A stretch of DNA of 64,000 nucleotides from the NCBI GenBank assembly GCA_041391785.1, contig JAWKNI010000011.1, positions 1,330 through 65,329 of the forward strand. The letters run 5' to 3'. Made by a program: the position numbers and the translations under genes. The notes below the pieces were generated by a model, which saw only the letters and a list, made by a program, of their open reading frames with translations, was not told the origin of the DNA and ran no database searches. Source of the stretch: Flavobacteriales bacterium (lineage in GTDB: Bacteria > Bacteroidota > Bacteroidia > Flavobacteriales_F > PHOS-HE28). This document shows, piece after piece, positions 1 to 64,000 of this stretch. Position 1 is the first letter of the stretch; each line of letters opens with the position of its first letter.

Positions 1-3000
1 AGGCGTTGGACGTCGGCCAGCACACGGCTGTTCGCCTCCAACTGGTCACGTAGGTCGGTGTCGTTCCTGCGCAGGTCGGCGTTCTCCAGCTCGAGGGCGT
101 TCACCTTCGCGCTCAATTCCTGCACGGCATTGATCAGCAGAAAGGTGTAGGCCTGGTTGTTCACCTCACGCAGATCGTGGATGTCACCGTGCTCGGTGGT
201 GCTCACCATGTAGGGCGCCAACTCCTCCAACTCCTGGGCGATGATGCCCACCTGCTCTCCTTTTGCTTCAAAGGGCGCATCGGCATTGTAGGTGAACACC
301 ACAGGGCGCATGCGGTCGATGACCGAAAGGCCATCGGTGAACTCACGCCGGACGGTCTTGATGCGGGCATCGCTGAAGACGCCCCAGCTGCCAGTGCTGT
401 TGTTGGCCGTGCCATTCACCGAGAGTTTGGCGGTGGGGCCGTCCGTTCCGATCCCTACAGAACCTCCAGCGGTTATGGCGATCCTCGAGTCGGTGAAGTT
501 CGACCCCGTGTAGAAACGAAGATGGTCGTTCGCGTAGGTGGCACCGATAATGGCCTGCTTGGCTGTTCCATTCTCACCGAACACCAGCGCTACTTCATTG
601 GGACTGTTCGGAAAAGTTCCATTCTGTGCCTCGTTATCCAGGAACAATCCTGTGCGCTGAAGTATGGTACCCCCCGGTGAGGCGCTGATGCTGGAATGGA
701 GCCTTGCGATGGGCGCGTCCGTTCCGACCCCCAGGTAGCCGTTGGATGCCAATCGCATGCGTTCCGGGGTGGTACTCGAGCCGGAATAGAATTTCAAGTC
801 AGAGCCGATGAGGAGCATGGGTCGAAATTGGTTCCCTTCGTTCTTCGCCTCGATGCGCAATCCTTCACTGGAAGAGAAGCGGAACTTGCCCCAATGGGCG
901 TTGGACAAACTCAACCTGAACTCGCTGGCACTGGCATCGCGCACGTCGAGCAGTGCTGAAGGCGCAGCGGTACCGATCCCCACCTTGCCATCCGCCTTGA
1001 TCGTCATACGGTCCGAATTATCGGTGAACAAGGGCAGGTCGAACGCGCCGAACGTACCAATGCCACCTGTGAATCCGCCGGTGGGATCGGGCGCGATCAG
1101 GCTCAACGCGGACCCATCGTCCGTGTCCTGCAGCCGGATCCCGGCACTTGTTCCCGCGATATGAAGCTTGGCGAGCGGCGTGCTGGACCCTATGCCCACG
1201 TTGCCGTTCTGCAGCAAGGTCATTTGCGCATTCCCATTGTTGGTGGCGAATTGGAGCGGGTGGTCGGTGTGGGTCTGCAGGAAAGCTCCATTCGCGTTGT
1301 CCACGTATGTTCCAACGGCGATCGTGCTGTCCAAGCTCCGATGTCCGAAGGCCTGGCCATCTGCCCGGAGGTCCAACAGATGGGTCGGCGTTGCCGTGCC
1401 GATACCCAGATACCCATTGGTATCCACGGTCATCCGCAAGGACCCGGAAGTGAAGAAGGAGAGCGGATGTGCGCTCACGCTACCCAGTTGCATACGTTCG
1501 GCACCCGGTGTGGAACGCGCATCCAGCACACCTTTCACGGCGTTGCTTTTCATCGTGAGGCGGGCGTGTTCTCCGGCATCATCCACCAAGCCCAGGTCCG
1601 TGCCGGTAAGCAGCGCATTCGGGTCACTGGTACCGATGCCGACCTTTCTATCCAGGGTGTACAGCGTGTCCTCTGACATCTCCCAGCCCAAAGTGGTCGT
1701 ACCGAATTGTCCGGTCGCGGGGTTGTAGCCCATGGGCAGGGCCTCGTCGCAGAACAGTTGGATCACCTTCATATCGTCCGGATCACTATCCAGCACATAG
1801 GCGTAATTGCCTGAAAGGGCCACGGAAAGCACATTCGGTCCGAGCGCAAGACCACCTGCGAGGGTGGGCCCCGTTGGGTCACTGATGTCGATCACCTGTA
1901 GCCCGTTGGAATTTTGTGCCACACACGCGTAGTCGCCCGATACGGCCACGGAGTTGGAGCCGGTTCCGATCGCCAGAGCGCCTGCCAGGGTGGGCGTGGT
2001 CGGGTCACTGATGTCGATCACCTTCAGTCCGCTGGCATTTTGCACCACGTACGCATGGTTGCCTGAAACGGTCACGGAGCCGGTGCCTGGTCCGATCCCC
2101 AGAGCGCCAGCCAGGGTGGGCGTGGTCGGGTCACTGATGTCGATCACCTTCAGGTCATTGGAACCGGCATCCACCACATAGGCGTAGCTGCCAGAAACGG
2201 CCAGGGAGATAGGGTTCGATCCAAGTACCAAGCTGCCTGCCTGAACGGGTGAGGCCGGATCGCTGATGTCCATCACGACGAGGGAGTGGGAAGCGAGTTC
2301 GAGGATGTGGACGTAGTTCCCTGATATCGCCACTTTAAGCGCCAATCCTCCGGAGAATGGACCGCCAGCCAGGGTGGGCGTGGTCGGGTCGCTGATGTCG
2401 ATCAACTGGAAGTACCTGGAACCGACTCCCCCTACACAGGCGTAGTTGCTCGAAACGGCCAGGGAGAAATTGCCTGGCCCGACCCCGAAACTGCTTGCCG
2501 AGATCGACCCGGCGGGGTCGCTGATATCGATCACCTCAAGGTCTCCGTCGAACTGGTCCAGCACATAGGCGTAATTGCCTGAAACGGCCACGGCTATTGG
2601 GCTCTGTCCATTATCCAGGCTGGTTGCGATACGGAGGCATGAAATGTCCGGCGCGGGCACGTTGCCATTTCCGAACAAGCCCGCCGCGCTCAACTCCTGC
2701 CAACTCGCGTTGCCATCGGCGTCGCTGGTCAGGATCAGCTTGTCACCCTGGGTACCGTCCTGGTACTTCAGTTTACCGGATACATGCAGCGTGGTGTCCG
2801 GAGAAGCCGTGCCGATACCCACGCGCTTGGCACCATTATGCAATGTATCTGCACTCACCTGCCAGCCTTCCACCGCCACGAACGCACCGGTCACCGGGTC
2901 ATAGGCCAATTGTTGCTGTGCGCTGGGGCAGAAGAGCTCGATCACCTTCAGGTCATCGGAACCGGCATCAGCCACGTAAGCGAAGTAACCCGAAACCGCC

Positions 3001-4470
3001 ACGGATCGTGGGTCCGGCCCTATCGATAGGCTACCACTGAGGACCGGGCTTGCAGGATCGCTGATGTCGATCACCTTCAGATCATCGGCATCACGGTCCA
3101 CCACATAGGCATAGCTGCTGGAAACGACCAAGGAAAATGGTTCTGTTCCTATGCCAATGCTCCCAATGAGAGCTGGGCTTGCGGGACTGCTGACGTCGAT
3201 CACCTTCAGATCGTCGGTATCGGGATCGATCACATAGGCGTAATTGCCAGAAACAGCTACGGATATTGGGAACGTTCCGATCCCGAGGCTGCCAGTGAGC
3301 ACCGGATCAGCCGGGTTGCTGACATCGATCACTTTCAGGTCGTCGGAAGTGATGTCCACTACGTAGGCGTAATTTCCAGAGACGGCAACGAAGATCGGAT
3401 CCGATCCGACCCCGAGGCTGCCGGTCAGCACCGGGCTGGAAGGGCTGCTGATATCGATCACCTTCAGGTCGGAGGTCCCTTGGCCCACCACATAGGCGTA
3501 GCTGCCAGAGACGGCTACACATGCTGGAGCCGGCCCGACCCCGAGGCTGCCACTGAGCACCGGGCTGCCAGGACTGCTGATATCGATCACCTTCAGATCA
3601 CCGGCGCCTTGGCCCACCACGTAGGCGTAGTTGCCGGAGACAGCTACGGATACCGGGAGTGAACCGACCCCCAGGCTACCACTGAGCACCGGACTATCGG
3701 GGCTGCTGATATCGATCACCTGCAGACCTGCGGAAGCAAAGTCCACCACGTAGGCGTAGTTGCCAGAGACCGCGACGGACGTTGGTCCTGTACCTATTCC
3801 CAGGCTGCCGGCAATGCCGAGGCAGGACAGGTCATAACTCGATGCAGGTGGGAGGTTCCCGACACCGAGCAAGATTTCTGCGCTCAAGTCCTGCCAACTC
3901 GCGTTGCCATCGGCATCACTGGTCAGGATCTTCTTGTCGCCCTGGGTTCCGTCCTTCAACTGGAAGGTGCCTTCCACATCCAGGTCATGGCTGGGGGTGC
4001 TGGTACCGATGCCCACCCGCCGGCCATTGCTATGCACGGTGTCACCGCTCAGCACCCAGTCGCCATCATCGGCCATGTCGGCGGTCTTGGCGTGCAAGGC
4101 ATAGGGTACGCTGAGCAATTGCTGGGTGCCCACGCTCGCGTAGCTGCTCCGCCCGCAGGGTCCATCCCCACACCTCCAGGAAGTAGGGCCGGCGCTCCAG
4201 TCGATGGCCGCGAAGGTCTCCGCACCCGGCGTGCCATTGCCCACTTCCGGGAGAAGAGGCCCAGCTGTCGTTCGTGGTCGGGCTGTGCGTCTCGAATACA
4301 CCACCATTGCCGGCCTCCTGGTGCAGCTGGAATTGCACACCGATGGCGGTGTTCACCAGGCATCACCACCGGCATCGCGTGCCACGCCCTGGTAGTTGAA
4401 GGATTCCGGTGTTTGGGCCAGCAGGCTGGTTCCGAGCAGCAGGACGATCGATAGCGCGCAGGTCTCATGT
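1..4470 (-). pseudogene. Very large tail-fiber-like surface protein, >1,450 aa; the 3' end runs off the window start. It has a signal peptide ('LSIVLLLGTSLLAQT'), a 'PESFNYQGVARD' N-terminal region, about 15 repeats of ~40 aa of LVIVD/beta-propeller type ('DLKVIDIS.P..P.L.GSLG.G..P..VAVSGNYAYVV'), and a C-terminal peptidase S74 intramolecular-chaperone domain ('SDARIKTVRREFTDGLSVIDRMRPVVFTYNADAPFEAKGEQVGIIAQELEELAPYMV...') followed by a coiled coil. The body from ~4,255 down to 1 is one open frame. The N-terminal 250 bp (4,200-4,470) needs at least three frame changes.
   Basis: Manual translation of the reverse strand. The repeat unit is visible in the DNA as recurring 'ctgatatcgatcaccttcag'. 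The S74 motif SDxR(I/L)K, the hydrophobic core and the terminal coiled coil were read directly. The 'NYQ(A/G)VARD' start is typical of Bacteroidota tail-fiber-domain proteins. No stop was found in the main frame across more than 4 kb. Confidence 0.7.
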
Positions 4471-4611
4471 CCGTATGGTCTATTCGTTGGTGGTCGATCG
4501 GCAGTACGATCGTGATGGAACAAAGCAGCACCATATGGGCCGCGGCATCAATCGTTGGTTCCAATGAGATCGTGCCGAACCGCGCTGAACCTTTATCTTG
4601 AACGCTGCGTC

Positions 4612-7600
4612 ATGTTCGCGCGTTGAACATCCTCTACCTGCTGCTCTCAGCGTCGGTCTTCGGTCAGTTGATCGAGCAGGAGGTGCGCTACGATGCGGCC
4701 CGCATCACCATCGACGATGGCCTGCCGCAGGGCATGGTGCAGGACATCCTGCAGGACCGGCAGGGCTATCTCTGGTTCACCACCAAGGATGGCCTTGCGC
4801 GCAGCGATGGGTATGCCTTCACCATCTTCCAGCACGACCCCGAGGACCCGGCCAGCATCGCGGGCAACCACAGCGACCTGCTCTTCGAGGACCGCAACGG
4901 CGGCTTGTGGATCGCGGTGTTCGGCGAGGGTCTGGACCGCTACGATGCGCACCGGACGCTTCGATCGTGTGCACTTCCCGGTCGGCACGCCGCGCCGAAG
5001 CCTTTCTGGACGTGGACCGGATGCGTAGAAGGGCCGCAGGGCAGGATCGCGGTTCACCTCGGTCGGGGAATACCTGTACGTGGTGGACCCGAAGGACCCA
5101 GAACTGCTGGCGCAGCCGCACGAACGATGTACCCGAAGAGCGCACATCCCGACGCGGGTCAGCTACTTCGAGTTCGATGCCACTGGCGCGTTATGGGTCA
5201 TGAACAGCGACAGCGTGGTGTGTGATCCATCACTGCGTGGATGAGAACGGATGCTGCCCGTCTGGCGGATCCCTCACCGTTCCACCCGCAATGGGACCCT
5301 GGAGAAACACCCGATGGTGTACTGGCAGCAGGGGCACAAGGTGGTGGTCTCCATACCGTCCATGCTGCTGCTCATCGATACGGACATGCATGCCGTGGAT
5401 ACACTGCACGTTCCTGTTGATGGCCACGTGTGGTTCACGCAGCTGGTGGATGATGCCGGACGCCTCTGGTACCGCACGGACGACAACCGCATCTGGCGCG
5501 TGGACCTGCGCACGGGCCGCTTCGAGCCGCTGCACTTCACCGCCGATGGCAAGGACGTGTATCTGGAGTTCCAGACCGTGCTGTTCCGGTGTCAGGACCG
5601 CAGTGGCAACCTGTGGGGAGGCAGCAAGGGCTACGGCGTGTTCAAGCTGGGCCGCACCAGCGCGCTCGGCGACGCGCCTCGGTGAGATGGACGGCTACTA
5701 CGTGGACGCACTGCATCCTCGGGCACCGCCAGATACGCCATGACGCGCCATGCCTTCCGGGAGGACCCGGCGCCTGCCCCTGGCTGGCTGCGGTACACGA
5801 TCGGCACCACCGTGAACGGCAGGAACTGGATCGGAGCGGTCACCGATACCGGGGCCGCACCTGGGGTGTGCTCGCGGACGGGACGTTCAGCCGGCCGTGC
5901 TGGGTTACCTGGACACGGGAGGCGCCTTCCATACCGCCGACCTCCTGGAGGATGCCCCAGTCGCGTGTTCCATGGCCGTGGGTCGCAGAGTCGGGTGGTA
6001 ACTTCCGGTGGCCGGAGACCTGGAATCTGCCGGTGGACCTGGTGTGCATCGATACTGACGCCATGTACATGTGATCGGGCCACCATTCCTTTCCGGTGGA
6101 TTTCCTGCTCTCGAAGTACTGGCCCATCTCGCAATGGTCGGTGGCACCCGATGGCAGCATCGGATGGCCACCATGGAAGGGCTGCTCACGTTGGATCCGG
6201 AGAAGAACGCCTGGCACCTTCCAGCACGGCCCGCCGATCGACCAGCCTGCCGGGAACCTGCTCTTCTCCCTGTGCCGGACCCGGACAGGCCGGACCACTT
6301 CATATGGGTGGGCACGGAAAGCGCCGGTATGGCGAGGCTGGACAAGCGCACTGGAGTTGCACACGGGTCTCCACCGTCGATGGTCTGCCGAACAACGTGA
6401 TGCGGCATCCTCCCCGATGCGGAGGGACGGCTCTGGGTCGGCACCAATTTGGGCCTTTGCCGCTACGATCCCCGCACAGGGGCCGCGCGCACCTTCACGA
6501 AGGACGATGGCATCGCGGGGAACGAGTTCAACCGCTACGGGTCGCTGGTGCTCCCGGACGGGTCCATGTTCTTCGACGGCATGGACGGCGGCACCTCCTT
6601 CCGACCGGCAGATCTGAAGAGCAGCAATGGACCAAGCCCCACGTTGCTCACGGGCATCCGGCTTGCCACCCGGTCCATTGCCATCCACGAATTGCTTGAT
6701 ACGGCTCGTTCATCCTTGTCGATCACTACCGCACAACGAGCCCTTATCACCTTCCGCTTCGCTATGATGGACCACACGGCGCCGAAGCGCAACACCTTCC
6801 GCTACCGTCTGGTCGGATATACGGATCAATGGATCGACGGCAGCACGCGCAATGAGGCCACCTTCACCAATCTGGACCCCGGCGACTACACCTTCGAGGT
6901 GCAGGGCACCGACCATGAAGGGATGGTCGATCCCCATCTCGCATCCATCCATCTTTCCATCCTGCCGCCTTGGTGGCGCACTTGATAGTTCCGCGCAGCC
7001 TTGGCGCTGCTGATCATGGGCTCCGTGTATGCCTTGTACCGGATCCGTCTTGAGCAACAACTGCGCGGCTCCGTTTGCGGGAGCACATCGCACGCGACCT
7101 GCATGACGAGATCGGCTCCACCCTGAGCAGTGTGGCGCTCTACGGGGCTGTTGCCCGGAAGAAGCTCGCGAACATCGGTCCGGAAGGCGGGCGGCTGCTG
7201 GAACGCATCAGCGAGGCACCACCAGCGCCATGGAATCCATCAACGACATCGTATGGACCGTGAACGCCTCCAAGGACAGCCTGGCCGACCTCGCCGAACG
7301 CATGCGCAGCCGTACCACCCCTTATGCGAAGCACGCGGGGTTACCCTGGACCTGCAGGTGGATGAGGCCTTGTTGCAGGATCGCCTGAACATGGGCCAGC
7401 GCAAGAACCTCTACCTCATCTTCAAAGGAAGCGGTGAACAACGCGATCGAGTATGCCGCGTGCAGCCGCATCTGCCATCCGACTGTCCGGCAGCGGCGGG
7501 CGCCTCACCATGACCATTGCCGATGATGGTCGCGGCTTCGACCCGGAGGTGAACAGCGGTCCGGGACCGGGCGGGAATGGGCTGGGCAACATGCGGGAAC

Positions 7601-7700
7601 GCGGGGCCGAAGCGGGTGGTGTATGTACCATCAGTTCCGAGATCGGCCGCGGCACCACGGTCACCTTCCGCACCCGGGCGGGGACTTGAACGGCGGGCAT
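4612..7700 (+). pseudogene. Sensor histidine kinase. Domains in order: two-component-regulator beta-propeller repeats, a Y_Y_Y domain, a transmembrane helix, a HisKA_3 dimerisation domain ('REHIARDLHDEIGSTLSSVALY') and HATPase_c ('TIADDGRGFDPE...GNGLGNMRERGAEAGG'). It is split across at least 8 frames by indels, including one at the start codon region ('MFAR*' / 'LNILYLLLSASVFGQ').
   Basis: Domain-diagnostic motifs read in successive ORF fragments: 4623, 4693, 5251, 6071, 6449, 7075, 7130 and 7453. Confidence 0.65.
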
Positions 7701-7752
7701 CTCATTGCATCCAATGAGGCGCGGCCCGGAAGCACGATCCTAATTTCGCCCC

Positions 7753-8400
7753 ATGCTGCGCATCGCCATCTTCGACGACCATGCCCAACGGCGGGAGAGC
7801 CTGAGCTGCTGATCGACGCCACCGACGGCATGGTGTGCGTGGGCGCGCCTTCCCCGACTGCCGCGATGTGGTGAAGCACGTGGCTCAATGTGATCGCAGG
7901 TGATCCTCATGGACATCGACATGCCGCATGTGGATGGCGTGGAGGGCGTCACCCTGATCGCAAACAGTTCAAGGATGTGAAGATCCTGATGCAGACCGTG
8001 CTGGAGGACAACGAGCGGCTCTTCGCCTCCATCGTGGCCGGTGCGGATGGTTACCTGCTGAAGCAGACCACGCGAGCGGCTGATCGCGGCCATCCAGGAA
8101 GTACACCAGGGCGGTGCGCCCATGACCCCCACCATCGCCCGCAAGGTGCTGCAGCTGGTGGGTGTCCGCTCAGGAAAGACCGGTGGTGCGCATGACTTCC
8201 ACCTCACCGGGCGCGAGGCAGAGATCCTGGCACTGCTCGTGGACGGACTCAGCTACAAGCAGATCGCCGAGCGCTGCTCCATCAGCTACCCCACGGTGAA
8301 CACGCACATCACGCACATCTATAAGAAGCTGCACGTGGATTCCGTGGCCGCCGCCGTGAAGGTGGCGATGCGAGAAGTTGGTGTGAGTATTCGCTGCGAT
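7753..8400 (+). pseudogene. NarL/FixJ (LuxR-type) response regulator with a REC domain and an HTH_LuxR domain ('LTGREAEILALLVDGLSYKQIAERCSISYPTVNTHITHIYKKLHVDSVAAAVKVAMR'). The REC domain is broken by several frameshifts and stops.
   Basis: 'MLRIAIFDDH...' starts at ATG 7753. 'ILMDIDMPHVDGVEGV' and the HTH were read in different frames. The gene sits immediately downstream of the kinase. Confidence 0.6.
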
Positions 8401-9663
8401 GGCTGCATCACCCTCGCGTTGATGAGCACTTTGCATCCAGATCGTCCATTCAACCATGCGGTGATCCGGCATGTGGATCGTGTCACTGAATCTTGCTCAC
8501 GCGTACGACCCGAGCTGGTGAATCCAGCGGAACGATGCCAGAAGTACGAACCAGGTGGATACTCACCCAGATCGACCTCCACCCTATTTAAGAGCGCACG
8601 ACTTCGCTGCCATGTGAGGCGACCCAGTGCATCCAAGAGTTGCACATCCGCCACCCCGGGTCTCGTGCTGTTCCATTGTACGATCGCCCGGTCCCGGGTG
8701 GGATTGGGGAAGACCGTCACCTGCTGAGCTTCAAACTTTTCGATCCCGATCGCCAACCGCGTGGGCATGGTGCCCGTGATGTAGTGGATCAACCCGCCAA
8801 CGGCGGTTGGTATAGGTCAGCGAACGTACTCCCGTCCGCCGCGATCTCCAACAGGCCGTATTGCCGTTCAAGGTTCCTGCGGCGAAGATGCTGCGACCAT
8901 CCTCGCTCCAGACGGCGTGCTGGTGAAGGTGGCGCTGTCCGTGGGCGCGTTCAGGTGAGCTGCGTCAAGCTGTCCCGTTCAGTTTGATCTTGTAGTAATT
9001 CACCACGTTCAAGCCATATTCCACACCCGCAGCGTAGAGCCCATTACTTCGGCTGAAGAGGATCCATTCGCCATCAGGTGACCACACCGGCCAGGTGTCG
9101 AAGGCGGTATTGGGGATGGGCGTCCGGCCAGTGCCATCGCGGGCCACCGTGAAGAGGATGCGAAGACATTGTGCCCCACCACCAGTCCATCACTCTGCCG
9201 GATGCGCGGTGCATCGTCATCACAGATGCCGCTCATGGTCCCAAGTACCGTGGCGTTATCGAAGCTGTTGTTGTAGATGTTGCAGCCATAGGAGACCGCC
9301 GAAGTGCTATCACTTTCGAACAGGTCGTATCCTACAAGGAAGTCGTTATTGTTGAAGAGGACGAACTCGCTGCCGCCGTTAACGGTGCGACGGACCCATT
9401 GCCCGCTGTTCAAAAGGTTACCGAACCAGCCGTTCGCCAAGGATCCTTTGATGTAGAGCAAATAACGCCCATTCATCACCAACTGCGGGATGGTGGCGGT
9501 ATCCAGCAGCATGGCATCCATACCCAGGCCGTCGTTGATGCGGATGAGCGTGGTCGCCCTCCATGCGTGAGTAGATCAGGTGGTCCTGATAGTCCTGTGC
9601 AGACATCATGGAACAGGTGAAAGCTGCAGTAGCAAGAACGAGGCTGCGCATGGATGACTTCAT
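8400..9663 (-). pseudogene. Secreted protein with a signal peptide ('MKSSMRSLVLATAAFTCSMMSAQ') and a C-terminal T9SS type-A sorting domain ('VTVFPNPTRDRAIVQW...GSYFW'). It is frameshifted at least 3 times.
   Basis: The pieces are ORFs 9418-9663, 9009-9521, 8965-9147 and 8319-8792, all on the minus strand. Confidence 0.5.
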
Positions 9664-9699
9664 GAGGTGTCAAGTGTTGTTCCGTACTACAATGACGTT

Positions 9700-12031
9700 C
9701 AATGGGCGACTTGCGCGGGAAGTGTGAGCGGGGTCCATCCTGCACTGTAAGTCGAAGGAAATAGGTGCCGTTCGCCAACCCGCTCAGGTCGAATGTGACG
9801 GGTGCATTGAACGCGAGCGCGGAGGTCTGCACCATGCGTCCCATCGTATCCATGAGCTTCACATGGACCGTTCGTCCTTCCATCGCCAACCATTGGACCG
9901 TGACAACGTCGCGCGTGGGGTTCGGGAAGAGGATCGGCTTGACGTCCAGGTTCTCTCCGGCTATCACGGTGCTGAGATCGTGGGTCTGCTGGAAACCCTG
10001 CGTGGTGATGAACGTGGCGCTTGTCGCGGTGCTCACGATGAGATCGCCCGGTGTATTCCAATTGGATGGATCCGGCCGAAGCCAGCGTACCGCCGCAGGA
10101 TGCGAGCGGCGTTCCAACTGCACCTGGGGATGCGCGATGCAAGCCAGGAGAATAGCTGAACAGGTGATCTCTGCTCTCATGGTCTCTGTGTACTCAAAGT
10201 TTCCACCAAGGACCGCAGCCGGACGATCTCGGATGCGTCGTTCTTCGTCCCTCGCCTGCAGTTCATCCACCATGACCGCCAGTTCCTGCACGGCTTTCAC
10301 AGGGGCACAACAGGGTCTCGTAGCTCAGGGAGTACACCTCCTTGTCGCTCTTCGGCAGGTGCAGGCCGCTGAAGTCATAGCCTGTCTCCTTGGCGGCCTG
10401 TTCCACTTCCTGCGCCAGAAAGCCACTGAAGAGGATCTTTTCGATGTCGTACTTCTCCGGGTAGTCCGCGTGGGCTTGTTCCCGGTCAGTTCGGCGTGCC
10501 GGTCGATATCGCGATGGTAGGTGACCGGTCGCAGACGCGTAATGAAATCCAGCCCGTGCACGCCGTCGCCAACCATCCGCTTCACGCGTGCATCCGAGAG
10601 AAGGTCGACCAGGTGACATTGCCGCCATTCCAGGTCGTGCTCAGGTTGCCGATGAATGCCTGATCACTGAACGCGTTCAAGTAACCATAGTTGCCGATAC
10701 TGATCGTGTTCGTGAAGCTGGCTGTCGTTCCGGAACCCCAACCAACGGCTACATTATCGTCCCCGGTCACATTGTCGCTCAGCGCGAGGTTCCCAATGGC
10801 CGTGTTGAAGTATCCTGAGGTGTTCTCGGATTGAGCTTGATGCGAGCCGTTCTCCCGGTCGCGTTCTTCAATGCATCGTTGCCGATGGCGACATTGAAAC
10901 TCCATGAGTTGAACATGACGCCTGTCTACCAAGGCCAACATGGGTGCGGTAGTGTTGTTCAGCAACGCGAACTGTCCGATCGCGGTGTTGTGCGATCCGT
11001 GGTATTGTAGCGCAAGGTGAGGGCCCCGACACCGCAATTGCCTTGCCCCGTCGTGTTGAGGGCGGAGTGCCTCCGAACCGATAGCCGTGTTCTCGTCGCC
11101 GTTGCTGAATTCAAGCGCGTTTCGCCGAGCGCTGAGTTCCCGTAGCCGGTGGTGTTCGTGAAAAGGCTTCGGTATCCCACTGCCGTGTTCCCGGATGCGC
11201 TCCCGTTGGCCGCAAGAGCCAACGAACCGATCACTGTGTTCCCGCTTGCCATGTTCGCGTACAAGGCACCGGTACCGATCGCCGTGTTGTCATTGCCGGT
11301 CGTGTTGAATGAAAGGGCGGCCTGGCCCACGGAAGTATTGCTGGATCCTGAACTGTTGTATCGTCCAGCATAACCACCCACCGCGGTGTTGTTCCCGCCC
11401 GTTGTGTTGGACGTTAACGCATTGGCCCCGAAGGCACTGTTCACCGTTCCGGATGTGTTGTCCAGCATGGCATTCGCGCCCAGGCTCGTATTTCCTGTGC
11501 CGACCAGATCGATCCTTCCGGCCTCAACGCCGGCCACTTTGAACACCAGCGGCTGCGCGTCGCTCGTACCGATGAAGTCCGTGTTGGGATCCGTACCCGA
11601 ATTGCCATTCAACCCCCAACCGGTCGAACCACTTCCGCTGCTTTCCGCATACTTGGCATAAGGCACGCTCACCAGTTGCTGGGCACCCAGGTCCACATAC
11701 CCACCTCCGGGTTCGCTTCCACCTGCAGCCAGTAGCTGCCGGTGCCATGCGATGCCAGCTATCAGAGCCGTTCACCCCACGGTGCCACCGCCCACCTGCG
11801 CGTTGAACACGCCGAAGGCATTCGTGGTGACAGCATGCGTCTCGCGATACACGTTGGTACCGGTGGCACTTCCCTGCCGCACGGTAAAGCGCACCGTCAG
11901 GCCCGAGTTCGCGAGGATGTTGCCGCCCCATCGCGCGCGGCCGCCTGGTAGTTCATCAGGTCAGGCGACTGAGCATGGAGCAGGGCCAGGGCCAGCATGA
12001 GGGACAGCGCAAGAGTGTTGAGGTGCTTCAT
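9700..12031 (-). pseudogene. Second tail-fiber-like protein. It has a signal peptide plus 'MNYQAAARDG', Asn/Thr-rich 'NTAIG/NTAVG' fibre repeats, a peptidase S74 chaperone domain ('SDARVKRMVGDGVHGLDFITRLRPVTYHRD...YPEKYDIEKILFSGFLAQEVEQAAKETGYDFSGL') and a T9SS type-A C-terminal domain ('ILFPNPTRDVVTVQW...NGTYFLRLTVQDG'). There are at least 5 frameshifts.
   Basis: Fragments 11897-12082, 11524-11931, 10959-11696, 10582-11037, 10325-10585, 10263-10628 and 9476-10300 on the minus strand chain together into one architecture. Confidence 0.6.
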
Positions 12032-12150
12032 CGCCTGGGATTGATGTTCGCCTGTGCCAAAGCACATACGATCGTCCCGCACGATCCTTCACATCTTGAT
12101 GCTACCTGCCTGGTCTCGATCGATCGCACACGGCAGCGCACCTTTGTTGG

Positions 12151-14010
12151 ATGATGCGGAGCCTTGTCCTCATGATCCTGTTGTTGCTCTGTGCTGGCGA
12201 TGCGCTCCATGCCCAACGCACCGACCTGGACAGCCTTGTGCAGGCCATCGGCCGCTGGGAGAAGGATCGTGAGCCCGGTGATACGGCGGGGCTGATCCAG
12301 ATGAACCGCGCAGCAGTGGTCTACACCATGCGCATGAAGGGTGACGAGGTGGTGGAGATGGCCCGGCGCACGGCCGCGGTCGCGTCGAAGGAAATGGGGG
12401 CGCTTCCTGAAGGTGCGTTGCGCAAAGGGGTGAGGAAGCAGCTGATCATCGCGCTCAATTTCCTGGGGGACGGGTTGGTGTACCAGGGTGATGCGTCCGG
12501 AGGGATGGAAACCCTGCAGCGATGTTACGCGCTCTCCTGGAAGCAGGTGATCGGTCGAACGCGGCCACGGCATGCATGCGGCTCGGTTACGCCTGCCGCA
12601 AAGCGCAGGACCGGAAGTGCGCCCGGGATTGGCTCCGCAAGGGCCTGGCCGTGCTGCCGCCTGCGGATACAACGGGACGAGTGACCGCCCACGCCGAGAT
12701 GGGCAATGTGCTCTACGGTCTGGGCGACATGGACATTGCACGCTATCACTGGCAGGAGAGCATCCGGATCGGCGAGCAGCGCCGCTCCTTCAGCCCGCTC
12801 TTCGATGCCTACAGCGGCATGGCTCTGCTCGCGCTACGATGCGGCGCGAATGACGAAGCGAACAAGTTCCTGCGGAAGGCTCGCGCGTCCTTCGAGCAGG
12901 ACGAGCAAACAGGGCAGTGCCATGCTCAATGCCCTCGAGGGATTCAGCGCATCGCCCTGCGCGATGCGCAAGGCACTGCCGTTCCTTGCGCGCGCGGATT
13001 CCTTCGCCGTGGCGCACGGCAAGCACGGCGCCCGCTTCTTTGCGCAGCAGTTCATAGCGGTCTCCCATGCGTTGCGAGGCGATATGAACGCCCAGCCTGA
13101 GCGCGGCGGACTCGGCAGCCTCGGCCTTGATCGCCGACCTCGGCATCGAGGAGGCCAAGCGTACCGCCTTCGCACAGGCCCGATACGAGCGATGTGGCCC
13201 AGCGCCTCGCGGATGCACGATTGCAGGCGCAACGCAGGCTCAACGCGGTACTCTTCGTGGCCGCAACAGCACTGGTGATCGCAGCTTTGGTCCTGTTGGA
13301 ACTCTACCATAGGTCGAAGCGGACTAGCCGCTCACTACATGCAGCGAATGTGGAATTGGTACGGACCCGGGAGAAGCTCGTGAAGGCCGAGCGCGAGCAC
13401 GAGGCGGAGACCCTGCGCACCCGTATCGCCCGGGACATCCACGATGAATTGGGCGGCAGCCTCACGAAGGTGGCGCTCCTCGGCGAACTGCTCGCGAGTG
13501 GCGGTGGTGCACAGGCCGAGAAGAAGTATCGCTGAGAGCCTTGTCTGAGCATGCGCGCAGCGTGAAGGCGGGGCTGAGCGACGTGGTCTGGGCCGTGGAC
13601 CCGACGTCCGATACCGCTCAAGGCTTGTTCGATCGCCTCACCGACCGCTTGGTCGAACTGTATCGCCGGATCTTCCAGCTACGCTCACATTGGACCTGAA
13701 GGCCGACCACCCTTCTCGCGCCATATCCCCGGATGTGAAGCGGGCCTTGTACCTCATGATCAACGAAGCAGCGACTAATGCGCTCAGACATGCGAAGGCA
13801 AGGATGGTCATGGTCTCCTACTGATCGAGAGCGACCGCCATGAGGTGCGTATCACTGACGACGGATCGGTTTCACGCCAAGGACTGCCAGTGGCAAAGGC
13901 AGCGGGCTGTCGAACATGCGGCATCGTATGGCAGCCATTGGCGCCGGGATCGATGTGGAGAGCGCACCGGGCAGGGGCACCACCATCATCGCGAGCGGAG
14001 CACTGTGAGG
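12151..14010 (+). pseudogene. Sensor histidine kinase with a signal peptide, TPR-like periplasmic repeats, a transmembrane helix, HisKA_3 ('RTRIARDIHDELGGSLTKVALLGELL') and HATPase_c ('LYLMINEAATNALRHA...GTTIIAS'). It is frameshifted.
   Basis: ORFs 12151, 12522 and 13194, then kinase-domain motifs read in shifted frames between 13540 and 14010. Confidence 0.55.
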
Positions 14011-14042
14011 ACGTGAAGCTCCTGCGATGTGGCGAGTGCGGT

Positions 14043-14712
14043 CAGGATCGTGGGCGATAAGCGCATACGCACAGCGATCGTGGAGGATGACCGCGACTTG
14101 CGCGCCATCCTCGTGGCCGGGCTGCGAAGGACCCACGTGTCGACGTGCTCGCCGTGTACGCCAGCGGCGATGCCTTCCTGAAGGAGTTGGAACACCTGGA
14201 CGCGGATGTGGTGATCGTGGACATCAATATGCCGGGCACGAACGGAATTGAATGTGTGCGGCTGGCCAACCCCGTAAACCGGCCACGCAGTTCCTCATGA
14301 GCACGGTGTTCGAGAATGCGGCCTACATCTACCAAGCGCTCTGTGCAGGCGCCACAGGGTACTTGGTGAAGAGCGCGCCAAGCATGGCGCTGGCCGATGC
14401 AGTGTGCGAGATCACGCAGGCGGCTCACAGACACCCGCGATCGCCCGGCTGGTGGTCCTCTCCATGCAAGGTGATCCCGCCGCCACCATGCATCAGAACT
14501 GCTCACCGATCATTGAGAAGGAAGTGCTCGATGGCCTGGCCGCCGGACTCATGTACAAGGAGATCGCCGCGAAAGGCGATGTGAACATCAATACGGTTCG
14601 CTCTCACGTCCGCAGCATCTATGAGAAGCTGCAGGTGCACTCGCGGCGGAGGCTGTGCGCAAGGCGTTCCCAGGGAGGGTGGGGATCGTCTTCCTTCTCC
14701 GCACTGATCGAC
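14043..14712 (+). pseudogene. LuxR-type response regulator (REC 'KRIRTAIVEDDRDLRAIL...DADVVIVDINMPGTNGIECV' plus HTH_LuxR 'LDGLAAGLMYKEIAAKGDVNINTVRSHVRSIYEKLQV'). There are at least 3 frameshifts; one is a 1-nt loss near 'RRTH/DVDVL'.
   Basis: Manual three-frame translation of 14040-14712. Confidence 0.55.
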
Positions 14713-14959
14713 AGGAGGTGCATCCTCTGATTCGATCCCAAGAGATGCGGATGCAGCCATGGGAACCGGCACCAGGACCACATGCCCGCCACGATGATCC
14801 TCGGTGGGCGAGAACTCATTGACGCGACCAGGCACGCTGACCTGGGGATAGCGGGGGCGCGGCACGCTGACCCGGCCGCCACTTTCAGTTCGTCGATTCC
14901 CTTTGAGCTGCCATTTCAAGCCAATCAGGAGTGATCAGATGATCGCTGTGCAGGATCGT

Positions 14960-15070
14960 ACTGCACCATCAGCTACCCCACGGTGAACACGCACATCACC
15001 CACATCCACAGAAGCTTCACGTGGATTCCGTGGCCGCTGCTGTGAAGGTGGCGATGCAGGAGGGATTGGT
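14960..15070 (+). other. Relic of a LuxR-type HTH C-terminus ('SYPTVNTHITHIHRSFTWIPWPLL..' / 'KVAMQEGLV'). It is about 85% identical at the DNA level to 8281-8380.
   Basis: Direct alignment of 14969-15060 with 8281-8372. This is an internal partial duplicate of the response-regulator gene. Confidence 0.6.
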
Positions 15071-15102
15071 GAGGGCGTTCCGGGCTTCGAATTCCAGACG
15101 GG

Positions 15103-15654
15103 TTATAGTGGTCCGGCCAGGATGACCGAGTACCCCCCCCCAACGCAAAGCGGCCCCGGTTCCCCGGGGCCGCTGCCATCAGACGCGCTGCTGCGCGGTA
15201 GCTGCGTGGTCCTTAGCGCACCATCGACTGCGCCGGATGGCTCCCACGCTGGTACCTGCCGTGCCGAGTGGCCGACACGCGGAACCAGCTGGGCTTCGCC
15301 CGCATCAAGCCCGGAGACGGAATACCTGGAGCGGGTGGTCACACCCACCAGTTCCCAGGCGTTCGCATCATCCGGTGAAACGCGGTTCACCTGAACGTGG
15401 TAGGTCACCGCACCACGCGTGGGGTCCCAGTCCAGGCTCACCTTGCCGGGATGGGCGGTCAGCACCGCGCGCAATCCCTTGGGTGTGCCGGCTCGGGCAT
15501 CGGCGTGTTCGGCTGCCGCACCGGTAAAACCGCTGCTCAGGATCGCCAGTTCGTTGCCCTCGGCAACGCTGCTCACGTAACCAGCAGCTGGTCCAGCAGT
15601 TGCTTCAGTTCGAAAAGCGGGCCTTGCGGATCGCGAGTGCCGTGCGCCCACCAT
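15103..15654 (-). CDS. Hypothetical protein, possibly a fibronectin-III-like fragment ('KVSLDWDPTRGAVTYHVQVNRVSPDDANAWELVGVTTRSRYSVSGLDAGE').
   Basis: ORF only. It is GC-rich and contains a C9 run and a GC hairpin, so it may be spurious. Confidence 0.25.
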   Translation of the reverse strand: MVGARHSRSARPAFRTEATAGPAAGYVSSVAEGNELAILSSGFTGAAAEHADARAGTPKGLRAVLTAHPGKVSLDWDPTRGAVTYHVQVNRVSPDDANAWELVGVTTRSRYSVSGLDAGEAQLVPRVGHSARQVPAWEPSGAVDGALRTTQLPRSSASDGSGPGEPGPLCVGGGYSVILAGPL

Positions 15655-16364
15655 CCACCGCTGGTGATGGCTGTTTCCAGCGCCTCACGCGCCGCCGCGA
15701 TGGCGGCCACAGAGGGCACGGGATCGGGAAGGCGGCATGCCGGTCATCCGTTGTTCGTGGAAACGCGCACGGTCCACCAATCCATTGGGGCGCAGGCGCG
15801 AGAGGTTCTTGATGATGCTGCTCATGAGAAAGGGGTCTTCAGGTCGTGGTCCAAAAGGCACGTCCATGCCCTACCCTGGGGCGTTTGTTGTACTTCGTGG
15901 TTCCAAAGGCGGGACGGATGTGATCACCCGACCCGGTGCTACGCCTTGCCGGCGGCGGGCGTGGCAGGCAGGTACAGGTGGCGCCAGCCACACGCTGTGC
16001 CGCTTCTCCGATTGTGCCAGAGTCAGCAGGAGCGGCGACAAGATGATCGGCCATGTGCCGGCATAGAGCTGCCGACCCATCAGCACGAAATGCACACCCA
16101 ACAGATAGAACGCCTCCTTCGGTCGGTCCAGCAACTTGCAGCGGATGCAGACGATCGCGAAGTCCTGGTCGAAAGCCGCCAACGGGCTATCCCGTGCGGG
16201 CATCTTGCCGAGGAACAGGAGCTTAAGAACGAACTCCAAATATGCGGTGTAGACCGCCGCTGCGTGAACCTGTCCGGTGCGATAAGCGCTTCGGCCAAGC
16301 GCAAGGCACTGCGATCGAAGGTCACGAGAACCTGCTCAAAGACCACCTGACTCAGAACGTCCAT
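15590..16364 (-). pseudogene. Frameshifted hypothetical gene ('MDVLSQVVFEQVLVTFDRSALRLAEALIAPDRFTQ...LEFVLKLLFLGKMPARDSPLAAFDQDFAIVCIRCKLLDRPKEAFYLLGVHFVLMG...LFELKQLLDQLLVT*'). It may be a mobile-element remnant, but I cannot place it in a family.
   Basis: Four ORF fragments on the minus strand (16080-16364, 15871-16239, 15839-16054, 15685-15867) join by frame changes. Confidence 0.3.
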
Positions 16365-16374
16365 CGTCGATACG

Positions 16375-16745
16375 CGGCGCGTCCGCTTTTCGGAGAGAGT
16401 CGCCTGTTTCTCGGCGTGAGTCGTCTGCTTCTCGGAAAAAGTCGCCTGTTTCTCGGCGTGAGTCGTCTGCTTCTCGGAAAAAGTCGCCTGCTTCTCGGCG
16501 TGAGTCGCCCGCTTCTCGGGAAAAGTCGCCTGCTTCTCGGCGTGAGTCGCCCGCTTCTCGGGAAAAAGTCGCCTGCTTCTCGGCGTGAGTCGTCTGCTTC
16601 TTGGAAAAAGTCGCCTGCTTCTCGACGAGAGTTGCCTGCTTCTCGGAAAAAGTCGCCCGCTTCTCGACGTGAGTCGCCCGCTTCACAGGAAATGTCGCCT
16701 GCTTTCCAGATGAGTTGCCTGCTTTTCGACGCAAGTCGCCTGCTT
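16375..16745. repeat. Tandem direct repeat of about 17.5 copies of a 21-bp unit. Two alternating subtypes ('gtcgcctg(t/c)ttctcggcgtga' and 'gtcgtctgcttctcggaaaaa') form a 42-bp super-unit.
   Basis: The units can be counted directly in the sequence. There are no unique spacers, so this is not CRISPR. The array lies immediately upstream of the minus-strand gene that starts at 16364. Confidence 0.9.
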
Positions 16746-17148
16746 TTGGTAGAGGATCGTCCGTCAAAAGCCGCAATTCGTCCGGTGAAATGCGGGGAGT
16801 CGTCCGCTTCCTTATGAGCCAGTCGTATCAGGGCTTTGATCCAACGGTCTACGGACTTCATTGGTCGATCGCCGAACGGTCTTCACCGTCCCCTGCACCG
16901 CCTTGCGCGGGCGGCGCACCGCCCGGTATCCAGGGCCGCAGTCGCAATCACTCGTTGACCGTTTCTTCGTCATGATCGTCGGTAGTAAGATTTATGTCAG
17001 AATGGTCATATGCGGTAGGTGGCGTGATGCATTCTTTCCACGATCGATCGTGCGTATGTCAGGGTGTTAGAAGACCTCTCCTACCCTTTTGATCCTGGCC
17101 GATCACTGGCCACGTTGAATACCGCATCTCCAACGCGATGAACGTGTA

Positions 17149-17505
17149 GTGCCGGATCAACTGGCCGGCCGAACGGTGCACGACCGATCGGCCAGCGACG
17201 TATTCAACAGCGGCCAGCCCCATGCCCGTTGTGCGAATGGTCCAACCCGATATCTTGTCGGGCAGATGGAAATGGAGCAGAAGATGGGATCGACACTGAC
17301 GAAGAACGAAGAGCGCTTGCTGGAACTACTGGCGGAACATGACAGCCTCGGGCCGGTCGCCGCTGCGGCCGGCCGGCTGGTGATCCCGATGCGGATCCTC
17401 GATGCATCCGTGTTGGATGTGCACCACCTGCGGGATGGTGTGTACAACGCAACGGTGTCCACGGGCGATGAACGAAAGTCCCGCCGATTCGTCGTGCAAC
17501 ATTAG
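17149..17505 (+). CDS. Hypothetical small protein.
   Basis: ORF only; nothing recognisable. Confidence 0.2.
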   Translation: MPDQLAGRTVHDRSASDVFNSGQPHARCANGPTRYLVGQMEMEQKMGSTLTKNEERLLELLAEHDSLGPVAAAAGRLVIPMRILDASVLDVHHLRDGVYNATVSTGDERKSRRFVVQH

Positions 17506-17522
17506 GGATCGTTTGATGCACG

Positions 17523-18557
17523 TCATCCGTACTGCATGCTCCGCGCGATGCGAACCAGGTGCAACATGATGGGCACCTCGATGAGCACCCCCACCACGGT
17601 GACCAGCGCAGCCCCGCTGTTGAGGCCGAAAAGGGCGATCGCCACGGCAACCGCCAGTTCAAAGAAATTGCTGGCGCCGATCATGCTGGCCGGTGCGCAG
17701 GTGCTGTAGTCGAGACCCAGCCATCGGCCGCCCTTCCAACTGATCAGGAAGATGATGTACGTCTGTAGTGCGAGGGGTAGGGCGATGAGAACGATGAGGA
17801 AGGGGTTCTGGAGGATGCGCTGCCCTTGGAAGGCGAACAGGAGGACGAGCGTGACGAGCAGCGCGGTGATGGAAAGTGGCCTCAACGCCGGCAGAAAACG
17901 TGACTTGAGCCAGACATCTCCTTTTGTACGCGTAAGCCAGCGGTGGGTGAGGTAGCCGGCCACAAGTGGTATCACCACGAATACGAGGACCGTGGTACTG
18001 AGCACGCCCCACGGGATGGCGATGCCTGTGATCCCCAGCAGCAGCTGCACGATGGGGATGAAGAGTACGAGAAGGAGAAGGTCGTTCACGCTGACCTGTA
18101 CCAGGGTGTAGTTCGGGTCACCTCCACAGAGGTAGCTCCAAACGAAGACCATGGCCGTGCATGGTGCTGCACCCAACAGGACGGCCCCGGCGATGTATTC
18201 TTTCGCAAGCTCCGGTGTGATCCATGCCGCGTATAGCCTGCTGAAGAAGAGCCACGCGAAGAAGGCCATGGTAAAAGGCTTGATGAGCCAATTGACAAAC
18301 ACCGTAAGGCCGATCCCCTTCAGCTGTGGTCCCAGAGTGCGAATGCTGCCGAAGTCCACTTGCACCATCATGGGAAAGATCATCAGCCAGATAAGGATCG
18401 CCACGGGTATGTTCACGTGATGCAGCTCGAGACGGGCTATGACCTGCATGCTGGAGCCCGACCAGGTACCGAGGGCGATGCCTGCCACAATGCAGAGCAA
18501 CACCCATATGGTAAGGTGCTTCTCAAAGAAGCCGATACCCACGGTCTTGGTACTCAT
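17523..18557 (-). CDS. acr3: Arsenite efflux transporter of the ACR3 family, 344 aa and about 10 TM.
   Basis: 'MSTKTVGIGFFEKHLTIWVLLCIVAGIALG...' and the family-typical TM pattern. The start ATG at 18557 overlaps the arsC stop as ATGA. The longer listed ORF extension is GC-rich and spurious. Confidence 0.9.
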   Translation of the reverse strand: MSTKTVGIGFFEKHLTIWVLLCIVAGIALGTWSGSSMQVIARLELHHVNIPVAILIWLMIFPMMVQVDFGSIRTLGPQLKGIGLTVFVNWLIKPFTMAFFAWLFFSRLYAAWITPELAKEYIAGAVLLGAAPCTAMVFVWSYLCGGDPNYTLVQVSVNDLLLLVLFIPIVQLLLGITGIAIPWGVLSTTVLVFVVIPLVAGYLTHRWLTRTKGDVWLKSRFLPALRPLSITALLVTLVLLFAFQGQRILQNPFLIVLIALPLALQTYIIFLISWKGGRWLGLDYSTCAPASMIGASNFFELAVAVAIALFGLNSGAALVTVVGVLIEVPIMLHLVRIARSMQYG

Positions 18558-19228
18558 TCGGAAGCTCGCTCCATCGTGTACCACAGCTCCGCAGCGATCT
18601 GGAGGCAGCACTCGTCGTAGCGTGCGGCCTCCTCCGGCGTCCCATCCGCCTCTTTGGGGTCGTTGTACGGCAGGCTGAGGCGATCCAGCGCCCCGAACAC
18701 GATCGGGCAGTTCTTGTCCGCCTCCGAGCAGGTCATTACGGCGCAGAAGTCCTTCTGCGGGTTCGCCGGGTCGTCGTACTTCTTGCTCCAGCAGCGTTCG
18801 TCGGCGCGGTCCTTCGCGAAGGACACTTCGTACATCGGATCCTTTCCTTCGCCCTTCACCACCTGGAAGCCCGCGCGTTCCAAGGCGGCCACGGCGCGTG
18901 GGTCGAAGGCCGTGGCCTCGGTGCCCCCGCTGAAGGTGCGCACATGGTCCTGCGCATGATACCAGGCAGCCGTGGCAGCCCAAAGCTGGCTCAGGTGGCT
19001 GCGACGGCTGTTGTGGGTGCAGATGAAGGTGAGGTCCGCAGTGGCGCCGGCGGCCTTTCGCTCCTTCAAGAATGCAGCGATCCGGTCCAGGCTTTCCTTG
19101 CGCTCCACTGGGATCTCCGCCATGGCTGGTACCACGCGTTCATCCACGTAGTGTTGGAGCTCGGGATGGAGGGTTCGGTCCATCGGTGGTCCATGCTGAA
19201 GCAGGGATATGAGCAGCAAAGGGTTCAT
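18554..19228 (-). CDS. arsC: Arsenate reductase of the LMW-PTP family (CX5R motif 'CTHNSRRS') with an N-terminal extension.
   Basis: The catalytic P-loop was read directly, and the gene sits between arsM and acr3. The ATG at 19228 was chosen because the ORF's first start is TTG. Confidence 0.8.
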   Translation of the reverse strand: MNPLLLISLLQHGPPMDRTLHPELQHYVDERVVPAMAEIPVERKESLDRIAAFLKERKAAGATADLTFICTHNSRRSHLSQLWAATAAWYHAQDHVRTFSGGTEATAFDPRAVAALERAGFQVVKGEGKDPMYEVSFAKDRADERCWSKKYDDPANPQKDFCAVMTCSEADKNCPIVFGALDRLSLPYNDPKEADGTPEEAARYDECCLQIAAELWYTMERASE

Positions 19229-19238
19229 GTTGATGGGT

Positions 19239-20108
19239 TCAGCAGCAATTGCTCCCACTTCCGCAGCAGGCGGCTTTCAACTCGGCCTTGTCCGCCTTCA
19301 CGCCCGGTTTGGTCGCGCTCACAGTGATGCTGAAGATCCCTGCCCCGCTTGCCTTGTATGCGGCGATCTGCTCCTCGCTCAGGTACCTGCCAAGGATGTC
19401 TTCCGGTACGATGATGGACTTGCGTTCCTGCACGCTTACCTGCTCGAAGCCCAGGTCGTGGATGATGCCGAGGTAATCGCTTTCGGGCAACGCGCCCGCA
19501 ACGCAGCCGGCGTACATCTCCGCACTTTCCCTCAGGAGCTGCGGTATCTCACCGCGCAGCACCACGTCGCTGATGCTGAAATGACCGCCGGGCTTGAGAA
19601 CTCTCAAGACTTCGGCGAAGGCCCGGCGTTTGTCGGGCACCAGGTTGAGCACGCAATTGCTCACCACCACATCGACGATACCACTCGTGAGGGGAAGTGC
19701 TTCGATATCGCCCTGTCGGAATTCCACGTTCTGGTACCCGAGTTTCAAGGCATTCTCCTTCGCCTTGGAGACCATCTCCGGGGTGAAGTCCACACCGATC
19801 ACACGACCATCAGGGCCGGTCTCATGACGCGCCACGAAACAATCGTTGCCCGCACCGCTGCCCAGGTCGAGCACGGTGTCCCCCGATGCGATCCCTGCGA
19901 ATGCCGTCGGCAGCCCGCACCCCAGTCCGAGGTCGGCATCCGGCGCGTAACCCTTCAGGTCGGCGTAGCCATCGGTCATGATGTTGTACACCTCCGTGCT
20001 GCACCCGCCGGCCCCGCAGCAGCTGCTCGTGTTGGTGGCCTTGTCCTGCATGGCGATCTCGGCGTACTTGCTGCGGACAAGGTCCTTCAGTTCTTGGTCG
20101 GTTCTCAT
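19239..20108 (-). CDS. arsM: Arsenite S-adenosylmethionine methyltransferase.
   Basis: SAM-binding 'VLDLGSGAGND', the conserved Cys pairs ('SSCCGAGGC', C-terminal 'CCGSGSNCC') and a length of 289 aa. Confidence 0.9.
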   Translation of the reverse strand: MRTDQELKDLVRSKYAEIAMQDKATNTSSCCGAGGCSTEVYNIMTDGYADLKGYAPDADLGLGCGLPTAFAGIASGDTVLDLGSGAGNDCFVARHETGPDGRVIGVDFTPEMVSKAKENALKLGYQNVEFRQGDIEALPLTSGIVDVVVSNCVLNLVPDKRRAFAEVLRVLKPGGHFSISDVVLRGEIPQLLRESAEMYAGCVAGALPESDYLGIIHDLGFEQVSVQERKSIIVPEDILGRYLSEEQIAAYKASGAGIFSITVSATKPGVKADKAELKAACCGSGSNCC

Positions 20109-20142
20109 CGTTCGTTCGTTTTGATCCAGGACAGGGAGCTGC

Positions 20143-20475
20143 TCAACAGTGGTCAGTGTCCAAGGGAGTGTACTTGTTGAAGAGTTTATTGAAGGCCGTT
20201 TGCGCCTTGCTCCAGGCTTTCGGTTCGATGCAGTAGCACACGCTGGTGCCTTCCACTGTACCGGTGATGAGGCCGCATTCCTTCAACTCCCGCAGGTGCT
20301 GACTGATCGTGGCTTGTGCCAGGCCAAGCTCATCCACCAGGCTCCCACAGATGCATGATCGTTCCTTCAGCATGTACTGCAGGATGGCGATGCGTGCCGG
20401 ATGTCCCAGGGCCTTGGCCCAAGTGGCGATCCGGTTCTGGCCGCCGGTGAAGAGTTCGGTCTTGGTGATCCCCAT
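20143..20475 (-). CDS. arsR: ArsR/SmtB family metalloregulator.
   Basis: HTH 'ICGSLVDELGLAQATISQHLRELKECGLI' with a metal-binding 'CIC' motif. It is the first gene of the operon. Confidence 0.9.
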   Translation of the reverse strand: MGITKTELFTGGQNRIATWAKALGHPARIAILQYMLKERSCICGSLVDELGLAQATISQHLRELKECGLITGTVEGTSVCYCIEPKAWSKAQTAFNKLFNKYTPLDTDHC

Positions 20476-20636
20476 GTGCGTTGAAATGAACGTAAAGATA
20501 CGATTGATATGTAATAATGCAATAATACGATAAAGAAAGTCCGATGATGCGCTTCATGCCTCCACTTCGCGTGCCGTCCGGACGCCTTTCGGACCGGTGT
20601 CGGGGGATATGGTTCCTGCGCTAGCTTCGTGCGACC
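20476..20636. promoter_or_regulatory. AT-rich divergent intergenic region carrying the ars operon promoter/operator on the minus strand and the crp-like promoter on the plus strand. It contains a 'TATCTTTA' element, which resembles the Bacteroidota -7 promoter motif.
   Basis: A sharp local GC drop (20490-20545) between divergent genes. Confidence 0.4.
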
Positions 20637-21221
20637 ATGGACCATGAGCTGGAACCGCTGTTCCGCGCATTCGGCCCCTTGACGGAGCAGGAGGGAGCGA
20701 TCGTGGCGGCCGCCGTGACCACACATACCGTGGGCAAGGGAACCATCCTGCTGGATGTGGGTGCGGTCTGTGACCAGGCCTACCTGGTGGTGAGCGGTGG
20801 GTTGCGCACCCTCTTCTGGGATCCGAAGGGGAAGGAGGTGACGCGCTACGTGGCCTTGCAGGGACAGGTCTGCACCGTGCTGGACAGCTTCATATCACGC
20901 GAGGAAAGCAGGGAGAGCATCGAGGCCTTCCTGGACAGCACCGTGATCATATGGGACCGCGACACGCAGGACCGGCTGCGGCGCACCATACCCAGCTGGA
21001 ACGAGGCGTACATCCGCATCCTGGAGCGTGCGCAGGTGCTCAATGCCTGGCGCTTGGTGGGCCTGTTGGGCATGAACGCAGCGCAACGTTACGCGGCGTT
21101 GCTGGAGGAGTGGCCGGAGATGGTGCGCGACGTGCCTGACCGCATCATCGCGAGCTACCTGGGCATGGCTCCCGAATACCTCAGTCGCTTGAAGGCGAGG
21201 GTGTTGCACGGCCTTTCTTGA
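20637..21221 (+). CDS. Crp/Fnr family transcriptional regulator with a cNMP-binding domain and a C-terminal HTH.
   Basis: 'GTILLDVGAVCDQAYLVVSGGLR' beta-roll and the HTH 'RIIASYLGMAPEYLSRL'. Confidence 0.8.
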   Translation: MDHELEPLFRAFGPLTEQEGAIVAAAVTTHTVGKGTILLDVGAVCDQAYLVVSGGLRTLFWDPKGKEVTRYVALQGQVCTVLDSFISREESRESIEAFLDSTVIIWDRDTQDRLRRTIPSWNEAYIRILERAQVLNAWRLVGLLGMNAAQRYAALLEEWPEMVRDVPDRIIASYLGMAPEYLSRLKARVLHGLS

Positions 21222-21267
21222 CAATGGTCAACGCGGCGTCGGTCGCCCCTGGCGGATCTTTGCAGCG

Positions 21268-21666
21268 ATGAATGGAACGATAGAGACCACTGCCGCCGTT
21301 ATCGGTGCCACAGGGCCGGATACCGTGGAGGTACGCTTCAAGGAAGGGGTCCCGTTGACGACCGAGGACGTGACGGAAGCACTCGAGGCCCGCAGCCGCC
21401 ATTTCAACGCACCGCACCACGTGGTGATGGTGGCCCCCACGGACCTGGACTTCGACATCCAGGTGATGAGCACGGACCATTGCGGCAAGAGCGAGGCTGA
21501 GGGCATCACACGGTCCATCACCTGGGTGGCGAACTCCGAGTTCAACGTGCAGTTGCTCAACATCTACTACGCTTACTTTCCCAGCAAAGTGCCCTTGAAT
21601 GTGTTCGAGCAGGAGGAGGAGGCGCTGGCCTGGCTCGCGGATCCGGCGCGGTACTCGCTGAACTGA
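21268..21666 (+). CDS. Hypothetical protein, possibly a STAS/SpoIIAA-like fold.
   Basis: ORF with plausible composition, co-directional with the crp-like gene. Confidence 0.4.
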   Translation: MNGTIETTAAVIGATGPDTVEVRFKEGVPLTTEDVTEALEARSRHFNAPHHVVMVAPTDLDFDIQVMSTDHCGKSEAEGITRSITWVANSEFNVQLLNIYYAYFPSKVPLNVFEQEEEALAWLADPARYSLN

Positions 21667-21672
21667 TCGGCC

Positions 21673-22752
21673 TCACTTCGGCGCCCGGCGGTAGATCGCG
21701 ACGCCCACCAGGAAGAAGAGGACGTTCGGCACCCACACGGCCAGCAACGGATCCAACCCGGCGTTCGTCGCGGCCACGGTCATGAGGCGCATGGCGAACA
21801 CGTACAGCAGGATGAGGCCCACCCCTAATGCGAGGTGCAGTCCCGTGCCTCCGCGCACCTTGCGGCTCGCGATGCTCACACCGATCAACGTGAAGACGTA
21901 CGTAGCGAAAGGGTAGGAGGTACGCTGGTACTTCTCGATGAGGTAGGGCATCACGGTGCCATCCCCCTGTGCCTGCTTCTCCTTGATGTACGCGTTCAGT
22001 TCGCCCCAACCCATGGACATCGCCGTTTCCCACCGCTGCCCGAGGTCCGACGGGACAAGGTCGATCAGCGTATCGAGTTCATTTCCGCGGATCAACACTT
22101 CAGGCGTGCGGTCCATGCGCCGGAGCACGTAGTCGCTCACGTGCCAGGTGCCTTTCAGACTGTCGTAGGTGGCACGGTCGGCGGTCAGCTTGGCGCGCAG
22201 TTCACCGTCCTCCCAATGGGACAGGCTGAAGCGATGACCGGTGCCCTGCTGCACGTTGAAGGATTCCATGTACGCGATGGTGCCCGGCACGATCTCGCGG
22301 TGCAGGTGCTTGGCATCCACGAAATACGTGGCCCTGATGTGCTCCTCCTCGAAGGCCAGCCGCACCTTGTTGGCGGCCGGCAGCACCAGGTGGTTCACCA
22401 CCAGCGAAACACCCGTGAGCAGGGTGGCGGCCAGGAAATAGGGCCACATGATGCGCGGAAAGCTCACGCCGCTGCTCAGCATGGCGATCACCTCCGTGCG
22501 ATGCGCCAGGCGGCTGGTGAAGAGCAGCACGCTGAGGAAGATGAACAACCCGCTGAACAGGTTGCTGTAGTAGATGATGAAGTTGAGGTAGTAGTCGAAC
22601 ACGATCTCACTTCCGGTGGCATCCATCGTGGCGAAATCCTCGGTCTTCTCGCTGATGTCGAAGACCACCGCGATGAGCATGATCACCACCAGCAGGAAGA
22701 TGAAGGTCCCGAGGAACTGCCGGATGATGTATCGGTCGAGGGTCCTGAGCAC
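21673..22752 (-). CDS. LPS export ABC permease of the LptF/LptG (YjgP/YjgQ) family; GTG start.
   Basis: 'MLRTLDRYIIRQFLGTFIFLLVVIMLIAVVFD', 6 TM and a periplasmic beta-jellyroll region. Confidence 0.8.
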   Translation of the reverse strand: MLRTLDRYIIRQFLGTFIFLLVVIMLIAVVFDISEKTEDFATMDATGSEIVFDYYLNFIIYYSNLFSGLFIFLSVLLFTSRLAHRTEVIAMLSSGVSFPRIMWPYFLAATLLTGVSLVVNHLVLPAANKVRLAFEEEHIRATYFVDAKHLHREIVPGTIAYMESFNVQQGTGHRFSLSHWEDGELRAKLTADRATYDSLKGTWHVSDYVLRRMDRTPEVLIRGNELDTLIDLVPSDLGQRWETAMSMGWGELNAYIKEKQAQGDGTVMPYLIEKYQRTSYPFATYVFTLIGVSIASRKVRGGTGLHLALGVGLILLYVFAMRLMTVAATNAGLDPLLAVWVPNVLFFLVGVAIYRRAPK

Positions 22753-22782
22753 GTTGACGTCGTTCTATGGCCGGTATGGCAC

Positions 22783-23913
22783 CTAGTTCCTCACCTTCAG
22801 TTTCGGGAGCAGCGCATTCTTCCAGTGCGTGAAGCTACCGTCCATGATCCGGGTGCGGGCCTCCTTCATCAACGCCAGGTAGAAGCCCAGGTTGTGCAGG
22901 CTGGCGATCTGCTGGCCCAGCATCTCGTTGCTTTGGAAGAGGTGTCGGACGAATGCGCGGCTGTATGCCGTATCCACCCAACTGTGGGCATCGGGGTCCA
23001 GGGGAGAATGATCATCGTTCCACTGCTTGTTCTTGATGTTCACCACACCGGCCATGGTGAAGAGCATGCCGTTCCGCCCGTTCCGCGTGGGCATCACGCA
23101 ATCGAACATGTCCACACCGCAGGCGATGTTCTCCAGCAGGTTCCACGGGGTGCCCACGCCCATGAGGTAGCGTGGCCGGTCCTGCGGGAGGATGTCACAG
23201 CACAACTCGGCCATGGCATACATCTCCTCCTCCGGTTCGCCCACGCTGAGCCCGCCGATCGCGTTGCCCGGCATCCCCTTGGTGGCGATGTATTCCGCCG
23301 AGCGCTGGCGCAGCTCCGGAAAGGTGCTGCCCTGCACGATGGGGAAGAGGGCCTGCTCATGGCCGTACTTCGGCGCGGTGGCATTGAAGCGCGCGATGCA
23401 ACGGTCCAGCCAGCGGTGGGTGAGGTCCAGGCTTTTCGCTGCATAGGCCTCTTCGCATGGCCAGGGCGTGCACTCGTCGAAGGCCATCATGATGTCCGCG
23501 CCGATGGTGCGCTGGGTGTCCATCACGCTCTCCGGGGTGAAGAGGTGTCTGCTGCCATCGATGTGACTGCTGAAGCGCACACCTTCCTCGGTGATCTTGC
23601 GGATGTCGCTGAGCGAGTGCACCTGGAAGCCGCCGCTGTCCGTCAGGATCGGGCGGTCCCAACCGTTGAAGCGGTGCAGGCCACCGGCATGCTCGATCAC
23701 TTCCATGCCCGGCCGCAGGTAGAGGTGATAGGTGTTGCTGAGCATGATCGGGGCGTTCAGTTCCTGCTTCAGTTCGCGGGGATGAACGGCTTTCACGGCG
23801 CCCAGGGTGCCCACCGGCATGAAGACCGGTGTCGGGACCTGCCCATGGTCGGTGTGGAGCAGTCCGGCGCGGGCCTTGGAGGCGGGATCCTGGGATAGGA
23901 GGTCGAAGTGCAT
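22783..23913 (-). CDS. tgt: Queuine tRNA-ribosyltransferase.
   Basis: 'ARAGLLHTDHGQVPTPVFMPVGT', the zinc site 'CxCxxC...H' and 376 aa from ATG 23913. The longer upstream ORF extension was rejected. Confidence 0.92.
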   Translation of the reverse strand: MHFDLLSQDPASKARAGLLHTDHGQVPTPVFMPVGTLGAVKAVHPRELKQELNAPIMLSNTYHLYLRPGMEVIEHAGGLHRFNGWDRPILTDSGGFQVHSLSDIRKITEEGVRFSSHIDGSRHLFTPESVMDTQRTIGADIMMAFDECTPWPCEEAYAAKSLDLTHRWLDRCIARFNATAPKYGHEQALFPIVQGSTFPELRQRSAEYIATKGMPGNAIGGLSVGEPEEEMYAMAELCCDILPQDRPRYLMGVGTPWNLLENIACGVDMFDCVMPTRNGRNGMLFTMAGVVNIKNKQWNDDHSPLDPDAHSWVDTAYSRAFVRHLFQSNEMLGQQIASLHNLGFYLALMKEARTRIMDGSFTHWKNALLPKLKVRN

Positions 23914-24048
23914 GCGGCCGCGAAGTTCGGGCATCCGCGGCACCGGGCATCCACGCGCGCGGTGTTCATAACTGCATCCGTGGGGTGCCTGCTCCCATGG
24001 GCCTTCCGGATAGCTTCGCCAGCGGTGCCGGGCAGCCGGCCATGTCCC

Positions 24049-25149
24049 ATGTGGTCCATTGAATTCGCAGTGCTCATCGGCGCGATCGCCGTGCTCCTCT
24101 TCTTCCACGGGTTGATGTTCGCGCGGCTCGCCTTCCGCCGCCCCACCGTGGAGCCGGACCGCACCCTGCCCGTGAGCGTGGTGATCTGCGCACGCAGCGA
24201 GGCCCGGCGCCTGGAGGAGCTGATCCCCCTGCTCATGGAACAGGACCACCGCGAGTTCGAAGTGGTGGTGGTGAACGACCGTTCGGAGGATGATACCTGG
24301 GAAGTGCTGCAGTGGATGAAACCGCATCACGCACGGTTGCGCCCGGTCAATATCCAGGCGGATGAGAAGTTCAACTACGGCAAGAAGATCGCACTGGGAG
24401 TGGGCATCCGCGCGGCACGGTACGAGCATGTGCTCCTCACCGATGCGGACTGCCTGCCGCAGGGCAGGGACTGGATCAGCACCATGGCCTCCGGATTCCG
24501 GAACGGGCGTAAGATCGTGGTGGGCCACAGCCCCTATGCACTGCAACCCGGCATCGCCAATGTACTGGAGCGGTATGATGGCACGGTGAAGACCATGCAG
24601 TACATGAGCTTCGCGATGGCCGGATTCCCGTACATGGGCGTGGGGCGCAACCTGGGGTACTCCAGCGAGCTCTTCTTCAATGCCAAGGGGCCGCGCCGGC
24701 ATGGGCAGCTCATGAGCGGTGATGACGACCTGTTCATCAACGAGGTGGCGCGCGCAGGCAACACGGCGGTGGTCGCCGACCCGCGGTCCTTCATGACCAC
24801 AACGCCCACCCCGGACCTGGGCACCTGGGTGCGCCGCAAACGCAGGCATTACACCACGGCGAAGCACTACCGGTTCGGCCACCAGGTGCTGCTCACCCTG
24901 CTTCCGTTCGCGCGGCTCGTGTTCTGGGCGGTGCTCATCTGGTGCGCGGTGCGGGGCCTGTGGCGCGAGGTGGCCGTGGGTGCCGGCGTGGAGCTGTGCG
25001 TGCTCCTGCCGATCACCGTGGCCGCCATGAAACGCCTGCACGCAGGGGCGTTGGCGTGGTTCGCCCTACCCCTTGAATGGTTGTTCCTACTTTTGGATCC
25101 ACTGCTGTACACCAGCACGATCCTGGTCAAGCCCAAGCGATGGAAGTGA
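24049..25149 (+). CDS. Membrane glycosyltransferase of family 2.
   Basis: 'LPVSVVICARSEARRLEELIPLLMEQDHREFEVVVVNDRSEDDT' and a 'DADC' motif. Confidence 0.8.
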   Translation: MWSIEFAVLIGAIAVLLFFHGLMFARLAFRRPTVEPDRTLPVSVVICARSEARRLEELIPLLMEQDHREFEVVVVNDRSEDDTWEVLQWMKPHHARLRPVNIQADEKFNYGKKIALGVGIRAARYEHVLLTDADCLPQGRDWISTMASGFRNGRKIVVGHSPYALQPGIANVLERYDGTVKTMQYMSFAMAGFPYMGVGRNLGYSSELFFNAKGPRRHGQLMSGDDDLFINEVARAGNTAVVADPRSFMTTTPTPDLGTWVRRKRRHYTTAKHYRFGHQVLLTLLPFARLVFWAVLIWCAVRGLWREVAVGAGVELCVLLPITVAAMKRLHAGALAWFALPLEWLFLLLDPLLYTSTILVKPKRWK

Positions 25150-25748
25150 ACGAGAACCTCAGCGAGAAAGCCCGGTACGACTATGTCCTCGTGCGCAGGG
25201 CCGTGGACAAGCACGACCAGAAGGCCTACGCCGAATTGATGGGGCGTTATCGCGACTCCATCTACTTCATGTTGTTGAAGATGATCAACAACAAGGACGA
25301 CGCTGAGGACCTGACGATCGAAGCCTTCGGCAAGGCCTTCCACCGGTTGAAGCAGTACACGCCGAACTACGCATTCAGCACATGGCTGTTCAAGATCGCC
25401 TCGAACAACTGCATCGACTGGATCCGGAAGCAGAAGAAGAAGACCTTCTCCATCGACAATCCCATCGGCACGGATGATGGCGATGAGATGACCATCGAGC
25501 TGAAGAGCCATGGCATGGACCCGGCGGAGATCGCCATCAAGGAGCAGAAGAACGAGATCATGCGCGATGTGGTGGAGAAGCTGAAGCCGCGCTACCGCAC
25601 CCTGGTGGAACTGCGCTACTACAAGGAGTACAGTTACGAGGAGATCGCCGAGGAACTGGACCTGCCCCTGGGTACGGTGAAAGCCCAGTTGTTCCGGGCA
25701 CGGGAATTCCTGCTGAACCTGATGGAGAGTCGGAAGGACCACATTTAA
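25140..25748 (+). CDS. ECF-type RNA polymerase sigma-70 factor.
   Basis: Region 2 ('DAEDLTIEAFGKAF', 'STWLFKIASNNCIDWIRK') and region 4 ('SYEEIAEELDLPLGTVKAQLFRAR'). The start overlaps the GT2 gene end by 10 nt. Confidence 0.85.
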   Translation: MEVNENLSEKARYDYVLVRRAVDKHDQKAYAELMGRYRDSIYFMLLKMINNKDDAEDLTIEAFGKAFHRLKQYTPNYAFSTWLFKIASNNCIDWIRKQKKKTFSIDNPIGTDDGDEMTIELKSHGMDPAEIAIKEQKNEIMRDVVEKLKPRYRTLVELRYYKEYSYEEIAEELDLPLGTVKAQLFRAREFLLNLMESRKDHI

Positions 25749-25915
25749 GTGCGCATGTGCCCATGTGGACAGGTGCCCATGTCAACATGAAGGATACCTC
25801 CTCGGTGCAGGTCGACCGTATTGCGCGTCCTCTCATTTCCACACCACGACATGCTCTGGCAGTACGGCACGCATAGAACGGCCATGAGCACATGGTCACC
25901 TGGTCTTATACGCAT

Positions 25916-26536
25916 ATGAACACTGTCGGTCCCGACCTCCTGCTTCGGTACTTCCCAGCGCTTAGCGCTCAGCAGCGTGCGCGTTTCGAGCGCTTGGGCG
26001 CACTCTATCCGGAGTGGAACGAGCGGGTGAACCTGATCTCGCGCAAGGACATGGACAACCTCTACGAGCGGCACATCCTGCACTCGCTGGGCATCGCCAA
26101 GGTCGTCCGGTTCGCGCCGGGCACGCGCATCGTGGATGTGGGCACCGGTGGCGGTTTTCCGCTGGTCCCGCTGGCGATCCTCTTCCCGGAAAGCACCTTC
26201 CACGGCATCGATGGCATCGGTAAGAAGATCACTGCGGTGAAAGGCGTTGTGGAAGGCTTGGGCATCACCAATTGCACCGCGGAACAGGTGCGCAGCACCG
26301 AGCACAAGCAGCGTTACGATGTGATCGTGAGCCGCGCGGTCACGACACTGCCGGAATTCATCCGGATGACCAAGCATCTTGTTCCCAAGAGGAGCGGTAC
26401 GTTGTACTATCTCAAAGGCGGCGAACTGGCGGATGAGGTCCTGCCGCTGAAGCAACCCATCACGGTCTTCGAACTGAAGGAGTTCTTCGAGGAGGAGTTC
26501 TTCGCGACGAAGAAGGTGGTGGAGGTGGGACTGTGA
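25916..26536 (+). CDS. rsmG: 16S rRNA (guanine527-N7)-methyltransferase.
   Basis: 'RVNLISRKDMDNLYERHILHSL', 'VDVGTGGGFP'. Confidence 0.9.
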   Translation: MNTVGPDLLLRYFPALSAQQRARFERLGALYPEWNERVNLISRKDMDNLYERHILHSLGIAKVVRFAPGTRIVDVGTGGGFPLVPLAILFPESTFHGIDGIGKKITAVKGVVEGLGITNCTAEQVRSTEHKQRYDVIVSRAVTTLPEFIRMTKHLVPKRSGTLYYLKGGELADEVLPLKQPITVFELKEFFEEEFFATKKVVEVGL

Positions 26537-26537
26537 G

Positions 26538-28412
26538 TCAGGTTCGATCGAACTGCAACCGGCTTAAGGAGTGGTACAACCCGTCCACATCCGCGATCAA
26601 CTCATCGTGCGGGCCGCTTTGCACCACGGTCCCTTTGTCCAGCACCAGGATCTTGTCGGCATTGCGCACCGTGCTCAAGCGGTGGGCGATCACGATGCTC
26701 GTGCGGCCTTTCATCAGGGCATCCAATGCGTCCTGCACCAGTTTTTCGCTTGCCGTGTCCAGGGAACTCGTCGCTTCATCGAGGATCAGGATGGCCGGGT
26801 CCTTCAACACCGCGCGGGCGATGGCGATGCGTTGGCGTTGACCACCGCTCAACTGGACCCCGCGCTCACCGACCACTGTTCCATAGCCTTCCGGAAAGCG
26901 CTCGATGAATTCATGCGCGTTGGCCTTGCGCGCCGCTTCCTCCACCTCGGCATCCGATGCGCCGGGCCTTCCGTAGGCGATGTTCTCGCGGATGCTTCCA
27001 CCAAAGAGAAGCACCTCTTGCGGCACGATGCCCATACGTTCCCGCAACGCGGTAAGGTCGAATTCCCGGGCATCCTTTCCATCGATGGTGATGCTGCCCG
27101 ACACCGGGTCATAGAATCGCAGGATCAGTGACGCGATGGTGCTCTTCCCAGCGCCGCTCGGGCCGACCAGCGCCACGCGTTCGCCGGCCTTCACCGTGAG
27201 GTCCACATTCCGAAGCACAGGCACATCCGGCCGTGTGGTGTAGTGGAACGAGACATCCTCGAAGGCCAGGTCGCCGGTGATCGGGAGGCGTTGGGCATGT
27301 TCTTCGAGGGTGATGTCCTCCGGTGTCTCCTCCTGCAGGTCCATCAATCGTTCGGTGGCGCCGATGGCTTTCAACAGGGTGGTGATCAACTCCGGAACGC
27401 TGCCGATGGAAGCGCCGATCATGATGGACAGGCCGATGAACGAGGTGATGTCGCCCACGTCCAGTTTCCCTTCAGCACGCAAATGGACCGCGCGCCACAC
27501 GATGAAGACCACCACACCGAACATGGCGAAGATGATGAACGAGATGAACACGCCGCGCCAGCGCACCCCTTTCAATGCCAGGTGCAGTGCTTGTGCCACG
27601 CTGTTCCCATAGCGCTTCACCTCGTACCCTTCATTCGAGAACGATTTCACGTTCTGGATGCCCTGGAGGGTCTCCTCCACGATCACGCTGGTGTCCGCGA
27701 TCTTGTCCTGCACCTGCTTGCTGAGCTTCTGGATGAAGCGACCGAAGAACACCGCGATCAGTGCCACCACGGGCAGCGTGGCCAGCATGGTCAAGGTCAG
27801 TTGCACGCTCACGTAGGTGAGCAGCGTGATGCCGATGCCGATCGTCACGAACTGCCTTAGGAATTCCGCGAGCACGGTGGTCATGCCTTCCTGAAGCAGC
27901 GAGACGTCCGCGGTGATCCGGCTGTTCAGTTCACCTACCCGGCGTTGCGCAAAGAACAGCATCGGCATGCGGATCAGATGCGCGTACGTGTCCTTTCGGA
28001 TGTTCGCCAGGGCATGTTCCGAGACGTAGCCGAAGGTCCAGATGCGCAGGTACCCGAAGAAGGCCTGCAGCGCGAATATGATCAGCAGGAGCTTGGCGAT
28101 GGAATCGATGTTGCCAAGGTCGGTCAGCGGTGCTTCCCAGAACCCCGTGCGCGCCTCGGCATTCACGAGGTCCCCCAGCAATAACGGGAATGTGAGGCTC
28201 AGCAAGCTGGTGATCAGCAGGCAGCACAGACCGAATGCGAAGGTCCAGCGGTGCGGCTTGAGGTAGCGGAAGATGCGGACCGCTTTGCGCAGGGTGGCCT
28301 TGTTCAGCTTCGGTCGCGGCGCATCACCGAAGGCTTTGGAAGCAGGGCGGGATGCCATGGGGCGCAAAGATCGGGAACGCTTCTGTACCCGACTGATCCC
28401 ACGCAACCCCAT
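26538..28412 (-). CDS. ABC exporter of the MsbA type with fused permease and ATPase. The alternative start at 28358 is also an ATG.
   Basis: Walker A 'GPSGAGKST', signature 'LSGGQRQRIAIARA', Walker B 'ILILDEAT', and 6 TM at the N-terminus. Confidence 0.9.
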   Translation of the reverse strand: MGLRGISRVQKRSRSLRPMASRPASKAFGDAPRPKLNKATLRKAVRIFRYLKPHRWTFAFGLCCLLITSLLSLTFPLLLGDLVNAEARTGFWEAPLTDLGNIDSIAKLLLIIFALQAFFGYLRIWTFGYVSEHALANIRKDTYAHLIRMPMLFFAQRRVGELNSRITADVSLLQEGMTTVLAEFLRQFVTIGIGITLLTYVSVQLTLTMLATLPVVALIAVFFGRFIQKLSKQVQDKIADTSVIVEETLQGIQNVKSFSNEGYEVKRYGNSVAQALHLALKGVRWRGVFISFIIFAMFGVVVFIVWRAVHLRAEGKLDVGDITSFIGLSIMIGASIGSVPELITTLLKAIGATERLMDLQEETPEDITLEEHAQRLPITGDLAFEDVSFHYTTRPDVPVLRNVDLTVKAGERVALVGPSGAGKSTIASLILRFYDPVSGSITIDGKDAREFDLTALRERMGIVPQEVLLFGGSIRENIAYGRPGASDAEVEEAARKANAHEFIERFPEGYGTVVGERGVQLSGGQRQRIAIARAVLKDPAILILDEATSSLDTASEKLVQDALDALMKGRTSIVIAHRLSTVRNADKILVLDKGTVVQSGPHDELIADVDGLYHSLSRLQFDRT

Positions 28413-28828
28413 AGTGTTTACCCGGGGGCTCTACTTCCAGACCTTTGCCCAACAGGCGATGTCGAGATACGGGGTACAGGGCCATCGGATCCAGTTGCCC
28501 TGCGTATCAAGGCTGAACGCGCGCGGAACGCCGGCATGACAAATGGCACGGGAAGTCGGACTTGAGGCCCTCAAAACCCGGAACTATCTCTGTCATATTT
28601 CCAATCATTCAGGAATGAACGGCAATCGAAAGCGGTCTATTCCTATTCATCAACGCCTTTTGTGCATGAAGTAGCAGCGGATCCGCCGTCGGCGGATCTC
28701 TCTGGTGCGGACGCCTACTGGAAAAGAACTCACGCGAGCAACAGGGTAAAGACCCGATTGCCCTGATCCGGGAATCGTATCCTATAAATATTTCAGACTT
28801 ACGCGTCCGACTCGGACACCACTTTCCC

Positions 28829-29156
28829 ATGATTATGTTTTCCACCACGGACCCGACTCGCAAGCGGCTTGCTTGGTTCGCATTGACACTCCTGCTCCTT
28901 TGGATCGCATGCAGTATTGTCCATGGGCCGATATCACACGGGGAAACCCGTATGTGTTATTGCCTTGATCTGGGGTCTTGGTTATTGCTTCATCCGCTAC
29001 AGGAAGGGTGCGAGACCGGCTTTTACCGAGCGTTGGGGATGGATATTGGGTGGGATCCTCACGGTAGTCCTGCTTGTGATGTTGCTGCATCGCGAGGTGA
29101 AATACCAAGAGCGCAAGGTGGTCCTAGGTCGAGCTGTGGAGGCCGTGGATCCGTAG
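28829..29156 (+). pseudogene. Small membrane protein, frameshifted once.
   Basis: ORFs 28829 and 28917 are hydrophobic fragments in adjacent frames. Confidence 0.2.
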
Positions 29157-29428
29157 AACAAGGTGAGGGAGGGAATGTGCAGGACAAGAATGCCACTGCT
29201 CCCTGCTAACTCCTCTCTCGTGCACGCCAACGTGGGATCTTTCCGCTTGCTGTGGGCATGGCTGCACAAGGCCGGATGCCATGGCACATCCCTCAGGGCC
29301 CTCGGGCATGGTCCAGCAGGTCCCAACCGCCTGAGCGGAACCAAGCGGAACGTACTTTGGATCGTTCCGAAGGTCGCATTGGAAACATCCGGTGCATGAA
29401 GGTCAAGGCGGGATACAGGTTGCCCGTT

Positions 29429-29863
29429 TCAAGCAAGGACCCGATTGTCGGGCTTGTACAGGGTGAATAGTAGCTTGGCCGATACAGGACGCTTGATTAT
29501 CCATTGTGCAACAGGGTTGTCCGCAGGTGGATAACCCGATGTGATCCTGTCCATGTGATATACCTTGACAAGGCTGTTCCTACCGGAAAGTCGCCACCTG
29601 TTCATGGTATTGCGCTTGAGCAGCCATTCGCCCTTGTGCCAGGGGTAGTCGAGGCGTTCTATTGGGACCTTAAGGTCATACTCGCCCTTGCATTCAAGTT
29701 CGTTCGTCGAGAGGCTGGTATCGCCTGCAAGGATGAAGTCATCCAGGCCAGGAAGCTCGGTCGCCTGTAGGATCCATACGCCTCCGTTGCAGGACCGCAT
29801 GCCAAGGTGGCTGTTCAATTCATCCACGCGCTTTCTCTGGATCGCACCCAGAAGGGTACACAT
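29429..29863 (-). CDS. Hypothetical protein, possibly orphan immunity or cargo. It lies in a lower-GC stretch downstream of the DUF4123 gene.
   Basis: ORF only. Confidence 0.3.
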   Translation of the reverse strand: MCTLLGAIQRKRVDELNSHLGMRSCNGGVWILQATELPGLDDFILAGDTSLSTNELECKGEYDLKVPIERLDYPWHKGEWLLKRNTMNRWRLSGRNSLVKVYHMDRITSGYPPADNPVAQWIIKRPVSAKLLFTLYKPDNRVLA

Positions 29864-29905
29864 CCTTTGATGGTCAATGATCGCATGGTAAGTGGTGGTG
29901 TTGGA

Positions 29906-30505
29906 CTAGTACCCGAAATCCCAGTTCTTCTTCCGCGCCACCTGCCCTTCGTCACTACCGCGCTCCTCGATCACCCCTGGAGGTCCTCCTGAGAGATAGC
30001 TCACAAGCTTCTTGCCCGTCTCCACTACTTCCAAGGTGCCTTGATCCGTGAGGGTGAACTCCACCACCAGTCCATTCACATCCTCCGCGAGGAACATCGC
30101 GATGGGGCCGAAGAAGGCGGCCAACTGTTCCGGCTCGCAAGTGGGCAGGAACACCCGCAGCACCCTTGGGTCGTAGTATCGGAAGTACATCTCGCGCCCG
30201 TCCTCGCCCTCCACGATCAGGAAACTGCGCAGGTGCTTGTAGAGTTTCACCGGATCCGCATCGCTTTGGAACACCACACCCCAGCTTTGGCCAGCACCGT
30301 TCTCCACAAGCCACTGGGCGAACGGGCTGTGCGGTGCAAGGCTGAAGAGCCATGGTGCCACAGCGGAAAGAAAGCGCTCACTATCCCCTTCGTACAAGCA
30401 GGTATGCTCCGGGTTCAACTCCCGAGCGCGGTGGATGTCGCCATGCATACGTGCGGCATCGAGCAGGAGGAAGGAGTTCGTAGCCAATGTCCGGTGAGGA
30501 TGCAT
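29906..30505 (-). CDS. DUF4123-family T6SS adaptor/chaperone (Tap/Tec type).
   Basis: 'LLLDAARMHGDIHRARELNPEHTCLYEG...APWLF', the paralog at 33104-33730 with a shared C-terminal 'WDFGY', and the position 16 bp downstream of the PAAR gene. Confidence 0.7.
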   Translation of the reverse strand: MHPHRTLATNSFLLLDAARMHGDIHRARELNPEHTCLYEGDSERFLSAVAPWLFSLAPHSPFAQWLVENGAGQSWGVVFQSDADPVKLYKHLRSFLIVEGEDGREMYFRYYDPRVLRVFLPTCEPEQLAAFFGPIAMFLAEDVNGLVVEFTLTDQGTLEVVETGKKLVSYLSGGPPGVIEERGSDEGQVARKKNWDFGY

Positions 30506-30521
30506 TAATGCCGTGGCAGGT

Positions 30522-31010
30522 TCAGGTCGGCAGTGAAGCCACCGCTACGAACGTCGCTCCATCGGTAGCGGCCTGTTGCATGGCAAGGGTCACTTGGGCG
30601 GTTTCCTTGGCCTTCGCCTCGACCGCCCCGTCGCCTCCAGCGGCTTGGTCCACTTGCTTCTGGAACTCTTGCATGATCGGCGCCATCACCACGGGCGTCA
30701 CCGGTCCCCCCGGGCTCATCTCACCGATCAACACGGTCGGGCACCCCACCACGATGGTTCCACCGTGCGCGCACATATCACCCATGCGTGCCGCCGGCTT
30801 GCCACCGATCAGCACACCCGTGGAACCCAGCACAATGGTATCTGGTGGTCCTACACAGGTACACATATCCCCCATCACGGCAGCGGGCATGCCGCCGATC
30901 AGCACGGTGGGCACGCCGGGGCCGGTCACCGGGCCGCCCACATGGGGCTTGGGACCATCGAACATGGGGCACACATGCATGTCGCCGAGACGGGCTGCGG
31001 GTTTGGACAT
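30522..31010 (-). CDS. PAAR-domain spike-tip protein with a roughly 50-aa Ala/Gln-rich C-terminal tail.
   Basis: 'MSKPAARLGDMHVCPM', repeated 'GxPxxxxGDMCxxGG' PAAR motifs. Confidence 0.85.
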   Translation of the reverse strand: MSKPAARLGDMHVCPMFDGPKPHVGGPVTGPGVPTVLIGGMPAAVMGDMCTCVGPPDTIVLGSTGVLIGGKPAARMGDMCAHGGTIVVGCPTVLIGEMSPGGPVTPVVMAPIMQEFQKQVDQAAGGDGAVEAKAKETAQVTLAMQQAATDGATFVAVASLPT

Positions 31011-31082
31011 GGTAGCTCGGTTTGGTATGGGCTAATGTAATATGTGCCAGGCATGCTCTATGCGAGCCTCATACTTGGTCCT

Positions 31083-31631
31083 TCAGGATCCCCCGTACTC
31101 CTTGGTCAGGAAGAAACCCTCCACGTCGGCCAGCTTCTTTTCTATGTGGAAGCAGTTGTTCTGGGGTTCGTCGTGATAGTCGCTCACGGGATACGGTCTG
31201 TAGCTCTTCAGGGTCTTCCTGAATTCATTCTTGTCGCTGATGGAGGCGAACGGGATGTCGAGGACGTTCACGAACGATGTGTCCACACAATGTTTGGTGA
31301 CATTACTGGGCCCGAGCTCTTTGATCTTCGCGTACATGGCATCGATCACCCCGGCCTTGTCCTTTCCCACTTTCACTGACTTCTCATACTCGGCGATGAC
31401 CATGTCACTGTGCTGACCATACACCTTGTACTGCTTCGCTGTTCCGGTCCTGTTACAATTGTTGTACATGACTCGCGCCTGATCGTAAGGGCTGCTGGCC
31501 ATTCTGGAAACTTCGATGCGCCCGTTGCCGGAAGCAGCGCCGAGGATCTTGAGCAGCTCAATGGCTTGGGCGGTCACGCCCTCATGGTTCACGCCATCAC
31601 GGGAAAGTATGGAGACCTCATCGGTGCGCAT
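31083..31631 (-). CDS. Hypothetical protein directly upstream of the PAAR gene. It is a candidate effector or immunity protein. It has lower GC, and its start could be as far upstream as 31736.
   Basis: ORF with a compositional shift; no motif recognised. Confidence 0.4.
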   Translation of the reverse strand: MRTDEVSILSRDGVNHEGVTAQAIELLKILGAASGNGRIEVSRMASSPYDQARVMYNNCNRTGTAKQYKVYGQHSDMVIAEYEKSVKVGKDKAGVIDAMYAKIKELGPSNVTKHCVDTSFVNVLDIPFASISDKNEFRKTLKSYRPYPVSDYHDEPQNNCFHIEKKLADVEGFFLTKEYGGS

Positions 31632-31741
31632 GAACGAAGTTGGTTTGATGAGTATGCCCGACCGAAAGATTAATGTAATCGGAACACGTATGCGCCGCTT
31701 TGCTATGTTCGTAGGCCATCCATCTCCCCTACGCATACGCC

Positions 31742-33094
31742 ATGGTGTTCCGTACTGTTTCTTCAGTCAGCTTACTGGCTATGGCGGTGATGGCCAAAGG
31801 TCAGTTCGGGATGGGGCTTGCCGGGGGATCATGGGAAGGGATCTGGGGGCTGCATCACCAACCAGCGAGCATCCTGTTGAACCAGGACAGGATGGAGGTG
31901 AATGTGTTCCGTGCGGGTATCGACGCATACGCGAATTTCCTTGAGATCGACCCCAACCGCTTCGGGATCTTGAATTTCAATGATGGGTTGGTCCTGGACA
32001 AGGAAGGACCGCAGGTGCACGGTACCGACCGCCTGGGTGAGAATAGCTTGTTCGATTTGCGCACATTGGGTCCGTCTCTGGCCAGGCGTGTGGGCAAGCA
32101 TGGGGCATGGGCGTTCACCACCGCTGGCCGGGTGATTTATACTGGGCTCGACCCGCGTGCCACCACTGGACGATTCGGCTTGGATACTCTGCTTCTTCGA
32201 GCGGGAGAAGAGCGGTTGATGGAAGCGGTGGACATGCGAGCAAACACGGCTACCTGGGCTGAAGCGGGTCTCACGTATGGCAGGACCTTCAATGATGCAG
32301 GTAAGGTGCGCATCCATGCAGCAGCTACGGGGAAGTTCATCGTGGGTGGGAGAGCCGGGTACCTTGTGGTATCCCCTCCTGTGGTCGAGGGTATGACCGA
32401 TTCCACCACGGCCATTGCGCAAGTGGACATTGACCATGCGTTGGCGTTACCCCACGACTGGAACACAGCGGGTCGCGGTTGGAACGCGGACCTGGGTGCG
32501 ATCATCGAAGTCATGAGGCGGGACTGGGCGCCGGATATGCGGCCATACCGGTTGCGTTTCGGTGTGGCATTCACCGACCTTGGATCGGTCAACTATAAGG
32601 AAGGGGCCGGCGTGTATCGGATCAGGAACGGCACCACCACCTCAGATCAACTGGCCGCATTGCAGGTGGATAATGTCGCTGGGTTGGATACTGCACTGAG
32701 CAGCTTGCTCCTCGGTGATCCGGTCCGGTCGCGCGTCGGAACCGCCTTCAAGTTGGGGTTGCCGGCCGCCTTGCACCTCAGCTTGGAGTTCTGCCCTGCT
32801 CAGCACTGGGCCGTTCGGGCCGAAGGCGTGTTGAATATGCGGCATCCGCCTGAGGCTCTGTCCACACGCGAACAGATCGCCATCACCCCGCGATTCGAGA
32901 CCCGTATGCTCATGGTCGCTGTTCCGTTCACCATGGACCGGTACGGTACGCGCGGGCTGGGGCTATGCCTTCGGTTGGGTGGCGCAATGCTCGGTAGCGA
33001 TCGCCTTGGTGGGCTCATCGGCATGGAGAACGGCGTAGGGGCCGACTTCTACTGCGGCATCAAGCTCCGGTTCAAAGAAAAGGAGCCCGAATAA
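31742..33094 (+). CDS. Secreted or outer-membrane-like protein of 450 aa with a signal peptide ('MVFRTVSSVSLLAMAVMAKGQ'). Its C-terminus ('YCGIKLRF') resembles that of the 37921-39318 protein.
   Basis: The ORF has non-spurious composition. The shared 'GIKL' C-terminal motif links it to the 37921 gene. Confidence 0.45.
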   Translation: MVFRTVSSVSLLAMAVMAKGQFGMGLAGGSWEGIWGLHHQPASILLNQDRMEVNVFRAGIDAYANFLEIDPNRFGILNFNDGLVLDKEGPQVHGTDRLGENSLFDLRTLGPSLARRVGKHGAWAFTTAGRVIYTGLDPRATTGRFGLDTLLLRAGEERLMEAVDMRANTATWAEAGLTYGRTFNDAGKVRIHAAATGKFIVGGRAGYLVVSPPVVEGMTDSTTAIAQVDIDHALALPHDWNTAGRGWNADLGAIIEVMRRDWAPDMRPYRLRFGVAFTDLGSVNYKEGAGVYRIRNGTTTSDQLAALQVDNVAGLDTALSSLLLGDPVRSRVGTAFKLGLPAALHLSLEFCPAQHWAVRAEGVLNMRHPPEALSTREQIAITPRFETRMLMVAVPFTMDRYGTRGLGLCLRLGGAMLGSDRLGGLIGMENGVGADFYCGIKLRFKEKEPE

Positions 33095-33103
33095 AGCAGC
33101 GCC

Positions 33104-33730
33104 TCAGTAGCCGAAATCCCAGCCCTTGGAGGGTGGCCGTTGCTCCCGTATGGGCTCCGGTTCCTGCACGATCGCGGTTTGGGTGGCCTCCTCTGGGATT
33201 TGTTCAGCGCGCAGCTTGGGCACACCGGTGGTGCCGGTAGCGAGTCCTTCGAGGCTGCCCTCCAGTTCGGCATACAGCAACTCGTTGTCCGATAGGGCGT
33301 ACTCCACCAACAGCCCATTCTCGTCCTCGGCCACGAATGCCGTGATCGGGCCGAAGAACTCCCGGAGCTGGTCCTTGTCGCAGGTGGGCAGGAACACGCG
33401 CAGGACACGGGGATCATAGTAGCGGAAGTAAAGCTCCTTGCCCTCCTCGGTCTGGATGATAAGGAAACGCCGCAGGTGTTTATACAGTCGCACGGGTTCC
33501 ACTTCGCTCCTGAACAGGATACCCCAACTGTTCCCTTTGCCCTGCCGCACGGCCCACCGGGCGAAATCGCTCCCGGGCTCGAAGGCGAACAACCAGGGTG
33601 CCACAGCGGCCAGGAATTTCTCACTGTCGCCCTCGTACAAGCACGTGTGGTCCGGGTTCAGGTCGCGGGCCTCCTGGATGGCGCCGTTCATGCGCGCCGC
33701 ATCGAGCAGGATGTAGTTGGCCTTCTTCAT
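33104..33730 (-). CDS. Second DUF4123-family T6SS adaptor paralog.
   Basis: 'ILLDAARMNGAIQEARDLNPDHTCLYEGDSEKFLAAVAPWLF'. Confidence 0.7.
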   Translation of the reverse strand: MKKANYILLDAARMNGAIQEARDLNPDHTCLYEGDSEKFLAAVAPWLFAFEPGSDFARWAVRQGKGNSWGILFRSEVEPVRLYKHLRRFLIIQTEEGKELYFRYYDPRVLRVFLPTCDKDQLREFFGPITAFVAEDENGLLVEYALSDNELLYAELEGSLEGLATGTTGVPKLRAEQIPEEATQTAIVQEPEPIREQRPPSKGWDFGY

Positions 33731-34143
33731 TTGCTTGCATCCGATATGTCCCTGGGCGCAGCAACGCCCATGCCACCCAACACCCTTGCCCGGTTCGAGG
33801 AAAGATCATGGATCGCGATCGGGGCGGTGCTTCCCCGAAGTGCCAGAAGGTGGGCCGGCCAGTGTGGCAATTCGGCCTTGTTGATGGTCGTGAGCGGCGG
33901 TAGCCCTGTCGTAGGTTCAATGGCCTCCGCGCCGTCGCTTGCTGCCGTCCGGAGTTGTGAGATAAAGGTGTGGTGCGGGCCCTCAGACATCACATGCGCA
34001 TTCGTTGAACGAAAGAACAGGCATTTTCACAAAGGTGTCGCGCAAGGCCCAGAGGTGAACTCTCGGCTTGGGGTTTTATCCTCACATATGGATGTTAGTT
34101 CGTCCGAATCGCTATTTTCGACCACACCTACACGACCGCATGC

Positions 34144-34701
34144 ATGAAGCCGATCAATGCTGCCCAGCGCCGGGGCCAGTTCCTTCGTTTTGTCCTACTC
34201 TTTCTGCTGGCGATGACACCGGTGGTGGTGTTCATGTACCTCCTTGGACGGAACGACAGCAAGGCATATGAAGCGCTCAAGAACGAGCGGAACGAACTTC
34301 ATCAAAAGGCCAAAGTACATATGGGCCATGCTGAATTGGTCGGGAAGGTTGCTCGAGCGAGCCGCTTGTTCCAACAGAGCGTGTTTGAGAAGGAGCCGGA
34401 CTTTCTGGGGTTCACTACAAAAGTAGACGGCGTGTTTCTCAATGCGATCAGGGACTTGGAAGAGGCATCAGATTCTCTTAAGGAGAAGGGAGGAGGGGCG
34501 AGCAGTGATAAAGAGCTTGTTGCGATCGCACAGGATTATGCTGCGACATCCAAGAAACTTCTGGAAGTGTACGTGGGCGGATTCGCTGAGATCGGTAGAC
34601 TTCGAAAAGATTATGCACAATGTGATAAAAGCCTTACCGAAAAAACGGTCGAGGTGACAGCGCTTACCACTAGTTTAGAGAATTGTAAGCGTTCCAGGTA
34701 A
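34144..34701 (+). CDS. Single-pass membrane protein with an N-terminal TM and a coiled coil. Candidate Bacteroidota-specific T6SS membrane-complex subunit (TssO/TssP-like?).
   Basis: TM 'FLRFVLLFLLAMTPVVVFMYLL'. It is the first gene of a plus-strand cluster inside the T6SS locus. The assignment is inference only. Confidence 0.4.
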   Translation: MKPINAAQRRGQFLRFVLLFLLAMTPVVVFMYLLGRNDSKAYEALKNERNELHQKAKVHMGHAELVGKVARASRLFQQSVFEKEPDFLGFTTKVDGVFLNAIRDLEEASDSLKEKGGGASSDKELVAIAQDYAATSKKLLEVYVGGFAEIGRLRKDYAQCDKSLTEKTVEVTALTTSLENCKRSR

Positions 34702-34731
34702 GGGCACATACCATACAATCCAGCTGATCAC

Positions 34732-35949
34732 ATGAAGGGACCTATCATTGCCTTTTTCGTGGTATTGGTCGTGCTTCTCACCGGTCTGCTCCTTTGGATG
34801 GACGACTCGATCATTGGAGCAATCCATGTGAAGGCTGGTAGTGATTCTGTTCCGAACAGTTCCTTGGTGATTGGGCAAGAGTATTATTTGCAGCCGGGGG
34901 ATGAGGTGGACGTGAGTGACTCCGAAGGTTTGCTTTGGCTTGTTCGGTCGGGCAACAATGATGAATTGGGCGATGTATTTGGACAAGAAATGTCCGTCCC
35001 GGTCTACAACTTTGGGGATACCGGCCGGTACTACATTGAATGCTCCCGCAACGCAAAGGTCATAGCGGTGGATTCCGTCTACGTGCGGCAGGGTGATCGG
35101 TTCGCGAGCCTGGGAGCCTGGTCTTCCTCGCCGGCCGATACGGCGGGTGCGTCCATTTATTTGACGAACAATTCGCAGAACGTCGCGGAGTGGAGATGGC
35201 GTGTGCATCGCCAAGGGACCCTTGTTGCCGAAGAAGGCGGTCAGAGCTGGAACTGGACCCCGATCGACACGGGGAGCCACATGGTGCGTTTGGACGTGCA
35301 GATGCGGTCGGGTGCCACCCATGCCGACTCCATGCTCGTGGCCATTGCGCCACCACCGCCCAAGTCGGCGGTGGCACCGAAGCCCAAGCCAACGCCAACA
35401 CCACCTGCACCCAGGCCCAAACCTGCACCCAAGCCCAAACCCACACCCAAGCCGAAGGTAGATCTCGCACCGCCACCCCCACTTGCTGGTGCATGCTTTG
35501 GAGCGAACCGGGCCCTATCCAGCACGAGCAAGGCCGATATGCCCGACCCGAAACGCGCCGATGTGCGCTGGGAGAAGGGAACAACGGAGTTCATCCTGGA
35601 TGTACATACCGATTGCAAGCTGAAGGACTTTCCACACTTCGCCAATTCCGAAGTTGCGGGCAACAAGGTGGCTGTCACCGTTGAGTGCATCAGCGAGGGC
35701 TGTACCGGAGAGAGCAGGTACACACGTTATTTCACCCCGGCGTTCGACAGCCAGAAGTGGGCCTCAAGGAGTGTGAACCTGCCCCTGCTCCTGGCAGGCA
35801 AGCGCTACCGTGTACGTGTGCAGCCCCAGGGGGACACCGACTATCTCGGCTACTTCGGCATCACATCGCAAGTGGTGAACACACCCTGCGCCACCATCAC
35901 CTTCCAACAGAACACCAGTTGCGTGTTCGATCTGGGTTTCCAGCACTAA
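34732..35949 (+). CDS. Single-pass membrane protein with a periplasmic domain and a Pro/Lys-rich linker ('PKPKPTPTPPAPRPKPAPKPKPTPKPK'). Candidate TssO/TssP-like subunit.
   Basis: TM 'IIAFFVVLVVLLTGLLLWM'; the linker is visible in the DNA as a 'cccaagcc' periodicity. Confidence 0.4.
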   Translation: MKGPIIAFFVVLVVLLTGLLLWMDDSIIGAIHVKAGSDSVPNSSLVIGQEYYLQPGDEVDVSDSEGLLWLVRSGNNDELGDVFGQEMSVPVYNFGDTGRYYIECSRNAKVIAVDSVYVRQGDRFASLGAWSSSPADTAGASIYLTNNSQNVAEWRWRVHRQGTLVAEEGGQSWNWTPIDTGSHMVRLDVQMRSGATHADSMLVAIAPPPPKSAVAPKPKPTPTPPAPRPKPAPKPKPTPKPKVDLAPPPPLAGACFGANRALSSTSKADMPDPKRADVRWEKGTTEFILDVHTDCKLKDFPHFANSEVAGNKVAVTVECISEGCTGESRYTRYFTPAFDSQKWASRSVNLPLLLAGKRYRVRVQPQGDTDYLGYFGITSQVVNTPCATITFQQNTSCVFDLGFQH

Positions 35950-35960
35950 CACCGTTGGCC

Positions 35961-37916
35961 ATGAACCGTCCATTGATCCTTTCCGCACTCGCGCCGACCG
36001 TTCAGTGTTACTCCGGCCTGCCCCGCATGGTGATGGGGTTGGTGCTGTGCATAACTGCGGCGGGTATACGGGGGCAGGAAATCACGATCACCGGCGTGGA
36101 GCCAGACCCGGTTTGCGCAGGGGGGGGCTTGGCGGTGGCGTTCGAGTTGAATGATCCGTTCAATGGGGGCAACGAGTTCACCGTTTGGCTCAGCGATGCA
36201 AGCGGTGACTTTGGCAGTGAACAGCAGATCGGGTCGCTTGCAGGTAATGTGTCCGAGACGATCGATGCGGTTGTTCCTCTCGGTGTAATGGCCGGATCAG
36301 GATTCCGGGTCAGGGTGAAAAGCACGGATCCGGAGGTCATCTCGGATGGGTCGGGTCCCTTTGAGGTCATTGCCTTATTAGTTTTCCCCGGTAGCTATGG
36401 TCCGTTCTGCAGCAATGGACCTGCGATCACCCTGGGTGGCACACCGTCGGGTGGTGTGTGGACGGGTATAGGTGTGAGCGGAAATGGTCCGTACACCTTC
36501 AACCCTTCGGTGGGCACCCAGACGCTCACCTATACCGCGACCAGCGGTAGCTGCAGCGACAGTGCGCAGACAACCATAACAGTCAACACCGCCCCTGCGC
36601 AACCGGATCCGGGGACATACGGCCCGCTTTGCAGCAATGATGACCCCATCGATCTTGCAGGTGATCCAGAAGGCGGAACCTGGACCGGTATAGGAGTCAC
36701 CGGCAACCAGTTCAACCCGAGTGTGGGGACACAAGCGCTCACCTATTCGATCACGAACGCGAGCAACTGTACCAGTAGCGCATCAACCACGGTGACGGTG
36801 ACCAATGCATCAGATGCGTCCATCACCTACAACGGATCTCCTTTCTGTGCATCGATCGGTTCAGCCGCGGTCACACAAAGTGGTTCGGATGGAGGGTCGT
36901 ATACCGCTTCGCCGTTTGGTCTTATTATTAATGTCAACACCGGTGAATTGGACCCCGAAGCCAGTACTCCAGGTACATACACGGTCACGTATGAGGTGCC
37001 TGCGAACGGAGTGTGTCCGATTTTCACTACCTCCACTACCGTCACCATCGTGTCCGTTCCGGAGCTTCCAATAGTTGCCGATCTGGGTGCCGATACGTTG
37101 TGCCACGGCCAGGTCACCTCTCTTTTTCTGGGGAACGACTATCCAGCGGGAACATCCTATTCCTGGTCCACCAGTGGTCCTGCCGAAATACTCAGCGGTG
37201 CCGACGAACCTATTTGTACGCTGGAATGGACGCATGCACCACCGTCCACCGGTCCAACTGGAAGTGGGGTTGCAGGGAGCTATACGGTCGCGGTGAATGT
37301 CGGTGGGTGTGCGAATCAGGTGTCAGGAACGATCACTGTGCTGGATTACTATGCCTCCTGTCCCAAAGGCATCGTTTTCTTCGAGCCGTACGGACTGGCC
37401 GTGATCGATCCGGTGGCGAACCATTTTCAGTGGGGCGCCATGGATGCCACAGGCGCGACTTTCACACCGATCGTGGGCGAGGTGGACCAAATCATGTTCC
37501 GGCCCGCGCTCGCATCCTTGGCAGGCGGTCTCCCGGTGGCTCCTCCTTATGTGGTCCGCAGTTCCATCTACGCCGATAAGTGTTTCTCGTACACGGCCCG
37601 GTGGGTGGATCAACCGGGGCTTGATCGGGAATGTTTGGTACCCACCTCAGGCATGACCACGGAGCCGGGCCATACGATCTACCCCAACCCGGGGGACGGC
37701 AAGTCGCTCACGGTGGAGGCTACGGGACCTCCGCTGGAGGAACCCATATGGTTCGAATTGTACGATATGCAAGGCCAGCAGGTGCATGCCGAACAAGTGT
37801 TGGTGCGGCCCGTCGCCCGGCTCGCTGCGGATCTTTCCGGTCTTGGACGGGGCATGTACGTGGTGCGCCTGCATAGCAGTGGCATGGAAGAGAACTTGAA
37901 ACTGATACTCGACTGA
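35961..37916 (+). CDS. T9SS-sorted surface protein with a signal peptide, at least 5 Ig-like repeats ('GP(L/F)CSN..PI.L.G.P.GG.WTG.GV.GN.FNPSVGTQ.LTY') and a type-A C-terminal domain ('TIYPNPGDGKSLTVEA...GMYVVRLHSSGMEENLKLILD').
   Basis: Repeats and C-terminal domain read directly. The start at ATG 35961 ('MNRPLILSALAP') was chosen over the upstream ORF extension. Confidence 0.7.
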   Translation: MNRPLILSALAPTVQCYSGLPRMVMGLVLCITAAGIRGQEITITGVEPDPVCAGGGLAVAFELNDPFNGGNEFTVWLSDASGDFGSEQQIGSLAGNVSETIDAVVPLGVMAGSGFRVRVKSTDPEVISDGSGPFEVIALLVFPGSYGPFCSNGPAITLGGTPSGGVWTGIGVSGNGPYTFNPSVGTQTLTYTATSGSCSDSAQTTITVNTAPAQPDPGTYGPLCSNDDPIDLAGDPEGGTWTGIGVTGNQFNPSVGTQALTYSITNASNCTSSASTTVTVTNASDASITYNGSPFCASIGSAAVTQSGSDGGSYTASPFGLIINVNTGELDPEASTPGTYTVTYEVPANGVCPIFTTSTTVTIVSVPELPIVADLGADTLCHGQVTSLFLGNDYPAGTSYSWSTSGPAEILSGADEPICTLEWTHAPPSTGPTGSGVAGSYTVAVNVGGCANQVSGTITVLDYYASCPKGIVFFEPYGLAVIDPVANHFQWGAMDATGATFTPIVGEVDQIMFRPALASLAGGLPVAPPYVVRSSIYADKCFSYTARWVDQPGLDRECLVPTSGMTTEPGHTIYPNPGDGKSLTVEATGPPLEEPIWFELYDMQGQQVHAEQVLVRPVARLAADLSGLGRGMYVVRLHSSGMEENLKLILD

Positions 37917-37920
37917 AGCC

Positions 37921-39318
37921 ATGCGCAACCATAGCCTACTCCATACGCTCGCGGCCGTGTTCGTACTGGGCATTACCCAGGCAGTGATGGCCAGCACGCC
38001 GTCGGCCACCCCGCTGGGAGCCGATTCGGTAAAGGACAAGGCCGTTGCCCTATTGGAACGTAACCTGGCATCGCTACGTGAGCATCGCACCAGTGGGGGG
38101 CAATACGCCGCCACCTTCGCTGAAGGCGCCCGGGTCTATTGCGATGTATGTGTACCACCGGCCCCCATGCCCTTTGAGCAGTATTATTTCCAAGTGACGG
38201 GCACCTTCCCGAACGGACTGGACCTCATGTATACGATCCATCATGGGCGGATCGAAATGGAACGGGTGGATGTGGAATACCATGTTACTATCCCATTCAC
38301 AAAGGATGTCCCCGCAATGGGTGCAGGAGGTCCTATTCCGGGCAAGCGCCAGCGATCCCATTTGAAAGCCCTCGTGGTCTATAATTTCACGAACGGCTAC
38401 CTCAGGATCAAGCAAATAGAACTGGACCAGGCACCGGGTTCCAACCTTTGGATGTTGGATGTTTCGCCCATGTTGGCGGTCGGCAAACCGGAGTTGGGTG
38501 CGCTGGCCGATCTGGCACCGAGTTGGAACGGGAACATGTTCCAAGTGGGGCTGATGCGCTACATGTACCCGGGCAAGGGCACCAACCGGGGCAACATGTG
38601 GCTCAAGGCCGGCTTGCGTGCCGGGCTGCGACAAGTACGGTTGCAGGCCGATGGTGTGGCGTACGAGACCACCGGCATCGCTCTACGGCCCACGAGCTCG
38701 GGCTTGCCAGCCGGTTCGGCGGTGCAGCATCACCTGGACCTTTCACAGCGCGTGTCCGACATCAACGAAAAGGTGACCAGTATGACCTTGGAAGTCCCTG
38801 TTGGATTGAGCAAGCGTTGGGCCATGTCGCGCAAGGCCGACCTGAGCCTTGAACTGGAACTCGGGATCGGCATGGAGCTCACCCGTAGCGTCAATGGCGA
38901 TTACACCATGGACCAGCTTGGAATGCATACGTTCACCTGGGCTGATGGGGTGGATCCGGTGACCAGCTCCGGAGCTGACCTGACCTATGACCAACGCCAT
39001 CAAGCCGTGACCGCTGCATCGGGTACGGAGTACAGCTTCTTTCAGGACGACCGCATGGTGCTGGACGATCTGGAGAGCAAAGCCAGACCCTACTTTTTCT
39101 GGGGCATCAACCCATCCGTATTCGTCCGGGGACTGAATGACCAGGTCAAGTACCAGTTCGGTCTGCGCGTGGCCATGGTGGGGACCAACCGCAATAGCGC
39201 CGTGGTGGACGGAACATACTTCGCCGACCAGGATGATCATGCGCGTCCGGCCCTGACCACCTTGGTGGATGGGCGCTTTCAGCCCTTTGTCGGTGTCTTG
39301 TTCGGGATCAAACTTTGA
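37921..39318 (+). CDS. Outer-membrane-like protein with a signal peptide; paralog of the 31742-33094 product.
   Basis: 'MRNHSLLHTLAAVFVLGITQAVMAS' and the C-terminus 'GVLFGIKL'. Confidence 0.5.
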   Translation: MRNHSLLHTLAAVFVLGITQAVMASTPSATPLGADSVKDKAVALLERNLASLREHRTSGGQYAATFAEGARVYCDVCVPPAPMPFEQYYFQVTGTFPNGLDLMYTIHHGRIEMERVDVEYHVTIPFTKDVPAMGAGGPIPGKRQRSHLKALVVYNFTNGYLRIKQIELDQAPGSNLWMLDVSPMLAVGKPELGALADLAPSWNGNMFQVGLMRYMYPGKGTNRGNMWLKAGLRAGLRQVRLQADGVAYETTGIALRPTSSGLPAGSAVQHHLDLSQRVSDINEKVTSMTLEVPVGLSKRWAMSRKADLSLELELGIGMELTRSVNGDYTMDQLGMHTFTWADGVDPVTSSGADLTYDQRHQAVTAASGTEYSFFQDDRMVLDDLESKARPYFFWGINPSVFVRGLNDQVKYQFGLRVAMVGTNRNSAVVDGTYFADQDDHARPALTTLVDGRFQPFVGVLFGIKL

Positions 39319-39323
39319 ACCTC

Positions 39324-41852
39324 ATGCGCATCCGTTTGCTTGTCGCGATCCCCGCGCTGCTGTGGCTGGTCGGCACGACCATGGCACAAAAGCCTGAAAA
39401 TGTGCTCTTCAAGCCGGTCAACTGGTTCCAGGTCAGGTATGATCATGAGAACGACCGGTTCTATAACGACCAGGGAGAACAGCTCAATGAGGAGTATTGG
39501 ACCTTCGCGTCGGGCAAGGGCGACAAGAGCCAGCGGTGGACCGTTTTCACCGATCGTGCGGGCGTGCTTCTGCGCAGTGAGCCACAAGCCGAAGCCGCAC
39601 CCACCTCATCCGCCGCGTTGCCTTTCGCGCAGGTGTTGTACGTGTTCAAGGAGGAGAAGGGATGGCTGTTGGTCGGGCGTGAATCGAACAGATCTGAGGG
39701 CTGGTGCGACAAGCGGCACCTCGTATTGTGGGACAAGCCGCTCGCCGAACATCGCACACGTATCGAGTTGAAGGCCTTTCTCGTCAACACGCTGACGGGC
39801 ATTGGAACAGAGCGCGGATCCGTACAGGGAGATCTCAAGCAGAAGTACGAGGTGTTCGATGGCCCCGGGTCGCGGGCCGAACGAAGGGAAACGAACTACC
39901 TCTACGATGTCTTCTACATCTACAAATACGATAAGGAGGGTGAGCGATGGCTTATTGGGCCGAATGAGATCTATAGCCAAAGTCCCTTGCTTGGCTGGGT
40001 GAATGCGCGCAAAGTGAAAGTGTGGGCGACCCGTCTGTGCCTGGAACCCAACTGGGAGGAGGCAGCGAAGGCCGAGCGCCGGGAAAAGAACGTCCGGGCG
40101 AGGCTGCTTCCATGGAACTCCACCCAGGTACAACAGCGCGCGTATCTACAGTCCGGTAATGGTGAGGGGCTGGTGGATGGGGATGAGAGCGAGCCGGCGT
40201 TCGATCGCTCGGGTCTGACCGGTGATCGGATGGACGCACGGCTGTTCCGTTATCCTGTGCTCGGCGCGCAAATGGAGGGCGATGCGAATTGCAGGTTCTT
40301 CACCGGGGTATCGGGTGTGATGAACGTCGGTGGCAGCGGAACGCTTGAGGGCTTCCGGAATGGGGACTATCTGAGAGTGCGCCGGTATTACGAGGCGTTG
40401 CGGGAGCAGAAGGATGTGCTCTGTGTCGTGTTCGTGCTTGAAGGAAGTGCTGATATGCGCACGCACATCGGCACCGTGAAGGAGACCATTGCCGCGCTGC
40501 AGCAGGAGTGCAAGAAGACAGGCATGACCGCCCGGTATGGGGTGGTCCAGTATTTCAATGAGTACGCTTCCGACAAAAAGGAGCCCGAATCGGCCTACAT
40601 GGAACAGCTCCCATTGACCAACGATGCCATGCAGGTGTTGGAATGGCTGGACAAGCGCATTTGCGAGGATAGGGGGGACAAAAGCGAAGCGCGCGCGGCC
40701 TACCTGGCATTGGCCCGTGGCATGGCCATGATGGAGAAGGGGCGGACCAATGTGCTCGTCCACCTCTGCAGCAGGCCCGACAATGGACGTGATGACCCAA
40801 CCTTCGGAGGTAAGTCCCAAACGGATCCCACGGACCTGGTGGCCGGCTTGGAAATGGGCAGGGCAACGCACTACCTGGGCTATGTCCTCAGCGGTGGTAC
40901 CACCGGGCCAACGGAACGGAAAGAAGCGTTCAACGGCATGGCCGAGGATGTGATGCCGGAATTGTCGACCGCGATCAGCAATCAGCTCAAGGGTATCGTC
41001 GAATTGGCCCGTGATGCGAAAGGGCGGGCATTGGCGCCCACGGTCGCCAGGACCAAAAAAGATGGTTCGGAAACGGCACGCATGGACCAATTCCATTTCA
41101 TGATGAAAGCCACCATGCTGGCCGATGGTACGAGCGATCTGCCACGTATGATCGTCGCGGATGTGGCCAATTCCGTGGAGAGCAGCAGGCAGGCCCTTGC
41201 AGCACTGGAAGGGATCGTGGACGATCGTTCGATGATCAAGGACCATGCACCCAGTTTCAGCTACTTCTATGGGCAGTTGACCGCGCAGGATGGGGTCGAT
41301 CGGGAAACACTGGACTTCCTTGCTCGGGAGAAGGTGCACGTGTTCACCAATGCGGCCACCTGGCATCGGGTCACGGGCATGCAACACCCGCTCTTCCGGT
41401 ATGTCCTGTTCTACGATGACCGCAGTTTGAACGCTGAGATCATTGCGCTCGATGAGTTGATCCGGGCCATGGAAACGATCAACATCGACGAATCCCGTGA
41501 ACAGTTGAGGACCCTTTGGCGGAAACGTGCGCAGGATGTCATCGGGTCCAAATACAGTGATAAGGTTCCTTTGGATGAGGTAAGGGCCAAGATGATGGGT
41601 GTTCATGACCTGAACATGGTCAAGCCCTTTGAAGATGCTTCCTTGCTCAAGGGGCTCACGTTGAACGATCTGGATAACAAGACCAAGTTCAACCAGACCG
41701 TGTTGGATGGTTACAAGAAGGCCGCGATCGCGAACAAAGAGGCCTTGAACGCGATAAAGACCCAGGGCCAGTACTACCAGGCTCCGGGCCATGAAGAACG
41801 GAAGGATGAGCGCCGTTACTACTGGATTCCCATTGAGTATTTGTTCAATTGA
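39324..41852 (+). CDS. Large secreted protein (~842 aa) with a vWA-like domain carrying a degenerate MIDAS ('VLCVVFVLEGSADM', 'NVLVHLCSRPDNG'). It is the first member of a tandem paralog pair.
   Basis: Signal peptide 'MRIRLLVAIPALLWLVGTTMAQ'. It aligns by eye along its whole length with the next gene (shared 'IELKAFL', 'LLGWVN.(R/T)KVKVWATRLCLEPN', 'LFRYPVLGA', C-terminal 'YWIPIEYLFN'). Confidence 0.6.
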   Translation: MRIRLLVAIPALLWLVGTTMAQKPENVLFKPVNWFQVRYDHENDRFYNDQGEQLNEEYWTFASGKGDKSQRWTVFTDRAGVLLRSEPQAEAAPTSSAALPFAQVLYVFKEEKGWLLVGRESNRSEGWCDKRHLVLWDKPLAEHRTRIELKAFLVNTLTGIGTERGSVQGDLKQKYEVFDGPGSRAERRETNYLYDVFYIYKYDKEGERWLIGPNEIYSQSPLLGWVNARKVKVWATRLCLEPNWEEAAKAERREKNVRARLLPWNSTQVQQRAYLQSGNGEGLVDGDESEPAFDRSGLTGDRMDARLFRYPVLGAQMEGDANCRFFTGVSGVMNVGGSGTLEGFRNGDYLRVRRYYEALREQKDVLCVVFVLEGSADMRTHIGTVKETIAALQQECKKTGMTARYGVVQYFNEYASDKKEPESAYMEQLPLTNDAMQVLEWLDKRICEDRGDKSEARAAYLALARGMAMMEKGRTNVLVHLCSRPDNGRDDPTFGGKSQTDPTDLVAGLEMGRATHYLGYVLSGGTTGPTERKEAFNGMAEDVMPELSTAISNQLKGIVELARDAKGRALAPTVARTKKDGSETARMDQFHFMMKATMLADGTSDLPRMIVADVANSVESSRQALAALEGIVDDRSMIKDHAPSFSYFYGQLTAQDGVDRETLDFLAREKVHVFTNAATWHRVTGMQHPLFRYVLFYDDRSLNAEIIALDELIRAMETINIDESREQLRTLWRKRAQDVIGSKYSDKVPLDEVRAKMMGVHDLNMVKPFEDASLLKGLTLNDLDNKTKFNQTVLDGYKKAAIANKEALNAIKTQGQYYQAPGHEERKDERRYYWIPIEYLFN

Positions 41853-41863
41853 CCATCGTGTTC

Positions 41864-44437
41864 ATGCTAACGTTTAGTAGTTCAACTAAGGTAAGATCGG
41901 CGGTTCTTTCCGTCCGAACCATCCGGATAGGTGTGGTCTCCTTGGCCTTGTTCGTTGGGACTATCGTTCGAGGGCAAAACTTCCAGAGGTTACCCGAGAC
42001 GTGGACGAGCGTCCGGTATGATCACAATACCCATGAGTATTACTTTGACAAGAACCCTAAGAAGGACTATGCTGCCGAAAAAAGTTCGACCAAGGTCACC
42101 CAATCGGCTTGGCTGGTCTTTTCGGATCGCGAAGGAACCGAGCTTTTCAACAAGCACCCTGGAAAGGGTGGTGAGCCCATAGGGCGACGGTTACGCTTCG
42201 GTGAGTTGCTGTATGTGTATGCGGAAGCGGGTCGGTGGATGCAGGTCGGCAAGAATGATTCCGGGCCTGAGGGCTGGTGTAAAAAGGACGACCTGGTCTT
42301 GTGGTCCAGGCCACTGAACGACCAACTGACCGGTATCGAGTTGAAGGCCTTTCTGATCAACCGGATCACTGCCGACGGAAAGTTGGACAAGCGGGAGTAC
42401 GATGGTGACTTGAAACAGCGCTACGAAGTATTCGATGGGCCTGATCCGGGCGCCAAGGTGATCGGTAATGAGTTGCTGTACGATGTGTTGTACATCTACA
42501 AGCACAGTGATGATGGGAAAGGCGGTGAGCGCTGGCTCGTGAGCGGCTATCATGGCTTGGGGCCGGCCACGCCGTTATTGGGCTGGGTGAACAAGACCAA
42601 GGTGAAAGTGTGGGCTACACGCCTCTGTTTGGAACCCAATTTTGACGATGCTGCCAGGTTGGAACGCCGCGATCGCGGGATACGGGCCAAATTGTACCCG
42701 CTATTGCAGCAGGACCAAACAGAGGAATACCTCAAAAGCGGCAAGGGTGAGAAGGGTTTGGTGGATGGAGCAGGTAGGGACCCTGCCTTCCATGATGACC
42801 AGTTGTCCTCGACCAGGATGGACGGTAAACTCTTTCGCTATCCAGTACTTGGCGCAACCATGATCGGCACGGATAACTGCCAGTTCTACACCGGTGTCTC
42901 GGCGCGCATGAACGTGGCCGCGACGGGATCCCTGGAAGGCTTCAACGAGGAGGTTTATCTACAAGCTCGAAAGGAATATGAAGCGCTGAAGGAGAGGAAG
43001 GATAAAGTGGGGGTCGTGTTCGTGATCGAAGGAAGCGCGGGTATGCAAGGAGTTCCAGATATTGTGAAACGGGCCATTCAGAGCATTCGTGGGCAGCATG
43101 GTGGTGAGAAGGTCATGCGGTTCGGTGCGGTGTATTACAGGAACGAATTCGCTCACCTACCTGCGGATGAGGATCCGGAGACAGGATACCTTGAAGTACT
43201 ACCGTTGAGTGATGATGTTGCGAAAGTGTTGGGCTGGATCGGTAAACGCAGTGCGCAGAATTGGGGTGATCACAATGACCAACGGGCGGCACACCTGGCC
43301 TTGCAACGCGGATTGGCCTTGTTGCAGCGCTATGAGACCAATGTCATTGTCCATATAGCGGCACGGCCCGACAATACCGAGGACCCCACATTCGGTGGCA
43401 AGACCTTGGTGGACCTTGTCGAGTTGGGCCGTGGCCTGGGATTGGGGTATTCAGCTCATTACCTGGGGTATGTGCTTCCGGCTGTGGAGCATGACACGGT
43501 CAATTTTGTAAGAGCAGCTGCTTATGAGGGGCAGCGCCAGGTCATGTCGGAATTGGCGGTGGCGCTGAACAATCAGTTGAAAGGGTTGGCCCAGTTCGGG
43601 TTGGATGTGACAGGCAAGGGAAGGGCTATTGCGCCGGAGGAGATCGAGGTCACCGGCTCGGATGGGTGGAAGGTGTCGAGCCTGGATGGGTTCTACTTCG
43701 TCATGAAGGCACATTTGCTACCGACCACGGCCTCTGCCTTGGATACCAGGATCGCCAACGACGTGTCCGAGTGCCTGGCCATGAGCCAACGTACGCTCGA
43801 TGGGATCGGTGCCGTGGTGGAAGATGAGTCGTTCGTTAGTGACAGGACCACGGACATCACCTTCTCAGTAAGTGAACTACTTGGCCTCAGCCCTGAAGCG
43901 AGGAGCACGTATGACCACCTTGCCAGACACAAGGTGCACATTTACCAAGACGCGCGCACGTACTATCGCGTCGCAGATCTTCAGCAACCGATCTTCAGAT
44001 ATGTCCTTTTTTACCGGGACCTGGACTTCGAAAGAGAGATCGCGGAACTACAGCGATTGGTCACATCCCTGGCAGGCCACAATGCGGACGATTCCGTGGA
44101 GAAGCTCGCGCAACTGTGGCAGGCAAGGGCAGAGTCGACCCTTGGCACCAATTACGACAAGCAGAAGACCACCCTGGCCGACATTCAGGAGAAGCTGATG
44201 GGCATCCATAAGATATCGATGGTCAAGCCCTTCCGTGATGCATCGATCCTGGCGGACATTCAGTTCAAGGATCTGATGGATCGTAAGATCGATAGAAAGA
44301 AGCTCGGTGATTATCAGAAGGCTGCTGAGGCCAACCTCGAGAAATTGAAAGCCATAAAGAGCCAGGGTGTGAGCTACACCATTCCGGGCAAGGATAGCAA
44401 GTTCTACTGGGTGCCTGTGGAATATCTGTTCAACTGA
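41864..44437 (+). CDS. Large secreted vWA-like protein (~857 aa), second member of the tandem paralog pair.
   Basis: See the previous feature; 'VGVVFVIEGSAGMQG', 'NVIVHIAARPDNT', C-terminal 'FYWVPVEYLFN'. Confidence 0.6.
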   Translation: MLTFSSSTKVRSAVLSVRTIRIGVVSLALFVGTIVRGQNFQRLPETWTSVRYDHNTHEYYFDKNPKKDYAAEKSSTKVTQSAWLVFSDREGTELFNKHPGKGGEPIGRRLRFGELLYVYAEAGRWMQVGKNDSGPEGWCKKDDLVLWSRPLNDQLTGIELKAFLINRITADGKLDKREYDGDLKQRYEVFDGPDPGAKVIGNELLYDVLYIYKHSDDGKGGERWLVSGYHGLGPATPLLGWVNKTKVKVWATRLCLEPNFDDAARLERRDRGIRAKLYPLLQQDQTEEYLKSGKGEKGLVDGAGRDPAFHDDQLSSTRMDGKLFRYPVLGATMIGTDNCQFYTGVSARMNVAATGSLEGFNEEVYLQARKEYEALKERKDKVGVVFVIEGSAGMQGVPDIVKRAIQSIRGQHGGEKVMRFGAVYYRNEFAHLPADEDPETGYLEVLPLSDDVAKVLGWIGKRSAQNWGDHNDQRAAHLALQRGLALLQRYETNVIVHIAARPDNTEDPTFGGKTLVDLVELGRGLGLGYSAHYLGYVLPAVEHDTVNFVRAAAYEGQRQVMSELAVALNNQLKGLAQFGLDVTGKGRAIAPEEIEVTGSDGWKVSSLDGFYFVMKAHLLPTTASALDTRIANDVSECLAMSQRTLDGIGAVVEDESFVSDRTTDITFSVSELLGLSPEARSTYDHLARHKVHIYQDARTYYRVADLQQPIFRYVLFYRDLDFEREIAELQRLVTSLAGHNADDSVEKLAQLWQARAESTLGTNYDKQKTTLADIQEKLMGIHKISMVKPFRDASILADIQFKDLMDRKIDRKKLGDYQKAAEANLEKLKAIKSQGVSYTIPGKDSKFYWVPVEYLFN

Positions 44438-44442
44438 GCAAG

Positions 44443-45189
44443 ATGGTACCTGCATTCCATCTGAAGCACCTGGCCTTGGGCTACGACGGAACGGAGGTGC
44501 TCAGGGTGCCGGAACTGGTCATACCAAGCGGGGGCATGGTCTTCGTGATCGGGCGCAGTGGAACAGGCAAGAGCACCTTGTTGGAGTCCATCGGGCTCAT
44601 GTCCGACACCTTCCTTCGGCGGCCGGGTGTAAAGCCCGAGTTGCACATCGAAGGCAGCTCTTTCGATCCGGTGGCACTTTGGGACCATGACAGGGAGCAG
44701 CTTGCCCGGATCCGGCGCGAGCGGTTCAGCTTCATCTTCCAGAGCACCAACTTGATGCCCAACTTCACCATCGGTGAGAACATTCGGATGGCTGCTTTTT
44801 CGCACGGTATGGATGAGCAGGCCACGCAGGATGGCATAGCCGCGCTGTTGGAGGCACTGGGGCTCCCGCATGGCACCCTTGAGAAACCGGCGCATGCCGT
44901 TTCCGGCGGGCAGCGGCAGCGGGTGGCCTTCATTCGTGCCTTGATCAAGGACTTCTCCGTACTGCTGGCCGACGAGCCCACGGGCAATTTGGATGCGGCG
45001 AATGCGAACACGCTGTTCCAGGTGCTCAAGAACGAGGTGACCCGCCGGAAGGCCACGGCCGTGGTGGTCACCCATCATCTGGAACTTGCCGAGCGGTTCG
45101 GAGACCTTATTCTGGACCTACGCATCCCGGACAATGGTGGAGCCCAAAGTGCCGAGGTACACATACACCGGAGCGGTGTGTCCGCTTAG
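44443..45189 (+). CDS. ABC transporter ATP-binding protein of the LolD/MacB/FtsE type.
   Basis: 'GRSGTGKSTL', 'VSGGQRQRVAFIRAL', 'LLADEPTGNLD'. Confidence 0.85.
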   Translation: MVPAFHLKHLALGYDGTEVLRVPELVIPSGGMVFVIGRSGTGKSTLLESIGLMSDTFLRRPGVKPELHIEGSSFDPVALWDHDREQLARIRRERFSFIFQSTNLMPNFTIGENIRMAAFSHGMDEQATQDGIAALLEALGLPHGTLEKPAHAVSGGQRQRVAFIRALIKDFSVLLADEPTGNLDAANANTLFQVLKNEVTRRKATAVVVTHHLELAERFGDLILDLRIPDNGGAQSAEVHIHRSGVSA

Positions 45190-45195
45190 CCTGCC

Positions 45196-46773
45196 ATGCA
45201 ACAAGCAGCAGGAATGATCGACAAGGTGCAACGCAGGCTTTTCCTTACCCGGGAGTATGAGGCCATCCGGGGTAAAGGGGGGTATGTGTTCTGGATGCTT
45301 TACGCCATCATGTTGGTGGCGCTGGCCGCTGTGGCGATCGGCCGCACCGGTCTGGAGCATCTGCAAGGTCGCATGGACGACCCATTCACCACATGGGTCG
45401 ATATACCCGCATCCAACACGACCGTGGGCGACCATTACGACGAGCTGCGGGCGTACCTCAACGACTGTGCCCGTACGGGCCGCTTCCATGCACGAAGCAC
45501 TTCCGGTAGTTACGCCTTCAGTGTGCAGGGATTGGTGGTCGGGGAGGAGCCTTATTGGGACTACCTGCGATTGCAGAGCTTTGGTTTCCATGCGGATAGT
45601 GCCCTGCTCAGGGCTGTTCTGGGCGAAGGCAATCTGATCACCGAGCTGGTGGACACGGATGCATTGAGCAGTCCTACCGCATACAAGGATGGTATCATCA
45701 TCACGGCCAATGCATTGAAGGAGTTGGGTTACGACTTACAAGACCTGCGGGAAAAGAAGATCATCCTGCGCAATTCGATGTACCATGTGCCGGTGCGTGT
45801 CCTTGCCGTGGTACAAGCCGTTCCGGGCCGACGCGATGTCTTCATGGAGCACCATCTCCTGAAAGGGATCCAGGAGGCCGAGGAACGGAAATTCCTTTCC
45901 ACAACGGTCGACACGACCCATGTGCTGTTGGGCTTTGCGAACCAAGGGGAGGCACGTGCTGCTGCAAGCACGATCGGGCAGTTGTTCGGTGTAGGGCCCC
46001 AGGCGGTGGATGTGGTACCCGATACGTCGACCCTGACGCATGCATGGCGGGTCCGCTGTGTGGGCTGTGGTCTGCCATTGTTGACGGAGCGGAGCATAGC
46101 TCAGGGTCAGTTGGCGATCCATCGCGAACTGAAAGGCTTCATGCCGGTGGTACTCCATGAGGTGAACTACCGGACATCGGATCCGTCCGACAGCCACGGG
46201 GAGACCTTGGATTCATGGTTCGACCATCTGACCATCACGTTCTCGGACCTGGATTCCATTGCTTCCTTCCAGCGTGACCTGGTGGACAAGTTCAAAGTGG
46301 AGTTGGACCTCGACCGGGTGCGCTCCATGGAGAATTTCGGGTTCATCGCGGGACTGTCCAGGTTCCTGGTGGCGGCCTTGGTCCTTTTCGCCGTGCTTTC
46401 CATCCTGTTGTTCCTTTACAATCTGCTCCAGAACCACCTGGAGCGGATCAAGATGAACCTTGGCACCTTCATGGCATTCGGCCTCCCGGAGCATTTTCTC
46501 TACCGGGGCTACCTCCGCATCATCGGTAAGCTGCTCCTTCGCGCGATGCTGGCGGCAATGGCCACGCTCGCCATCCTTCAGGCTCTGGTATGGTTGGTAC
46601 AGCGTATGGGCGTGCAATTGCCGGACCTGATCGCCACGCTCTCGGTGATCGGAAATCCCTGGCTCTATGTGACCCTGCTAGCCCTGTCGCTTGCCGGTTT
46701 CATCATCTTCCGCTGGCAGTTGCGTCGCTTTCTGGCCAGCACACCCGGAGACCTGATCTATGCCCGACGATGA
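45196..46773 (+). CDS. FtsX/MacB-type ABC permease with an N-terminal TM, a large periplasmic domain and a C-terminal 3-TM bundle.
   Basis: Topology read from hydrophobic segments; the stop overlaps the next gene's ATG (ATGA). Confidence 0.7.
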   Translation: MQQAAGMIDKVQRRLFLTREYEAIRGKGGYVFWMLYAIMLVALAAVAIGRTGLEHLQGRMDDPFTTWVDIPASNTTVGDHYDELRAYLNDCARTGRFHARSTSGSYAFSVQGLVVGEEPYWDYLRLQSFGFHADSALLRAVLGEGNLITELVDTDALSSPTAYKDGIIITANALKELGYDLQDLREKKIILRNSMYHVPVRVLAVVQAVPGRRDVFMEHHLLKGIQEAEERKFLSTTVDTTHVLLGFANQGEARAAASTIGQLFGVGPQAVDVVPDTSTLTHAWRVRCVGCGLPLLTERSIAQGQLAIHRELKGFMPVVLHEVNYRTSDPSDSHGETLDSWFDHLTITFSDLDSIASFQRDLVDKFKVELDLDRVRSMENFGFIAGLSRFLVAALVLFAVLSILLFLYNLLQNHLERIKMNLGTFMAFGLPEHFLYRGYLRIIGKLLLRAMLAAMATLAILQALVWLVQRMGVQLPDLIATLSVIGNPWLYVTLLALSLAGFIIFRWQLRRFLASTPGDLIYARR

Positions 46774-47273
46774 AAGACACACGTAAGCCATCCTTGCTAC
46801 TTGCATCGACCTGCATCCTGCTGTGCGGAACACTCCTATGGTCGACAAGCTGCAACAGCTCGGACCAGCGCACCAGCGACCCAACGGTCACCAACGAGAC
46901 CGCCACGAAGGTCCTGGAGCAACTTGACCAGGAAGCTGCCGAAGCGCGCCAGGCGGCCGAGAAGGCGGGGGTACCGGAAGAGACCATCGAAGCGATGGAA
47001 CAGTCGCAGGAGGACAGGCGCAGCCGGTTGGAGCAACAGAACAGCGACTCACCCTATAAGGGGCTTTCAGGGGCTGAGATCGAGGCCATGATGGAAGAAC
47101 TTCTGGAAAAGTACCTGGCCGATCCATCCACCGGTACCTATGAAACGGTCATGAACACGTTCCGGGAGCCCATGGTCAAGCAGTACTACGACAACAACGG
47201 CCCGGAGGTGAAGGCCCGACGGAAGGCGATCGTGGATAGGATGAAGGCGGCTAAGGCTGGAGGCTCCGAGTAG
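46772..47273 (+). CDS. Lipoprotein of 167 aa ('LLLASTCILLCGTLLWSTSC' lipobox-like) with an acidic helical body.
   Basis: Signal plus Cys; translationally coupled to the permease. Confidence 0.55.
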
Positions 47274-47280
47274 ATCGGGA

Positions 47281-47862
47281 TCAGTGCTGGAACGTCCTTC
47301 GCTGCCTATGCTCTTGTAGAATTCGTTCGTTCAAGGGCAGTATCGTGTTCAAGACTTTGAGTATTCGGTCTATGGCCTCCTTGTTCGTATCGCAGCGCTT
47401 GTTCAGTTCCTGTCGGGCCATTTCGTCGAAGTGAGGTTGGCTGCTGAAAAACTCGAAGAAGAAGCTCTTTGCGACCAAGGTCTTTCCCAACGCAATTAGC
47501 GCATCACATTGGTCCGGCAATTGCGACATGCGCTGTTTCTCTTCGCGCATGGCGGTCACGGCCTGGTTGGTCGCCAAGGCCGAAAAGGCGTTCACACCGA
47601 AATGGATCTGCATCCTTTCTTCATCCATTCGGGATAATGGTACTATGCGTCTTTCGTACATCAATTCGCTGATCGCGATCAGGGCGACCAGATCATCGTT
47701 CGCATTGGTCCAAATATTCTCGAAAGGACGACTGCTATACGACCTGATCTTTCGCTCCAGGTCGCCAGAGGGCTTGCCTTTTACTTTATCGATCACCATT
47801 GGGCCACCAGCAGAGATCAACTCGCCGATCAACTCACAGATTATCTTGGTTTGTGGTCGCAT
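47281..47862 (-). CDS. Hypothetical cytoplasmic protein. It is the last gene of the hcp-proximal cargo cluster and may be an immunity protein.
   Basis: ORF; lower GC than the T6SS core. Confidence 0.4.
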   Translation of the reverse strand: MRPQTKIICELIGELISAGGPMVIDKVKGKPSGDLERKIRSYSSRPFENIWTNANDDLVALIAISELMYERRIVPLSRMDEERMQIHFGVNAFSALATNQAVTAMREEKQRMSQLPDQCDALIALGKTLVAKSFFFEFFSSQPHFDEMARQELNKRCDTNKEAIDRILKVLNTILPLNERILQEHRQRRTFQH

Positions 47863-47940
47863 TGAAAGAGGGGATGGGCTTTTGAGCTTTGTGCAGCCAG
47901 CTCCAGAATTATGGCAACATTGATGCGGCGGGCATCCTTC

Positions 47941-48690
47941 TCAGTCGAATGCTTTCAGGTTATCCTTCAGGTCCATACCTGCGAACAGGGTGGCGATCAC
48001 TGCACCGGGCCCTCCAAGAAGGACTCGCTGTCCATGCTCGGTCAGGATCCTTTTCGACCTTTCCTGGGCCACGGCGAACACTATCCCAGTGCCCGTTCCT
48101 TTGAAGGCCAGCACATCCGCTTTCCGTGGGTCGCTGATCACATTGATGGCTTCGGTCGCCGCTGTATAGCCGGTGGCGATCGCGGATCCAGCTCCGGGAG
48201 TGAACACGGAGATCCACGCAACACCCGTATCGGCACCGGCCTTGACCACGGAGTAGGCTCGGCCCCATTTAGCGGCCAAGTCGCCTTCACGGGCGTTGTG
48301 TTGCATCACTTCCTTCCGCAGTTCTTCCATGGCATGCTGCAACTGGCGGGTCCGTTCCCCCAGGCGGTTGATGAAGCCCACGTATTCCGCCCATCCCACA
48401 CCGGGCCGGTTGAGATGATCCGTTACCCGGGACTGCACCTTCCACTGGTACTCCTTTTTCAATCGGCCGTACAGGGTCATGTCGATGTCGAGGTTCTTCA
48501 GGCCTGAGATGGTGCCAAAGGAAAATGCCTTGACGATGAACCCTGCCTTTTCAAAGGTCACCTTGTACGAATCATGCAGGGCCTGTATCGTGATGTACCG
48601 GTTGATCGCAGCCTTGTCCCTGTCCAGGTCGACCACGACCGCGTTCAACTTCAGTCCCTGGTTTCTGGGATCGGTCCGGGTGTTTGCCAT
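47941..48690 (-). CDS. Hypothetical protein with a glycine-zipper-rich hydrophobic segment ('GADTGVAWISVFTPGAGSAIATGYTAA', 'GTGTGIVFAVAQ', 'LLGGPGAVIATLFAG'). Candidate membrane-targeting T6SS effector.
   Basis: GxxxG/GxxxA arrays were read directly; the gene is in the hcp-linked cluster. Confidence 0.4.
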   Translation of the reverse strand: MANTRTDPRNQGLKLNAVVVDLDRDKAAINRYITIQALHDSYKVTFEKAGFIVKAFSFGTISGLKNLDIDMTLYGRLKKEYQWKVQSRVTDHLNRPGVGWAEYVGFINRLGERTRQLQHAMEELRKEVMQHNAREGDLAAKWGRAYSVVKAGADTGVAWISVFTPGAGSAIATGYTAATEAINVISDPRKADVLAFKGTGTGIVFAVAQERSKRILTEHGQRVLLGGPGAVIATLFAGMDLKDNLKAFD

Positions 48691-49052
48691 GGTATCACTG
48701 CTTTTGACTTACTCGAGCTTGTTCAGTGTGCCGAGTGTGAGAGGTCTTTCAGGCTGTCGGATCTTCACATGTCATGGAATGCGTCAGGAGGTTTGGTCCA
48801 ATGGGTGCTCCAGATCCCACTCGGATCAAGGGTCATGGTGCATACAACTTCCTCACAAGTATAGACCTGTTTGGTCCATATGGCCCAAGTAAATTGCAGT
48901 CCATCGAAAGCGCCAGCCCCCTGCCGAACTGTCCGAATATCCGCTGAGTGCGATTAGTCCGGCAAAAACTCCATTGGTGAGGTTGGACTTACGGAGAGCA
49001 TGCACTATATGTCTTTATAGATGGACTCATATGCGACTTACCAAAGGCGATC

Positions 49053-49715
49053 TCATGATCTGAATTTATATGCGGTTCTGATCATACTATCGATACCGAT
49101 ACGGGCTTCCTGGCTGTTGATACCGTGGTGCCCGAAGAATTTCACCAACCGTTCGATCCCCGATAGATCTTCCGGTCCGCTGGGTGGAAGTTGGCCAGCA
49201 AGTTTGGCACATATCATCCAACTCATCGTACGACGCTGGCGTACAGTATTTGCGGTGAATCGAGGGTCGCTTGACGCCTTTTCAAAGGTGGAGCCCCATT
49301 TTTGGTTCGCCATAGATGGTATGGCCTCAATGCGCACGAGATCTGTACTATGTGGTGCCCTTGCTTTGTTGAGGAGGTGGTCGACGTCATAACCTGACAG
49401 ATCCTCCTTGGCTACGGACAAACCGTATGCTGCCTGTATGAATGACCTATACGCGTTCCTATAGTCCTTGTAACCCGCAGCCACCCAAACGGACCAGGTA
49501 CTGTCCCTGTTGTTGCCGCCTCGAACCATGATACAAGACGAATCGGATCGTCGGCCAACACGAGCCATTTTGGCCTCACTCTTATTAATGTCGAGGTATT
49601 GTATATGTTGGAGAGCGGATGGAGATTCCACGATGACTTGGACCAACGGGTTATGCACCCATTGCATCAGCAGCGATCGTTGCCGTGCTTGGATGATGGA
49701 AACGATGTCCGACAT
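49053..49715 (-). CDS. Hypothetical protein with no signal peptide; possible cargo or immunity protein.
   Basis: ORF; lower GC. Confidence 0.35.
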   Translation of the reverse strand: MSDIVSIIQARQRSLLMQWVHNPLVQVIVESPSALQHIQYLDINKSEAKMARVGRRSDSSCIMVRGGNNRDSTWSVWVAAGYKDYRNAYRSFIQAAYGLSVAKEDLSGYDVDHLLNKARAPHSTDLVRIEAIPSMANQKWGSTFEKASSDPRFTANTVRQRRTMSWMICAKLAGQLPPSGPEDLSGIERLVKFFGHHGINSQEARIGIDSMIRTAYKFRS

Positions 49716-49847
49716 GGTTGATCACTACTTAACGCAGCATGTATTGTCTCGAAAGGGCCTCGCTAAATGGGCCTCTGCGAAGGCTCTGTTGTTACCCTAA
49801 ACGCGCAGTACAACGCAGTGAATTTATCGGGACTATTGATCGAACCG

Positions 49848-50273
49848 TCAGAAACAGGCTTCCCAGATTTCAGTGGGGTTGATCATCGCACCATCTTTGG
49901 TGATTTCGATATGCACATGATTAGTTATCCCGTTGTATCTTGCAGAAAGGTCTTGGGCATATCCGATTAGGCTGCCTGCCTGCACTTCTCCGGATAGGAT
50001 GCCTTCTACGTAGAACATCTTCACGATATATCCCTCCCATTCACCGGTGCCTACAATTAGAAGGCCACGGAACCTTGGGTCATCTTTATACGGGATGGCC
50101 TCGCGTGTAATAATCCCGTTGATGGGTGAATAGACACGGCCACCTGCATTGACCTTTATATCGAGACCATGATGTTTCCTATTACCCCGCGATGCACCGA
50201 AGTGACCATCTCCATGGCGGTCACGCACACGGCTGACTTGAGGTAGAACTATGCTGGCGCCTAACGGTTTCAT
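49848..50273 (-). CDS. M23/LytM-family metallopeptidase domain protein of 141 aa, catalytic domain only, with no signal peptide. Candidate Hcp-delivered peptidoglycan endopeptidase effector.
   Basis: 'HHGLD' (HxxxD) and 'HVHIE' (HxH) zinc-ligand motifs read directly. The gene lies 94 bp downstream of hcp. Confidence 0.65.
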   Translation of the reverse strand: MKPLGASIVLPQVSRVRDRHGDGHFGASRGNRKHHGLDIKVNAGGRVYSPINGIITREAIPYKDDPRFRGLLIVGTGEWEGYIVKMFYVEGILSGEVQAGSLIGYAQDLSARYNGITNHVHIEITKDGAMINPTEIWEACF

Positions 50274-50367
50274 CGGGATTTCTGTATTGTACGTGTACTT
50301 AGGATTCCCACCCCCGCAGGGTCTCGCCGAAGCGGACCCTGCGGAAGGTTGGAAGATCGAACGTTGC

Positions 50368-50757
50368 TTACATCGGCCACTCGTTCTGCAGCTCTTCGCT
50401 GCCGAGGGTCAGCTTCTGGGCCGAGAGGGTGAACGAGGTGGTCATGGGGTTGCCGCCCACGGAGTCGAAGTTCTCGCTGAGCTGTACCACGTAGGCAGTG
50501 GTGAACTTCAACTCCTTCATCTTGGCGTCCTCGTCACGCTTCTTGAATACGATGCTGCCGTCCACGCTCTTGAACTGGGCGATCATCAGATCCCACAGGG
50601 AGGTGTCGTCGGTGCTTTCGATCTCGAAGCTGATGGTACCACCTTTCACTTCGCTGCTGGGGCGGCCGGTGGGGTCGATGTCACGGTTCAAGGCGTAGCT
50701 GCAGTGCAGCAGGCGGTAGGTCTTGCCGTTCATCGTGAGGTCTGCGCGGAATGCCAT
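50368..50757 (-). CDS. hcp: Hcp (TssD) T6SS inner-tube protein, Bacteroidota type, 129 aa.
   Basis: 'MAFRADLTMNGKTYRLLHCSYALNRDIDPTGRPSSEVKGGTISFEIEST' from ATG 50757. A 430-bp promoter region lies upstream. Confidence 0.85.
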   Translation of the reverse strand: MAFRADLTMNGKTYRLLHCSYALNRDIDPTGRPSSEVKGGTISFEIESTDDTSLWDLMIAQFKSVDGSIVFKKRDEDAKMKELKFTTAYVVQLSENFDSVGGNPMTTSFTLSAQKLTLGSEELQNEWPM

Positions 50758-51188
50758 GTTCGTTGTTGTTTGGGTTTGTGAATGGTTGCTTGTCCGTGAT
50801 GCAAACCTGGACCATACGGGCGTGGAGCGGTGCCCGGAATCAATGAGCGCAGCACCCTGCTCCGGTGAACGGTCCGTTTGGGTCAACGAACGACATGGGA
50901 GAACTGGGGCCTGCCAGGAAGCAACGGGCCGCGGACCGAATACCATATGGCCAATTGCTGGGACGGCGGAGAAGGTCCGGACGCACGGGATGTGGGGTCA
51001 ATTCGGGTCCAAGAGGGTTCAGGGCCGTAGCATTTCCCCTCGCACTCTTTCGTGCACGCTTTGACCACAGAACAGACCGGTTCTTTGTCACCGTCTTAGC
51101 AGAGCTATCTGGCGGCGATGAAGCACGCTGCCTACGCCATTGGGACCAATGAGGTCACCATGGCCGATGCGCTCCTGCCGGAGGTTGA

Positions 51189-52370
51189 TCAGAAATCCCA
51201 GCCGCTGGCCGGTTTCTGTGGCTTTGGGGCGGATATGGGCACCTGCCGTGGTGACGCGGACCGCTGTGTGGTGGACGTGTCCTGCGCGATGAAGATGTCC
51301 TTGTCCTTCTTCTGTCCGATATAGTCCAGTCCTACCCACATATCGAACAGCTTCTTATGGGTACGGCAGAAACGGGTCACGGTGCCCAAAGCGCCGCGCA
51401 GATCGCCATGATCGTAGGTAAGGTCCAGGAGGCCGGTGATCGTGGCCACATGCTCGGCTGATTTCAGACCCGTATGCTCACGCACATAGTCCAACAGGGC
51501 GTCCTTCCCCCGGCCTGTAAGCAGCTCAATGGCGTGGTGCAGCGTGCGGGCGAACTGCGCGGCGTGCATCACGATCTCCCGCGGCCGTATGGCCGTCCCG
51601 GCGATGACGATCGGTGCGATGCCCGTTTCCAGGAAGCGCAGGCTGCTGCGGCAGAGAAAGTCAACGGAGGTCTGTAGTTCGGTCAGATCCTTGACCACAT
51701 TGAGCTTGATCACGATCCGCATCAGGTCCCGCTCAACGTCCTTGAGGAACTTGGCATACTCCCGAACGAACTCCTCCAACTGCGGCATGCTGGACATGAA
51801 GAGTGCCGCAGGGATGTGGTCATGGTCCTGCTCCAGTTCATTCTTGACCACACGCATCCGCGCAATGGTGAGGTGACCACTGCCATTGCTTTGCCGCAAC
51901 TCCTTCACAGGCGCCATTTCGATGGTCCACGCCGGACGGAGGAAGGGGTGCCGGATGGGCGACTCGGCCGGGTCAGGGGTGCCCAATGGCTCCTTCAGCG
52001 TGGATGAGGCCCGCAGGACGATGTCGAAGGCGTCGCCCTCCACCATCAGTTGTTCCGGAACCTCGCCATTAAGGCGCAACGGGGTGTCGCTGGAGAGCAG
52101 TTCCACCCGGCTGCCGGCTGGTGTAACGGCACGGCATTGGCGCAATTCGACCAGGTATTTGGACCGCCCCTCGAACGAAAGCGAAAGGTCCAATGCCGCT
52201 TCGCCACCCGGTCCGGTGCCCAGCAGCCCATGGTCCATGAACGGGTCGTGCAGGCCACGTGCATCGCTGAGCCGGTCTTCCACCGCCTGTTGCATCTGCA
52301 AAAGGTGGGTCTTGGACATTTTCATGCCGTCCACCCAGTTCACATAACCGCTTCGGATAAGGTCGCTCAT
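51189..52370 (-). CDS. tssK: T6SS baseplate protein TssK.
   Basis: N-terminal 'VNWVDGMKMSKTHLLQMQQ' resembles the TssK 'NW.EGM.L.PQHFQQ' start. Size and position support the call. ATGA overlap with the upstream gene. Confidence 0.6.
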   Translation of the reverse strand: MSDLIRSGYVNWVDGMKMSKTHLLQMQQAVEDRLSDARGLHDPFMDHGLLGTGPGGEAALDLSLSFEGRSKYLVELRQCRAVTPAGSRVELLSSDTPLRLNGEVPEQLMVEGDAFDIVLRASSTLKEPLGTPDPAESPIRHPFLRPAWTIEMAPVKELRQSNGSGHLTIARMRVVKNELEQDHDHIPAALFMSSMPQLEEFVREYAKFLKDVERDLMRIVIKLNVVKDLTELQTSVDFLCRSSLRFLETGIAPIVIAGTAIRPREIVMHAAQFARTLHHAIELLTGRGKDALLDYVREHTGLKSAEHVATITGLLDLTYDHGDLRGALGTVTRFCRTHKKLFDMWVGLDYIGQKKDKDIFIAQDTSTTQRSASPRQVPISAPKPQKPASGWDF

Positions 52371-53284
52371 GACTGTTCGGTTGCCTGGTGAACGCGCTCG
52401 AAGAATACATCGCAGTCTCGTGTGATCTTGTTCTGTGCGATCGTCAACCTTGGGTCGAGGATGGCTTTTCCCCACGGCCATTTGCGCTGCTTACGGAGAA
52501 GATAATGCGGCTTGCGGAATACCCAACCTATGCTTCCATCGTCGTTCCGAAGGCTCATTATTGGGCTATTGGGGAACCTGTTCTCGTTGTAGTCCTTGAT
52601 GAACAAATAGGCCAGTTCGCCCAGCTCAGCATCCTCCGGTAGTTTGACGTTCACGGTGGTGAAGATGTCCTCTTGTTCTTTCCGCTTGAAGTGGAAGTTG
52701 GCGATCACGATCCGGTCCCTGTTCCAGGTGTGCTGCTGTTCCCTGTAGTTCTTTGGATAGTGCCAAAGCTCGTACCGCTTCGGCTCCAGCGCCATGGCGG
52801 CCCGGAAGGCCCAGACCAAAAGCGTGGGCAGTAACACAGCTATGGCGGTAGGGGCAACGATCCAGGTGAACGCACTGCTGCCCAAATCGAGGAGACCAGG
52901 AAGGAGCAGATGCGTGAGGGCGATGCCGACCCCCACCATCAAGGCACCCAATGCGGCCACGCCCAGTTCACTCCATACATGCCTTTCTTCCTCTGGAAGG
53001 CGGCTGGCCTTGAGGGCGAGGTGGATGCCAATTCCAAGGGATCCCAGCGCCGAGATGATCAGGACAGCCCGTGGTATGTGAATGGCCGTGGGCATGAAGG
53101 GGTCAAGCAGGGCCATGCATCCCATGAGCGCCCCCAACAGGAACAGGACCAGGAAGAACAGGAACGGTTTCCCACCCAAAGCTTGCGCCTTGCCGGCGCC
53201 AGCCTTCGCTTTGGCCGCTCCGCTCATGCCTTTGGATGCACCGCTTTGTGCATCCCTGAACGCTGATCCCTGTACTTGGCTCAT
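52367..53284 (-). CDS. Polytopic inner-membrane protein with a cytoplasmic C-terminal domain. Candidate TssN, the type-iii replacement for the membrane complex.
   Basis: At least 4 TM ('FLFFLVLFLLGALMGCMALL', 'AVLIISALGSLGIGIHLAL', ...). It sits between tssG and tssK. The family assignment is inferred from context. Confidence 0.5.
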   Translation of the reverse strand: MSQVQGSAFRDAQSGASKGMSGAAKAKAGAGKAQALGGKPFLFFLVLFLLGALMGCMALLDPFMPTAIHIPRAVLIISALGSLGIGIHLALKASRLPEEERHVWSELGVAALGALMVGVGIALTHLLLPGLLDLGSSAFTWIVAPTAIAVLLPTLLVWAFRAAMALEPKRYELWHYPKNYREQQHTWNRDRIVIANFHFKRKEQEDIFTTVNVKLPEDAELGELAYLFIKDYNENRFPNSPIMSLRNDDGSIGWVFRKPHYLLRKQRKWPWGKAILDPRLTIAQNKITRDCDVFFERVHQATEQS

Positions 53285-53306
53285 ATCCCCACCAGACCCA
53301 TCCGGG

Positions 53307-54257
53307 TCAATTCAATATGGATGAGACGCCTAATCTACATGAAACCCCTTCCTCCTCCAGTCTGGACCCGCTGGCAGATGGTGATACTTCGATGTCCAGT
53401 ACCCAGAGTTGGTCCCCAGCAGCAAAATACTCCATGAGCTTGTGGACCTTGGCTTCACCAGGTTGCTCCTGCCCGAAGGTATTCGCCTGGTCGGGGTCCA
53501 AGGGCCCGATGATGACATGCAGGAAACGCTCCACCGTGCTCATTGGCCCGTGCAACAATGTGTCCACACCGAGGTGCAGGGTATCCAGGGCCGGGGTGTC
53601 AGGAGGTGGGTCCCAATGGTCGTGGGCGTACCTATGGTCGATCCGGACCGGCAGGTCCAGGATCTCCCCGATCGCATCGGCCATGGCCACCAGGTCGCCT
53701 GTGATCCGGTGGCATTGGGGGAGGATCATCAGCAGGCGGCCAAGTTCCGCTCCAGAGAAGACCTTCGGTGGGTCCCAGAATCCTTTGACACCCTTGCCCG
53801 TGCGATCCTTCAACAGTTCGGCCGTGAGCCTCCGCTCGTTCAGTTCGACCTGCAGGCGTGTGCGCAGCAGTTCATGGTCCAAGGGGAGGAAGAAGGTGCG
53901 TGCGGCCTCCTCGATGGCGTTGTTGTGGCGGATCTCCTTCACGGCATCGTCTGCCCCGATGAACGGGCGCGAACGCTGCACCGGATGGAAAAGCCCTTCG
54001 GGGAGCAGATCATAGAGCCCGAGCCTGTTCACTTCAACAACAGGCTTGTTCCCTGCCCATTCCACCGTACCCCCAGGATGCATACGTGCGATGTCCGTAC
54101 TGGATGTTCGGCCAAAGCCGCCGTTTGGCCATTGAATGAACCCATCGGGGCCAATGGCGGCGGTCAATAGGAGTTCTGCGAGTACGGCCTCTGCCCGAAG
54201 GTCCACGCCATCGGACCGGAGCAAGCCATCCCAATATTCCCAGTTCCCGGCACTCAT
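53307..54257 (-). CDS. tssG: T6SS baseplate protein TssG.
   Basis: Position immediately after tssF with a 4-nt overlap; about 316 aa. Confidence 0.6.
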   Translation of the reverse strand: MSAGNWEYWDGLLRSDGVDLRAEAVLAELLLTAAIGPDGFIQWPNGGFGRTSSTDIARMHPGGTVEWAGNKPVVEVNRLGLYDLLPEGLFHPVQRSRPFIGADDAVKEIRHNNAIEEAARTFFLPLDHELLRTRLQVELNERRLTAELLKDRTGKGVKGFWDPPKVFSGAELGRLLMILPQCHRITGDLVAMADAIGEILDLPVRIDHRYAHDHWDPPPDTPALDTLHLGVDTLLHGPMSTVERFLHVIIGPLDPDQANTFGQEQPGEAKVHKLMEYFAAGDQLWVLDIEVSPSASGSRLEEEGVSCRLGVSSILN

Positions 54258-56044
54258 TGCAATCGTAAGGGCACACTGAGGGCCGATGCACTGTTCAATT
54301 CGGTTCGGAGCCGCTCCCTGAAGTACGCCGCATCACTGGTCGAAGTGGTCCTATCATCAAAGGTCAGCGTGATATCCAGGCAGCGCACCAGGCCCTGAAC
54401 AGGGTCGGCCGATGGCATGATCCCGCTTTCCACTGTGACGTTCTTGAGCTTGGCGCCACAGACCATTCGGCAATGCTCCATGATATCGCGCCGGGTCACC
54501 AGGCGTCCCCGTGATAGCACGGCCGCTCTGTACTGTTGCACCAGTTCCCTGCGCGATCCCCGGACACGGGCACCGATGGTGTTGGTCACCAATTGGATGG
54601 TGCCGCGCACGGCGATGTTCTGCCCTTTGCCCCTCAACAGGGTGCCGGCCGGAATGCCATTGGCCGCTTCACCATCGGTGGTCCAATAATGCAGATGTGC
54701 CGTTTCCGTGCGATCGAAGGGTCGCATGGCCACGTAGGCACGGGCTTGACCGGTGTTGGTCTCCTGCAACCGCCGCTCGATCCGTGAGAGGGCCTGCCCG
54801 ATCGAACGCAGATCGGTCACGGTAGACGCCACATCCATGGAGGCGAATGCTCTCGATTCCTCGCGGACCTGGTCCACAGCGTGCTGGAGCAATTCACTTC
54901 CGTCCCGCTCATCGTAGCGGGCGGTCGCTCCATGGCGCACCGTATAACTCCCCGGCGTGCTGTCCACCTGTTCGGCCGAAGGCACTTCGGCATAGGTCTG
55001 CCCCTTGTTGCTTTCTGCCTTTTCCATACCGAGAAAGGTCCCGGTGGCATCAAGTTGTTTGATGTTGAGTTCGTGCTGTAGACGGTAGATGGCCTTCTCC
55101 AGTCTGCGATTGATCACCGGCACGCATTGATCGAGCAATACCGCTTCATGGAGGAGTTGCGGGGAGATGTCCGATGGAAGATCGATCCTCAACCATCGTA
55201 TCGCTCCGGGGTCATCAAGGCCTGCTTCTTCGAGCGCCTCGGTGAAGCTTTCGGGTGGTGTACCGGGAAGGTGCCCGGTCCTGATCCGAACGAAGCGCTC
55301 ATGGTAGTAGGCACGCACACGCCTTTCAAGCAGGAACGACAGATCCGTATCCCCGGCCGCTTCCAAGGCCGTGTCCGACAGGGCAACACCGGTACCGCAG
55401 GGCAAGGGGGCGCCCTCCATATCATGCGCTGTGATCCGCGGCAGGGCCAACAGGCACCGTTCACGGGCCGAACTCCCCGGCCAGTCAAAGTAGAGGCGCA
55501 CCACCTCGTCCTCCTGGATGTCCCCATCGAAACCGAGGTACATGGCCTGGGGCTCCATGGCCTGCGGGAGGTTGGCCGCTGCGGTCCATCGGGATCCTTC
55601 CAGGGTGGCCAGCTCACTGCCCCAAACACGACAAACCAGCCGGATCCCGCCCAGTGGGACATCGCCGGCAACGGAAAAGCAGAACTCGCGTGTCTCGGGC
55701 CGGTTCATATTCTCCTTGCGGCGCACGGTCTGCTCGTAGGTCATCTCTTCATACCGCGTAGCTGTCAACCTCTTTTCCGGCTGAAGCCGCACAATACCAT
55801 GGGCCGGCTCGGCAATGGTGAGCACTTCGGGCAATAGGTACCGGGCGATGCGCTCGAACACCCGCGCATCGGAATCATGGATGGCATGGCCGATGCGTTC
55901 GACCTCCAGGGACATGGCTCCGAACAGCAGGTTCACCAGGGGGTCCACCTGGCCTGTCCGGATACCGGGCATGTTCCATACCTCGGCCGCCATACGCAGC
56001 AGCCGTTCCTTCACCTCGTCCCGTGATCCTCCGGCGTACTTCAT
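54254..56044 (-). CDS. tssF: T6SS baseplate protein TssF.
   Basis: About 596 aa between tssE and tssG, with typical size and order. Confidence 0.65.
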   Translation of the reverse strand: MKYAGGSRDEVKERLLRMAAEVWNMPGIRTGQVDPLVNLLFGAMSLEVERIGHAIHDSDARVFERIARYLLPEVLTIAEPAHGIVRLQPEKRLTATRYEEMTYEQTVRRKENMNRPETREFCFSVAGDVPLGGIRLVCRVWGSELATLEGSRWTAAANLPQAMEPQAMYLGFDGDIQEDEVVRLYFDWPGSSARERCLLALPRITAHDMEGAPLPCGTGVALSDTALEAAGDTDLSFLLERRVRAYYHERFVRIRTGHLPGTPPESFTEALEEAGLDDPGAIRWLRIDLPSDISPQLLHEAVLLDQCVPVINRRLEKAIYRLQHELNIKQLDATGTFLGMEKAESNKGQTYAEVPSAEQVDSTPGSYTVRHGATARYDERDGSELLQHAVDQVREESRAFASMDVASTVTDLRSIGQALSRIERRLQETNTGQARAYVAMRPFDRTETAHLHYWTTDGEAANGIPAGTLLRGKGQNIAVRGTIQLVTNTIGARVRGSRRELVQQYRAAVLSRGRLVTRRDIMEHCRMVCGAKLKNVTVESGIMPSADPVQGLVRCLDITLTFDDRTTSTSDAAYFRERLRTELNSASALSVPLRLQ

Positions 56045-56049
56045 GCGGT

Positions 56050-56496
56050 TCAGTCGTGGGAGAAGGGAGCCACCATCATGGTGTCCATGAAATGAAAGGT
56101 TTCATTCGTTCTGGCCAGCCGGGCATGGAGCGTGATCCTGAGCCTTCGCTTGAGGCGACCGGCCACATGGTTCCCCTGCTTCTGCTTGAATTCGGCCTGG
56201 TCCACTTCAGCTTTCACATGCACATCGGTGAGCCGGCCCTCATAGCGCTCGATCATTTCCTTCATGTGCTGCGCCATGCGGTCCATCCAGACGGCCGATG
56301 CCTGCACGGTGCTGAACTGATGATCCCACAATTCGCACCCGTACTCCGGGTCAGGTGGGTACTCGTCCTTCGCGGTGGTCAGTAGTAGATAGATGTGGTT
56401 GGCGATGCTCGCATCCTCGGGCACCACCGGGAAGGCTCCCTCTTCAAGGAACCCCAGCACGTCCATGGGCATGCCCGATGCGGTTCCCGGCTCCAT
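56050..56496 (-). CDS. tssE: T6SS baseplate wedge protein TssE (gp25-like).
   Basis: About 148 aa; 'IANHIYLLLTTAKDEYPPDPEYGCELWD' resembles gp25/GPW. Confidence 0.7.
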   Translation of the reverse strand: MEPGTASGMPMDVLGFLEEGAFPVVPEDASIANHIYLLLTTAKDEYPPDPEYGCELWDHQFSTVQASAVWMDRMAQHMKEMIERYEGRLTDVHVKAEVDQAEFKQKQGNHVAGRLKRRLRITLHARLARTNETFHFMDTMMVAPFSHD

Positions 56497-56500
56497 GCGA

Positions 56501-58282
56501 TCAATTGATCTTCACAAGGGATCCCTTTACCTGTGTCACCGCACTTGCGCTCAACTCGGAGGTGGCACCCTTCAAGGCCAGTTGACCGGTCGCTACCAAC
56601 TCAACGTTCCCGGCCGCCGTGACCTCGGCATTGGCCATGGCGCTCATTTTCACATTGCTTCGCGATTCCACGCTGAAATCACCACCAGATTCGACCAGGA
56701 GATCCTGACCAGCTGTCATTTTGATGTCTCCCCCGGCCTCAAGGGTCAGGCCATTGCCCGCCTTGAGGATGAGTTCCCCATCCGTGCGAATGGTCAAGGT
56801 ACCCGATGAATCACAATTCAATTCCAATGTGTTCTTTTCGTTCTGGATGGTGATGATGCCATTGTCATTGAAGATGATCTCATTCCCGGAACGCGTTCGA
56901 ATGGCCTTCAGTTCATTCTTGTCACCGGCCATTCCTGGTTGTCCATGCTGCCCATTGTACAGAGACCCCACTATGTACGGGGAGCGATCCCTTCCCATTT
57001 CAAAGGCTACCATGACCTCGTCGCCGAGTTCTGGCACGAAGTAGAATCCCCTGTCATCGCCGGCATGTGGCTGGAGCATGCGAAGCCACGGGGAGTGGGC
57101 CGATCCCCATTCGAAGGCTACGCGAACGCGGCCCAATTTTTCCGGATCCTCATTCAACACCACAGTTGCCCGGGAACTCTCGATCCGCGGTGACGCGATC
57201 CGGATCGATGCCGGGATACTTGCTCCCGACGGGACGGCTTGGAAATAGTTCTGGTAGTTATCGCGGCCACGGCAGGTATGGGTCACCTGGGTCACCACAT
57301 ATTCTCCGCTGTGTGCGAAGCCATCGAGCTTGATCGTGGCACCCACCTGGATCTCCGCCAGATCACTTGATCCCACGATCTTGTGGGTGTCGTTGGCCTG
57401 GCCCTGTCGCATCCGGTCCATCGTCGCTCGGATCGTATCCCGCTTGGGCTGGCCCTCCTCGCCATCGGCGAAAGAGGGGAACGGATGGTTCACGTTCTTG
57501 TCGCTCGCTGCGGGATAGAGTTCATCGGACTTCTTGAGGATCTTCGAGGCGATGCTGTCCGAATGGCTGGGTTCGGCTCCCTGAAGCTCCACTTTTTCGT
57601 TCGCCAGATAATCCCATGCTGATAGGGTAGGGGGCGGCTGTGTGGTAGAGAAGGTGAAGTCAAGTGATTGGACACGCTGGAGGCCCAGGTTCAATGCGGG
57701 GGCATCGGAAATGCCCAAACGGATCTTCTGTCCATCATAGTAGAACCATTCACCATGCTCATGCATGATCCGGCACATGAAGTCGAAGTCCGTTTCGTTG
57801 TATTGCACTACGAATGGGAGCTTCTCCTTGAAGGTGAGATGGTCCTCCGCCTTGAGCTTTTCGCTCAGGTTGCTGCCGTTCGCCTGGTCGTACAACTCTT
57901 TCAGGCCCACCTCGGCGTACGTATCTGAATTCGGCGCCGAATCCATGAGGATCGTGGGGCTCTTACCGGTGATCGTCACCAGCATGTGGTCCTTCTGTTG
58001 TCCGCTTACCGATACGTCCATCACGATCCCCTTGAAAGAAGATCGGTCCGTACCCTTGCTCTCCTTTTTGGACAGGCTCGTTTCCCAATCGATCAGGATG
58101 GTCTCCCCGATAAGGTCGGGAAGTTTATCGAACAACTGATCGCTCTTTGGCTCAATGGAGGCGCTGGGCACCACCACCTCGAAAGAGTGGTGTCCGAAGA
58201 TGGTCTGAACAACGTTAACGCTGCGCACACTGAGCAGCTCCTTGTCGTTCACGGAGACCTTCAGGAAGATCTTCTCTGCCAT
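56501..58282 (-). CDS. vgrG: VgrG (TssI) spike protein of 593 aa with no C-terminal toxin extension.
   Basis: gp27/gp5-like architecture; 'VTQVTHTCRGRDNYQNYFQAVP', beta-helix repeats near the C-terminus. Confidence 0.8.
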   Translation of the reverse strand: MAEKIFLKVSVNDKELLSVRSVNVVQTIFGHHSFEVVVPSASIEPKSDQLFDKLPDLIGETILIDWETSLSKKESKGTDRSSFKGIVMDVSVSGQQKDHMLVTITGKSPTILMDSAPNSDTYAEVGLKELYDQANGSNLSEKLKAEDHLTFKEKLPFVVQYNETDFDFMCRIMHEHGEWFYYDGQKIRLGISDAPALNLGLQRVQSLDFTFSTTQPPPTLSAWDYLANEKVELQGAEPSHSDSIASKILKKSDELYPAASDKNVNHPFPSFADGEEGQPKRDTIRATMDRMRQGQANDTHKIVGSSDLAEIQVGATIKLDGFAHSGEYVVTQVTHTCRGRDNYQNYFQAVPSGASIPASIRIASPRIESSRATVVLNEDPEKLGRVRVAFEWGSAHSPWLRMLQPHAGDDRGFYFVPELGDEVMVAFEMGRDRSPYIVGSLYNGQHGQPGMAGDKNELKAIRTRSGNEIIFNDNGIITIQNEKNTLELNCDSSGTLTIRTDGELILKAGNGLTLEAGGDIKMTAGQDLLVESGGDFSVESRSNVKMSAMANAEVTAAGNVELVATGQLALKGATSELSASAVTQVKGSLVKIN

Positions 58283-58318
58283 GGCCGTATCGATTCAAAG
58301 GGTGGTACGCCTTGCCGA

Positions 58319-59677
58319 TCACTCCTGTGCATATTCCGACTGCCATTCGGCGCTGTCGGGGTCGTCGCCCTTCTGACCGTCCAGTTTGAACACGTAGTTC
58401 TTGGCCGGGAAGTAGGGGGTCATGTGGATGTCCAGGAAGATCCGGTCCTTTTGGTTGGGGTCTTGTTCGAAGCGCAAGATCTTGAACTTCTCGATCAGCT
58501 TGCCCGGTCCGCAAACGCCGTCCAGGAACTTCACGATCTGCGAACGGATCTCGCGCTGGGTCTTCGAGTTGAAGTTCTCGAAGGCGCGGCGGTTCAGGAA
58601 ATCCATGAGCACCTTGGAGATGTAGTCGAACACGCGGACCACCGAGTAGGTCTGCAGGCCGATATTGTCCCCATTGAAGAGGGTCTTTGCCGAGAAGGCC
58701 ATCACCTTGCCGTACTCGTTCACCATGGGCACCAAGCCCATCTTCTCCATGGCGGCCACTTCGCTTTTGCGCAGATCGAAGGCCACGGAATCCACCTCGT
58801 TCATGGAACCATGCTTCTTCCCGGCGGTGACCTGCGACATCAGCGTGTTGTAGATCTTGCCGGCCAGGGCCCCGGAAGGCGGAACGAAAAGATGTTCTTC
58901 CTCGCCGACCTCTGCGGCCTTGTCTCGACCCACCAGCCAGTTGGCGGCCATCACCACGTTGCTCTTGTACACGTCGCCACCGGACAGGTTGGCATTGGCG
59001 AACATGGCCATTACATCGTCGGGTGTGTCCAGGTGTTGGAAGTCCGTCACCAAGGTCGCCTTGTTCTTGTGGCAGAACTTCGCCCATTTCTCCACCACCT
59101 TGTTGGAGCCGAGGTAGCCGGGAATGCAAACGATGCCGTAGTTGTCGCGCAGGTCGAGCCTGTCATAGCAATCCTTCAATTCCTGCTCCACGGAATCAAT
59201 GAACGTGGTGTTGTCCAGATCGGATAGTTGCTCCATGGACGCGTTCATGATGTTCACGTTCTTGAGCTTGTCGCTTTCGGTGTTCTTGTAGAAAAGGGCC
59301 ACCGAGCGATAGCTCCGCTCCATATCCGCTGTGGTGTTCAATGCGGTGAGCAGGTTCTGGCGGTAGAGCTTATCAGTGGCTTCGCTTTTCTCTTCACAAC
59401 CGCGGATCACCTCTCCAACATCGTCCGATGAGGTGAGCGTATCGATCCACAGCTTCAATTTGCCCGCGAGTTGTTTGCGTTCATCGGTGTACTGTGCCTC
59501 GTTCAGGAAGATGTTGCGGCGGGCCTTGCTCTCGGGGTTCAGGTTCGCCACACCGTCCACGACGGCGCTAAGCAGATCGAAGCCGCCGAATTTGGCGAGG
59601 GCATCCAGGTGGTCCTTCAGGCCGCCTTCCCGGAGTTTCTCCGCCGACTTGGTCTCCTTTTGGTTCTCGGTGCTCAT
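58319..59677 (-). CDS. tssC: T6SS sheath large subunit TssC (VipB).
   Basis: 452 aa with a TssC-like core, adjacent to tssB. Confidence 0.8.
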   Translation of the reverse strand: MSTENQKETKSAEKLREGGLKDHLDALAKFGGFDLLSAVVDGVANLNPESKARRNIFLNEAQYTDERKQLAGKLKLWIDTLTSSDDVGEVIRGCEEKSEATDKLYRQNLLTALNTTADMERSYRSVALFYKNTESDKLKNVNIMNASMEQLSDLDNTTFIDSVEQELKDCYDRLDLRDNYGIVCIPGYLGSNKVVEKWAKFCHKNKATLVTDFQHLDTPDDVMAMFANANLSGGDVYKSNVVMAANWLVGRDKAAEVGEEEHLFVPPSGALAGKIYNTLMSQVTAGKKHGSMNEVDSVAFDLRKSEVAAMEKMGLVPMVNEYGKVMAFSAKTLFNGDNIGLQTYSVVRVFDYISKVLMDFLNRRAFENFNSKTQREIRSQIVKFLDGVCGPGKLIEKFKILRFEQDPNQKDRIFLDIHMTPYFPAKNYVFKLDGQKGDDPDSAEWQSEYAQE

Positions 59678-59714
59678 GGAAGTAGATTGGAGCTAATTGG
59701 TGGATGGCGGTCGG

Positions 59715-60164
59715 TTATTTCTGGTCCAGTTCGGCGGCCAGTTCTTTCAAGGCTTCGATCACGGCGGCCTTGGCCGAAGGGTCCTGCATGGCGGCCACGA
59801 AGCGTTTGTTGCTCCGGAGCTGTTTCACCACCTTCATCAGTTCGGTCTGTTGCAGGTTGAGGTCCTGGAGGAAGCCGCTTTGTTTGGTGAGTCCTTTCGG
59901 ACCGAAATCACCCAGGTTGCCGAAGCTCAGTTCCTCCTTCACCTCGGCACCATCGGCACCGGTGAAGGCCGCTTCGACCTTCGGCTTGAAGTGGGCGAAG
60001 ACCGCTTCCACGTTCGTGAGACCTTCCACCACCTGTGGCCGCACGGGATCATCGCCGGTGAGCTTCTGGATCATCAGGGTCTTGTTCTGCGGAAGGTCGG
60101 CGAACGCCTCGCTTGCATCAACCGGGCGCTCGGTGCCGCCGATGCCATATTCGAACTCTGCCAT
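59715..60164 (-). CDS. tssB: T6SS sheath small subunit TssB (VipA).
   Basis: 149 aa, immediately upstream of tssC. Confidence 0.75.
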   Translation of the reverse strand: MAEFEYGIGGTERPVDASEAFADLPQNKTLMIQKLTGDDPVRPQVVEGLTNVEAVFAHFKPKVEAAFTGADGAEVKEELSFGNLGDFGPKGLTKQSGFLQDLNLQQTELMKVVKQLRSNKRFVAAMQDPSAKAAVIEALKELAAELDQK

Positions 60165-60181
60165 GGTAAGGGAATGGTTGT

Positions 60182-62653
60182 TTAAACGATGTTGAACTGG
60201 AAGTCGCCGTCCTTCAGGGTGGTATGGATGGTCTGTCCTTTGGTCACCTGCTGGCCGATGATCATGCGGGAAATGGGTCTGCGCAACCGATTGCGGATCA
60301 CATTGCGTAAGGGTCGCGCACCATATTGGGGGGTGAAGCCCTCCATGGCCAGTGCGCGTCGGGTATCCGGATCGAGCGCGAGATGGATCCCTTGCAGTTC
60401 GAGTGCTTTTTCAAGCTGCTTCAACTGGATGTTGAAGATAAGCTCCACGGTCTCTTCACTGATCGGGCGGAATGGCAATATCTCCGTCAATCGGGCCAGG
60501 AATTCGGGCCTGAAGTGGCGCGACATGATCTCCATCAGGTCGGTCGATCCAGGGATCCGCCCCGAGGCGAACTCCTCGATGATATGCTGGCTGCCGATGT
60601 TGGAGGTGAACAGGATCACCGCGTTCGAGAAATCGCCCTCCCGTCCCAGCCGGTCGTGGAGCTTGCCTTCGTCCAGGATCTGCAGGAACAGATCGAACAC
60701 CGAAGGGTGGGCCTTCTCGATCTCGTCGAAGAGCACGATCGCATAAGGCTGCTGCCGGATCTTGTTCACGAGCAGGCCACCTTCCTTATAGCCCACGTAT
60801 CCGGGAGGCGCACCGTACAAGAGAGCCGCGCTGTGCTCCTCCTTGAACTCGCTCATGTCGAAGCGGATCAGGCTGTTCTCATCGGCGAACAACAGTTCGG
60901 CCAGGGCTTTGGCCAGTTCCGTCTTACCCGTACCGGTTGGGCCCAGGAAGAAGAAGGAGCCGATGGGTAGACCGGCCTTGTTCAACCCGGAACGGCTTTC
61001 CAGTATGGAATCCGCAAGGATCTTGATCGCGTGGTCCTGGCCGATCACCCGCTTCTTCAAGATCCCTTCGATACCCATCAGGCGTTCCTGTTCCTGGGCC
61101 TGCACCTTGCCGATGGGGATCCCTGTCTTGTGGGACACGATAGCGGCGATATCCTCCTTATCCACACCGGTCTTCTTGGTCCCGGCAAGGTTTTCCAGGC
61201 GCTCCAGCATACCGGATAGATGCTCCCTGACGGCTTGAGCGGCCTCAAGCTTGGCCACATCGACCTCATCGTTGAGCATGCCCAGGAAAACCGGGCTCAA
61301 CGTGCCGGTCATCTCGGAGTGCAGGTGGCGAAGCTCCTCCAGTTCAGCGGTGTCGCCCGTCTCTCCAAGGCCTTGCAGCCTGTCCTTCAATTGACCCACC
61401 TGGTCGGCCGATGTCTCGTTCATCATCCGGATGGAGGCGAGGGTACGGTCGATCAGGTCGATGGCGGCATCGGGCAGGCGTCGTTCCTTGAGGTACCTCC
61501 GCGACAGACGGATCGACTCGTCAAGGCCGTTCTCGTGCACCTCGATACCGTGGTGCGACACGTACAAGGGGACCACGGTCTTGAGCATCTGCTTGCACAC
61601 CGCGTCGGTGGGTTCTTCCACCCGCACCACTTCGAAGCGGCGCATGAAGGCCTCTTCACCCTCCAGGAATTCCCGGTATTCGTCGTTCGTGGTGGCTCCG
61701 ATCACGGTCAGTTCGCCCCGGGCCAGTTCGGGTTTCAGCAGATTGGCACAGCCGGCCAGGCCCCTGTTCTCGTCGAAAAGGGCGTGGATCTCGTCAATGA
61801 ACAGGATCGCCTTTTCATGCCCCTTCACCCCGCCAATGACGTTCTTGATCCGGTCCTCCACTTCCCCTTTGTAGGAAGCTCCGGCGACCAAAGCGCCCAG
61901 GTCCAGTTCCAGCAGCCGGGCTCCTTTCAGGTGCGGGGGCACCTTGCCCGCCTGAAGGTCCAAGGCGAATCCTTCCACCAGTGCGGTCTTGCCTACGCCG
62001 GGATCACCCAATATGATCACGTTGGGCTTCGATCGCCGACCAAGGATCTCGGTCATCATACGCACTTCCTTGTCGCGCCCGATGATGGGATCGATCTTGC
62101 CTGCAGCCGCCAGTGCCACCTTGTCGATGCAATAGGCACCGAGCGCCTTGGAAGAGCCAGGAGATGATCCGTTGTCCGTCACTATTCCGTTCGGCAGGCC
62201 TGTCCCATGGCCGTCCGCACCGAGCTTGGGCGCGTCCACATGGTCCATGATCTCCTGCCTGTTCAACGGGAAGGATTTCAGCTGCTCGTAGCTGAACCCG
62301 ACCCCAGGTGTACAAAGGGCGGTAAGCAGGCACAAGGCATCCACCTCGCTCCGGCCGAATTTGATCTTCACGTAATCGGCTTCCCGGATAACCGAATCCA
62401 CCTGCGTGTCGGTGCCCGGTGTGCTGACAGGCCCGGACGCCTTGGGGTAGGCCTCGATGCGCATGTCGGCCCATTCGCGCATGTAGCCCACATCCTTCTG
62501 CATACTGTCCAGAAAGGGCGAAAGTCCATGTTCCTTGTGCAACACGGCCTTAAGCACATGACAAGCACCAATGGAGCCATGGCCATGATCCTTGGCGATC
62601 AATCCAGCCATCGACAGGGCTTCGCCCACAGGGGCGTTGAGGGTAGTGCTCAT
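60182..62653 (-). CDS. clpV: ClpV (TssH) AAA+ ATPase.
   Basis: Two AAA modules (Walker A 'GDPGVGKT' and 'GPTGTGKT') and a Clp N-domain; 823 aa. Confidence 0.9.
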
Positions 62654-62678
62654 TGGGCTGTGCCTGCTATGGACAAGG

Positions 62679-63023
62679 TTACGATATTTTTCCCATCAAT
62701 TGCGCGGAAAGCATGTCCACCGGGGGGAGTACGATGGCCATGCTTTTCTCCGACACCTCCATGGGGTCCCCTTTTCCATAAAAATGAACGAGATCCTCAT
62801 GCAGGCGTTGCAGGTCGCGCAACAACTGCTGGGTCTTGGGGTCCCTGCGCTGTTCACCTGGAAGCCTGAACTTGAAATGTCTGATACTCTCGTCCAGGCG
62901 ACAGAGATGACCGTTCGCGACGGCAATGGCCACAATGGGCAGTTCGCGGGCCGTGGCGTATCTCATTTCCGAGCGGACCTGGCCGATCGACCGTGCTATA
63001 TCGTTGAACGTACTTGACATCAC
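62679..63023 (-). CDS. Hypothetical 114-aa protein between the LytTR regulator and clpV.
   Basis: ORF whose start overlaps the regulator gene's stop by 4 nt. Confidence 0.35.
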   Translation of the reverse strand: MMSSTFNDIARSIGQVRSEMRYATARELPIVAIAVANGHLCRLDESIRHFKFRLPGEQRRDPKTQQLLRDLQRLHEDLVHFYGKGDPMEVSEKSMAIVLPPVDMLSAQLMGKIS

Positions 63024-63769
63024 ACGCCCATCAACAGGGAAAATTCCTTCTTTCTGCTGCGGCCGATCGGGATCAGCTTGTCATCGGACATGATCACGTG
63101 ACCGCCCTCGGTGCGCACCAGGGATCGGATGTGCTCCAGGTTCAGTAGATAGCTCTTGTGAATGCGGAAGAAGCGGTTGTTGTTGAGGCGGGTCTCGAAG
63201 TATTTGAGGTGCTTGCTGATCAGGTGCGTGGATCCCTTGGTCTTGATCCGGGTATACTCGTTGTCGGCCTCGCAATAGATGATCTCGTTCGGTTCAACGA
63301 AGACATGCCCGTTCGTTGTGGGAAGTGCCATCTTCTCGAATACGAAATCTGTCGTCTGGGGGGGCGAGACAGACCAGGGTGCCAGAGGGCGTCCCTGCCC
63401 TTCCACCAGCCGGTTCAATGTGCGGCGGAGTTCAATAGCGTTGATCGGCTTCAGCAGGCAGTCGAACCGGCTTGATTTGATGGGCTGATGCACGTAGGCA
63501 TTTTCCTTGGCCAGGAAGATCATCTTGAAGGAGCGGACCGCAGTGATGCCCAACATTTCCCGACCCGTGAAGAAGGGCATGCCGATATCGATGAAGACCA
63601 CCTGCGGTACCTGCATTTGGATGCGTCTAATACCTTCCTTGAAACAGGTATGTTGTCCCAGCAAAGTGAACTCCTTCGAACGCCTCCGCAACTCCATGGC
63701 CAAGGCATGGTTCGACCGGTCGTCATCATCGATGACCAAGCACGAAATGGGTTTAGTACCGGGCGCCAT
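63020..63769 (-). CDS. LytTR-family response regulator (REC plus LytTR DNA-binding domain).
   Basis: 'ISCLVIDDD', 'QVVFIDIGMP', and a LytTR domain ('IYCEADNEYTRIKTKGSTHLISKHLKYFETRL'). Start at ATG 63769. Confidence 0.8.
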   Translation of the reverse strand: MAPGTKPISCLVIDDDDRSNHALAMELRRRSKEFTLLGQHTCFKEGIRRIQMQVPQVVFIDIGMPFFTGREMLGITAVRSFKMIFLAKENAYVHQPIKSSRFDCLLKPINAIELRRTLNRLVEGQGRPLAPWSVSPPQTTDFVFEKMALPTTNGHVFVEPNEIIYCEADNEYTRIKTKGSTHLISKHLKYFETRLNNNRFFRIHKSYLLNLEHIRSLVRTEGGHVIMSDDKLIPIGRSRKKEFSLLMGV

Positions 63770-64000
63770 GGATAATATTTTTCCAATGACCTGACCGAAA
63801 CGAATATAGCAGGAAGATGACAATGTGCCGTATGCAGATCCGTCAGGTACCGAACTTGAACGGTCGGTTATTGCATAGCATTCACCGGTTGCCTGGGTGC
63901 GGCCAAGCATCGTCCGTGGCCGCCTTGGAACAATGGTTGGACCAGAAGGATAATCGAATATTTACGCCGCTCAAGGGCTGCACCTGGGCCCTCGTTCATC

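What the first reader, a model, noticed from the sequence alone, without database searches (positions are those of the whole stretch)
1..12031. Two giant tail-fiber-like proteins with peptidase S74 chaperone domains; one S74 domain is followed by a T9SS C-terminal domain
Both genes combine a signal peptide, a 'NYQxxARD' N-terminus, long repeat regions (LVIVD-like propeller repeats in one, Asn/Thr-rich fibre repeats in the other) and the self-cleaving S74 intramolecular-chaperone domain (SDARIK/SDARVK). In the second gene the S74 domain is followed by a T9SS type-A sorting domain. S74 auto-cleaves at the Ser of SDxRxK, so the T9SS domain would be released with the chaperone. This implies an ordered process of export, trimer folding and auto-release.
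Basis: partly seen in the sequence, partly recalled or inferred. Interest (0 to 1): 0.55.

Follow-up and report, generated by a model that had tools for sequence, protein, structure and literature searches.

The report
Surface-fibre genes, not a T9SS fusion
Two genes for phage-tail-fibre-like surface proteins with a self-cleaving folding domain are really there, but the secretion tag said to be fused to one of them belongs to a separate small downstream gene and looks fused only because this stretch of the sequence is full of one-base errors.

Summary
Both genes lie on the minus strand. Gene 1 (4468 to beyond position 1) has an N-terminal NYQxxARD domain, two 7-blade LVIVD blocks, a Bdellovibrio-MAT-like fibre and a Peptidase_S74 domain (SDARIK). 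Gene 2 (12031 to 10177) has the same N-domain, sixteen 17-residue Asn/Thr repeats and an S74 domain (SDARVK). It is 624 aa, so it is not giant.

The headline claim fails here. In four independent assemblies of the same species, and in two species at 64-67% identity, the fibre gene stops at ...STQRP*. The T9SS C-terminal domain lies in a separate 161-aa ORF with its own signal peptide, and its ATG overlaps the fibre stop (ATGA). In the window a single inserted C (~10235) joins the two frames.

That insertion is one of 139 indels in window 3891-17220. They hit all 12 genes and roughly equal the substitutions outside one divergent gene. This points to assembly error, not biology.

The genes are new members of a known kind: S74-terminated trimeric fibres annotated "tail fiber domain-containing protein". 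Genuine S74-to-CTD fusions do exist in more distant Bacteroidota relatives. Similar small signal-peptide/module/CTD genes also flank S74 fibre genes in other lineages. I found no paper on either pattern, and these are the only leads worth following.

The parts
1..4468 (-). Gene 1: giant S74-terminated fibre protein, at least 1515 aa. It runs off the left edge of the window, and about 8 codons are probably missing.
   Evidence: The open frame 4352..3 is 1450 aa. The start codon was mapped from the L001 ortholog. The close homolog P0123 ends ...ADVQRLLDARAAR, 8 residues beyond the window edge, with no CTD.
4090..4468 (-). Gene 1 signal peptide and conserved NYQGVARD...SVPYA N-terminal domain. 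In the window this part is broken by 9 indels.
   Evidence: It is 48% identical to the N-domain of gene 2.
2913..3830 (-). Gene 1 LVIVD block 1 (7 repeats of 43 aa).
   Evidence: Pfam LVIVD E 7e-115. Repeat map. TRF periods of 129 and 258 nt.
1698..2645 (-). Gene 1 LVIVD block 2 (about 7 repeats). Like block 1, it is preceded by the connector motif DGTQGDKxILTSDADGNASWQ.
393..1655 (-). Gene 1 fibre shaft with repeated (V/L)GIGTxxPxxxL capping-loop motifs, resembling Bdellovibrio MAT fibres.
   Evidence: phmmer against the PDB: 8ond_A Bd2133 E 4.6e-10, plus 8oml and 8ojn. Motif positions. The motif is described in PMC10769870.
3..374 (-). Gene 1 S74 intramolecular-chaperone domain and C-terminal coiled coil. 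The Ser codon of SDARIK is at 374..372.
   Evidence: Pfam PF13884 at 41.9 bits. MYRF ICA 7dc3 E 1.3e-6.
4612..7689 (+). Reg_prop/Y_Y_Y HisKA_3 sensor kinase (1036 aa in L001). In the window it carries 34 frameshifting indels.
7753..8386 (+). LuxR/GerE-type response regulator (212 aa in L001), frameshifted in the window.
8483..9606 (-). PD40-repeat protein with its own T9SS CTD (378 aa in L001). It is the third gene of the conserved fibre operon and is frameshifted in the window.
9699..10180 (-). Separate 161-aa ORF made of a signal peptide, a ~45-aa module (...GDLIVSTA...TQGFQQ) and a T9SS type-A CTD. Its ATG overlaps the stop of gene 2 (ATGA). It has 3 indels in the window.
10235..10235 (-). 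Single inserted C. It shifts the gene 2 frame into the frame of the small ORF and creates the apparent S74-CTD fusion.
   Evidence: Alignment A1 of the window against four assemblies. Event list.
10177..12031 (-). Gene 2: 624-aa S74-terminated fibre. It consists of a signal peptide, an NYQAAARD N-domain, sixteen 17-aa NTAxG repeats, S74 (the Ser codon of SDARVK is at 10597..10595) and a coiled coil, and it ends ...LVETLSTQRP*. In the window it has 19 indels, 16 of them frameshifting.
12151..14682 (+). Divergently transcribed TPR/HisKA_3 kinase (12151-14008) and GerE response regulator (14050-14682). This pair is conserved next to the fibre gene in L001-L006.
3891..17220 (.). Indel-dense patch of the window: 139 indel events relative to L001, about 1 per 96 nt.

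Best explanation
The region is a chromosomal cluster from an uncultured Flavobacteriales bacterium. It encodes two Sec-exported, probably trimeric, surface fibre or adhesin proteins of the S74-terminated type. Both share an N-terminal NYQxxARD beta-sandwich domain. Their variable middles differ: gene 1 has two 7-blade LVIVD propeller blocks plus a MAT-like beta-helical shaft, and gene 2 has a 17-residue Asn/Thr beta-solenoid. Both end in a C-terminal Peptidase_S74 intramolecular chaperone with an intact Ser/Lys motif. By inference from endosialidase, T5 pb1, MYRF and Bdellovibrio Bd3182, this domain nucleates trimer folding and then cuts itself off at the Ser of SDARxK. Neither fibre carries a T9SS C-terminal domain. 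The CTD seen after gene 2 belongs to an independent, translationally coupled 161-aa protein (signal peptide, small module, type-A CTD). A PD40/CTD protein follows it, and two-component regulators flank the operon. The fused reading is an artefact. A 13.3-kb patch of the window (3891-17220) is riddled with 1-2-nt indels of the long-read-error type, and one of them (an inserted C at ~10235) joins the two frames. SHOWN: the domain content, the separate ORF in six other assemblies, and the indel pattern. INFERRED: trimerisation, autocleavage, surface location, and the route across the outer membrane, which is unknown.
For: The intact ortholog P0001 (96% identical, 624 aa) ends ...STQRP and carries only PF13884. 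In four independent assemblies (GCA_041391865.1, JGI 3300009779, GCA_035399445.1, ERZ27257452) a 161-aa Por_Secre_tail ORF starts 4 nt before the fibre stop. The same ATGA overlap, with textbook signal peptides (MRALVLLLGWAVLHGATAQ and MKAAWIILFALLLQSVAAQ), is found in two species whose fibre is only 64-67% identical. Alignment A1 shows the window alone has an extra C 55 nt before the stop. Window 3891-17220 differs from L001 by 139 indels: 100 deletions and 39 insertions, with 72 adjacent to homopolymers. They are spread evenly over 12 genes and the spacers. Outside the divergent kinase, indels roughly equal substitutions (102 versus about 109), and gene 2 has 19 indels against 16 substitutions. 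GC3 phase switches run at 4 per kb in the patch and 1-2.7 per kb elsewhere. Pfam finds LVIVD and S74 in gene 1 and S74 in frame-corrected gene 2. The two N-domains are homologous, as are the two S74 domains. Gene 1 matches the solved Bdellovibrio MAT fibres and the MYRF ICA domain. S74 self-cleavage at SDxxxK in a cellular fibre has been shown experimentally for Bd3182 (PMC10769870). The rest of the window carries T6SS-like, ABC-transporter and T9SS-cargo genes and nothing that scored as phage.
Against: The source reads of the window are not available, so I cannot prove the indels are errors rather than real mutations in this strain. The exact window proteins are not in the public collection. 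No experiment bears on autocleavage, trimer state or localisation for these proteins. Foldseek on the AF2 monomer model of P0001 found no significant structural neighbour, with E at or above 0.05. The S74 assignment for gene 2 therefore rests on sequence: 29-30 bits, the motif, and homology to gene 1. How a fibre without a CTD crosses the outer membrane is unexplained.
Confidence: 0.87

Rival explanations
1. One reading: gene 2 is a genuine S74-to-T9SS-CTD fusion. It would be exported by the T9SS, and the chaperone plus CTD would be released together by S74 autocleavage.
For: In the window as written, minus frame 3 is open from 10324 to 9479 and contains both the end of S74 and Por_Secre_tail. 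Real fusions of this type exist in distant relatives.
Against: The read-through depends on one inserted base that is absent from four other assemblies of the same species. The same gene has 15 further frameshifts upstream, so no such polypeptide could be made from this sequence. The downstream ORF has its own start codon and signal peptide, conserved across species. In real fusions the CTD follows the coiled coil directly, without the signal peptide and module found here.
Confidence: 0.02
2. The indels are real. In this strain the whole 13-kb fibre and regulator locus would be a decaying pseudogene cluster.
For: The indels are confined to one patch, while gene 1's 4.35-kb body and most of the remaining window have long intact ORFs. 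Deletion bias (100 versus 39) is also typical of bacterial pseudogene decay.
Against: An indel-to-substitution ratio of about 1:1 at roughly 1% divergence is far above what I would expect from natural decay (my judgement, not a measured comparison). Every one of the 12 genes is hit at the same density as the intergenic spacers. Half of the events are adjacent to homopolymers. The patch boundaries coincide with the limits of homology to other strains, which is what gap-filling with uncorrected long reads across a strain-variable junction would produce (inference).
Confidence: 0.07
3. The genes are prophage tail-fibre or tailspike genes rather than cellular surface proteins.
For: S74 is best known from phage tailspikes, and NCBI names the orthologs 'tail fiber domain-containing protein'.
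Against: Both proteins have Sec signal peptides. Their neighbours are two-component regulators and T9SS cargo proteins, and no phage structural or replication genes appear in the gene tables of L001-L006 or among the ten largest ORFs of the rest of the window. The family is very large in cellular genomes and metagenomes, with 46,064 50%-identity clusters, and often occurs in tandem arrays. Bdellovibrio MAT fibres set the precedent for cellular S74 fibres.
Confidence: 0.03
4. This extends the best explanation rather than replacing it. The small signal-peptide/module/CTD protein would work in trans as a T9SS-dependent partner of the CTD-less fibre, acting as carrier, anchor or assembly factor. 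It would be the split counterpart of the fused S74-CTD proteins.
For: The ATGA translational coupling is conserved in three species-level lineages. Homologous small module+CTD ORFs lie directly next to S74 genes, on the same strand, in seven further GTDB species (L028, L036, L038, L054, L060, L075, L081). L057 has a module with a type-B CTD. Fused S74-CTD relatives give a Rosetta-stone type hint.
Against: About 90% of the surveyed S74 fibre genes have neither a fused nor an adjacent CTD detectable with my home-made HMM. Of three reverse look-ups of the module family, one showed no fibre-like gene nearby, one hit a contig end, and one lay in a different fibre-like cluster. Bdellovibrio displays S74 fibres, and to my knowledge it lacks a T9SS. 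No interaction data exist.
Confidence: 0.2

Closest known systems
Bdellovibrio bacteriovorus MAT (mosaic adhesive trimeric) fibres, S74 subgroup, e.g. Bd3182 (Caulton et al. 2024, PMC10769870)
   Same: The layout matches: signal peptide, conserved beta-rich N-terminal domain of roughly 110-130 aa, long fibre with VGI(G/N)TxxPxxxL capping-loop motifs, and a C-terminal S74 domain with SDxxxK. Gene 1 matches solved MAT fragments by sequence (8ond E 4.6e-10, also 8oml and 8ojn).
   Different: The host is a Flavobacteriales bacterium, and nothing here shows it to be a predator. Gene 1 inserts two LVIVD propeller blocks. Gene 2 uses a 17-residue Asn/Thr solenoid and has no PDB sequence match. Homology of the NYQxxARD domain to the MAT N-domain was not tested.
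Phage C-terminal intramolecular chaperone domains (Peptidase S74): K1F endosialidase (3GW6), T5 pb1 (4UW8), GA-1 gp12
   Same: The Pfam PF13884 match is above the cut-off. The Ser...Lys motif sits at the fibre/chaperone junction, and the domain is at the C-terminus of a fibrous protein.
   Different: These are cellular, signal-peptide-bearing proteins with no virion context. Cleavage has not been demonstrated.
MYRF ICA domain (7dc3)
   Same: There is a direct sequence match to the gene 1 S74 region (E 1.3e-6), and VGIGTDGPTAKL aligns with VGINTDRPDEAL.
   Different: MYRF is a eukaryotic membrane-bound transcription factor with an unrelated function.
T9SS type-A CTD cargo (Pfam Por_Secre_tail, TIGR04183)
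   Same: The 161-aa ORF and the PD40 protein each have a signal peptide and a terminal CTD scoring above the cut-offs.
   Different: The fibres themselves have no CTD. The 161-aa cargo is unusually small, and apart from the CTD it carries only a ~45-aa module with no Pfam match.
Trimeric autotransporter adhesin head repeats (YadA/Hep_Hag). JGI annotates some homologs as 'trimeric autotransporter adhesin'.
   Same: Both have short Asn/Thr/Gly/Ala-rich repeats of the NTAxG type, and the AF2 model of the gene 2 ortholog gives a beta-solenoid.
   Different: The repeat period is 17 residues, whereas to my recollection YadA-type head repeats are about 14. P0001 gives no Pfam YadA/Hep_Hag hit even at E 10. 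There is no C-terminal membrane anchor, and S74 takes that position.

Membership tests
Peptidase_S74 / C-terminal intramolecular chaperone domain | Match to PF13884 above the gathering score | tested here: met
   Gene 1 scores 41.9 bits against a cut-off of 22. Frame-corrected gene 2 scores 29.0 bits and its ortholog P0001 scores 29.7 bits. The uncorrected frame pieces of gene 2 give no hit.
Peptidase_S74 / C-terminal intramolecular chaperone domain | Catalytic Ser and Lys in an S-D-x-x-x-K motif at the start of the domain | tested here: met
   SDARIK in gene 1 (aa 1327 of the open frame, nt 374..357) and SDARVK in gene 2 (nt 10597..10580). The S, D, R and K columns are invariant in alignment A2 of 12 family members.
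Peptidase_S74 / C-terminal intramolecular chaperone domain | Autoproteolytic release of the chaperone after trimer folding | not testable with these tools
   This needs expression of wild type versus a Ser-to-Ala mutant. The precedent is Bd3182 S782A (PMC10769870).
Peptidase_S74 / C-terminal intramolecular chaperone domain | Structural similarity to solved S74 domains | tested here: inconclusive
   The AF2 monomer of P0001 has mean pLDDT 77. Foldseek against the PDB found nothing below E 0.05 and no S74 entry among the 50 matches listed. A monomer model of an intertwined trimer is a poor probe.
T9SS type-A CTD cargo (the claim for gene 2) | CTD at the extreme C-terminus of the same polypeptide | tested here: not met
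   The fibre stops 4 nt after the ATG of the CTD-bearing ORF in L001-L006. The fusion in the window is caused by a 1-nt insertion.
T9SS type-A CTD cargo (the 161-aa ORF) | N-terminal signal peptide and a terminal Por_Secre_tail/TIGR04183 match above the cut-off | tested here: met
   PF18962 scores 45 bits (cut-off 27) and TIGR04183 scores 37.4 bits (cut-off 23) at residues 85-150 of 161. Signal peptides were judged by eye from the orthologs, because no predictor was available.
Bdellovibrio-type MAT fibre family | Sequence similarity to solved MAT fibres and the presence of the capping-loop motif | tested here: met
   This holds for gene 1 only: 8ond_A E 4.6e-10, 8oml_A 2.2e-5, 8ojn_C 8.2e-5, and (V/L)G(I/V)G(T/S) motif copies along the protein, most of them in the shaft. 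Gene 2 has no PDB sequence hit.
Bdellovibrio-type MAT fibre family | Conserved ~130-aa beta-rich domain directly after the signal peptide, homologous to that of the Bd MATs | not tested
   A conserved ~105-aa N-domain is present, and the AF2 model gives a beta-sandwich with pLDDT 85-92. No Bdellovibrio N-domain sequence was at hand to compare.
LVIVD repeat beta-propeller (PF08309) | Multiple LVIVD repeats above the cut-off | tested here: met
   E 7.3e-115 with 12 stretches. The repeats have a 42-43-aa period and form two blocks.
Trimeric autotransporter adhesin | YadA/Hep_Hag head repeats and a C-terminal YadA anchor | tested here: not met
   Pfam gives no hit other than S74 for P0001, even at E 10. 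The C-terminus is an S74 domain plus a coiled coil.

The most novel reading that the evidence does not exclude
In Bacteroidota, S74-terminated fibres may be a class of T9SS-dependent surface structures in which the sorting signal comes in one of two forms. In the first, it is supplied in cis, placed after the self-cleaving chaperone. S74 autocleavage rather than the PorU sortase would then separate the mature trimer from its CTD. At least about 30 distinct natural fusions exist, and nearly all keep SDx[RK]xK. In the second, it is supplied in trans by a small, translationally coupled signal-peptide/module/CTD protein, as in this locus. The module+CTD protein would be a previously undescribed adaptor or anchor family.
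Probability: 0.2. Interest if true: 0.6.

Novelty: new member of a known kind. Interest (0 to 1): 0.27.

Why it matters
For this window the result is mainly a correction. The apparent S74-CTD fusion is a frameshift artefact, and a 13-kb patch of the sequence cannot be trusted for ORF calls. The two genes add ordinary members to a very large and almost unstudied family of cellular S74 fibres. A search with one family member found 46,064 clusters at 50% identity, and the only experimentally studied cellular examples I found are the Bdellovibrio MAT fibres.

Two side observations could matter. First, real S74-to-T9SS-CTD fusions exist elsewhere. They pose a genuine mechanistic puzzle, because the self-cleaving chaperone lies between the cargo and its export signal. 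Second, small module+CTD genes recur next to CTD-less S74 fibre genes. Either could reveal how these fibres reach the cell surface in Bacteroidota. I found no paper that addresses this question.

Tried and rejected
1. Plus-strand ORFs in 1-4500 look open but are the mirror image of the LVIVD repeats. They were rejected after the six-frame view.

2. Pfam on raw single-frame pieces of gene 2 gives no S74 hit. I needed stitching and the ortholog.

3. I first assumed PF26696, precomputed on many homologs, was the NYQxxARD domain. This was rejected. P0001 lacks PF26696, and the family consensus shows a different N-domain in those homologs. The local Pfam copy gave no PF26696 match on P0030, which carries that precomputed label.

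4. I looked for YadA/Hep_Hag in gene 2. There is no hit, even at E 10.

5. Foldseek of the AF2 P0001 monomer against the PDB gave only weak Ig-like matches to the N-domain and nothing significant.

6. I tried to identify the source assembly by exact look-up of a clean window protein. It is not on record.

7. The 1867-aa gene 1 ortholog did not appear in the protein search, where all listed hits were under 1000 aa. The C-terminus of gene 1 was therefore inferred from the partial homologs P0122, P0123, P0126 and P0127.

8. The reverse test of the module family found only 32 hits through the word index, and 3 context look-ups gave mixed results. The link between the module and S74 genes is not established as general.

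9. Literature searches for S74 or intramolecular chaperone combined with T9SS or Bacteroidetes returned nothing relevant. The 'intramolecular chaperone' hits concerned subtilisin propeptides.

10. The prophage explanation was rejected on gene context and signal peptides.

Full report
WHAT IS IN THE SEQUENCE

The region has no long ORF on either strand as written. The longest ORF with a start codon is 319 aa. A six-frame view shows that the real genes of the finding lie on the minus strand.

Gene 1 starts at about 4468 and leaves the window at its left edge. From 4352 to 3 one frame is open for 1450 codons. Pfam finds LVIVD there (E 7e-115, 12 stretches) and Peptidase_S74 (E 1.3e-10, 41.9 bits against a cut-off of 22) at residues 1327-1383, beginning SDARIK.

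A motif map of gene 1 shows the following order:
- a signal peptide and an NYQGVARD domain;
- two blocks of about seven 43-residue LVIVD repeats, each preceded by the connector DGTQGDKxILTSDADGNASWQ;
- a roughly 420-residue shaft with repeated (V/L)GIGTxxPxxxL motifs;
- the S74 domain and a coiled coil.

The close partial homolog P0123 ends eight residues beyond the window edge, without a CTD. Gene 1 therefore almost certainly ends just outside the window.

In the window it is cut into at least six frame pieces.

THE ORTHOLOG SETTLES THE HEADLINE CLAIM

I stitched the C-terminal pieces of gene 2 to the downstream CTD and searched with the result. This retrieved P0001, a 624-aa 'tail fiber domain-containing protein [Flavobacteriales bacterium]'. 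It is 96% identical but covers only the first 56% of the query. P0001 ends ...LQARDEERRSEIVRLRSLVETLSTQRP and carries only PF13884.

P0001 is encoded on four independent assemblies: two NCBI MAGs, one JGI metagenome and one ENA metagenome. In each, a separate 161-aa ORF with Por_Secre_tail starts 4 nt before the fibre stop. This is the ATGA overlap typical of translational coupling.

An alignment of the junction (A1) shows that the five sequences agree at every aligned position across the junction, except that the window has one extra C about 55 nt before the stop, plus two 1-nt deletions and a substitution a little upstream. That C puts the S74 frame into the frame of the small ORF.

The split is ancient and not an annotation accident. 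In two species whose fibre is only 64-67% identical (L005 in a 3.66-Mb contig, and L006), the same 159-161-aa ORF follows with the same ATGA overlap. It has clear signal peptides there, MRALVLLLGWAVLHGATAQ and MKAAWIILFALLLQSVAAQ.

WHY THE WINDOW LOOKS BROKEN

Window 3891-17220 aligns to L001 at about 96% identity. A global alignment gives 139 indel events, against 340 substitutions of which 231 fall in one divergent part of the sensor kinase. There are 100 deletions and 39 insertions, and nearly all are 1-2 nt. Seventy-two are adjacent to homopolymers. They are spread evenly, at about 1 per 96 nt, over all 12 genes and the spacers.

Gene 2 alone has 19 indels, 16 of them frameshifting, and only 16 substitutions. 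The small ORF has 3 indels, and the first 585 nt of gene 1 have 9. An indel-to-substitution ratio near 1 at about 1% divergence is not what evolution produces. It is the signature of poorly polished long-read sequence.

Outside the patch the sequence looks clean. Gene 1's 4.35-kb body is intact, ORFs of 740-860 aa are intact further on, and GC3 phase switching drops from 4 per kb to 1-2.7 per kb. The patch ends exactly where homology to the other strains ends. That fits a strain-variable junction bridged by uncorrected long reads, but this is an inference. I could not find the source assembly. Even if the indels were real, gene 2 would be a dead gene and not a fusion protein.

WHAT THE GENES ARE

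The two N-terminal domains are homologous (48% identity, E 5e-35), and so are the two S74 regions (30% identity, E 5e-11). Frame-corrected gene 2 scores 29 bits on PF13884, and it has sixteen 16-17-residue NTAxG repeats.

An AF2 model of P0001 (mean pLDDT 77) shows three parts: a beta-sandwich N-domain, a regular beta-solenoid and a helical S74 end. Foldseek found no significant neighbour.

The gene 1 shaft matches solved Bdellovibrio fibres by sequence (8ond Bd2133 E 4.6e-10, also 8oml and 8ojn), and its S74 part matches the MYRF ICA domain (E 1.3e-6).

Caulton et al. 2024 (PMC10769870) define the MAT family by four features: a signal peptide, a conserved beta-rich N-domain, a long trimeric fibre with capping loops, and in 13 of its 21 members an S74 tip with SDxxxK. 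They also show self-cleavage for Bd3182. The two genes here fit that description, so I regard MAT fibres as the closest studied relatives.

The genes are cellular and not prophage-borne. The evidence is the Sec signal peptides, the flanking two-component systems conserved in L001-L006, the T9SS cargo neighbours, and T6SS-like genes elsewhere in the window.

LIKELY MECHANISM

Four steps are proposed. Only the presence of the signal peptides in step 1 is shown; the rest of that step and steps 2-4 are inferred.
1. The signal peptides are present, which implies Sec export.
2. The C-terminal S74 domains trimerise and template the fibre. This is inferred from the family.
3. The Ser/Lys dyad of SDARxK cuts off the chaperone and coiled coil. 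This is inferred; the motif itself is present.
4. The N-domain holds the fibre at the cell surface. This is speculative.

How the fibres cross the outer membrane is unknown, because neither has a CTD.

Natural S74-to-CTD fusions do exist:
- Among 222 motif-bearing homologs from two searches, 10 carry a terminal type-A CTD 45-60 residues after the S74 helix. Pfam confirms this for P0094 and P0055.
- Among 114 S74 ORFs in 79 loci from GTDB species representatives, 3 are fused (L062 twice, L084).
- An exhaustive search with P0094 found 46,064 50%-identity clusters related to the family. Of the top 150, 140 were new to the session, and among those 17 further distinct fusions appear; 16 of them keep SDx[RK]xK.

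The split layout recurs as well. Small ORFs with a signal peptide, a ~45-aa module (consensus ...GG...YxIGEP...TQGFxQP) and a CTD lie on the same strand as an S74 gene in several species. They are directly downstream in L036, L054, L060 and L081, and directly upstream in L028, L038 and L075. L057 has the module with a type-B CTD 1.5 kb downstream of the S74 gene.

Most S74 genes, about 90%, show neither layout, and many sit in tandem arrays. Reverse look-ups of the module family gave mixed contexts. I found no paper linking S74 domains to the T9SS.

VERDICT

The S74 fibre genes are real and ordinary members of a large known family. The S74-CTD fusion in this window is an artefact of a single-base insertion inside an error-dense patch. 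The general idea survives only as a lead in other genomes.

Noticed in passing
window 3891-17220: This 13.3-kb patch carries 139 small indels relative to four other assemblies of the same species. The indels are deletion-biased and half are adjacent to homopolymers. Every gene in the patch is frameshifted, while the flanks look clean and are not homologous to the flanks in the other strains. It looks like uncorrected long-read sequence bridging a strain-variable junction.
   Followed up: yes
window 9699-10180 (-); L001:11872-12357; L005:7905-8390; L006:7800-8279; also L028, L036, L038, L054, L060, L075, L081, L057: A small protein family (~120-180 aa) consists of a signal peptide, a ~45-aa module (...GG...YxIGEP...TQGFxQP) with no Pfam match, and a T9SS CTD. 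Its genes sit directly next to S74 fibre genes on the same strand in many Bacteroidota lineages. In this lineage the start overlaps the fibre stop (ATGA).
   Followed up: partly
P0055, P0059, P0083, P0088, P0094, P0159, P0213, P0225, P0234, P0239; L062:1252-3117 and 3114-5117; L084:837-4469; 17 clusters: Genuine single-polypeptide fusions of an S74 domain, a coiled coil and a T9SS type-A CTD occur in more distant relatives. Nearly all keep the SDx[RK]xK motif. I found no paper describing this.
   Followed up: partly
window 1-3891 versus L001:18221-21875: The body of gene 1 varies between strains. The L001 ortholog is 1867 aa, with LVIVD repeats in three blocks and a collagen-like Gly-Pro-rich stretch. 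The window copy has two LVIVD blocks. DNA similarity stops at 3891, although the N-terminal 190 codons are about 96% identical.
   Followed up: partly
window 8483-9606 (-): A PD40-repeat protein with its own T9SS CTD (weak in one of the three lineages) is the conserved third gene after the fibre and the small CTD ORF in all three species-level lineages examined (L001, L005, L006).
   Followed up: partly
window 16383-16745: There is a tandem repeat with a 21/42-nt period (about 8-17 copies) inside a small ORF (orf110 in L001). It causes off-diagonal BLAST hits and the 42/43-nt indel pair in the alignment.
   Followed up: no
window 39315-41852 (+), 54254-56044 (-), 60182-62653 (-), 35685-37916 (+): Genes resembling Bacteroidota-type T6SS components are present (TssR VWA domain, a weak TssF match, a ClpV/ClpB-like AAA+ ATPase). 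There is also another protein with a T9SS CTD.
   Followed up: no
L086:1239-3643: In another Flavobacteriales MAG a 640-aa protein with a Phage_depo_C domain is followed directly by a 158-aa Por_Secre_tail ORF. A module-only 79-aa gene, a CHU_C protein and PorP/SprF lie nearby. This is the same 'fibre plus small CTD ORF' layout with a different C-terminal domain.
   Followed up: no
L020, L031, L056, L012, L013, L045 and others: S74 fibre genes of this family often occur as tandem arrays of 2-4 paralogs with different repeat regions.
   Followed up: no

Follow-up and report, generated by a model that had tools for sequence, protein, structure and literature searches.

A putative spike-loading module with a candidate cell-wall cargo at the edge of a Flavobacteriales T6SSiii cluster

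Introduction

Within a 64-kb window, the whole stretch of DNA analyzed here, which comes from a Flavobacteriales MAG, a complete T6SS cluster of the Bacteroidota type (T6SSiii) has a PAAR gene and two DUF4123 adaptor paralogs at its edge. The cluster comprises TssN, TssG, TssF, VgrG, TssC, ClpV, two TssR-like proteins, and a weak TssO. ORF, family, and similarity searches agreed with the first-pass annotation that the region has no large effector. What, then, do these adaptors load? The earlier reading offered two answers: the effectors had decayed, or a small neighboring gene is a novel effector. We consider it reasonably probable that 28359-33993 constitutes a spike-loading and effector module of this T6SSiii, in which a small predicted enzyme, p182, would be the cargo.

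Results

The PAAR protein and its adaptors

The module contains the following features:

29906..30505, minus strand: DUF4123-a adaptor, 199 aa (PF13503, E 3e-33, residues 12-129)
30506..30521, minus strand: empty cargo slot, 16 bp between PAAR and adaptor-a, occupied in some relatives
30522..31010, minus strand: PAAR spike-tip protein, 162 aa (PF05488, E 1e-25)
31083..31631, minus strand: p182, a stand-alone unnamed toxin/peptidoglycan-enzyme domain, proposed T6SS cargo effector
31090..31094, minus strand: G5 run in p182 with a 1-nt frameshift, truncating the conserved C-terminal tail
31742..33094, plus strand: DUF5723 gene, 450 aa, signal peptide, outer-membrane-like (PF18990, E 1e-16)
33104..33730, minus strand: DUF4123-b adaptor, 208 aa (PF13503, E 3e-32, residues 6-123)
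33727..33993, minus strand: p88, small conserved ORF, likely ATG at 33990, 4-nt overlap with the DUF4123-b start

The PAAR gene and both DUF4123 genes are real, as first called; the two paralogs are ~52% identical, and there is no third copy in the 64-kb window. The PAAR protein consists of a PAAR domain (residues 1-97), a Pro/Gly linker, and a C-terminal motif at ~143-155, and it has no toxin domain. This conserved motif reads A-M-x-x-A-A-x-x-G-x-x-F-V or, written with its alternatives, A[ML]xxA[AS]xxGxxF[VC]. Among 13 aligned PAARs encoded at DUF4123-linked loci, A147 and G151 never vary, and most of the proteins stop 5-15 aa past the motif. By this comparison, the PAAR protein is full-length for its clade. 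Its extension is homologous to the linker in a 474-aa PAAR-lipase fusion (locus L004), and we propose that the motif is a putative docking site for DUF4123 adaptors.

Both adaptors retain the N-lobe only and end in WDFGY. In adaptor-b, a poorly conserved linker separates the conserved lobe from the invariant WDFGY end, and the protein covers only positions 19-151 of the 245-position Tla1 model. Adaptor-a is 55-67% identical to the cassette-closing DUF4123 proteins of L004, L014, L023, and L030, and no cognate cargo gene lies beside it here. Cargo for adaptor-a could be encoded beyond the window.

Adaptor-b is 80-90% identical to copies that precede a p182 homologue, either directly (L004 and L014/L028) or across a DUF5723 gene (L010 and L031). 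In L004 and L014/L028, where DUF5723 is absent, only 130-155 bp separate the two genes. In the window, as the first-pass annotation noted, adaptor-b is followed by a convergent outer-membrane-like gene; this is the DUF5723 gene, 10 bp away and at the same position as in L010 and L031, and the comparison indicates an insertion between adaptor-b and p182. All p182-bearing loci that reach far enough upstream carry an adaptor-b type gene, and loci without p182 carry a single DUF4123. We propose adaptor-b as a candidate tether for p182. The p88 reading frame stays open and is conserved in L010 (61% identity), L035, L031, and L004; in each, it immediately precedes the adaptor-b type gene. Its dN/dS is 0.2-0.4; it has no Pfam or PHROG match and is a possible co-adaptor.

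An empty cargo slot

The expectation that an effector should lie downstream of a DUF4123 adaptor fails in this clade, where the Flavobacteriales order is PAAR, then cargo and immunity genes, then DUF4123. Related loci fill this slot with a Tle1-like lipase and a lipoprotein (L016), a LysM-CHAP protein (L017), a metallopeptidase-like protein and a MORN lipoprotein (L015), or a PAAR-fused lipase and an ankyrin protein (L004/L025). Two further lineages, L014/L028 and L030, also leave the slot empty, so the absence of a large effector is a recurrent configuration rather than visible decay.

A 16-bp slot where relatives hold Tle1-like, CHAP, or lipase cargo would also be left behind if the large effector and its immunity gene had been deleted, with p182 now degenerating and the adaptors surviving as functionless leftovers. 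We regard such a decaying remnant as unlikely. The four-gene, empty-slot arrangement recurs with its genes intact in L014/L028 and L030, and here the PAAR gene and its two DUF4123 neighbors are all intact, with strong purifying selection acting on them (dN/dS 0.05-0.17).

p182 as candidate cargo

The gene upstream of PAAR had been read as encoding 217 aa. The ORF does span 31083-31736, but the true start is the ATG at 31631, giving 182 aa: M-[RT]-T-[DE]-E-V opens every homologue, and independent gene calls arrive at the same length. The idea that a small gene upstream of PAAR is a novel effector gained support for p182 from its family membership, since p182 is a member of a large family that has no name (768 cluster representatives at E<=1e-3) and that forms the C-terminal domain of polymorphic toxins. 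The domain ends <=15 aa from the C terminus in 139 of 153 representatives and sits behind trafficking modules, namely DUF4280 (PAAR-like), RHS/DUF6443, and WXG100. In other fusions, it lies beside SLT, lysozyme, GH19, M23, PG_binding_1, and SH3 modules. The family architecture is toxin-like and linked both to T6SSiii and to peptidoglycan modules. One DUF4280 carrier, P0080, is encoded in a TssD-TssD-VgrG (Hcp-VgrG) cluster; its C-terminal part reads as a lysozyme-like module with the p182 domain behind it, and two lipoprotein/signal-peptide genes come next, as expected of periplasmic immunity proteins. In L043, candidate immunity genes follow the p182 domain.

The family has six invariant residues (Q51, M55, H114, D125, H162, and E164), and an Arg is kept by a perfectly covarying swap in which R43 is invariably accompanied by S or A at 46. 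The AF2 model of p182 is confident (pLDDT 93.5). It has no fold match in a Foldseek search against the PDB (best E 0.29), and searches of Pfam, NCBIfam, and PHROGs returned no family. The motifs resemble those of the LAS/M15 zinc peptidases, but neither Pfam nor the Foldseek comparison backs this resemblance.

The domain is not exclusively a toxin, because some family members, ~313 aa long, carry N-terminal membrane segments and occur outside T6SS contexts. Such housekeeping-enzyme-like relatives fit a different scheme, in which the cargo of one or both adaptors consists of orphan effector-immunity pairs elsewhere and p182 acts as an accessory enzyme that cuts peptidoglycan or as a co-adaptor, not itself the toxin. 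Also in keeping with it, no immunity gene is recognizable next to p182 here, in L004, or in L014, nor does one adjoin p182 in any locus; its signal-peptide neighbors (DUF5723 here, OmpA in L004) differ from locus to locus. Moreover, effector-like genes (Tle1-like and M23) lie convergent downstream and outside the slot in L031 and L014. We nevertheless give this scheme a low probability. None of the relatives' cargo proteins has a homologue in the 64-kb window, and p182 has conserved catalytic-type residues, unlike a chaperone. It also has no signal peptide and therefore would reach peptidoglycan only via secretion, and its domain is the terminal toxin module in Rhs, DUF4280, and WXG100 proteins. 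p182 is likely to be the module's cargo, drawn from a family of probable cell-wall toxins.

The state of this p182 copy bears on the decaying-remnant explanation. At the G5 run, frame 0 ends in ...KEYGGS followed by a stop codon; the +2 frame ends in GILKDQV and a stop, matching ...KEYEGILKDLGMGLA of the relative P0002, so the frameshift removes a conserved tail. An identical 182-aa product is found on seven contigs. p182 evolves faster than its neighbors (dN/dS vs. L010 of 0.32, compared with 0.05-0.06) and is only 57-63% identical to all relatives, whereas the flanking genes are 90-92% identical to those of L010. It also carries G75S and S112T at 99%-conserved positions. On account of the raised dN/dS, the divergence, these two substitutions, and the frameshifted tail, this copy could be impaired, as degeneration would predict. 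Against degeneration, p182 keeps every invariant residue, its dN/dS (0.15-0.32) is well below 1, and its S43R/R46S pair is the recurrent compensated swap, not damage.

The stretch downstream of adaptor-a

Past adaptor-a lie three further features:

28359..29428, no strand: noncoding spacer, ~1.07 kb, containing a weak convergent 77-aa ORF
28923-29156, plus strand: orf77, weak, two predicted membrane helices, faint coding signal
29429..29863, minus strand: orf144, ORFan downstream of adaptor-a, codon usage moderately coding-like

This stretch (28413-29905) had been described as lower-GC and gene-poor, with only a 144-aa ORF and frameshifted fragments. Its GC content is indeed somewhat lower (0.52-0.58 vs. 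~0.60 in the flanks), and its sole sizeable ORF is that of 144 aa; the ABC-transporter gene beyond it starts at 28358 rather than 28412. The fragments did not hold up: a sliding codon-usage score in six frames found no coding-like patch in 28440-29400. When compared by tblastx/tblastn with the cargo genes of 40 related loci, the stretch matched none of their effector, immunity, or accessory genes. It has no plasmid or phage match, and 28359-29428 has no tblastx/tblastn similarity to the rest of the window. In L023, the ~1.45 kb is simply missing, with adaptor-a ~90 bp from the orthologous ABC-transporter gene. A noncoding flank with an ORFan would suit a decaying locus, but with no coding signal, no cargo similarity, and the absence of the stretch from L023, a decayed effector is not supported; the spacer is plain noncoding DNA with no recognizable effector remnant.

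We also weighed orf144 as a lineage-specific cargo or co-adaptor of adaptor-a. It follows adaptor-a on the same strand after 42 bp, is called as a gene by independent pipelines, and has coding-like codon usage, the best of six frames (GC3 0.65). Its position corresponds to that of co-TecT/TseT downstream of PAAR4-TecT in P. aeruginosa, and the order of PAAR, DUF4123, and downstream gene fits the TecT paradigm (PMC11582642). Nevertheless, orf144 matches only itself among 5.8 billion proteins, has no homologue in the related loci (it is missing from L023 and L014), and found no family, domain, PDB, plasmid, or phage match. Its AF2 model is unusable (pLDDT 29.6), and no immunity-like partner is present save orf77. 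That orf144 is the cargo or co-adaptor of adaptor-a is very improbable.

Discussion

We favor a spike-loading module that would work as follows. The 162-aa PAAR protein would cap the VgrG spike and expose its C-terminal motif as a handle for docking. The two short DUF4123 proteins, each an N-lobe with a flexible WDFGY tail, would bind this handle and tether soluble cargo. Adaptor-b, perhaps aided by p88, would tether p182, a predicted enzyme of an unnamed family and the only cargo that the module encodes. p182 would be injected into neighboring bacteria and attack the cell wall from the periplasm. Adaptor-a may serve the second, variable slot between PAAR and its own gene, which is empty in this genome, and the 1.45 kb past adaptor-a (the ORFan plus noncoding DNA) would be an indel outside the module, not a decayed effector.

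Peptidoglycan-degrading T6SS effectors include the Tae amidases, the Tge muramidases, and A. baumannii Tse4. p182 resembles them as a putative small soluble enzyme predicted to act in the prey periplasm, and its family resembles bifunctional wall-degrading effectors in its fusions to SLT, lysozyme, and M23 modules. It differs in being unrelated, by sequence and by fold, to the NlpC/P60, lysozyme, and LAS families and in that no immunity gene was found at this locus. Like polymorphic-toxin C-terminal domains (Rhs-CT, LXG/WXG100-CT, and DUF4280/PAAR-like-CT), the p182 domain takes the terminal toxin position after several different trafficking modules. Unlike them, it is neither named nor modeled in Pfam, NCBIfam, or PHROGs, and it is here a free-standing protein that, we propose, must load through adaptors.

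DUF4123 proteins of VgrG-Tap/Tec-effector modules (P. aeruginosa Tap6-Ptx2 and Tap14-RhsP2) belong to the same Pfam family, PF13503, and likewise tether cargo of unrelated families, Tle-type lipases among them, to the spike (PMC11582642). The best NCBIfam match of our adaptors, which is below threshold, is the Tle1 chaperone Tla1, and Tle1-like cargo occurs in relatives of this locus. In those modules, however, the adaptors are bilobed and encoded between vgrG and a large effector, whereas the adaptors here (199-208 aa) have no recognizable C-lobe and are linked to PAAR, not VgrG. The Flavobacteriales adaptor gene also closes its cassette instead of preceding the effector.

In the known systems, the N-lobe of DUF4123 proteins binds VgrG at a C-terminal helix-turn-helix, and the N-lobe-only TecT binds the C-terminal extension of PAAR4 while co-TecT binds the effector (PMC11582642). 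The present locus differs from that PAAR4-TecT system in being a Bacteroidota T6SSiii rather than a proteobacterial T6SSi, in having two DUF4123 paralogs flanking PAAR, and in lacking a co-TecT homologue, for which p88 and orf144 are positional candidates only. The gene for its candidate effector is found upstream of PAAR and behind adaptor-b, and no immunity gene adjoins it. Its adaptors, moreover, end in WDFGY, a C terminus that is absent from Segetibacter, Hyphomicrobiales, and Chromatiales relatives (L018, L019, and L022). Yet, as in PAAR4-TecT-co-TecT-TseT/TsiT of P. aeruginosa, a C-terminally extended PAAR is followed at once by a short, N-lobe-only DUF4123 protein, and the effector, as we propose here for p182, is a soluble protein in its own right that is tethered to the PAAR tip (PMC11582642).

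Gene Layout at the Edge of the T6SS Cluster

The Flavobacteriales MAG window carries a complete Bacteroidota-type T6SS cluster (T6SSiii), and a PAAR/DUF4123 module forms its left edge, divergent from a TssO-like gene. PAAR shares the window with VgrG, TssC, TssF, TssG, TssN, ClpV, and TssR-like genes. The first-pass annotation had recorded a PAAR gene and two DUF4123 paralogs, and Pfam E-values confirmed this gene-level observation. It had also placed a 217-aa gene upstream of PAAR; the gene is real, but its product, named p182, is 182 aa long, with the Met at 31631 serving as the start in all homologs.

Genes of the module, its surroundings, and the T6SS cluster
28358: start of an ABC-transporter gene
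about 1.07 kb between orf144 and the ABC-transporter gene: gene-free DNA
29429-29863, minus strand: orf144, a 144-aa ORF
29906-30505, minus strand: DUF4123-a (adaptor-a), E 3e-33
30522-31010, minus strand: PAAR, E 1e-25
31083-31631, minus strand: p182, candidate cargo
31742-33094, opposite strand to the module: DUF5723 gene
33104-33730, minus strand: DUF4123-b (adaptor-b), E 3e-32
33727-33993, minus strand: p88
34144-34701: TssO, weak match
39315-44437: two TssR-like genes, T6SS cluster
52367-53284: TssN, T6SS cluster
53307-54257: TssG, T6SS cluster
54254-56044: TssF, T6SS cluster
56501-58282: VgrG, T6SS cluster
58319-59677: TssC, T6SS cluster
60182-62653: ClpV, T6SS cluster

Rfam and tRNA scans found no RNA genes in the window, and a scan for promoters and terminators performed no better than the shuffled expectation. 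The TssR-like paralogs lie in tandem (39315-41852 and 41849-44437, plus strand; 845 and 862 aa), the stop codon of the first overlapping the start codon of the second, and both gave only marginal scores against TssR models. Three plus-strand genes lie between the TssO-like and TssR-like genes (34732-35949, 35961-37916, and 37921-39318). The product of the first is Pro-rich (405 aa), that of the second (651 aa) carries a T9SS C-terminal sorting domain, and the third encodes 465 aa. All three are syntenic in related loci L012, L013, and L036, and the first two are kept in L004 and L014/L028, where the loci end earlier. Conservation of a T9SS-sorted protein within a T6SSiii cluster was unexpected.

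The Stretch Downstream of Adaptor-a

The lower-GC region at 28413-29905 had been read as a decayed effector containing frameshifted fragments. Scored by sliding codon usage, none of the six frames across 28440-29400 contained a coding-like patch, so that, as far as can be tested, the fragments do not exist; only orf144 and, faintly, the convergent orf77 appeared coding. tblastx of 28413-29905 against the related loci returned nothing significant, none of 28 proteins of relatives (cargo, immunity, and accessory) used as tblastn queries matched anywhere in the window, and the DNA of the stretch was unmatched in the plasmid collection. In L023, a metagenome relative, ∼90 bp separate the ortholog of adaptor-a (67% identity) from that of the ABC-transporter gene (79.5% identity), which makes the 1.45 kb an indel lying outside the module. 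On these grounds, a decayed effector or effector pseudogene in 28359-29428 was rejected, and the same reading of the larger interval is unsupported. A lower-GC, ORF-poor flank beside secretion genes need not mean a decayed effector, which marks a limit on inference from sequence alone.

The 144-aa ORF had been proposed as a small novel effector. Its sole match among 5.8 billion proteins was itself, and it was unmatched in plasmid and phage collections. A single-sequence AF2 model was unusable (pLDDT 29.6), and orf144 showed no similarity to the genes downstream of free-standing p182 homologs or to the small proteins of relatives. The 77-aa orf77 (28923-29156, plus strand), convergent to the adaptor operon, has two predicted membrane-helix-like segments and could be an orphan immunity-type gene or spurious.

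Cargo Position in Related Loci

We compared forty related loci. Those of Flavobacteriales share one order: a divergent TssO, PAAR with a C-terminal extension, cargo with immunity, and a DUF4123 gene whose product ends in WDFGY. In L016 and L031, the cargo includes Tle1-like phospholipases accompanied by lipoproteins. L017 has a LysM-CHAP enzyme, L015 (Cryomorpha ignava) pairs a metallopeptidase-like protein with a MORN lipoprotein, and in L004 and L025 a lipase is fused to PAAR and followed by an ankyrin protein. Because cargo precedes DUF4123 in these relatives, the adaptor closes the cassette and no effector is expected after it; the earlier expectation of an effector downstream does not hold for this clade. 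The usual rule in hunting for cargo, to look for a large gene after the adaptor, fails in this Bacteroidota group, where cargo comes ahead of the adaptor or consists of one small stand-alone domain.

The window's own PAAR-to-adaptor-a slot measures 16 bp. It is equally empty in L014/L028 and in L030, which are separate lineages with intact genes. Adaptor-a may have its cargo beyond the window. Just after adaptor-a in L014, in convergent orientation (6079-6840, minus strand), lies a gene for a 253-aa protein with a subthreshold M23 match (28.0 bits; cut-off 28.7) and no apparent signal peptide, possibly an effector encoded in inverted orientation.

The comparison yielded further observations. 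A family of 109-133-aa proteins recurs beside the cargo (L015 7414-7806; L016 4964-5350; L017 5273-5614; L031 8346-8675, minus strand; L019 5265-5666), with N termini such as MIIKNKQFDAL and MIISNAQRAKL. Its L015, L016, and L017 members are mutually similar (25-61% identity by BLASTP), and those of L031 and L019 were assigned by eye from their N termini alone. The family has no Pfam match and no member in the window; its proteins are possible co-adaptors. At the expected site of PAAR and its upstream genes, just upstream of the adaptor-a ortholog, L023 carries an IS3-type transposase pair (217-1688) and is a truly disrupted version of the module. Two DUF4123 genes stand in tandem in metagenome contigs L033 (1522-2648) and L034 (3-849), in the latter directly upstream of PAAR, so adaptor duplication is recurrent, with differing gene orders.

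A Large Family of C-Terminal Domains Related to p182

A first, word-seeded search with p182 recovered just a few 191-aa relatives (57-65% identity), each encoded directly upstream of PAAR in a Flavobacteriales T6SS locus. An exhaustive HMMER search found 768 cluster representatives (clustered at 50% identity), of which 324 reach E ≤ 1e-10. The matching part of p182 (residues 13-165) corresponds to the extreme C terminus of proteins 149 to 2543 aa long, and the domain ends at most 15 residues from the C terminus in 139 of 153. N-terminal partners include DUF4280 (PAAR-like), RHS repeats with DUF6443, WXG100, SLT, pesticin-type lysozyme, phage lysozymes, M23, GH19, PG_binding_1, and SH3. The p182 domain is thus a module in the C-terminal toxin position, next to cell-wall hydrolases and behind different trafficking modules (DUF4280, RHS/DUF6443, and WXG100). 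This architecture, together with the genomic context, supports the earlier suggestion of a small novel effector upstream of PAAR.

One DUF4280 carrier, P0080 (1174 aa), is encoded in a TssD-TssD-VgrG-DUF3289 cluster (L043), and its C-terminal part appears to comprise a lysozyme-like module and, after it, the p182 domain. The carrier gene is followed by one lipoprotein gene and one signal-peptide gene, neighbors that would be expected of a periplasm-acting toxin with immunity proteins; neither immunity candidate has a homolog in the window. Some other family members are membrane anchored and lie outside T6SS contexts.

Six residues of the family, Q51, M55, H114, D125, H162, and E164, are either invariant or conserved at 99% and above, and the window copy retains them all. 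We found no model for the family in Pfam, NCBIfam, or PHROG and no PDB relative by sequence, PDB sequence profiles included. A structural model built from a 72-sequence alignment reached pLDDT 93.5, and Foldseek matched it to no solved structure in the PDB (best E 0.29). A viral library gave p182 one match at E 1.7e-8, to an unnamed protein, and a weaker one to a phage LT_GEWL protein.

The motifs SxxR..Q, SxH..D, and HxE, along with a weak DUF5715 match in family member P0008 (E 0.0027), hinted that p182 might be a LAS/M15 zinc peptidase. Pfam scans of 72 members gave scattered weak hits, with DUF5715 in three (best E 0.11), and neither these scans, the PDB profiles, nor Foldseek against the PDB supported that assignment; p182 matched no M15/VanY profile and did not show the LAS fold. 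Its motifs recall LAS/M15, yet neither profiles nor fold placed it there, and we therefore describe p182 only as a probable enzyme directed at the cell wall. The family is large and unnamed, lacks a Pfam model and a solved or matching structure, and presents a well-defined candidate for antibacterial activity of a new kind.

Adaptor-b as the Predicted Partner of p182

In L004 and L014/L028, the ortholog of adaptor-b (80-83% identical) is followed after 130-155 bp by a p182 homolog. A DUF5723 gene on the other strand separates the two in the window, L010, and L031, which is why adaptor-b had seemed to precede an unrelated convergent gene. Loci without p182 have a single DUF4123. Gene order and co-occurrence suggest that adaptor-b pairs with p182, restoring the canonical adaptor-then-effector order. 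The gene downstream of p182 is PAAR, rather than cognate immunity, in every Flavobacteriales locus, and no immunity gene for p182 was evident in any of them.

Upstream lies p88, with a 4-nt overlap into the start codon of adaptor-b. Four lineages (L010, L031, L035, and L004) conserve this ORF, at dN/dS of 0.2-0.4, and profile searches found no homology to a known co-adaptor or any known family. Its position makes it a candidate co-adaptor. Its shared motifs are E-x-P-x-W-P and R-x-x-V-L-x-G.

Divergence of the Window's p182

The window's p182 is the most divergent of its clade, with 57-63% identity to all relatives; the flanking PAAR and adaptor-b are 90-92% identical to those of L010. Measured against L010, dN/dS is 0.32 for p182 and 0.05-0.06 for the flanking genes. 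The protein departs from the consensus at four positions conserved in at least 94% of sequences. Two of these, S43R and R46S (window ∼31494-31505), form a perfectly covarying relocation of an Arg in the family alignment: 143 sequences have S43 with R46, six (the window and five others) have R43 with S or A at 46, and none has both Arg residues or neither. Inactivation of p182 by loss of Arg46 was therefore rejected: the swap, shared with five other members, is not damage, and either position seems able to supply the one functional Arg. G75S and S112T, the remaining two deviations, are without explanation. With all invariant residues intact, the window's p182 is probably active as an enzyme.

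The tail has changed as well. In a G5 run (31090-31094, minus strand), a 1-nt frameshift replaces the conserved tail ...EGILKDLGMGLA with GGS, and the old reading GILKD can still be read in the +2 frame. The frameshift is probably real rather than an assembly error because the same 182-aa product occurs on 7 contigs. Confined to the T6SS-linked clade and located beyond the catalytic domain, the tail may be an adaptor-recognition element, and its alteration may therefore impair loading of the window's p182.

Putative Docking Handles on PAAR and the Adaptors

The PAAR domain (residues 19-87) scores 90.1 bits against PF05488, above the cut-off of 27. The 162-aa protein had first looked like a truncated PAAR-toxin, its extension being homologous to the linker in a 474-aa PAAR-lipase from L004. 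We aligned 13 PAARs from DUF4123-linked loci, among them Segetibacter, a Hyphomicrobiales MAG, and a Chromatiales genome. Every one consists of a PAAR domain, a Gly/Pro-rich linker, and the motif A[ML]xxA[AS]xxGxxF[VC], in which Ala147 and Gly151 are invariant, and most end 5-15 residues past it, which argues that the window's PAAR is complete for its clade. A cysteine pair just past the motif occurs in many of them and is absent in the window, L014, and L030.

Both adaptors (199 and 208 aa) match the DUF4123 N-lobe well above its cut-off of 25.8 bits (114.9 and 111.6 bits). Of the 245-position Tla1 model, just positions 19-151 are matched. Conservation stops at about residue 150; beyond it come a poorly conserved linker and the invariant WDFGY. 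The conserved DUF4123 N-lobe binds a short helix-turn-helix at the VgrG C terminus, and the variable C-terminal lobe recognizes the effector (PMC11582642). Neither adaptor has a recognizable variable lobe of this kind, and both resemble the N-lobe-only type represented by TecT. TecT binds an extension at the PAAR4 C terminus, and the effector is held by co-TecT (PMC11582642). By analogy, the PAAR C-terminal motif is a putative docking handle for both adaptors.

WDFGY is invariant at the C terminus of every Flavobacteriales-clade DUF4123 (window 29906-29923 and 33104-33121; L004, L011-L017, L023, L025, L030, and L031) and missing from the Segetibacter, Hyphomicrobiales, and Chromatiales relatives (L018, L019, and L022). 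It looks like a short C-terminal docking motif. Together, the PAAR motif, the N-lobe-only adaptors, and the WDFGY tail are candidate handles for effector loading in T6SSiii. T6SSiii is, to our knowledge, little studied, and our literature search found no paper on DUF4123 in these systems.

Comparison with Known Loading Systems

A broader proposal, which we hold tentatively and rate at somewhat less than an even chance, joins two ideas. The p182 domain would be an undescribed enzyme fold and a new cell-wall-targeting toxin family, with a Q/H/D/H/E active site and a two-position Arg, deployed through T6SSiii (free-standing or DUF4280-borne), Rhs, and T7SS-type WXG100 carriers. For loading, Flavobacteriales would rely on a PAAR-centered route new to T6SSiii: the conserved C-terminal PAAR handle would recruit N-lobe-only DUF4123 adaptors, and their invariant WDFGY tail would be a further docking signal recognized, for instance, by the baseplate or VgrG.

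The module combines a spike protein bearing a docking-type extension with cargo beside an adaptor: the PAAR motif is present, the relatives' cargo lies between PAAR and DUF4123, and adaptor-b adjoins a p182 homolog in L004 and L014. With moderate confidence, we regard it as a variant, in T6SSiii, of the known PAAR/DUF4123 cargo-loading scheme, with candidate cargo from an undescribed toxin or enzyme family. In the TecT/co-TecT system, an effector plus immunity pair lies downstream of the adaptor, whereas that position in the window is occupied by an ORFan and noncoding DNA.

Follow-up and report, generated by a model that had tools for sequence, protein, structure and literature searches.

A Bacteroidota-type type VI secretion gene cluster with a conserved envelope operon that encodes an ABC transporter pair

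Results

Core genes of a predicted type iii T6SS

The locus described here raises the question of whether it encodes a whole type VI secretion system (T6SS) of the Bacteroidota class, type iii, and which of its genes could tie such a machine to the cell envelope. It lies in a window, by which we mean the entire 64,000-nucleotide stretch of DNA that was analysed, from an uncultured Flavobacteriales bacterium of roughly 59% GC. Gene identities were assigned by Pfam and NCBIfam profile searches using curated cut-offs and gathering scores. The original prediction had placed the core genes clpV, tssB, tssC, vgrG, tssE, tssF, tssG, tssN, tssK and hcp contiguously on the minus strand, and the Pfam and NCBIfam matches bore this out at 50368-62653.

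63020..63910, minus strand: LytTR-type response regulator, next to clpV (LytTR 78.5 bits, Response_reg 33.4 bits)
60182..62653, minus strand: putative ClpV/TssH-like AAA+ ATPase, sheath recycling (AAA_2 189 bits, ClpB_D2-small)
59715..60164, minus strand: putative TssB, small sheath subunit, divergent (VipA PF05591 21.6 bits, E 2e-4)
58319..59677, minus strand: TssC, large sheath subunit, Bacteroidota type (PF17541 746.6 bits, full length)
56501..58282, minus strand: VgrG/TssI spike (Phage_GPD, Phage_base_V, weak DUF2345)
56050..56496, minus strand: TssE, gp25-like baseplate wedge (GPW_gp25 56.6 bits; TIGR03357 E 4.7e-9)
54254..56044, minus strand: putative TssF (PF05947 24.9 bits, E 9e-6; gathering score 25)
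53307..54257, minus strand: TssG (PF06996 29.8 bits, over the gathering score)
52367..53284, minus strand: TssN, polytopic inner-membrane connector (PF17555 90 bits)
51189..52370, minus strand: putative TssK, 393 aa from an ATG overlapping the tssN stop (TIGR03353 E 1.9e-5)
50368..50757, minus strand: Hcp/TssD, 129 aa (PF17642 158.5 bits)

As expected, the core proteins match T6SS families, several of them under cut-off; the calls for ClpV, TssB, TssF, TssK and the TssO-like protein described below are putative and combine sub-threshold HMM scores with synteny. The ClpV-like ATPase scored 622 bits with TIGR03345 (TssH) and 703 bits with ClpB, each under the curated NCBIfam cut-off, and its gene is directly upstream of tssB-tssC. 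TssB is weak, given that the gathering score of PF05591 is 24; TIGR03358 matched it with an E of 1e-3, its matches to VipA/TssB chains in the PDB were weak and non-significant, and tssB adjoins tssC. Orthologues of TssF that are 58-68% identical occupy the equivalent position in related loci. VgrG matched TIGR03361 at 114 bits, under cut-off, and TssK gave a faint match to PF05936. The 393-aa TssK and the 129-aa Hcp are both present as gene calls on public contigs. In TssN, which belongs to the T6SS-iii membrane complex, four or five hydrophobic helices come before a soluble domain at the C-terminus. The ATGA couplings claimed for tssF/tssG and tssN/tssK can both be read in the sequence, as overlaps at 54254-54257 and 52367-52370. 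The LytTR response regulator is a possible local regulator.

The ORFs matched the Bacteroidota-specific Pfam families TssC PF17541, TssD PF17642 and TssN PF17555 as well as TssR domains. T6SS-iii loci have been described with tssN between tssG and tssK and with a separate tssO/P/R group (PMC10781749), and the window agrees on both points. None of the ORFs scanned in the 17.5-64 kb part of the window matched a TssJ, TssL or TssM family, in line with the original prediction, and T6SS-i membrane-complex genes were likewise not found among the scanned ORFs. The proposed T6SS-iii architecture is upheld, and the region is, as judged from its sequence, a genuine and functional-looking type iii T6SS gene cluster. 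The suggestion of an unstudied lineage also holds: the T6SS-region proteins are annotated as hypothetical in the NCBI MAG, and relatives of the locus are exclusively MAGs or metagenome contigs.

A plus-strand envelope operon in the middle of the interval

The interval had been taken for one minus-strand block, and this proved incorrect. We found two convergent operons and a divergent cargo island, with a plus-strand operon of ~13 kb (34144-47273) making up the middle third. Its genes are tightly packed: neighbours lie 0-30 bases apart or overlap by 4 bases, and all the ORFs are intact. They run in this order:

34144..34701, plus strand: putative TssO-like (or TssQ-like) protein (sole Pfam match TssO, E 0.058)
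34732..35949, plus strand: TssP-like protein (transmembrane helix, PKD-like domains)
35961..37916, plus strand: Ig-repeat protein with signal peptide and T9SS type A C-terminal sorting domain (Por_Secre_tail 27.7 bits)
37921..39318, plus strand: secreted 465-aa protein, barrel candidate (conserved in related loci)
39315..41852, plus strand: TssR paralogue 1, 845 aa (TssR_VWA 30 bits, over the gathering score)
41849..44437, plus strand: TssR paralogue 2, 862 aa (TssR N-barrel 25.5 bits, TssR_VWA 22.6 bits)
44443..45189, plus strand: ABC ATPase of the LolD/FtsE/MacB type (ABC_tran 78.9 bits)
45196..46773, plus strand: divergent FtsX/LolE/MacB-type (type VII ABC) permease (topology, AF2 fold)
46770..47273, plus strand: lipoprotein, 167 aa (signal peptide and lipobox Cys)

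The TssO-like protein has a transmembrane helix at its N-terminus and, in the periplasm, a helical part, and its homologue in locus L008 (41% identical) carries a precomputed weak match to PF17561. The TssP-like protein has a transmembrane helix at the N-terminus, continues with a pair of PKD-like domains and a Pro-rich linker, and ends in a C-terminal domain that contains Cys. By hhalign it matched, with 88.7% probability, PKD domains that stand in tandem in Cytophagales proteins, which themselves score 84 bits with Pfam PKD_4; there are also profile matches to PKD domains in the PDB, and residues 125-220 resemble repeated domains in giant proteins.

The two TssR paralogues stand in tandem and share 42% identity. 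Paralogue 1 is homologous over its full length to the TssR of L019, itself above threshold for each of the four TssR Pfam domains, and paralogue 2 has an orthologue in L024 at 54% identity. Both carry an SPI-type signal and no lipobox, and a lipobox was absent from every TssR checked in the window clade. A second TssR-derived gene is recurrent: L024, like the window, has a full pair of paralogues, L023 retains a remnant, and Cytophagales and Bacteroidales MAGs have a copy that consists of the N-domain only.

The sorting domain of the Ig-repeat protein scored 34 bits with TIGR04183 against a cut-off of 23, and T9SS-CTD proteins occupy the equivalent operon position in L006, L007, L023, L016 and L019. 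The 465-aa protein has an N-domain with an invariant CxxC and then a beta-rich C-terminal half. Its AF2 model is poor (pLDDT 39.5); hhalign matched it with 93% probability to a family of ~467 aa, whose representative in L016 clears OMP_b-brl_2 with 33.5 bits. From these sequence comparisons it is a candidate outer-membrane beta-barrel.

The ATPase has intact Walker A, signature and Walker B motifs and scored 137 bits with LolD and 132 bits with FtsE, both under the equivalog cut-offs. The permease has one helix, a large loop and three helices, with a periplasmic domain of ~310 aa. When its AF2 model (pLDDT 79), which resembles LolE and MacB, was compared with the PDB by Foldseek, the top 38 matches were all type VII ABC permeases (LolE E 2.5e-8), the best being LolE and LolC with bound lipoprotein. 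Weak matches to PF02687 were obtained for 5 of 12 members of the permease family. The lipoprotein start overlaps the permease stop by four bases. The lipobox Cys is seen in the window, L006, L008, L010 and L013; the lipoprotein after the permease had a lipobox in every case checked, unlike TssR of the clade.

The description of the locus as complete depends on tssO, tssP and tssR, which lie in this undescribed operon that the original prediction had passed over. The core genes and the tssO/P/R-like membrane-complex genes are present, but TssQ was not found at the window locus; tssQ is not identifiable in 23% of T6SS-iii systems (PMC10781749). Our data support viewing the earlier interpretation as incomplete rather than wrong. 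It missed the most unusual content of the locus, namely the two TssR paralogues in tandem, the type VII ABC system and the lipoprotein that goes with it, the barrel candidate, and the Ig protein with its T9SS sorting domain.

Conservation of the envelope operon

Related loci were gathered with the permease as bait, and therefore the data describe a permease family that is always with TssR, not a T6SS-iii that is usually with the permease. All ~25 non-redundant loci having upstream sequence carry a TssR-like gene and the ATPase immediately ahead of the permease, and this order persists at permease identities down to 22-27% and at GC contents of 30 to 66%. The full order of TssO-like protein, TssP-like protein, T9SS Ig protein, barrel candidate, TssR, ATPase, permease and lipoprotein is also found in L006-L011, L014, L023 and L032. 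Lipoprotein homologues follow the permease in L006, L008, L010, L012, L023, L024, L026 and L033; none was found beside it in L017, L018, the Cytophagales loci or the low-GC loci.

T6SS core genes are convergent to the envelope module in L006-L009, L025 and L032, and Hcp or TssK is near it in L010, L012, L026 and L033. At least three divergent lineages have the module by T6SS core genes: the window clade, L018 (TssE, TssF) and L017 (PAAR). The available flanks of the Cytophagales and low-GC loci showed no detectable T6SS core gene, and therefore the module may act independently of a T6SS; its neighbours there are GroEL, collagen-repeat proteins, a CHU_C protein and PorP/SprF. L032 is 68-98% identical to the window in its core genes but only 25-38% in the envelope module, and this gap suggests separate evolutionary histories. 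We conclude that the plus-strand operon encodes a conserved, previously undescribed envelope set, including an ABC "motor", that may help to anchor or operate the T6SS.

Cargo and spike-tip genes

Cargo had been predicted at both ends of the interval. PAAR and two DUF4123 genes are indeed at the left end; the Hcp-linked cargo (47281-50273) is instead mid-interval, where the two operons converge, because 34144-47273 is the plus-strand operon.

49848..50273, minus strand: M23/LytM peptidase without signal peptide (Peptidase_M23 30.9 bits)
49053..49715, minus strand: 220-aa protein, cargo or immunity slot (no family match)
47941..48690, minus strand: 249-aa protein with Gly-rich hydrophobic C-terminus (no family match)
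47281..47862, minus strand: 193-aa protein, last gene of the minus-strand unit (no family match)
33104..33730, minus strand: DUF4123 adaptor/chaperone, copy b (PF13503 111.6 bits)
31742..33094, plus strand: DUF5723 outer-membrane-type protein (PF18990 62 bits)
31083..31736, minus strand: protein upstream of PAAR, probable start near 31631 (no family match)
30522..31010, minus strand: PAAR spike-tip protein (PAAR_motif 90 bits)
29906..30505, minus strand: DUF4123 adaptor/chaperone, copy a (PF13503 114.9 bits)
29429..29863, minus strand: 144-aa ORF downstream of DUF4123 copy a (ORF only; no family match)

The M23 peptidase, in whose translation HxxxD and HxH motifs are visible, is a candidate Hcp-linked peptidoglycan-cleaving effector; a YkuD protein takes its slot in L006. 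Homologues of the 249-aa protein (33-57% identical) are at the same place near hcp in L006, L008 and L023, and the 193-aa protein has a 74% identical homologue in L032. DUF4123 copy b is divergent from the envelope operon; L006 and L008 have 83-90% identical orthologues in the equivalent place, and in L006 a PAAR-phospholipase gene comes next. The DUF5723 gene is in the slot expected for a DUF4123-dependent effector, and its membership in the T6SS is uncertain. The PAAR protein has a variable C-terminal extension of ~60 aa; its relatives in L010 and L011 align over residues 1-100 only and that in L017 over 1-157. The 144-aa ORF is possibly a small effector or immunity gene, a weak call, and the gene to its left is a housekeeping-type ABC exporter. 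Elsewhere in the window a stretch of ~13 kb appears frameshifted.

Discussion

The locus is very probably a T6SS-iii with a co-inherited extra envelope module. What the analysis shows is the identity of the genes, the permease fold in the AF2 model and a conserved gene order. In the machine that we propose, the sheath would be made of TssB and TssC, the tube of Hcp and the spike of VgrG together with PAAR. The baseplate would comprise TssE, TssF, TssG and TssK; TssN would dock it onto the inner membrane, and ClpV would recycle the contracted sheath. The TssO-like and TssP-like proteins would be periplasmic parts anchored in the inner membrane, and the two TssRs would be secreted without lipidation. 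Further conserved parts of this lineage would be the T9SS-exported surface Ig protein, the barrel candidate, the LolCDE/MacB-like pair and the small lipoprotein. By hydrolysing ATP in the cytoplasm, the ABC pair could bring about a conformational change in the periplasm, through mechanotransmission of the kind seen in LolCDE, MacB and FtsEX. This change would act on TssR, the lipoprotein or both and so assemble, anchor or gate the membrane complex, and the barrel and lipoprotein could supply the outer-membrane anchorage. We infer this specific mechanism tentatively, and put it at somewhat short of an even chance.

The ABC pair and lipoprotein might instead be a non-structural sensor of damage or attack that triggers T6SS assembly post-translationally, like TagT/TagS/TagQ of Pseudomonas aeruginosa. 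In that T6SS locus a COG1136-type ATPase, a LolE-like permease and a lipoprotein are encoded (PMC13584744), an identical parts list; the permease fold matches LolE, and a Ser/Thr kinase is near the module in the distant locus L040. However, homologues of PpkA, PppA, Fha and TagR were not found among the window ORFs scanned, TagQRST is known from T6SS-i only, and the invariant partner here is TssR, a structural membrane-complex protein, so we regard a signalling input as unlikely. That invariance also bears on a dedicated LolCDE-like sorter, whose sole job would be to move the co-encoded lipoprotein from the inner to the outer membrane. Such a role would suit the lipoprotein-bound LolE and LolC among the top structural matches, the 4-base gene overlap and the conserved lipobox, but TssR remains beside the permease where the lipoprotein is not found, and the periplasmic domain is ~100 aa bigger than that of LolC or LolE; we consider this improbable.

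Improbable to the same degree is an independent envelope or surface structure, made of the T9SS cargo, barrel, TssR and ABC proteins, that merely neighbours the T6SS and has no role in secretion. The loci without detectable core genes nearby and the identity gap in L032 are consistent with it. Against it, TssR, TssP and TssO have an established place in the T6SS-iii membrane complex and were reported in T6SS contexts only (PMC10781749); in the window clade the extra genes share one tight operon with the tssO/P/R-like genes, and the module is next to or convergent with core genes in the divergent lineages named above. A decaying, non-functional relic could explain the missing TssQ and the frameshifted-looking stretch, but the ~25 T6SS-related ORFs are all intact and tightly coupled, orthologues are kept in many loci, and tssQ escapes identification in 23% of T6SS-iii systems in any case, which makes decay very improbable. 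Although VgrG, gp25 and sheath-like proteins are common to phage tails, the T6SS-iii-specific families were matched, and no tail fibre, tape-measure, terminase or capsid family matched among the scanned ORFs. Since the locus has TssN and TssR as well as a ClpV-like ATPase, nothing suggests an extracellular contractile injection system or prophage tail, an identity that is effectively refuted.

A T6SS-iii with an extra envelope module, our preferred reading, differs from the Bacteroides system in that TssR is lipidated there and secreted without lipidation in the window clade; the role of lipidated TssR would here pass to the barrel and lipoprotein. In the literature searched, no paper connects such an ABC system with T6SS-iii. 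The nearest analogue of the ABC pair with its lipoprotein is TagTS/TagQ of Pseudomonas.

Results

The core operon is of the T6SS-iii kind

We found by ORF listing and family searches that the minus-strand core genes named in the original prediction, from clpV through hcp, are present in the window, which has a GC content of ~59%.

Core operon and the family evidence for each gene
60182-62653, minus strand: ClpB/ClpV-like ATPase; TssH model 622 bits, ClpB model 703 bits, both below cut-off
59715-60164, minus strand: TssB; a weak VipA match (21.6 bits) is consistent with TssB
58319-59677, minus strand: TssC; PF17541, 746 bits, Bacteroidota-type sheath
56501-58282, minus strand: VgrG; Phage_GPD and Phage_base_V matches
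56050-56496, minus strand: TssE; above gathering threshold
54254-56044, minus strand: TssF; 24.9 bits against a threshold of 25
53307-54257, minus strand: TssG; above gathering threshold
52367-53284, minus strand: TssN; PF17555, 90 bits, between tssG and tssK as expected
51189-52370, minus strand: TssK; TIGR03353, E 1.9e-5
50368-50757, minus strand: Hcp; PF17642, 158 bits, Bacteroidota type

The HMMs do not separate ClpV from ClpB, and the place of the ATPase gene beside tssB-tssC favours ClpV. The baseplate genes tssE, tssF, tssG and tssK have the expected order and overlaps, and the ATGA couplings claimed for tssF/tssG and tssN/tssK were both read directly from the DNA. Identical TssC on public contigs comes with the same gene calls. 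When PDB sequences were searched, TssK gave no match and TssB gave VipA matches only, all of them non-significant.

As had been claimed, no scanned ORF of the window matched the TssJ, TssL or TssM families. The matches to PF17541, PF17642, PF17555 and TssR_VWA support the T6SS-iii interpretation. We also looked for phage-tail or eCIS families in place of T6SS families, and tape measure, tail terminator and tail fibre families matched none of the scanned window ORFs; with a ClpV-like ATPase, TssN and TssR present, the eCIS/phage-tail reading was rejected. The core operon encodes a standard contractile T6SS-iii, with the functions of its parts taken from family knowledge and from PMC10781749. 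The cluster itself is of a known kind, an expected find in an uncultured lineage, and what is new about this T6SS-iii is a conserved extra envelope module.

A LytTR response regulator (63020-63910) flanks clpV. Since housekeeping-type genes (an ABC exporter, a sigma factor, TGT and LptF/G) begin to the left of the cargo island, we place the end of the locus near 29.4 kb. No match came from Rfam or tRNA scans of the window.

A plus-strand envelope operon carries an extra module

The original prediction, which held for the minus-strand genes, missed a tightly packed plus-strand operon at 34144-47273 that converges on the core operon and diverges from a DUF4123 gene. The product of its first gene has 185 aa and a single transmembrane helix at the N-terminus, a size and topology that fit TssO. 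The sole Pfam match of this protein is to TssO and is sub-threshold (E 0.058), while a 41% identical homologue in L008, one of the related loci fetched with the window permease as bait, has a weak precomputed TssO match. Apart from this single helix-anchored protein we found no candidate for TssQ in the window. The product of the second gene (405 aa) begins with a helix, after which come two PKD-like domains, a linker rich in proline and a C-terminal domain. In profile-profile comparison its residues 58-209 were linked to tandem PKD domains, and its profile also matched PKD domains among PDB sequences. TssP as published (PMC10781749) has PKD-like domains between a transmembrane helix and a C-terminal domain, and by this architecture the 405-aa protein is probably TssP-like.

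The third gene product, of 651 aa, has Ig repeats, a signal peptide and a type A sorting domain for the T9SS (TIGR04183, 34 bits against a cut-off of 23; Por_Secre_tail, 27.7 bits). The fourth gene encodes a secreted protein of 465 aa in which a CxxC motif is invariant and the C-terminal half is rich in beta structure. Homologue searches with this protein gave only 3-4 sequences, and its AF2 model was unusable (pLDDT 39.5). It aligned with a ~467-aa family at an hhalign probability of 93%, and within that family one protein is above threshold for OMP_b-brl_2, the Pfam model of outer-membrane barrels, at 33.5 bits. This makes the 465-aa protein a candidate outer-membrane barrel. The fifth and sixth genes are TssR paralogues, the seventh encodes an ABC ATPase of the LolD/FtsE type with intact motifs, and the eighth encodes a 525-aa permease. 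The ninth, whose start overlaps the permease stop, encodes a 167-aa lipoprotein. The permease and the 465-aa protein have identical entries in an NCBI MAG labelled 'Flavobacteriales bacterium', both annotated hypothetical.

Two ORFs, of 88 aa (33727-33993) and 223 aa (33476-34147), were judged spurious on account of implausible composition, antisense or overlapping position relative to real genes, and lack of a family match.

The permease has the fold of type VII ABC permeases

Some members of the permease family have weak FtsX Pfam matches, and the window permease has an adjacent ATPase gene. A search of PDB sequences with the permease-family profile returned no match, and fold comparison alone succeeded: with an AlphaFold model of pLDDT 79, the top 38 PDB fold matches were all type VII ABC permeases, among them LolE, LolC, MacB, YbbP, HrtB, BceB and FtsX. 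The topology agrees with that of type VII ABC permeases. One helix is followed by a periplasmic domain of ~310 aa and three further helices, giving four transmembrane helices with a large domain between helices 1 and 2, and the paired ATPase is of the LolD/FtsE type.

TssR is duplicated and lacks a lipoprotein signal

The two TssR copies, of 845 and 862 aa, are 42% identical to each other, and TssR_VWA matches copy 1 at 30 bits. Both are homologous to the TssR of the related locus L019, which passes all four TssR Pfam domains, and on this ground we assigned the divergent window copies to the family. B. fragilis TssR is a lipoprotein (PMC10781749). The signal peptides of TssR in the window's clade are SPI-type with no Cys or lipobox, and the outer-membrane lipoprotein form was not found for either window copy; the lipoprotein encoded downstream has a lipobox. 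In all TssR homologues, those of the window (39315-44437) and those of the related loci, the signal peptide ends in A/G followed by Q. These ends fit the 'Bacteroidetes Q-rule' for SPI substrates (PMC5837995) and support the assignment to the phylum.

A second TssR-derived gene recurs across the related loci. L024 has a TssR1-TssR2 pair as in the window. L023 (GCA_964267735.1), the closest relative, has a TssR1 orthologue and a 63-aa remnant of the TssR2 C-terminus (9052-9240); gene calls on this contig are in several cases fragmentary, and assembly errors are possible. Cytophagales and Bacteroidales MAGs carry an extra gene with the TssR N-terminal barrel domain only. In L016 (11500-20097, Cyclobacteriaceae chromosome OZ271832.1) the TssR/ABC module is followed downstream by an iSTAND protein, an AAA ATPase and then a 1778-aa protein in which WG repeats are fused to a complete TssR set (N-barrel, VWA, C), with a DUF4062 protein after it. 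TssR-type architecture therefore occurs also in what looks like a conflict-system context.

TssR, ATPase and permease genes stay together across Bacteroidota

The permease family is small. Scans based on word and motif matches, whose counts are lower bounds, found at least 15 clusters among 5.8 billion proteins, at least 13 loci in 185,579 species-representative genomes (all MAGs) and at least 21 metagenome loci. Loci were compared by tblastn and phmmer with the window proteins and by gene tables. We found that a TssR-like gene and the ATPase gene directly precede the permease gene in all ~25 non-redundant loci with enough upstream sequence. The whole operon order is repeated in nine loci (L006-L011, L014, L023 and L032), and T6SS core genes are convergent to the envelope operon in L006-L009, L025 and L032. 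The TssR-ATPase-permease order is also found in Cyclobacteriaceae, Flammeovirgaceae and Bacteroidales MAGs and in a group of 30-34% GC whose permeases share no more than 22-27% identity with that of the window.

The window's clade has 57-66% GC and is filed under Flavobacteriales in NCBI. L010 (CAZYPC010000041.1) is labelled 'uncultured Chryseobacterium sp.', yet the locus has 60% GC. Chryseobacterium genomes have a much lower GC content, and the label therefore looks doubtful.

A comparison of L032 (Ga0209573_1001706) with window positions 34144-58282 gave a mosaic of conservation. Core proteins are close to those of the window (Hcp 98%, TssE 76%, TssK 72%, VgrG 70% and TssF 68% identity) and envelope-operon proteins are at 25-38% (TssR 31%, permease 38%, 465-aa protein 31%, TssP-like protein 26%). 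Either evolution is much faster in the envelope module or each half recombines on its own.

In Cytophagales loci a T9SS-sorted MBG/Ig-repeat protein, a barrel-family protein and a PKD protein are encoded upstream of TssR; this parts list is the same as that of the window, but the order differs. No relatives came back when the Cytophagales ~467-aa family was used to seed a metagenome scan. After the module of L039, a low-GC locus, come a CHU_C protein (type B T9SS signal), two collagen-repeat proteins and PorP/SprF. L039:7651-12993 and L040:10635-13012, on contigs of 32-33% GC, hold genes near the TssR/ABC module; those of L040 include a gene for a Ser/Thr protein kinase and a further TssR-N-like gene.

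Cargo genes lie at the left end and after hcp

PAAR/DUF4123 modules had been predicted at one end of the locus, and two DUF4123 genes and one PAAR gene were found at the left end.

Cargo genes
29906-30505: second DUF4123, left end
30522-31010: PAAR, left end
31742-33094, plus strand: DUF5723 outer-membrane-type gene, between the DUF4123 gene at 33104-33730 and the PAAR unit, on the opposite strand
33104-33730: DUF4123, left end
49848-50273: M23 peptidase without signal peptide, downstream of hcp

The PAAR and DUF4123 units are divergent to the envelope operon in the window and in its relatives. In the relatives the slot of the window DUF5723 gene is held by a PAAR-toxin gene, as in L006, where DUF4123 is followed by a PAAR-phospholipase gene; the DUF5723 gene may be an insertion or a replacement in the cargo island. 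One paper describes DUF4123 chaperones as an enterobacterial arrangement, against adaptor genes at Bacteroidota loci, and for this reason DUF4123 in the window, L006, L008 and L018 is of minor note. The slot after hcp is variable, with M23 in the window, YkuD in L006 and CHAP in L023. Three further window proteins downstream of hcp had no family match.

Other parts of the window

The T6SS region is intact, in contrast to positions 4300-17500, where 13 kb hold no ORF longer than ~340 aa despite ~60% GC. There the best coding frame changes every few hundred bases and domain matches are fragmentary: Reg_prop at 4623-5225 (plus strand), GerE at 8122-8727 (plus strand) and a T9SS sorting domain in mid-ORF at 9476-10300 (minus strand). 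This looks like large genes with frameshifts, either pseudogenes or low-quality assembly. A large minus-strand ORF that runs off the left end (3-4340) has 12 LVIVD repeats (beta-propeller), with a domain of the Peptidase_S74 (endosialidase chaperone) kind near its C-terminus. Only two copies of TAnnTTTG, the Bacteroidetes -7 promoter motif, were counted in the window, where shuffles gave an expectation of ~9, and this high-GC lineage may use different promoter signals.

Discussion

The extra module is conserved and operon-coupled, with a type VII permease fold and intact ATPase motifs. We propose that the ABC pair would be a mechanotransducer of the LolCDE/MacB/FtsEX kind. With TssR, the lipoprotein or both as its periplasmic targets, it would assemble, anchor or gate the membrane complex, and the barrel candidate and the lipoprotein would stand in for the lipid anchor of TssR. 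Outer-membrane anchoring, crossing of the cell wall and origin are open questions for the T6SS-iii membrane complex (PMC10781749). The window and ~25 relatives present a recurrent association of TssR with a LolCDE/MacB-like ABC pair, which extends, depending on lineage, to the barrel candidate, the T9SS-sorted surface protein and the lipoprotein. The module thereby supplies testable candidates for missing membrane-complex functions and suggests a possible functional tie between two Bacteroidota-specific secretion systems, T6SS-iii and T9SS. It may also explain why membrane complexes appear 'incomplete' in profile-based surveys of some environmental Bacteroidota.

One of the closest known systems is that of Bacteroides fragilis GA3, whose T6SS-iii has a TssNQOPR membrane complex (Bongiovanni et al. 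2024, PMC10781749; Coyne et al. 2016, PMC4714493). The two systems share TssB, C, D, E, F, G, I and K and the place of tssN, which lies between tssG and tssK in each; the ClpV-like ATPase of the window would correspond to TssH. In both, tssP and tssR belong to a group of their own, with tssO in B. fragilis and a putative tssO in the window. TssP, or the TssP-like protein of the window, has a helix and PKD-like domains, TssR has a VWA domain, and TssJ, TssL, TssM and TssA are absent from both. The window differs in that TssQ was not found, TssR is duplicated with an SPI-type instead of a lipoprotein signal, DUF4123 chaperones are present, and the operon adds the T9SS-sorted Ig protein, the barrel candidate, the type VII ABC pair and the lipoprotein. 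Russell et al. reportedly described, in 2014, a Flavobacterium johnsoniae T6SS-iii with TssN, TssO, TssP and antibacterial cargo, and we know of no ABC/permease module in it. Like the window it is an environmental Flavobacteriales T6SS-iii, but its GC is low where that of the window is high. Across known T6SS-iii systems tssQ is unidentifiable in 23%, and in Flavobacteriales tssO, tssQ and tssR often are (Bongiovanni et al., PMC10781749). Neither PMC10781749 nor PMC4714493 mentions an ABC transporter or permease, the only ABC components listed in a 2026 review of accessory factors (PMC13584744) are those of Pseudomonas TagTS, and our literature search, of incomplete coverage, returned no paper tying an FtsX or ABC transporter to T6SS-iii.

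The module could instead be an independent surface structure that is merely a neighbour of the T6SS, as the lack of any detected T6SS core gene in the available flanks of the Cytophagales and low-GC loci would allow. However, TssE, TssF and DUF4123 lie downstream of the module in L018, a Bacteroidales MAG, and PAAR lies near it in L017, and we regard mere neighbourhood as quite improbable. Bongiovanni et al. sought an ancestral system behind the T6SS-iii membrane complex and found none (PMC10781749). A T9SS surface protein, an outer-membrane barrel, a TssR-type VWA protein and a type VII ABC pair might together be an old, self-standing trans-envelope module of Bacteroidota, the ancestral source co-opted for that complex, with the full module still wired into the T6SS in the window's clade and kept without T6SS core genes in Cytophagales and low-GC lineages. 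We offer this combined reading tentatively and think it unlikely; if true, the T6SS of the window's clade would rely both on a mechanotransducer in the periplasm driven by ATP and on type IX secretion.

Two further alternatives to a mechanotransducer that acts on the membrane complex start from known ABC systems. With LolCDE, MacB and FtsEX the window pair shares permease fold and topology and a LolD/FtsE-type ATPase, but similarity at the sequence level is nearly undetectable, the window permease has a larger periplasmic domain and the genes stand in a secretion-system operon; that the pair is a dedicated Lol-like sorter seems to us a decidedly weak prospect. The H1-T6SS of P. aeruginosa has TagQRST, with a LolD-like TagT, a LolE-like four-helix TagS and the lipoprotein TagQ (Casabona et al. 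2013, via PMC13584744). As in the window, genes for an ATPase, a permease and a lipoprotein lie inside a T6SS locus, a kinship at the general ABC-family level, and the window pair and lipoprotein could on this model serve TagTS/TagQ-like signalling. We consider this doubtful, since kinase, phosphatase, FHA and TagR-like families, which would supply partners such as PpkA, PppA, Fha and TagR, were not found in the scanned window ORFs. TagQRST is part of a T6SS-i, where its output goes into PpkA/Fha/PppA phosphorylation, a pathway that the window lacks, and unlike TagQRST the window-type ABC pair has TssR as its constant genetic partner.
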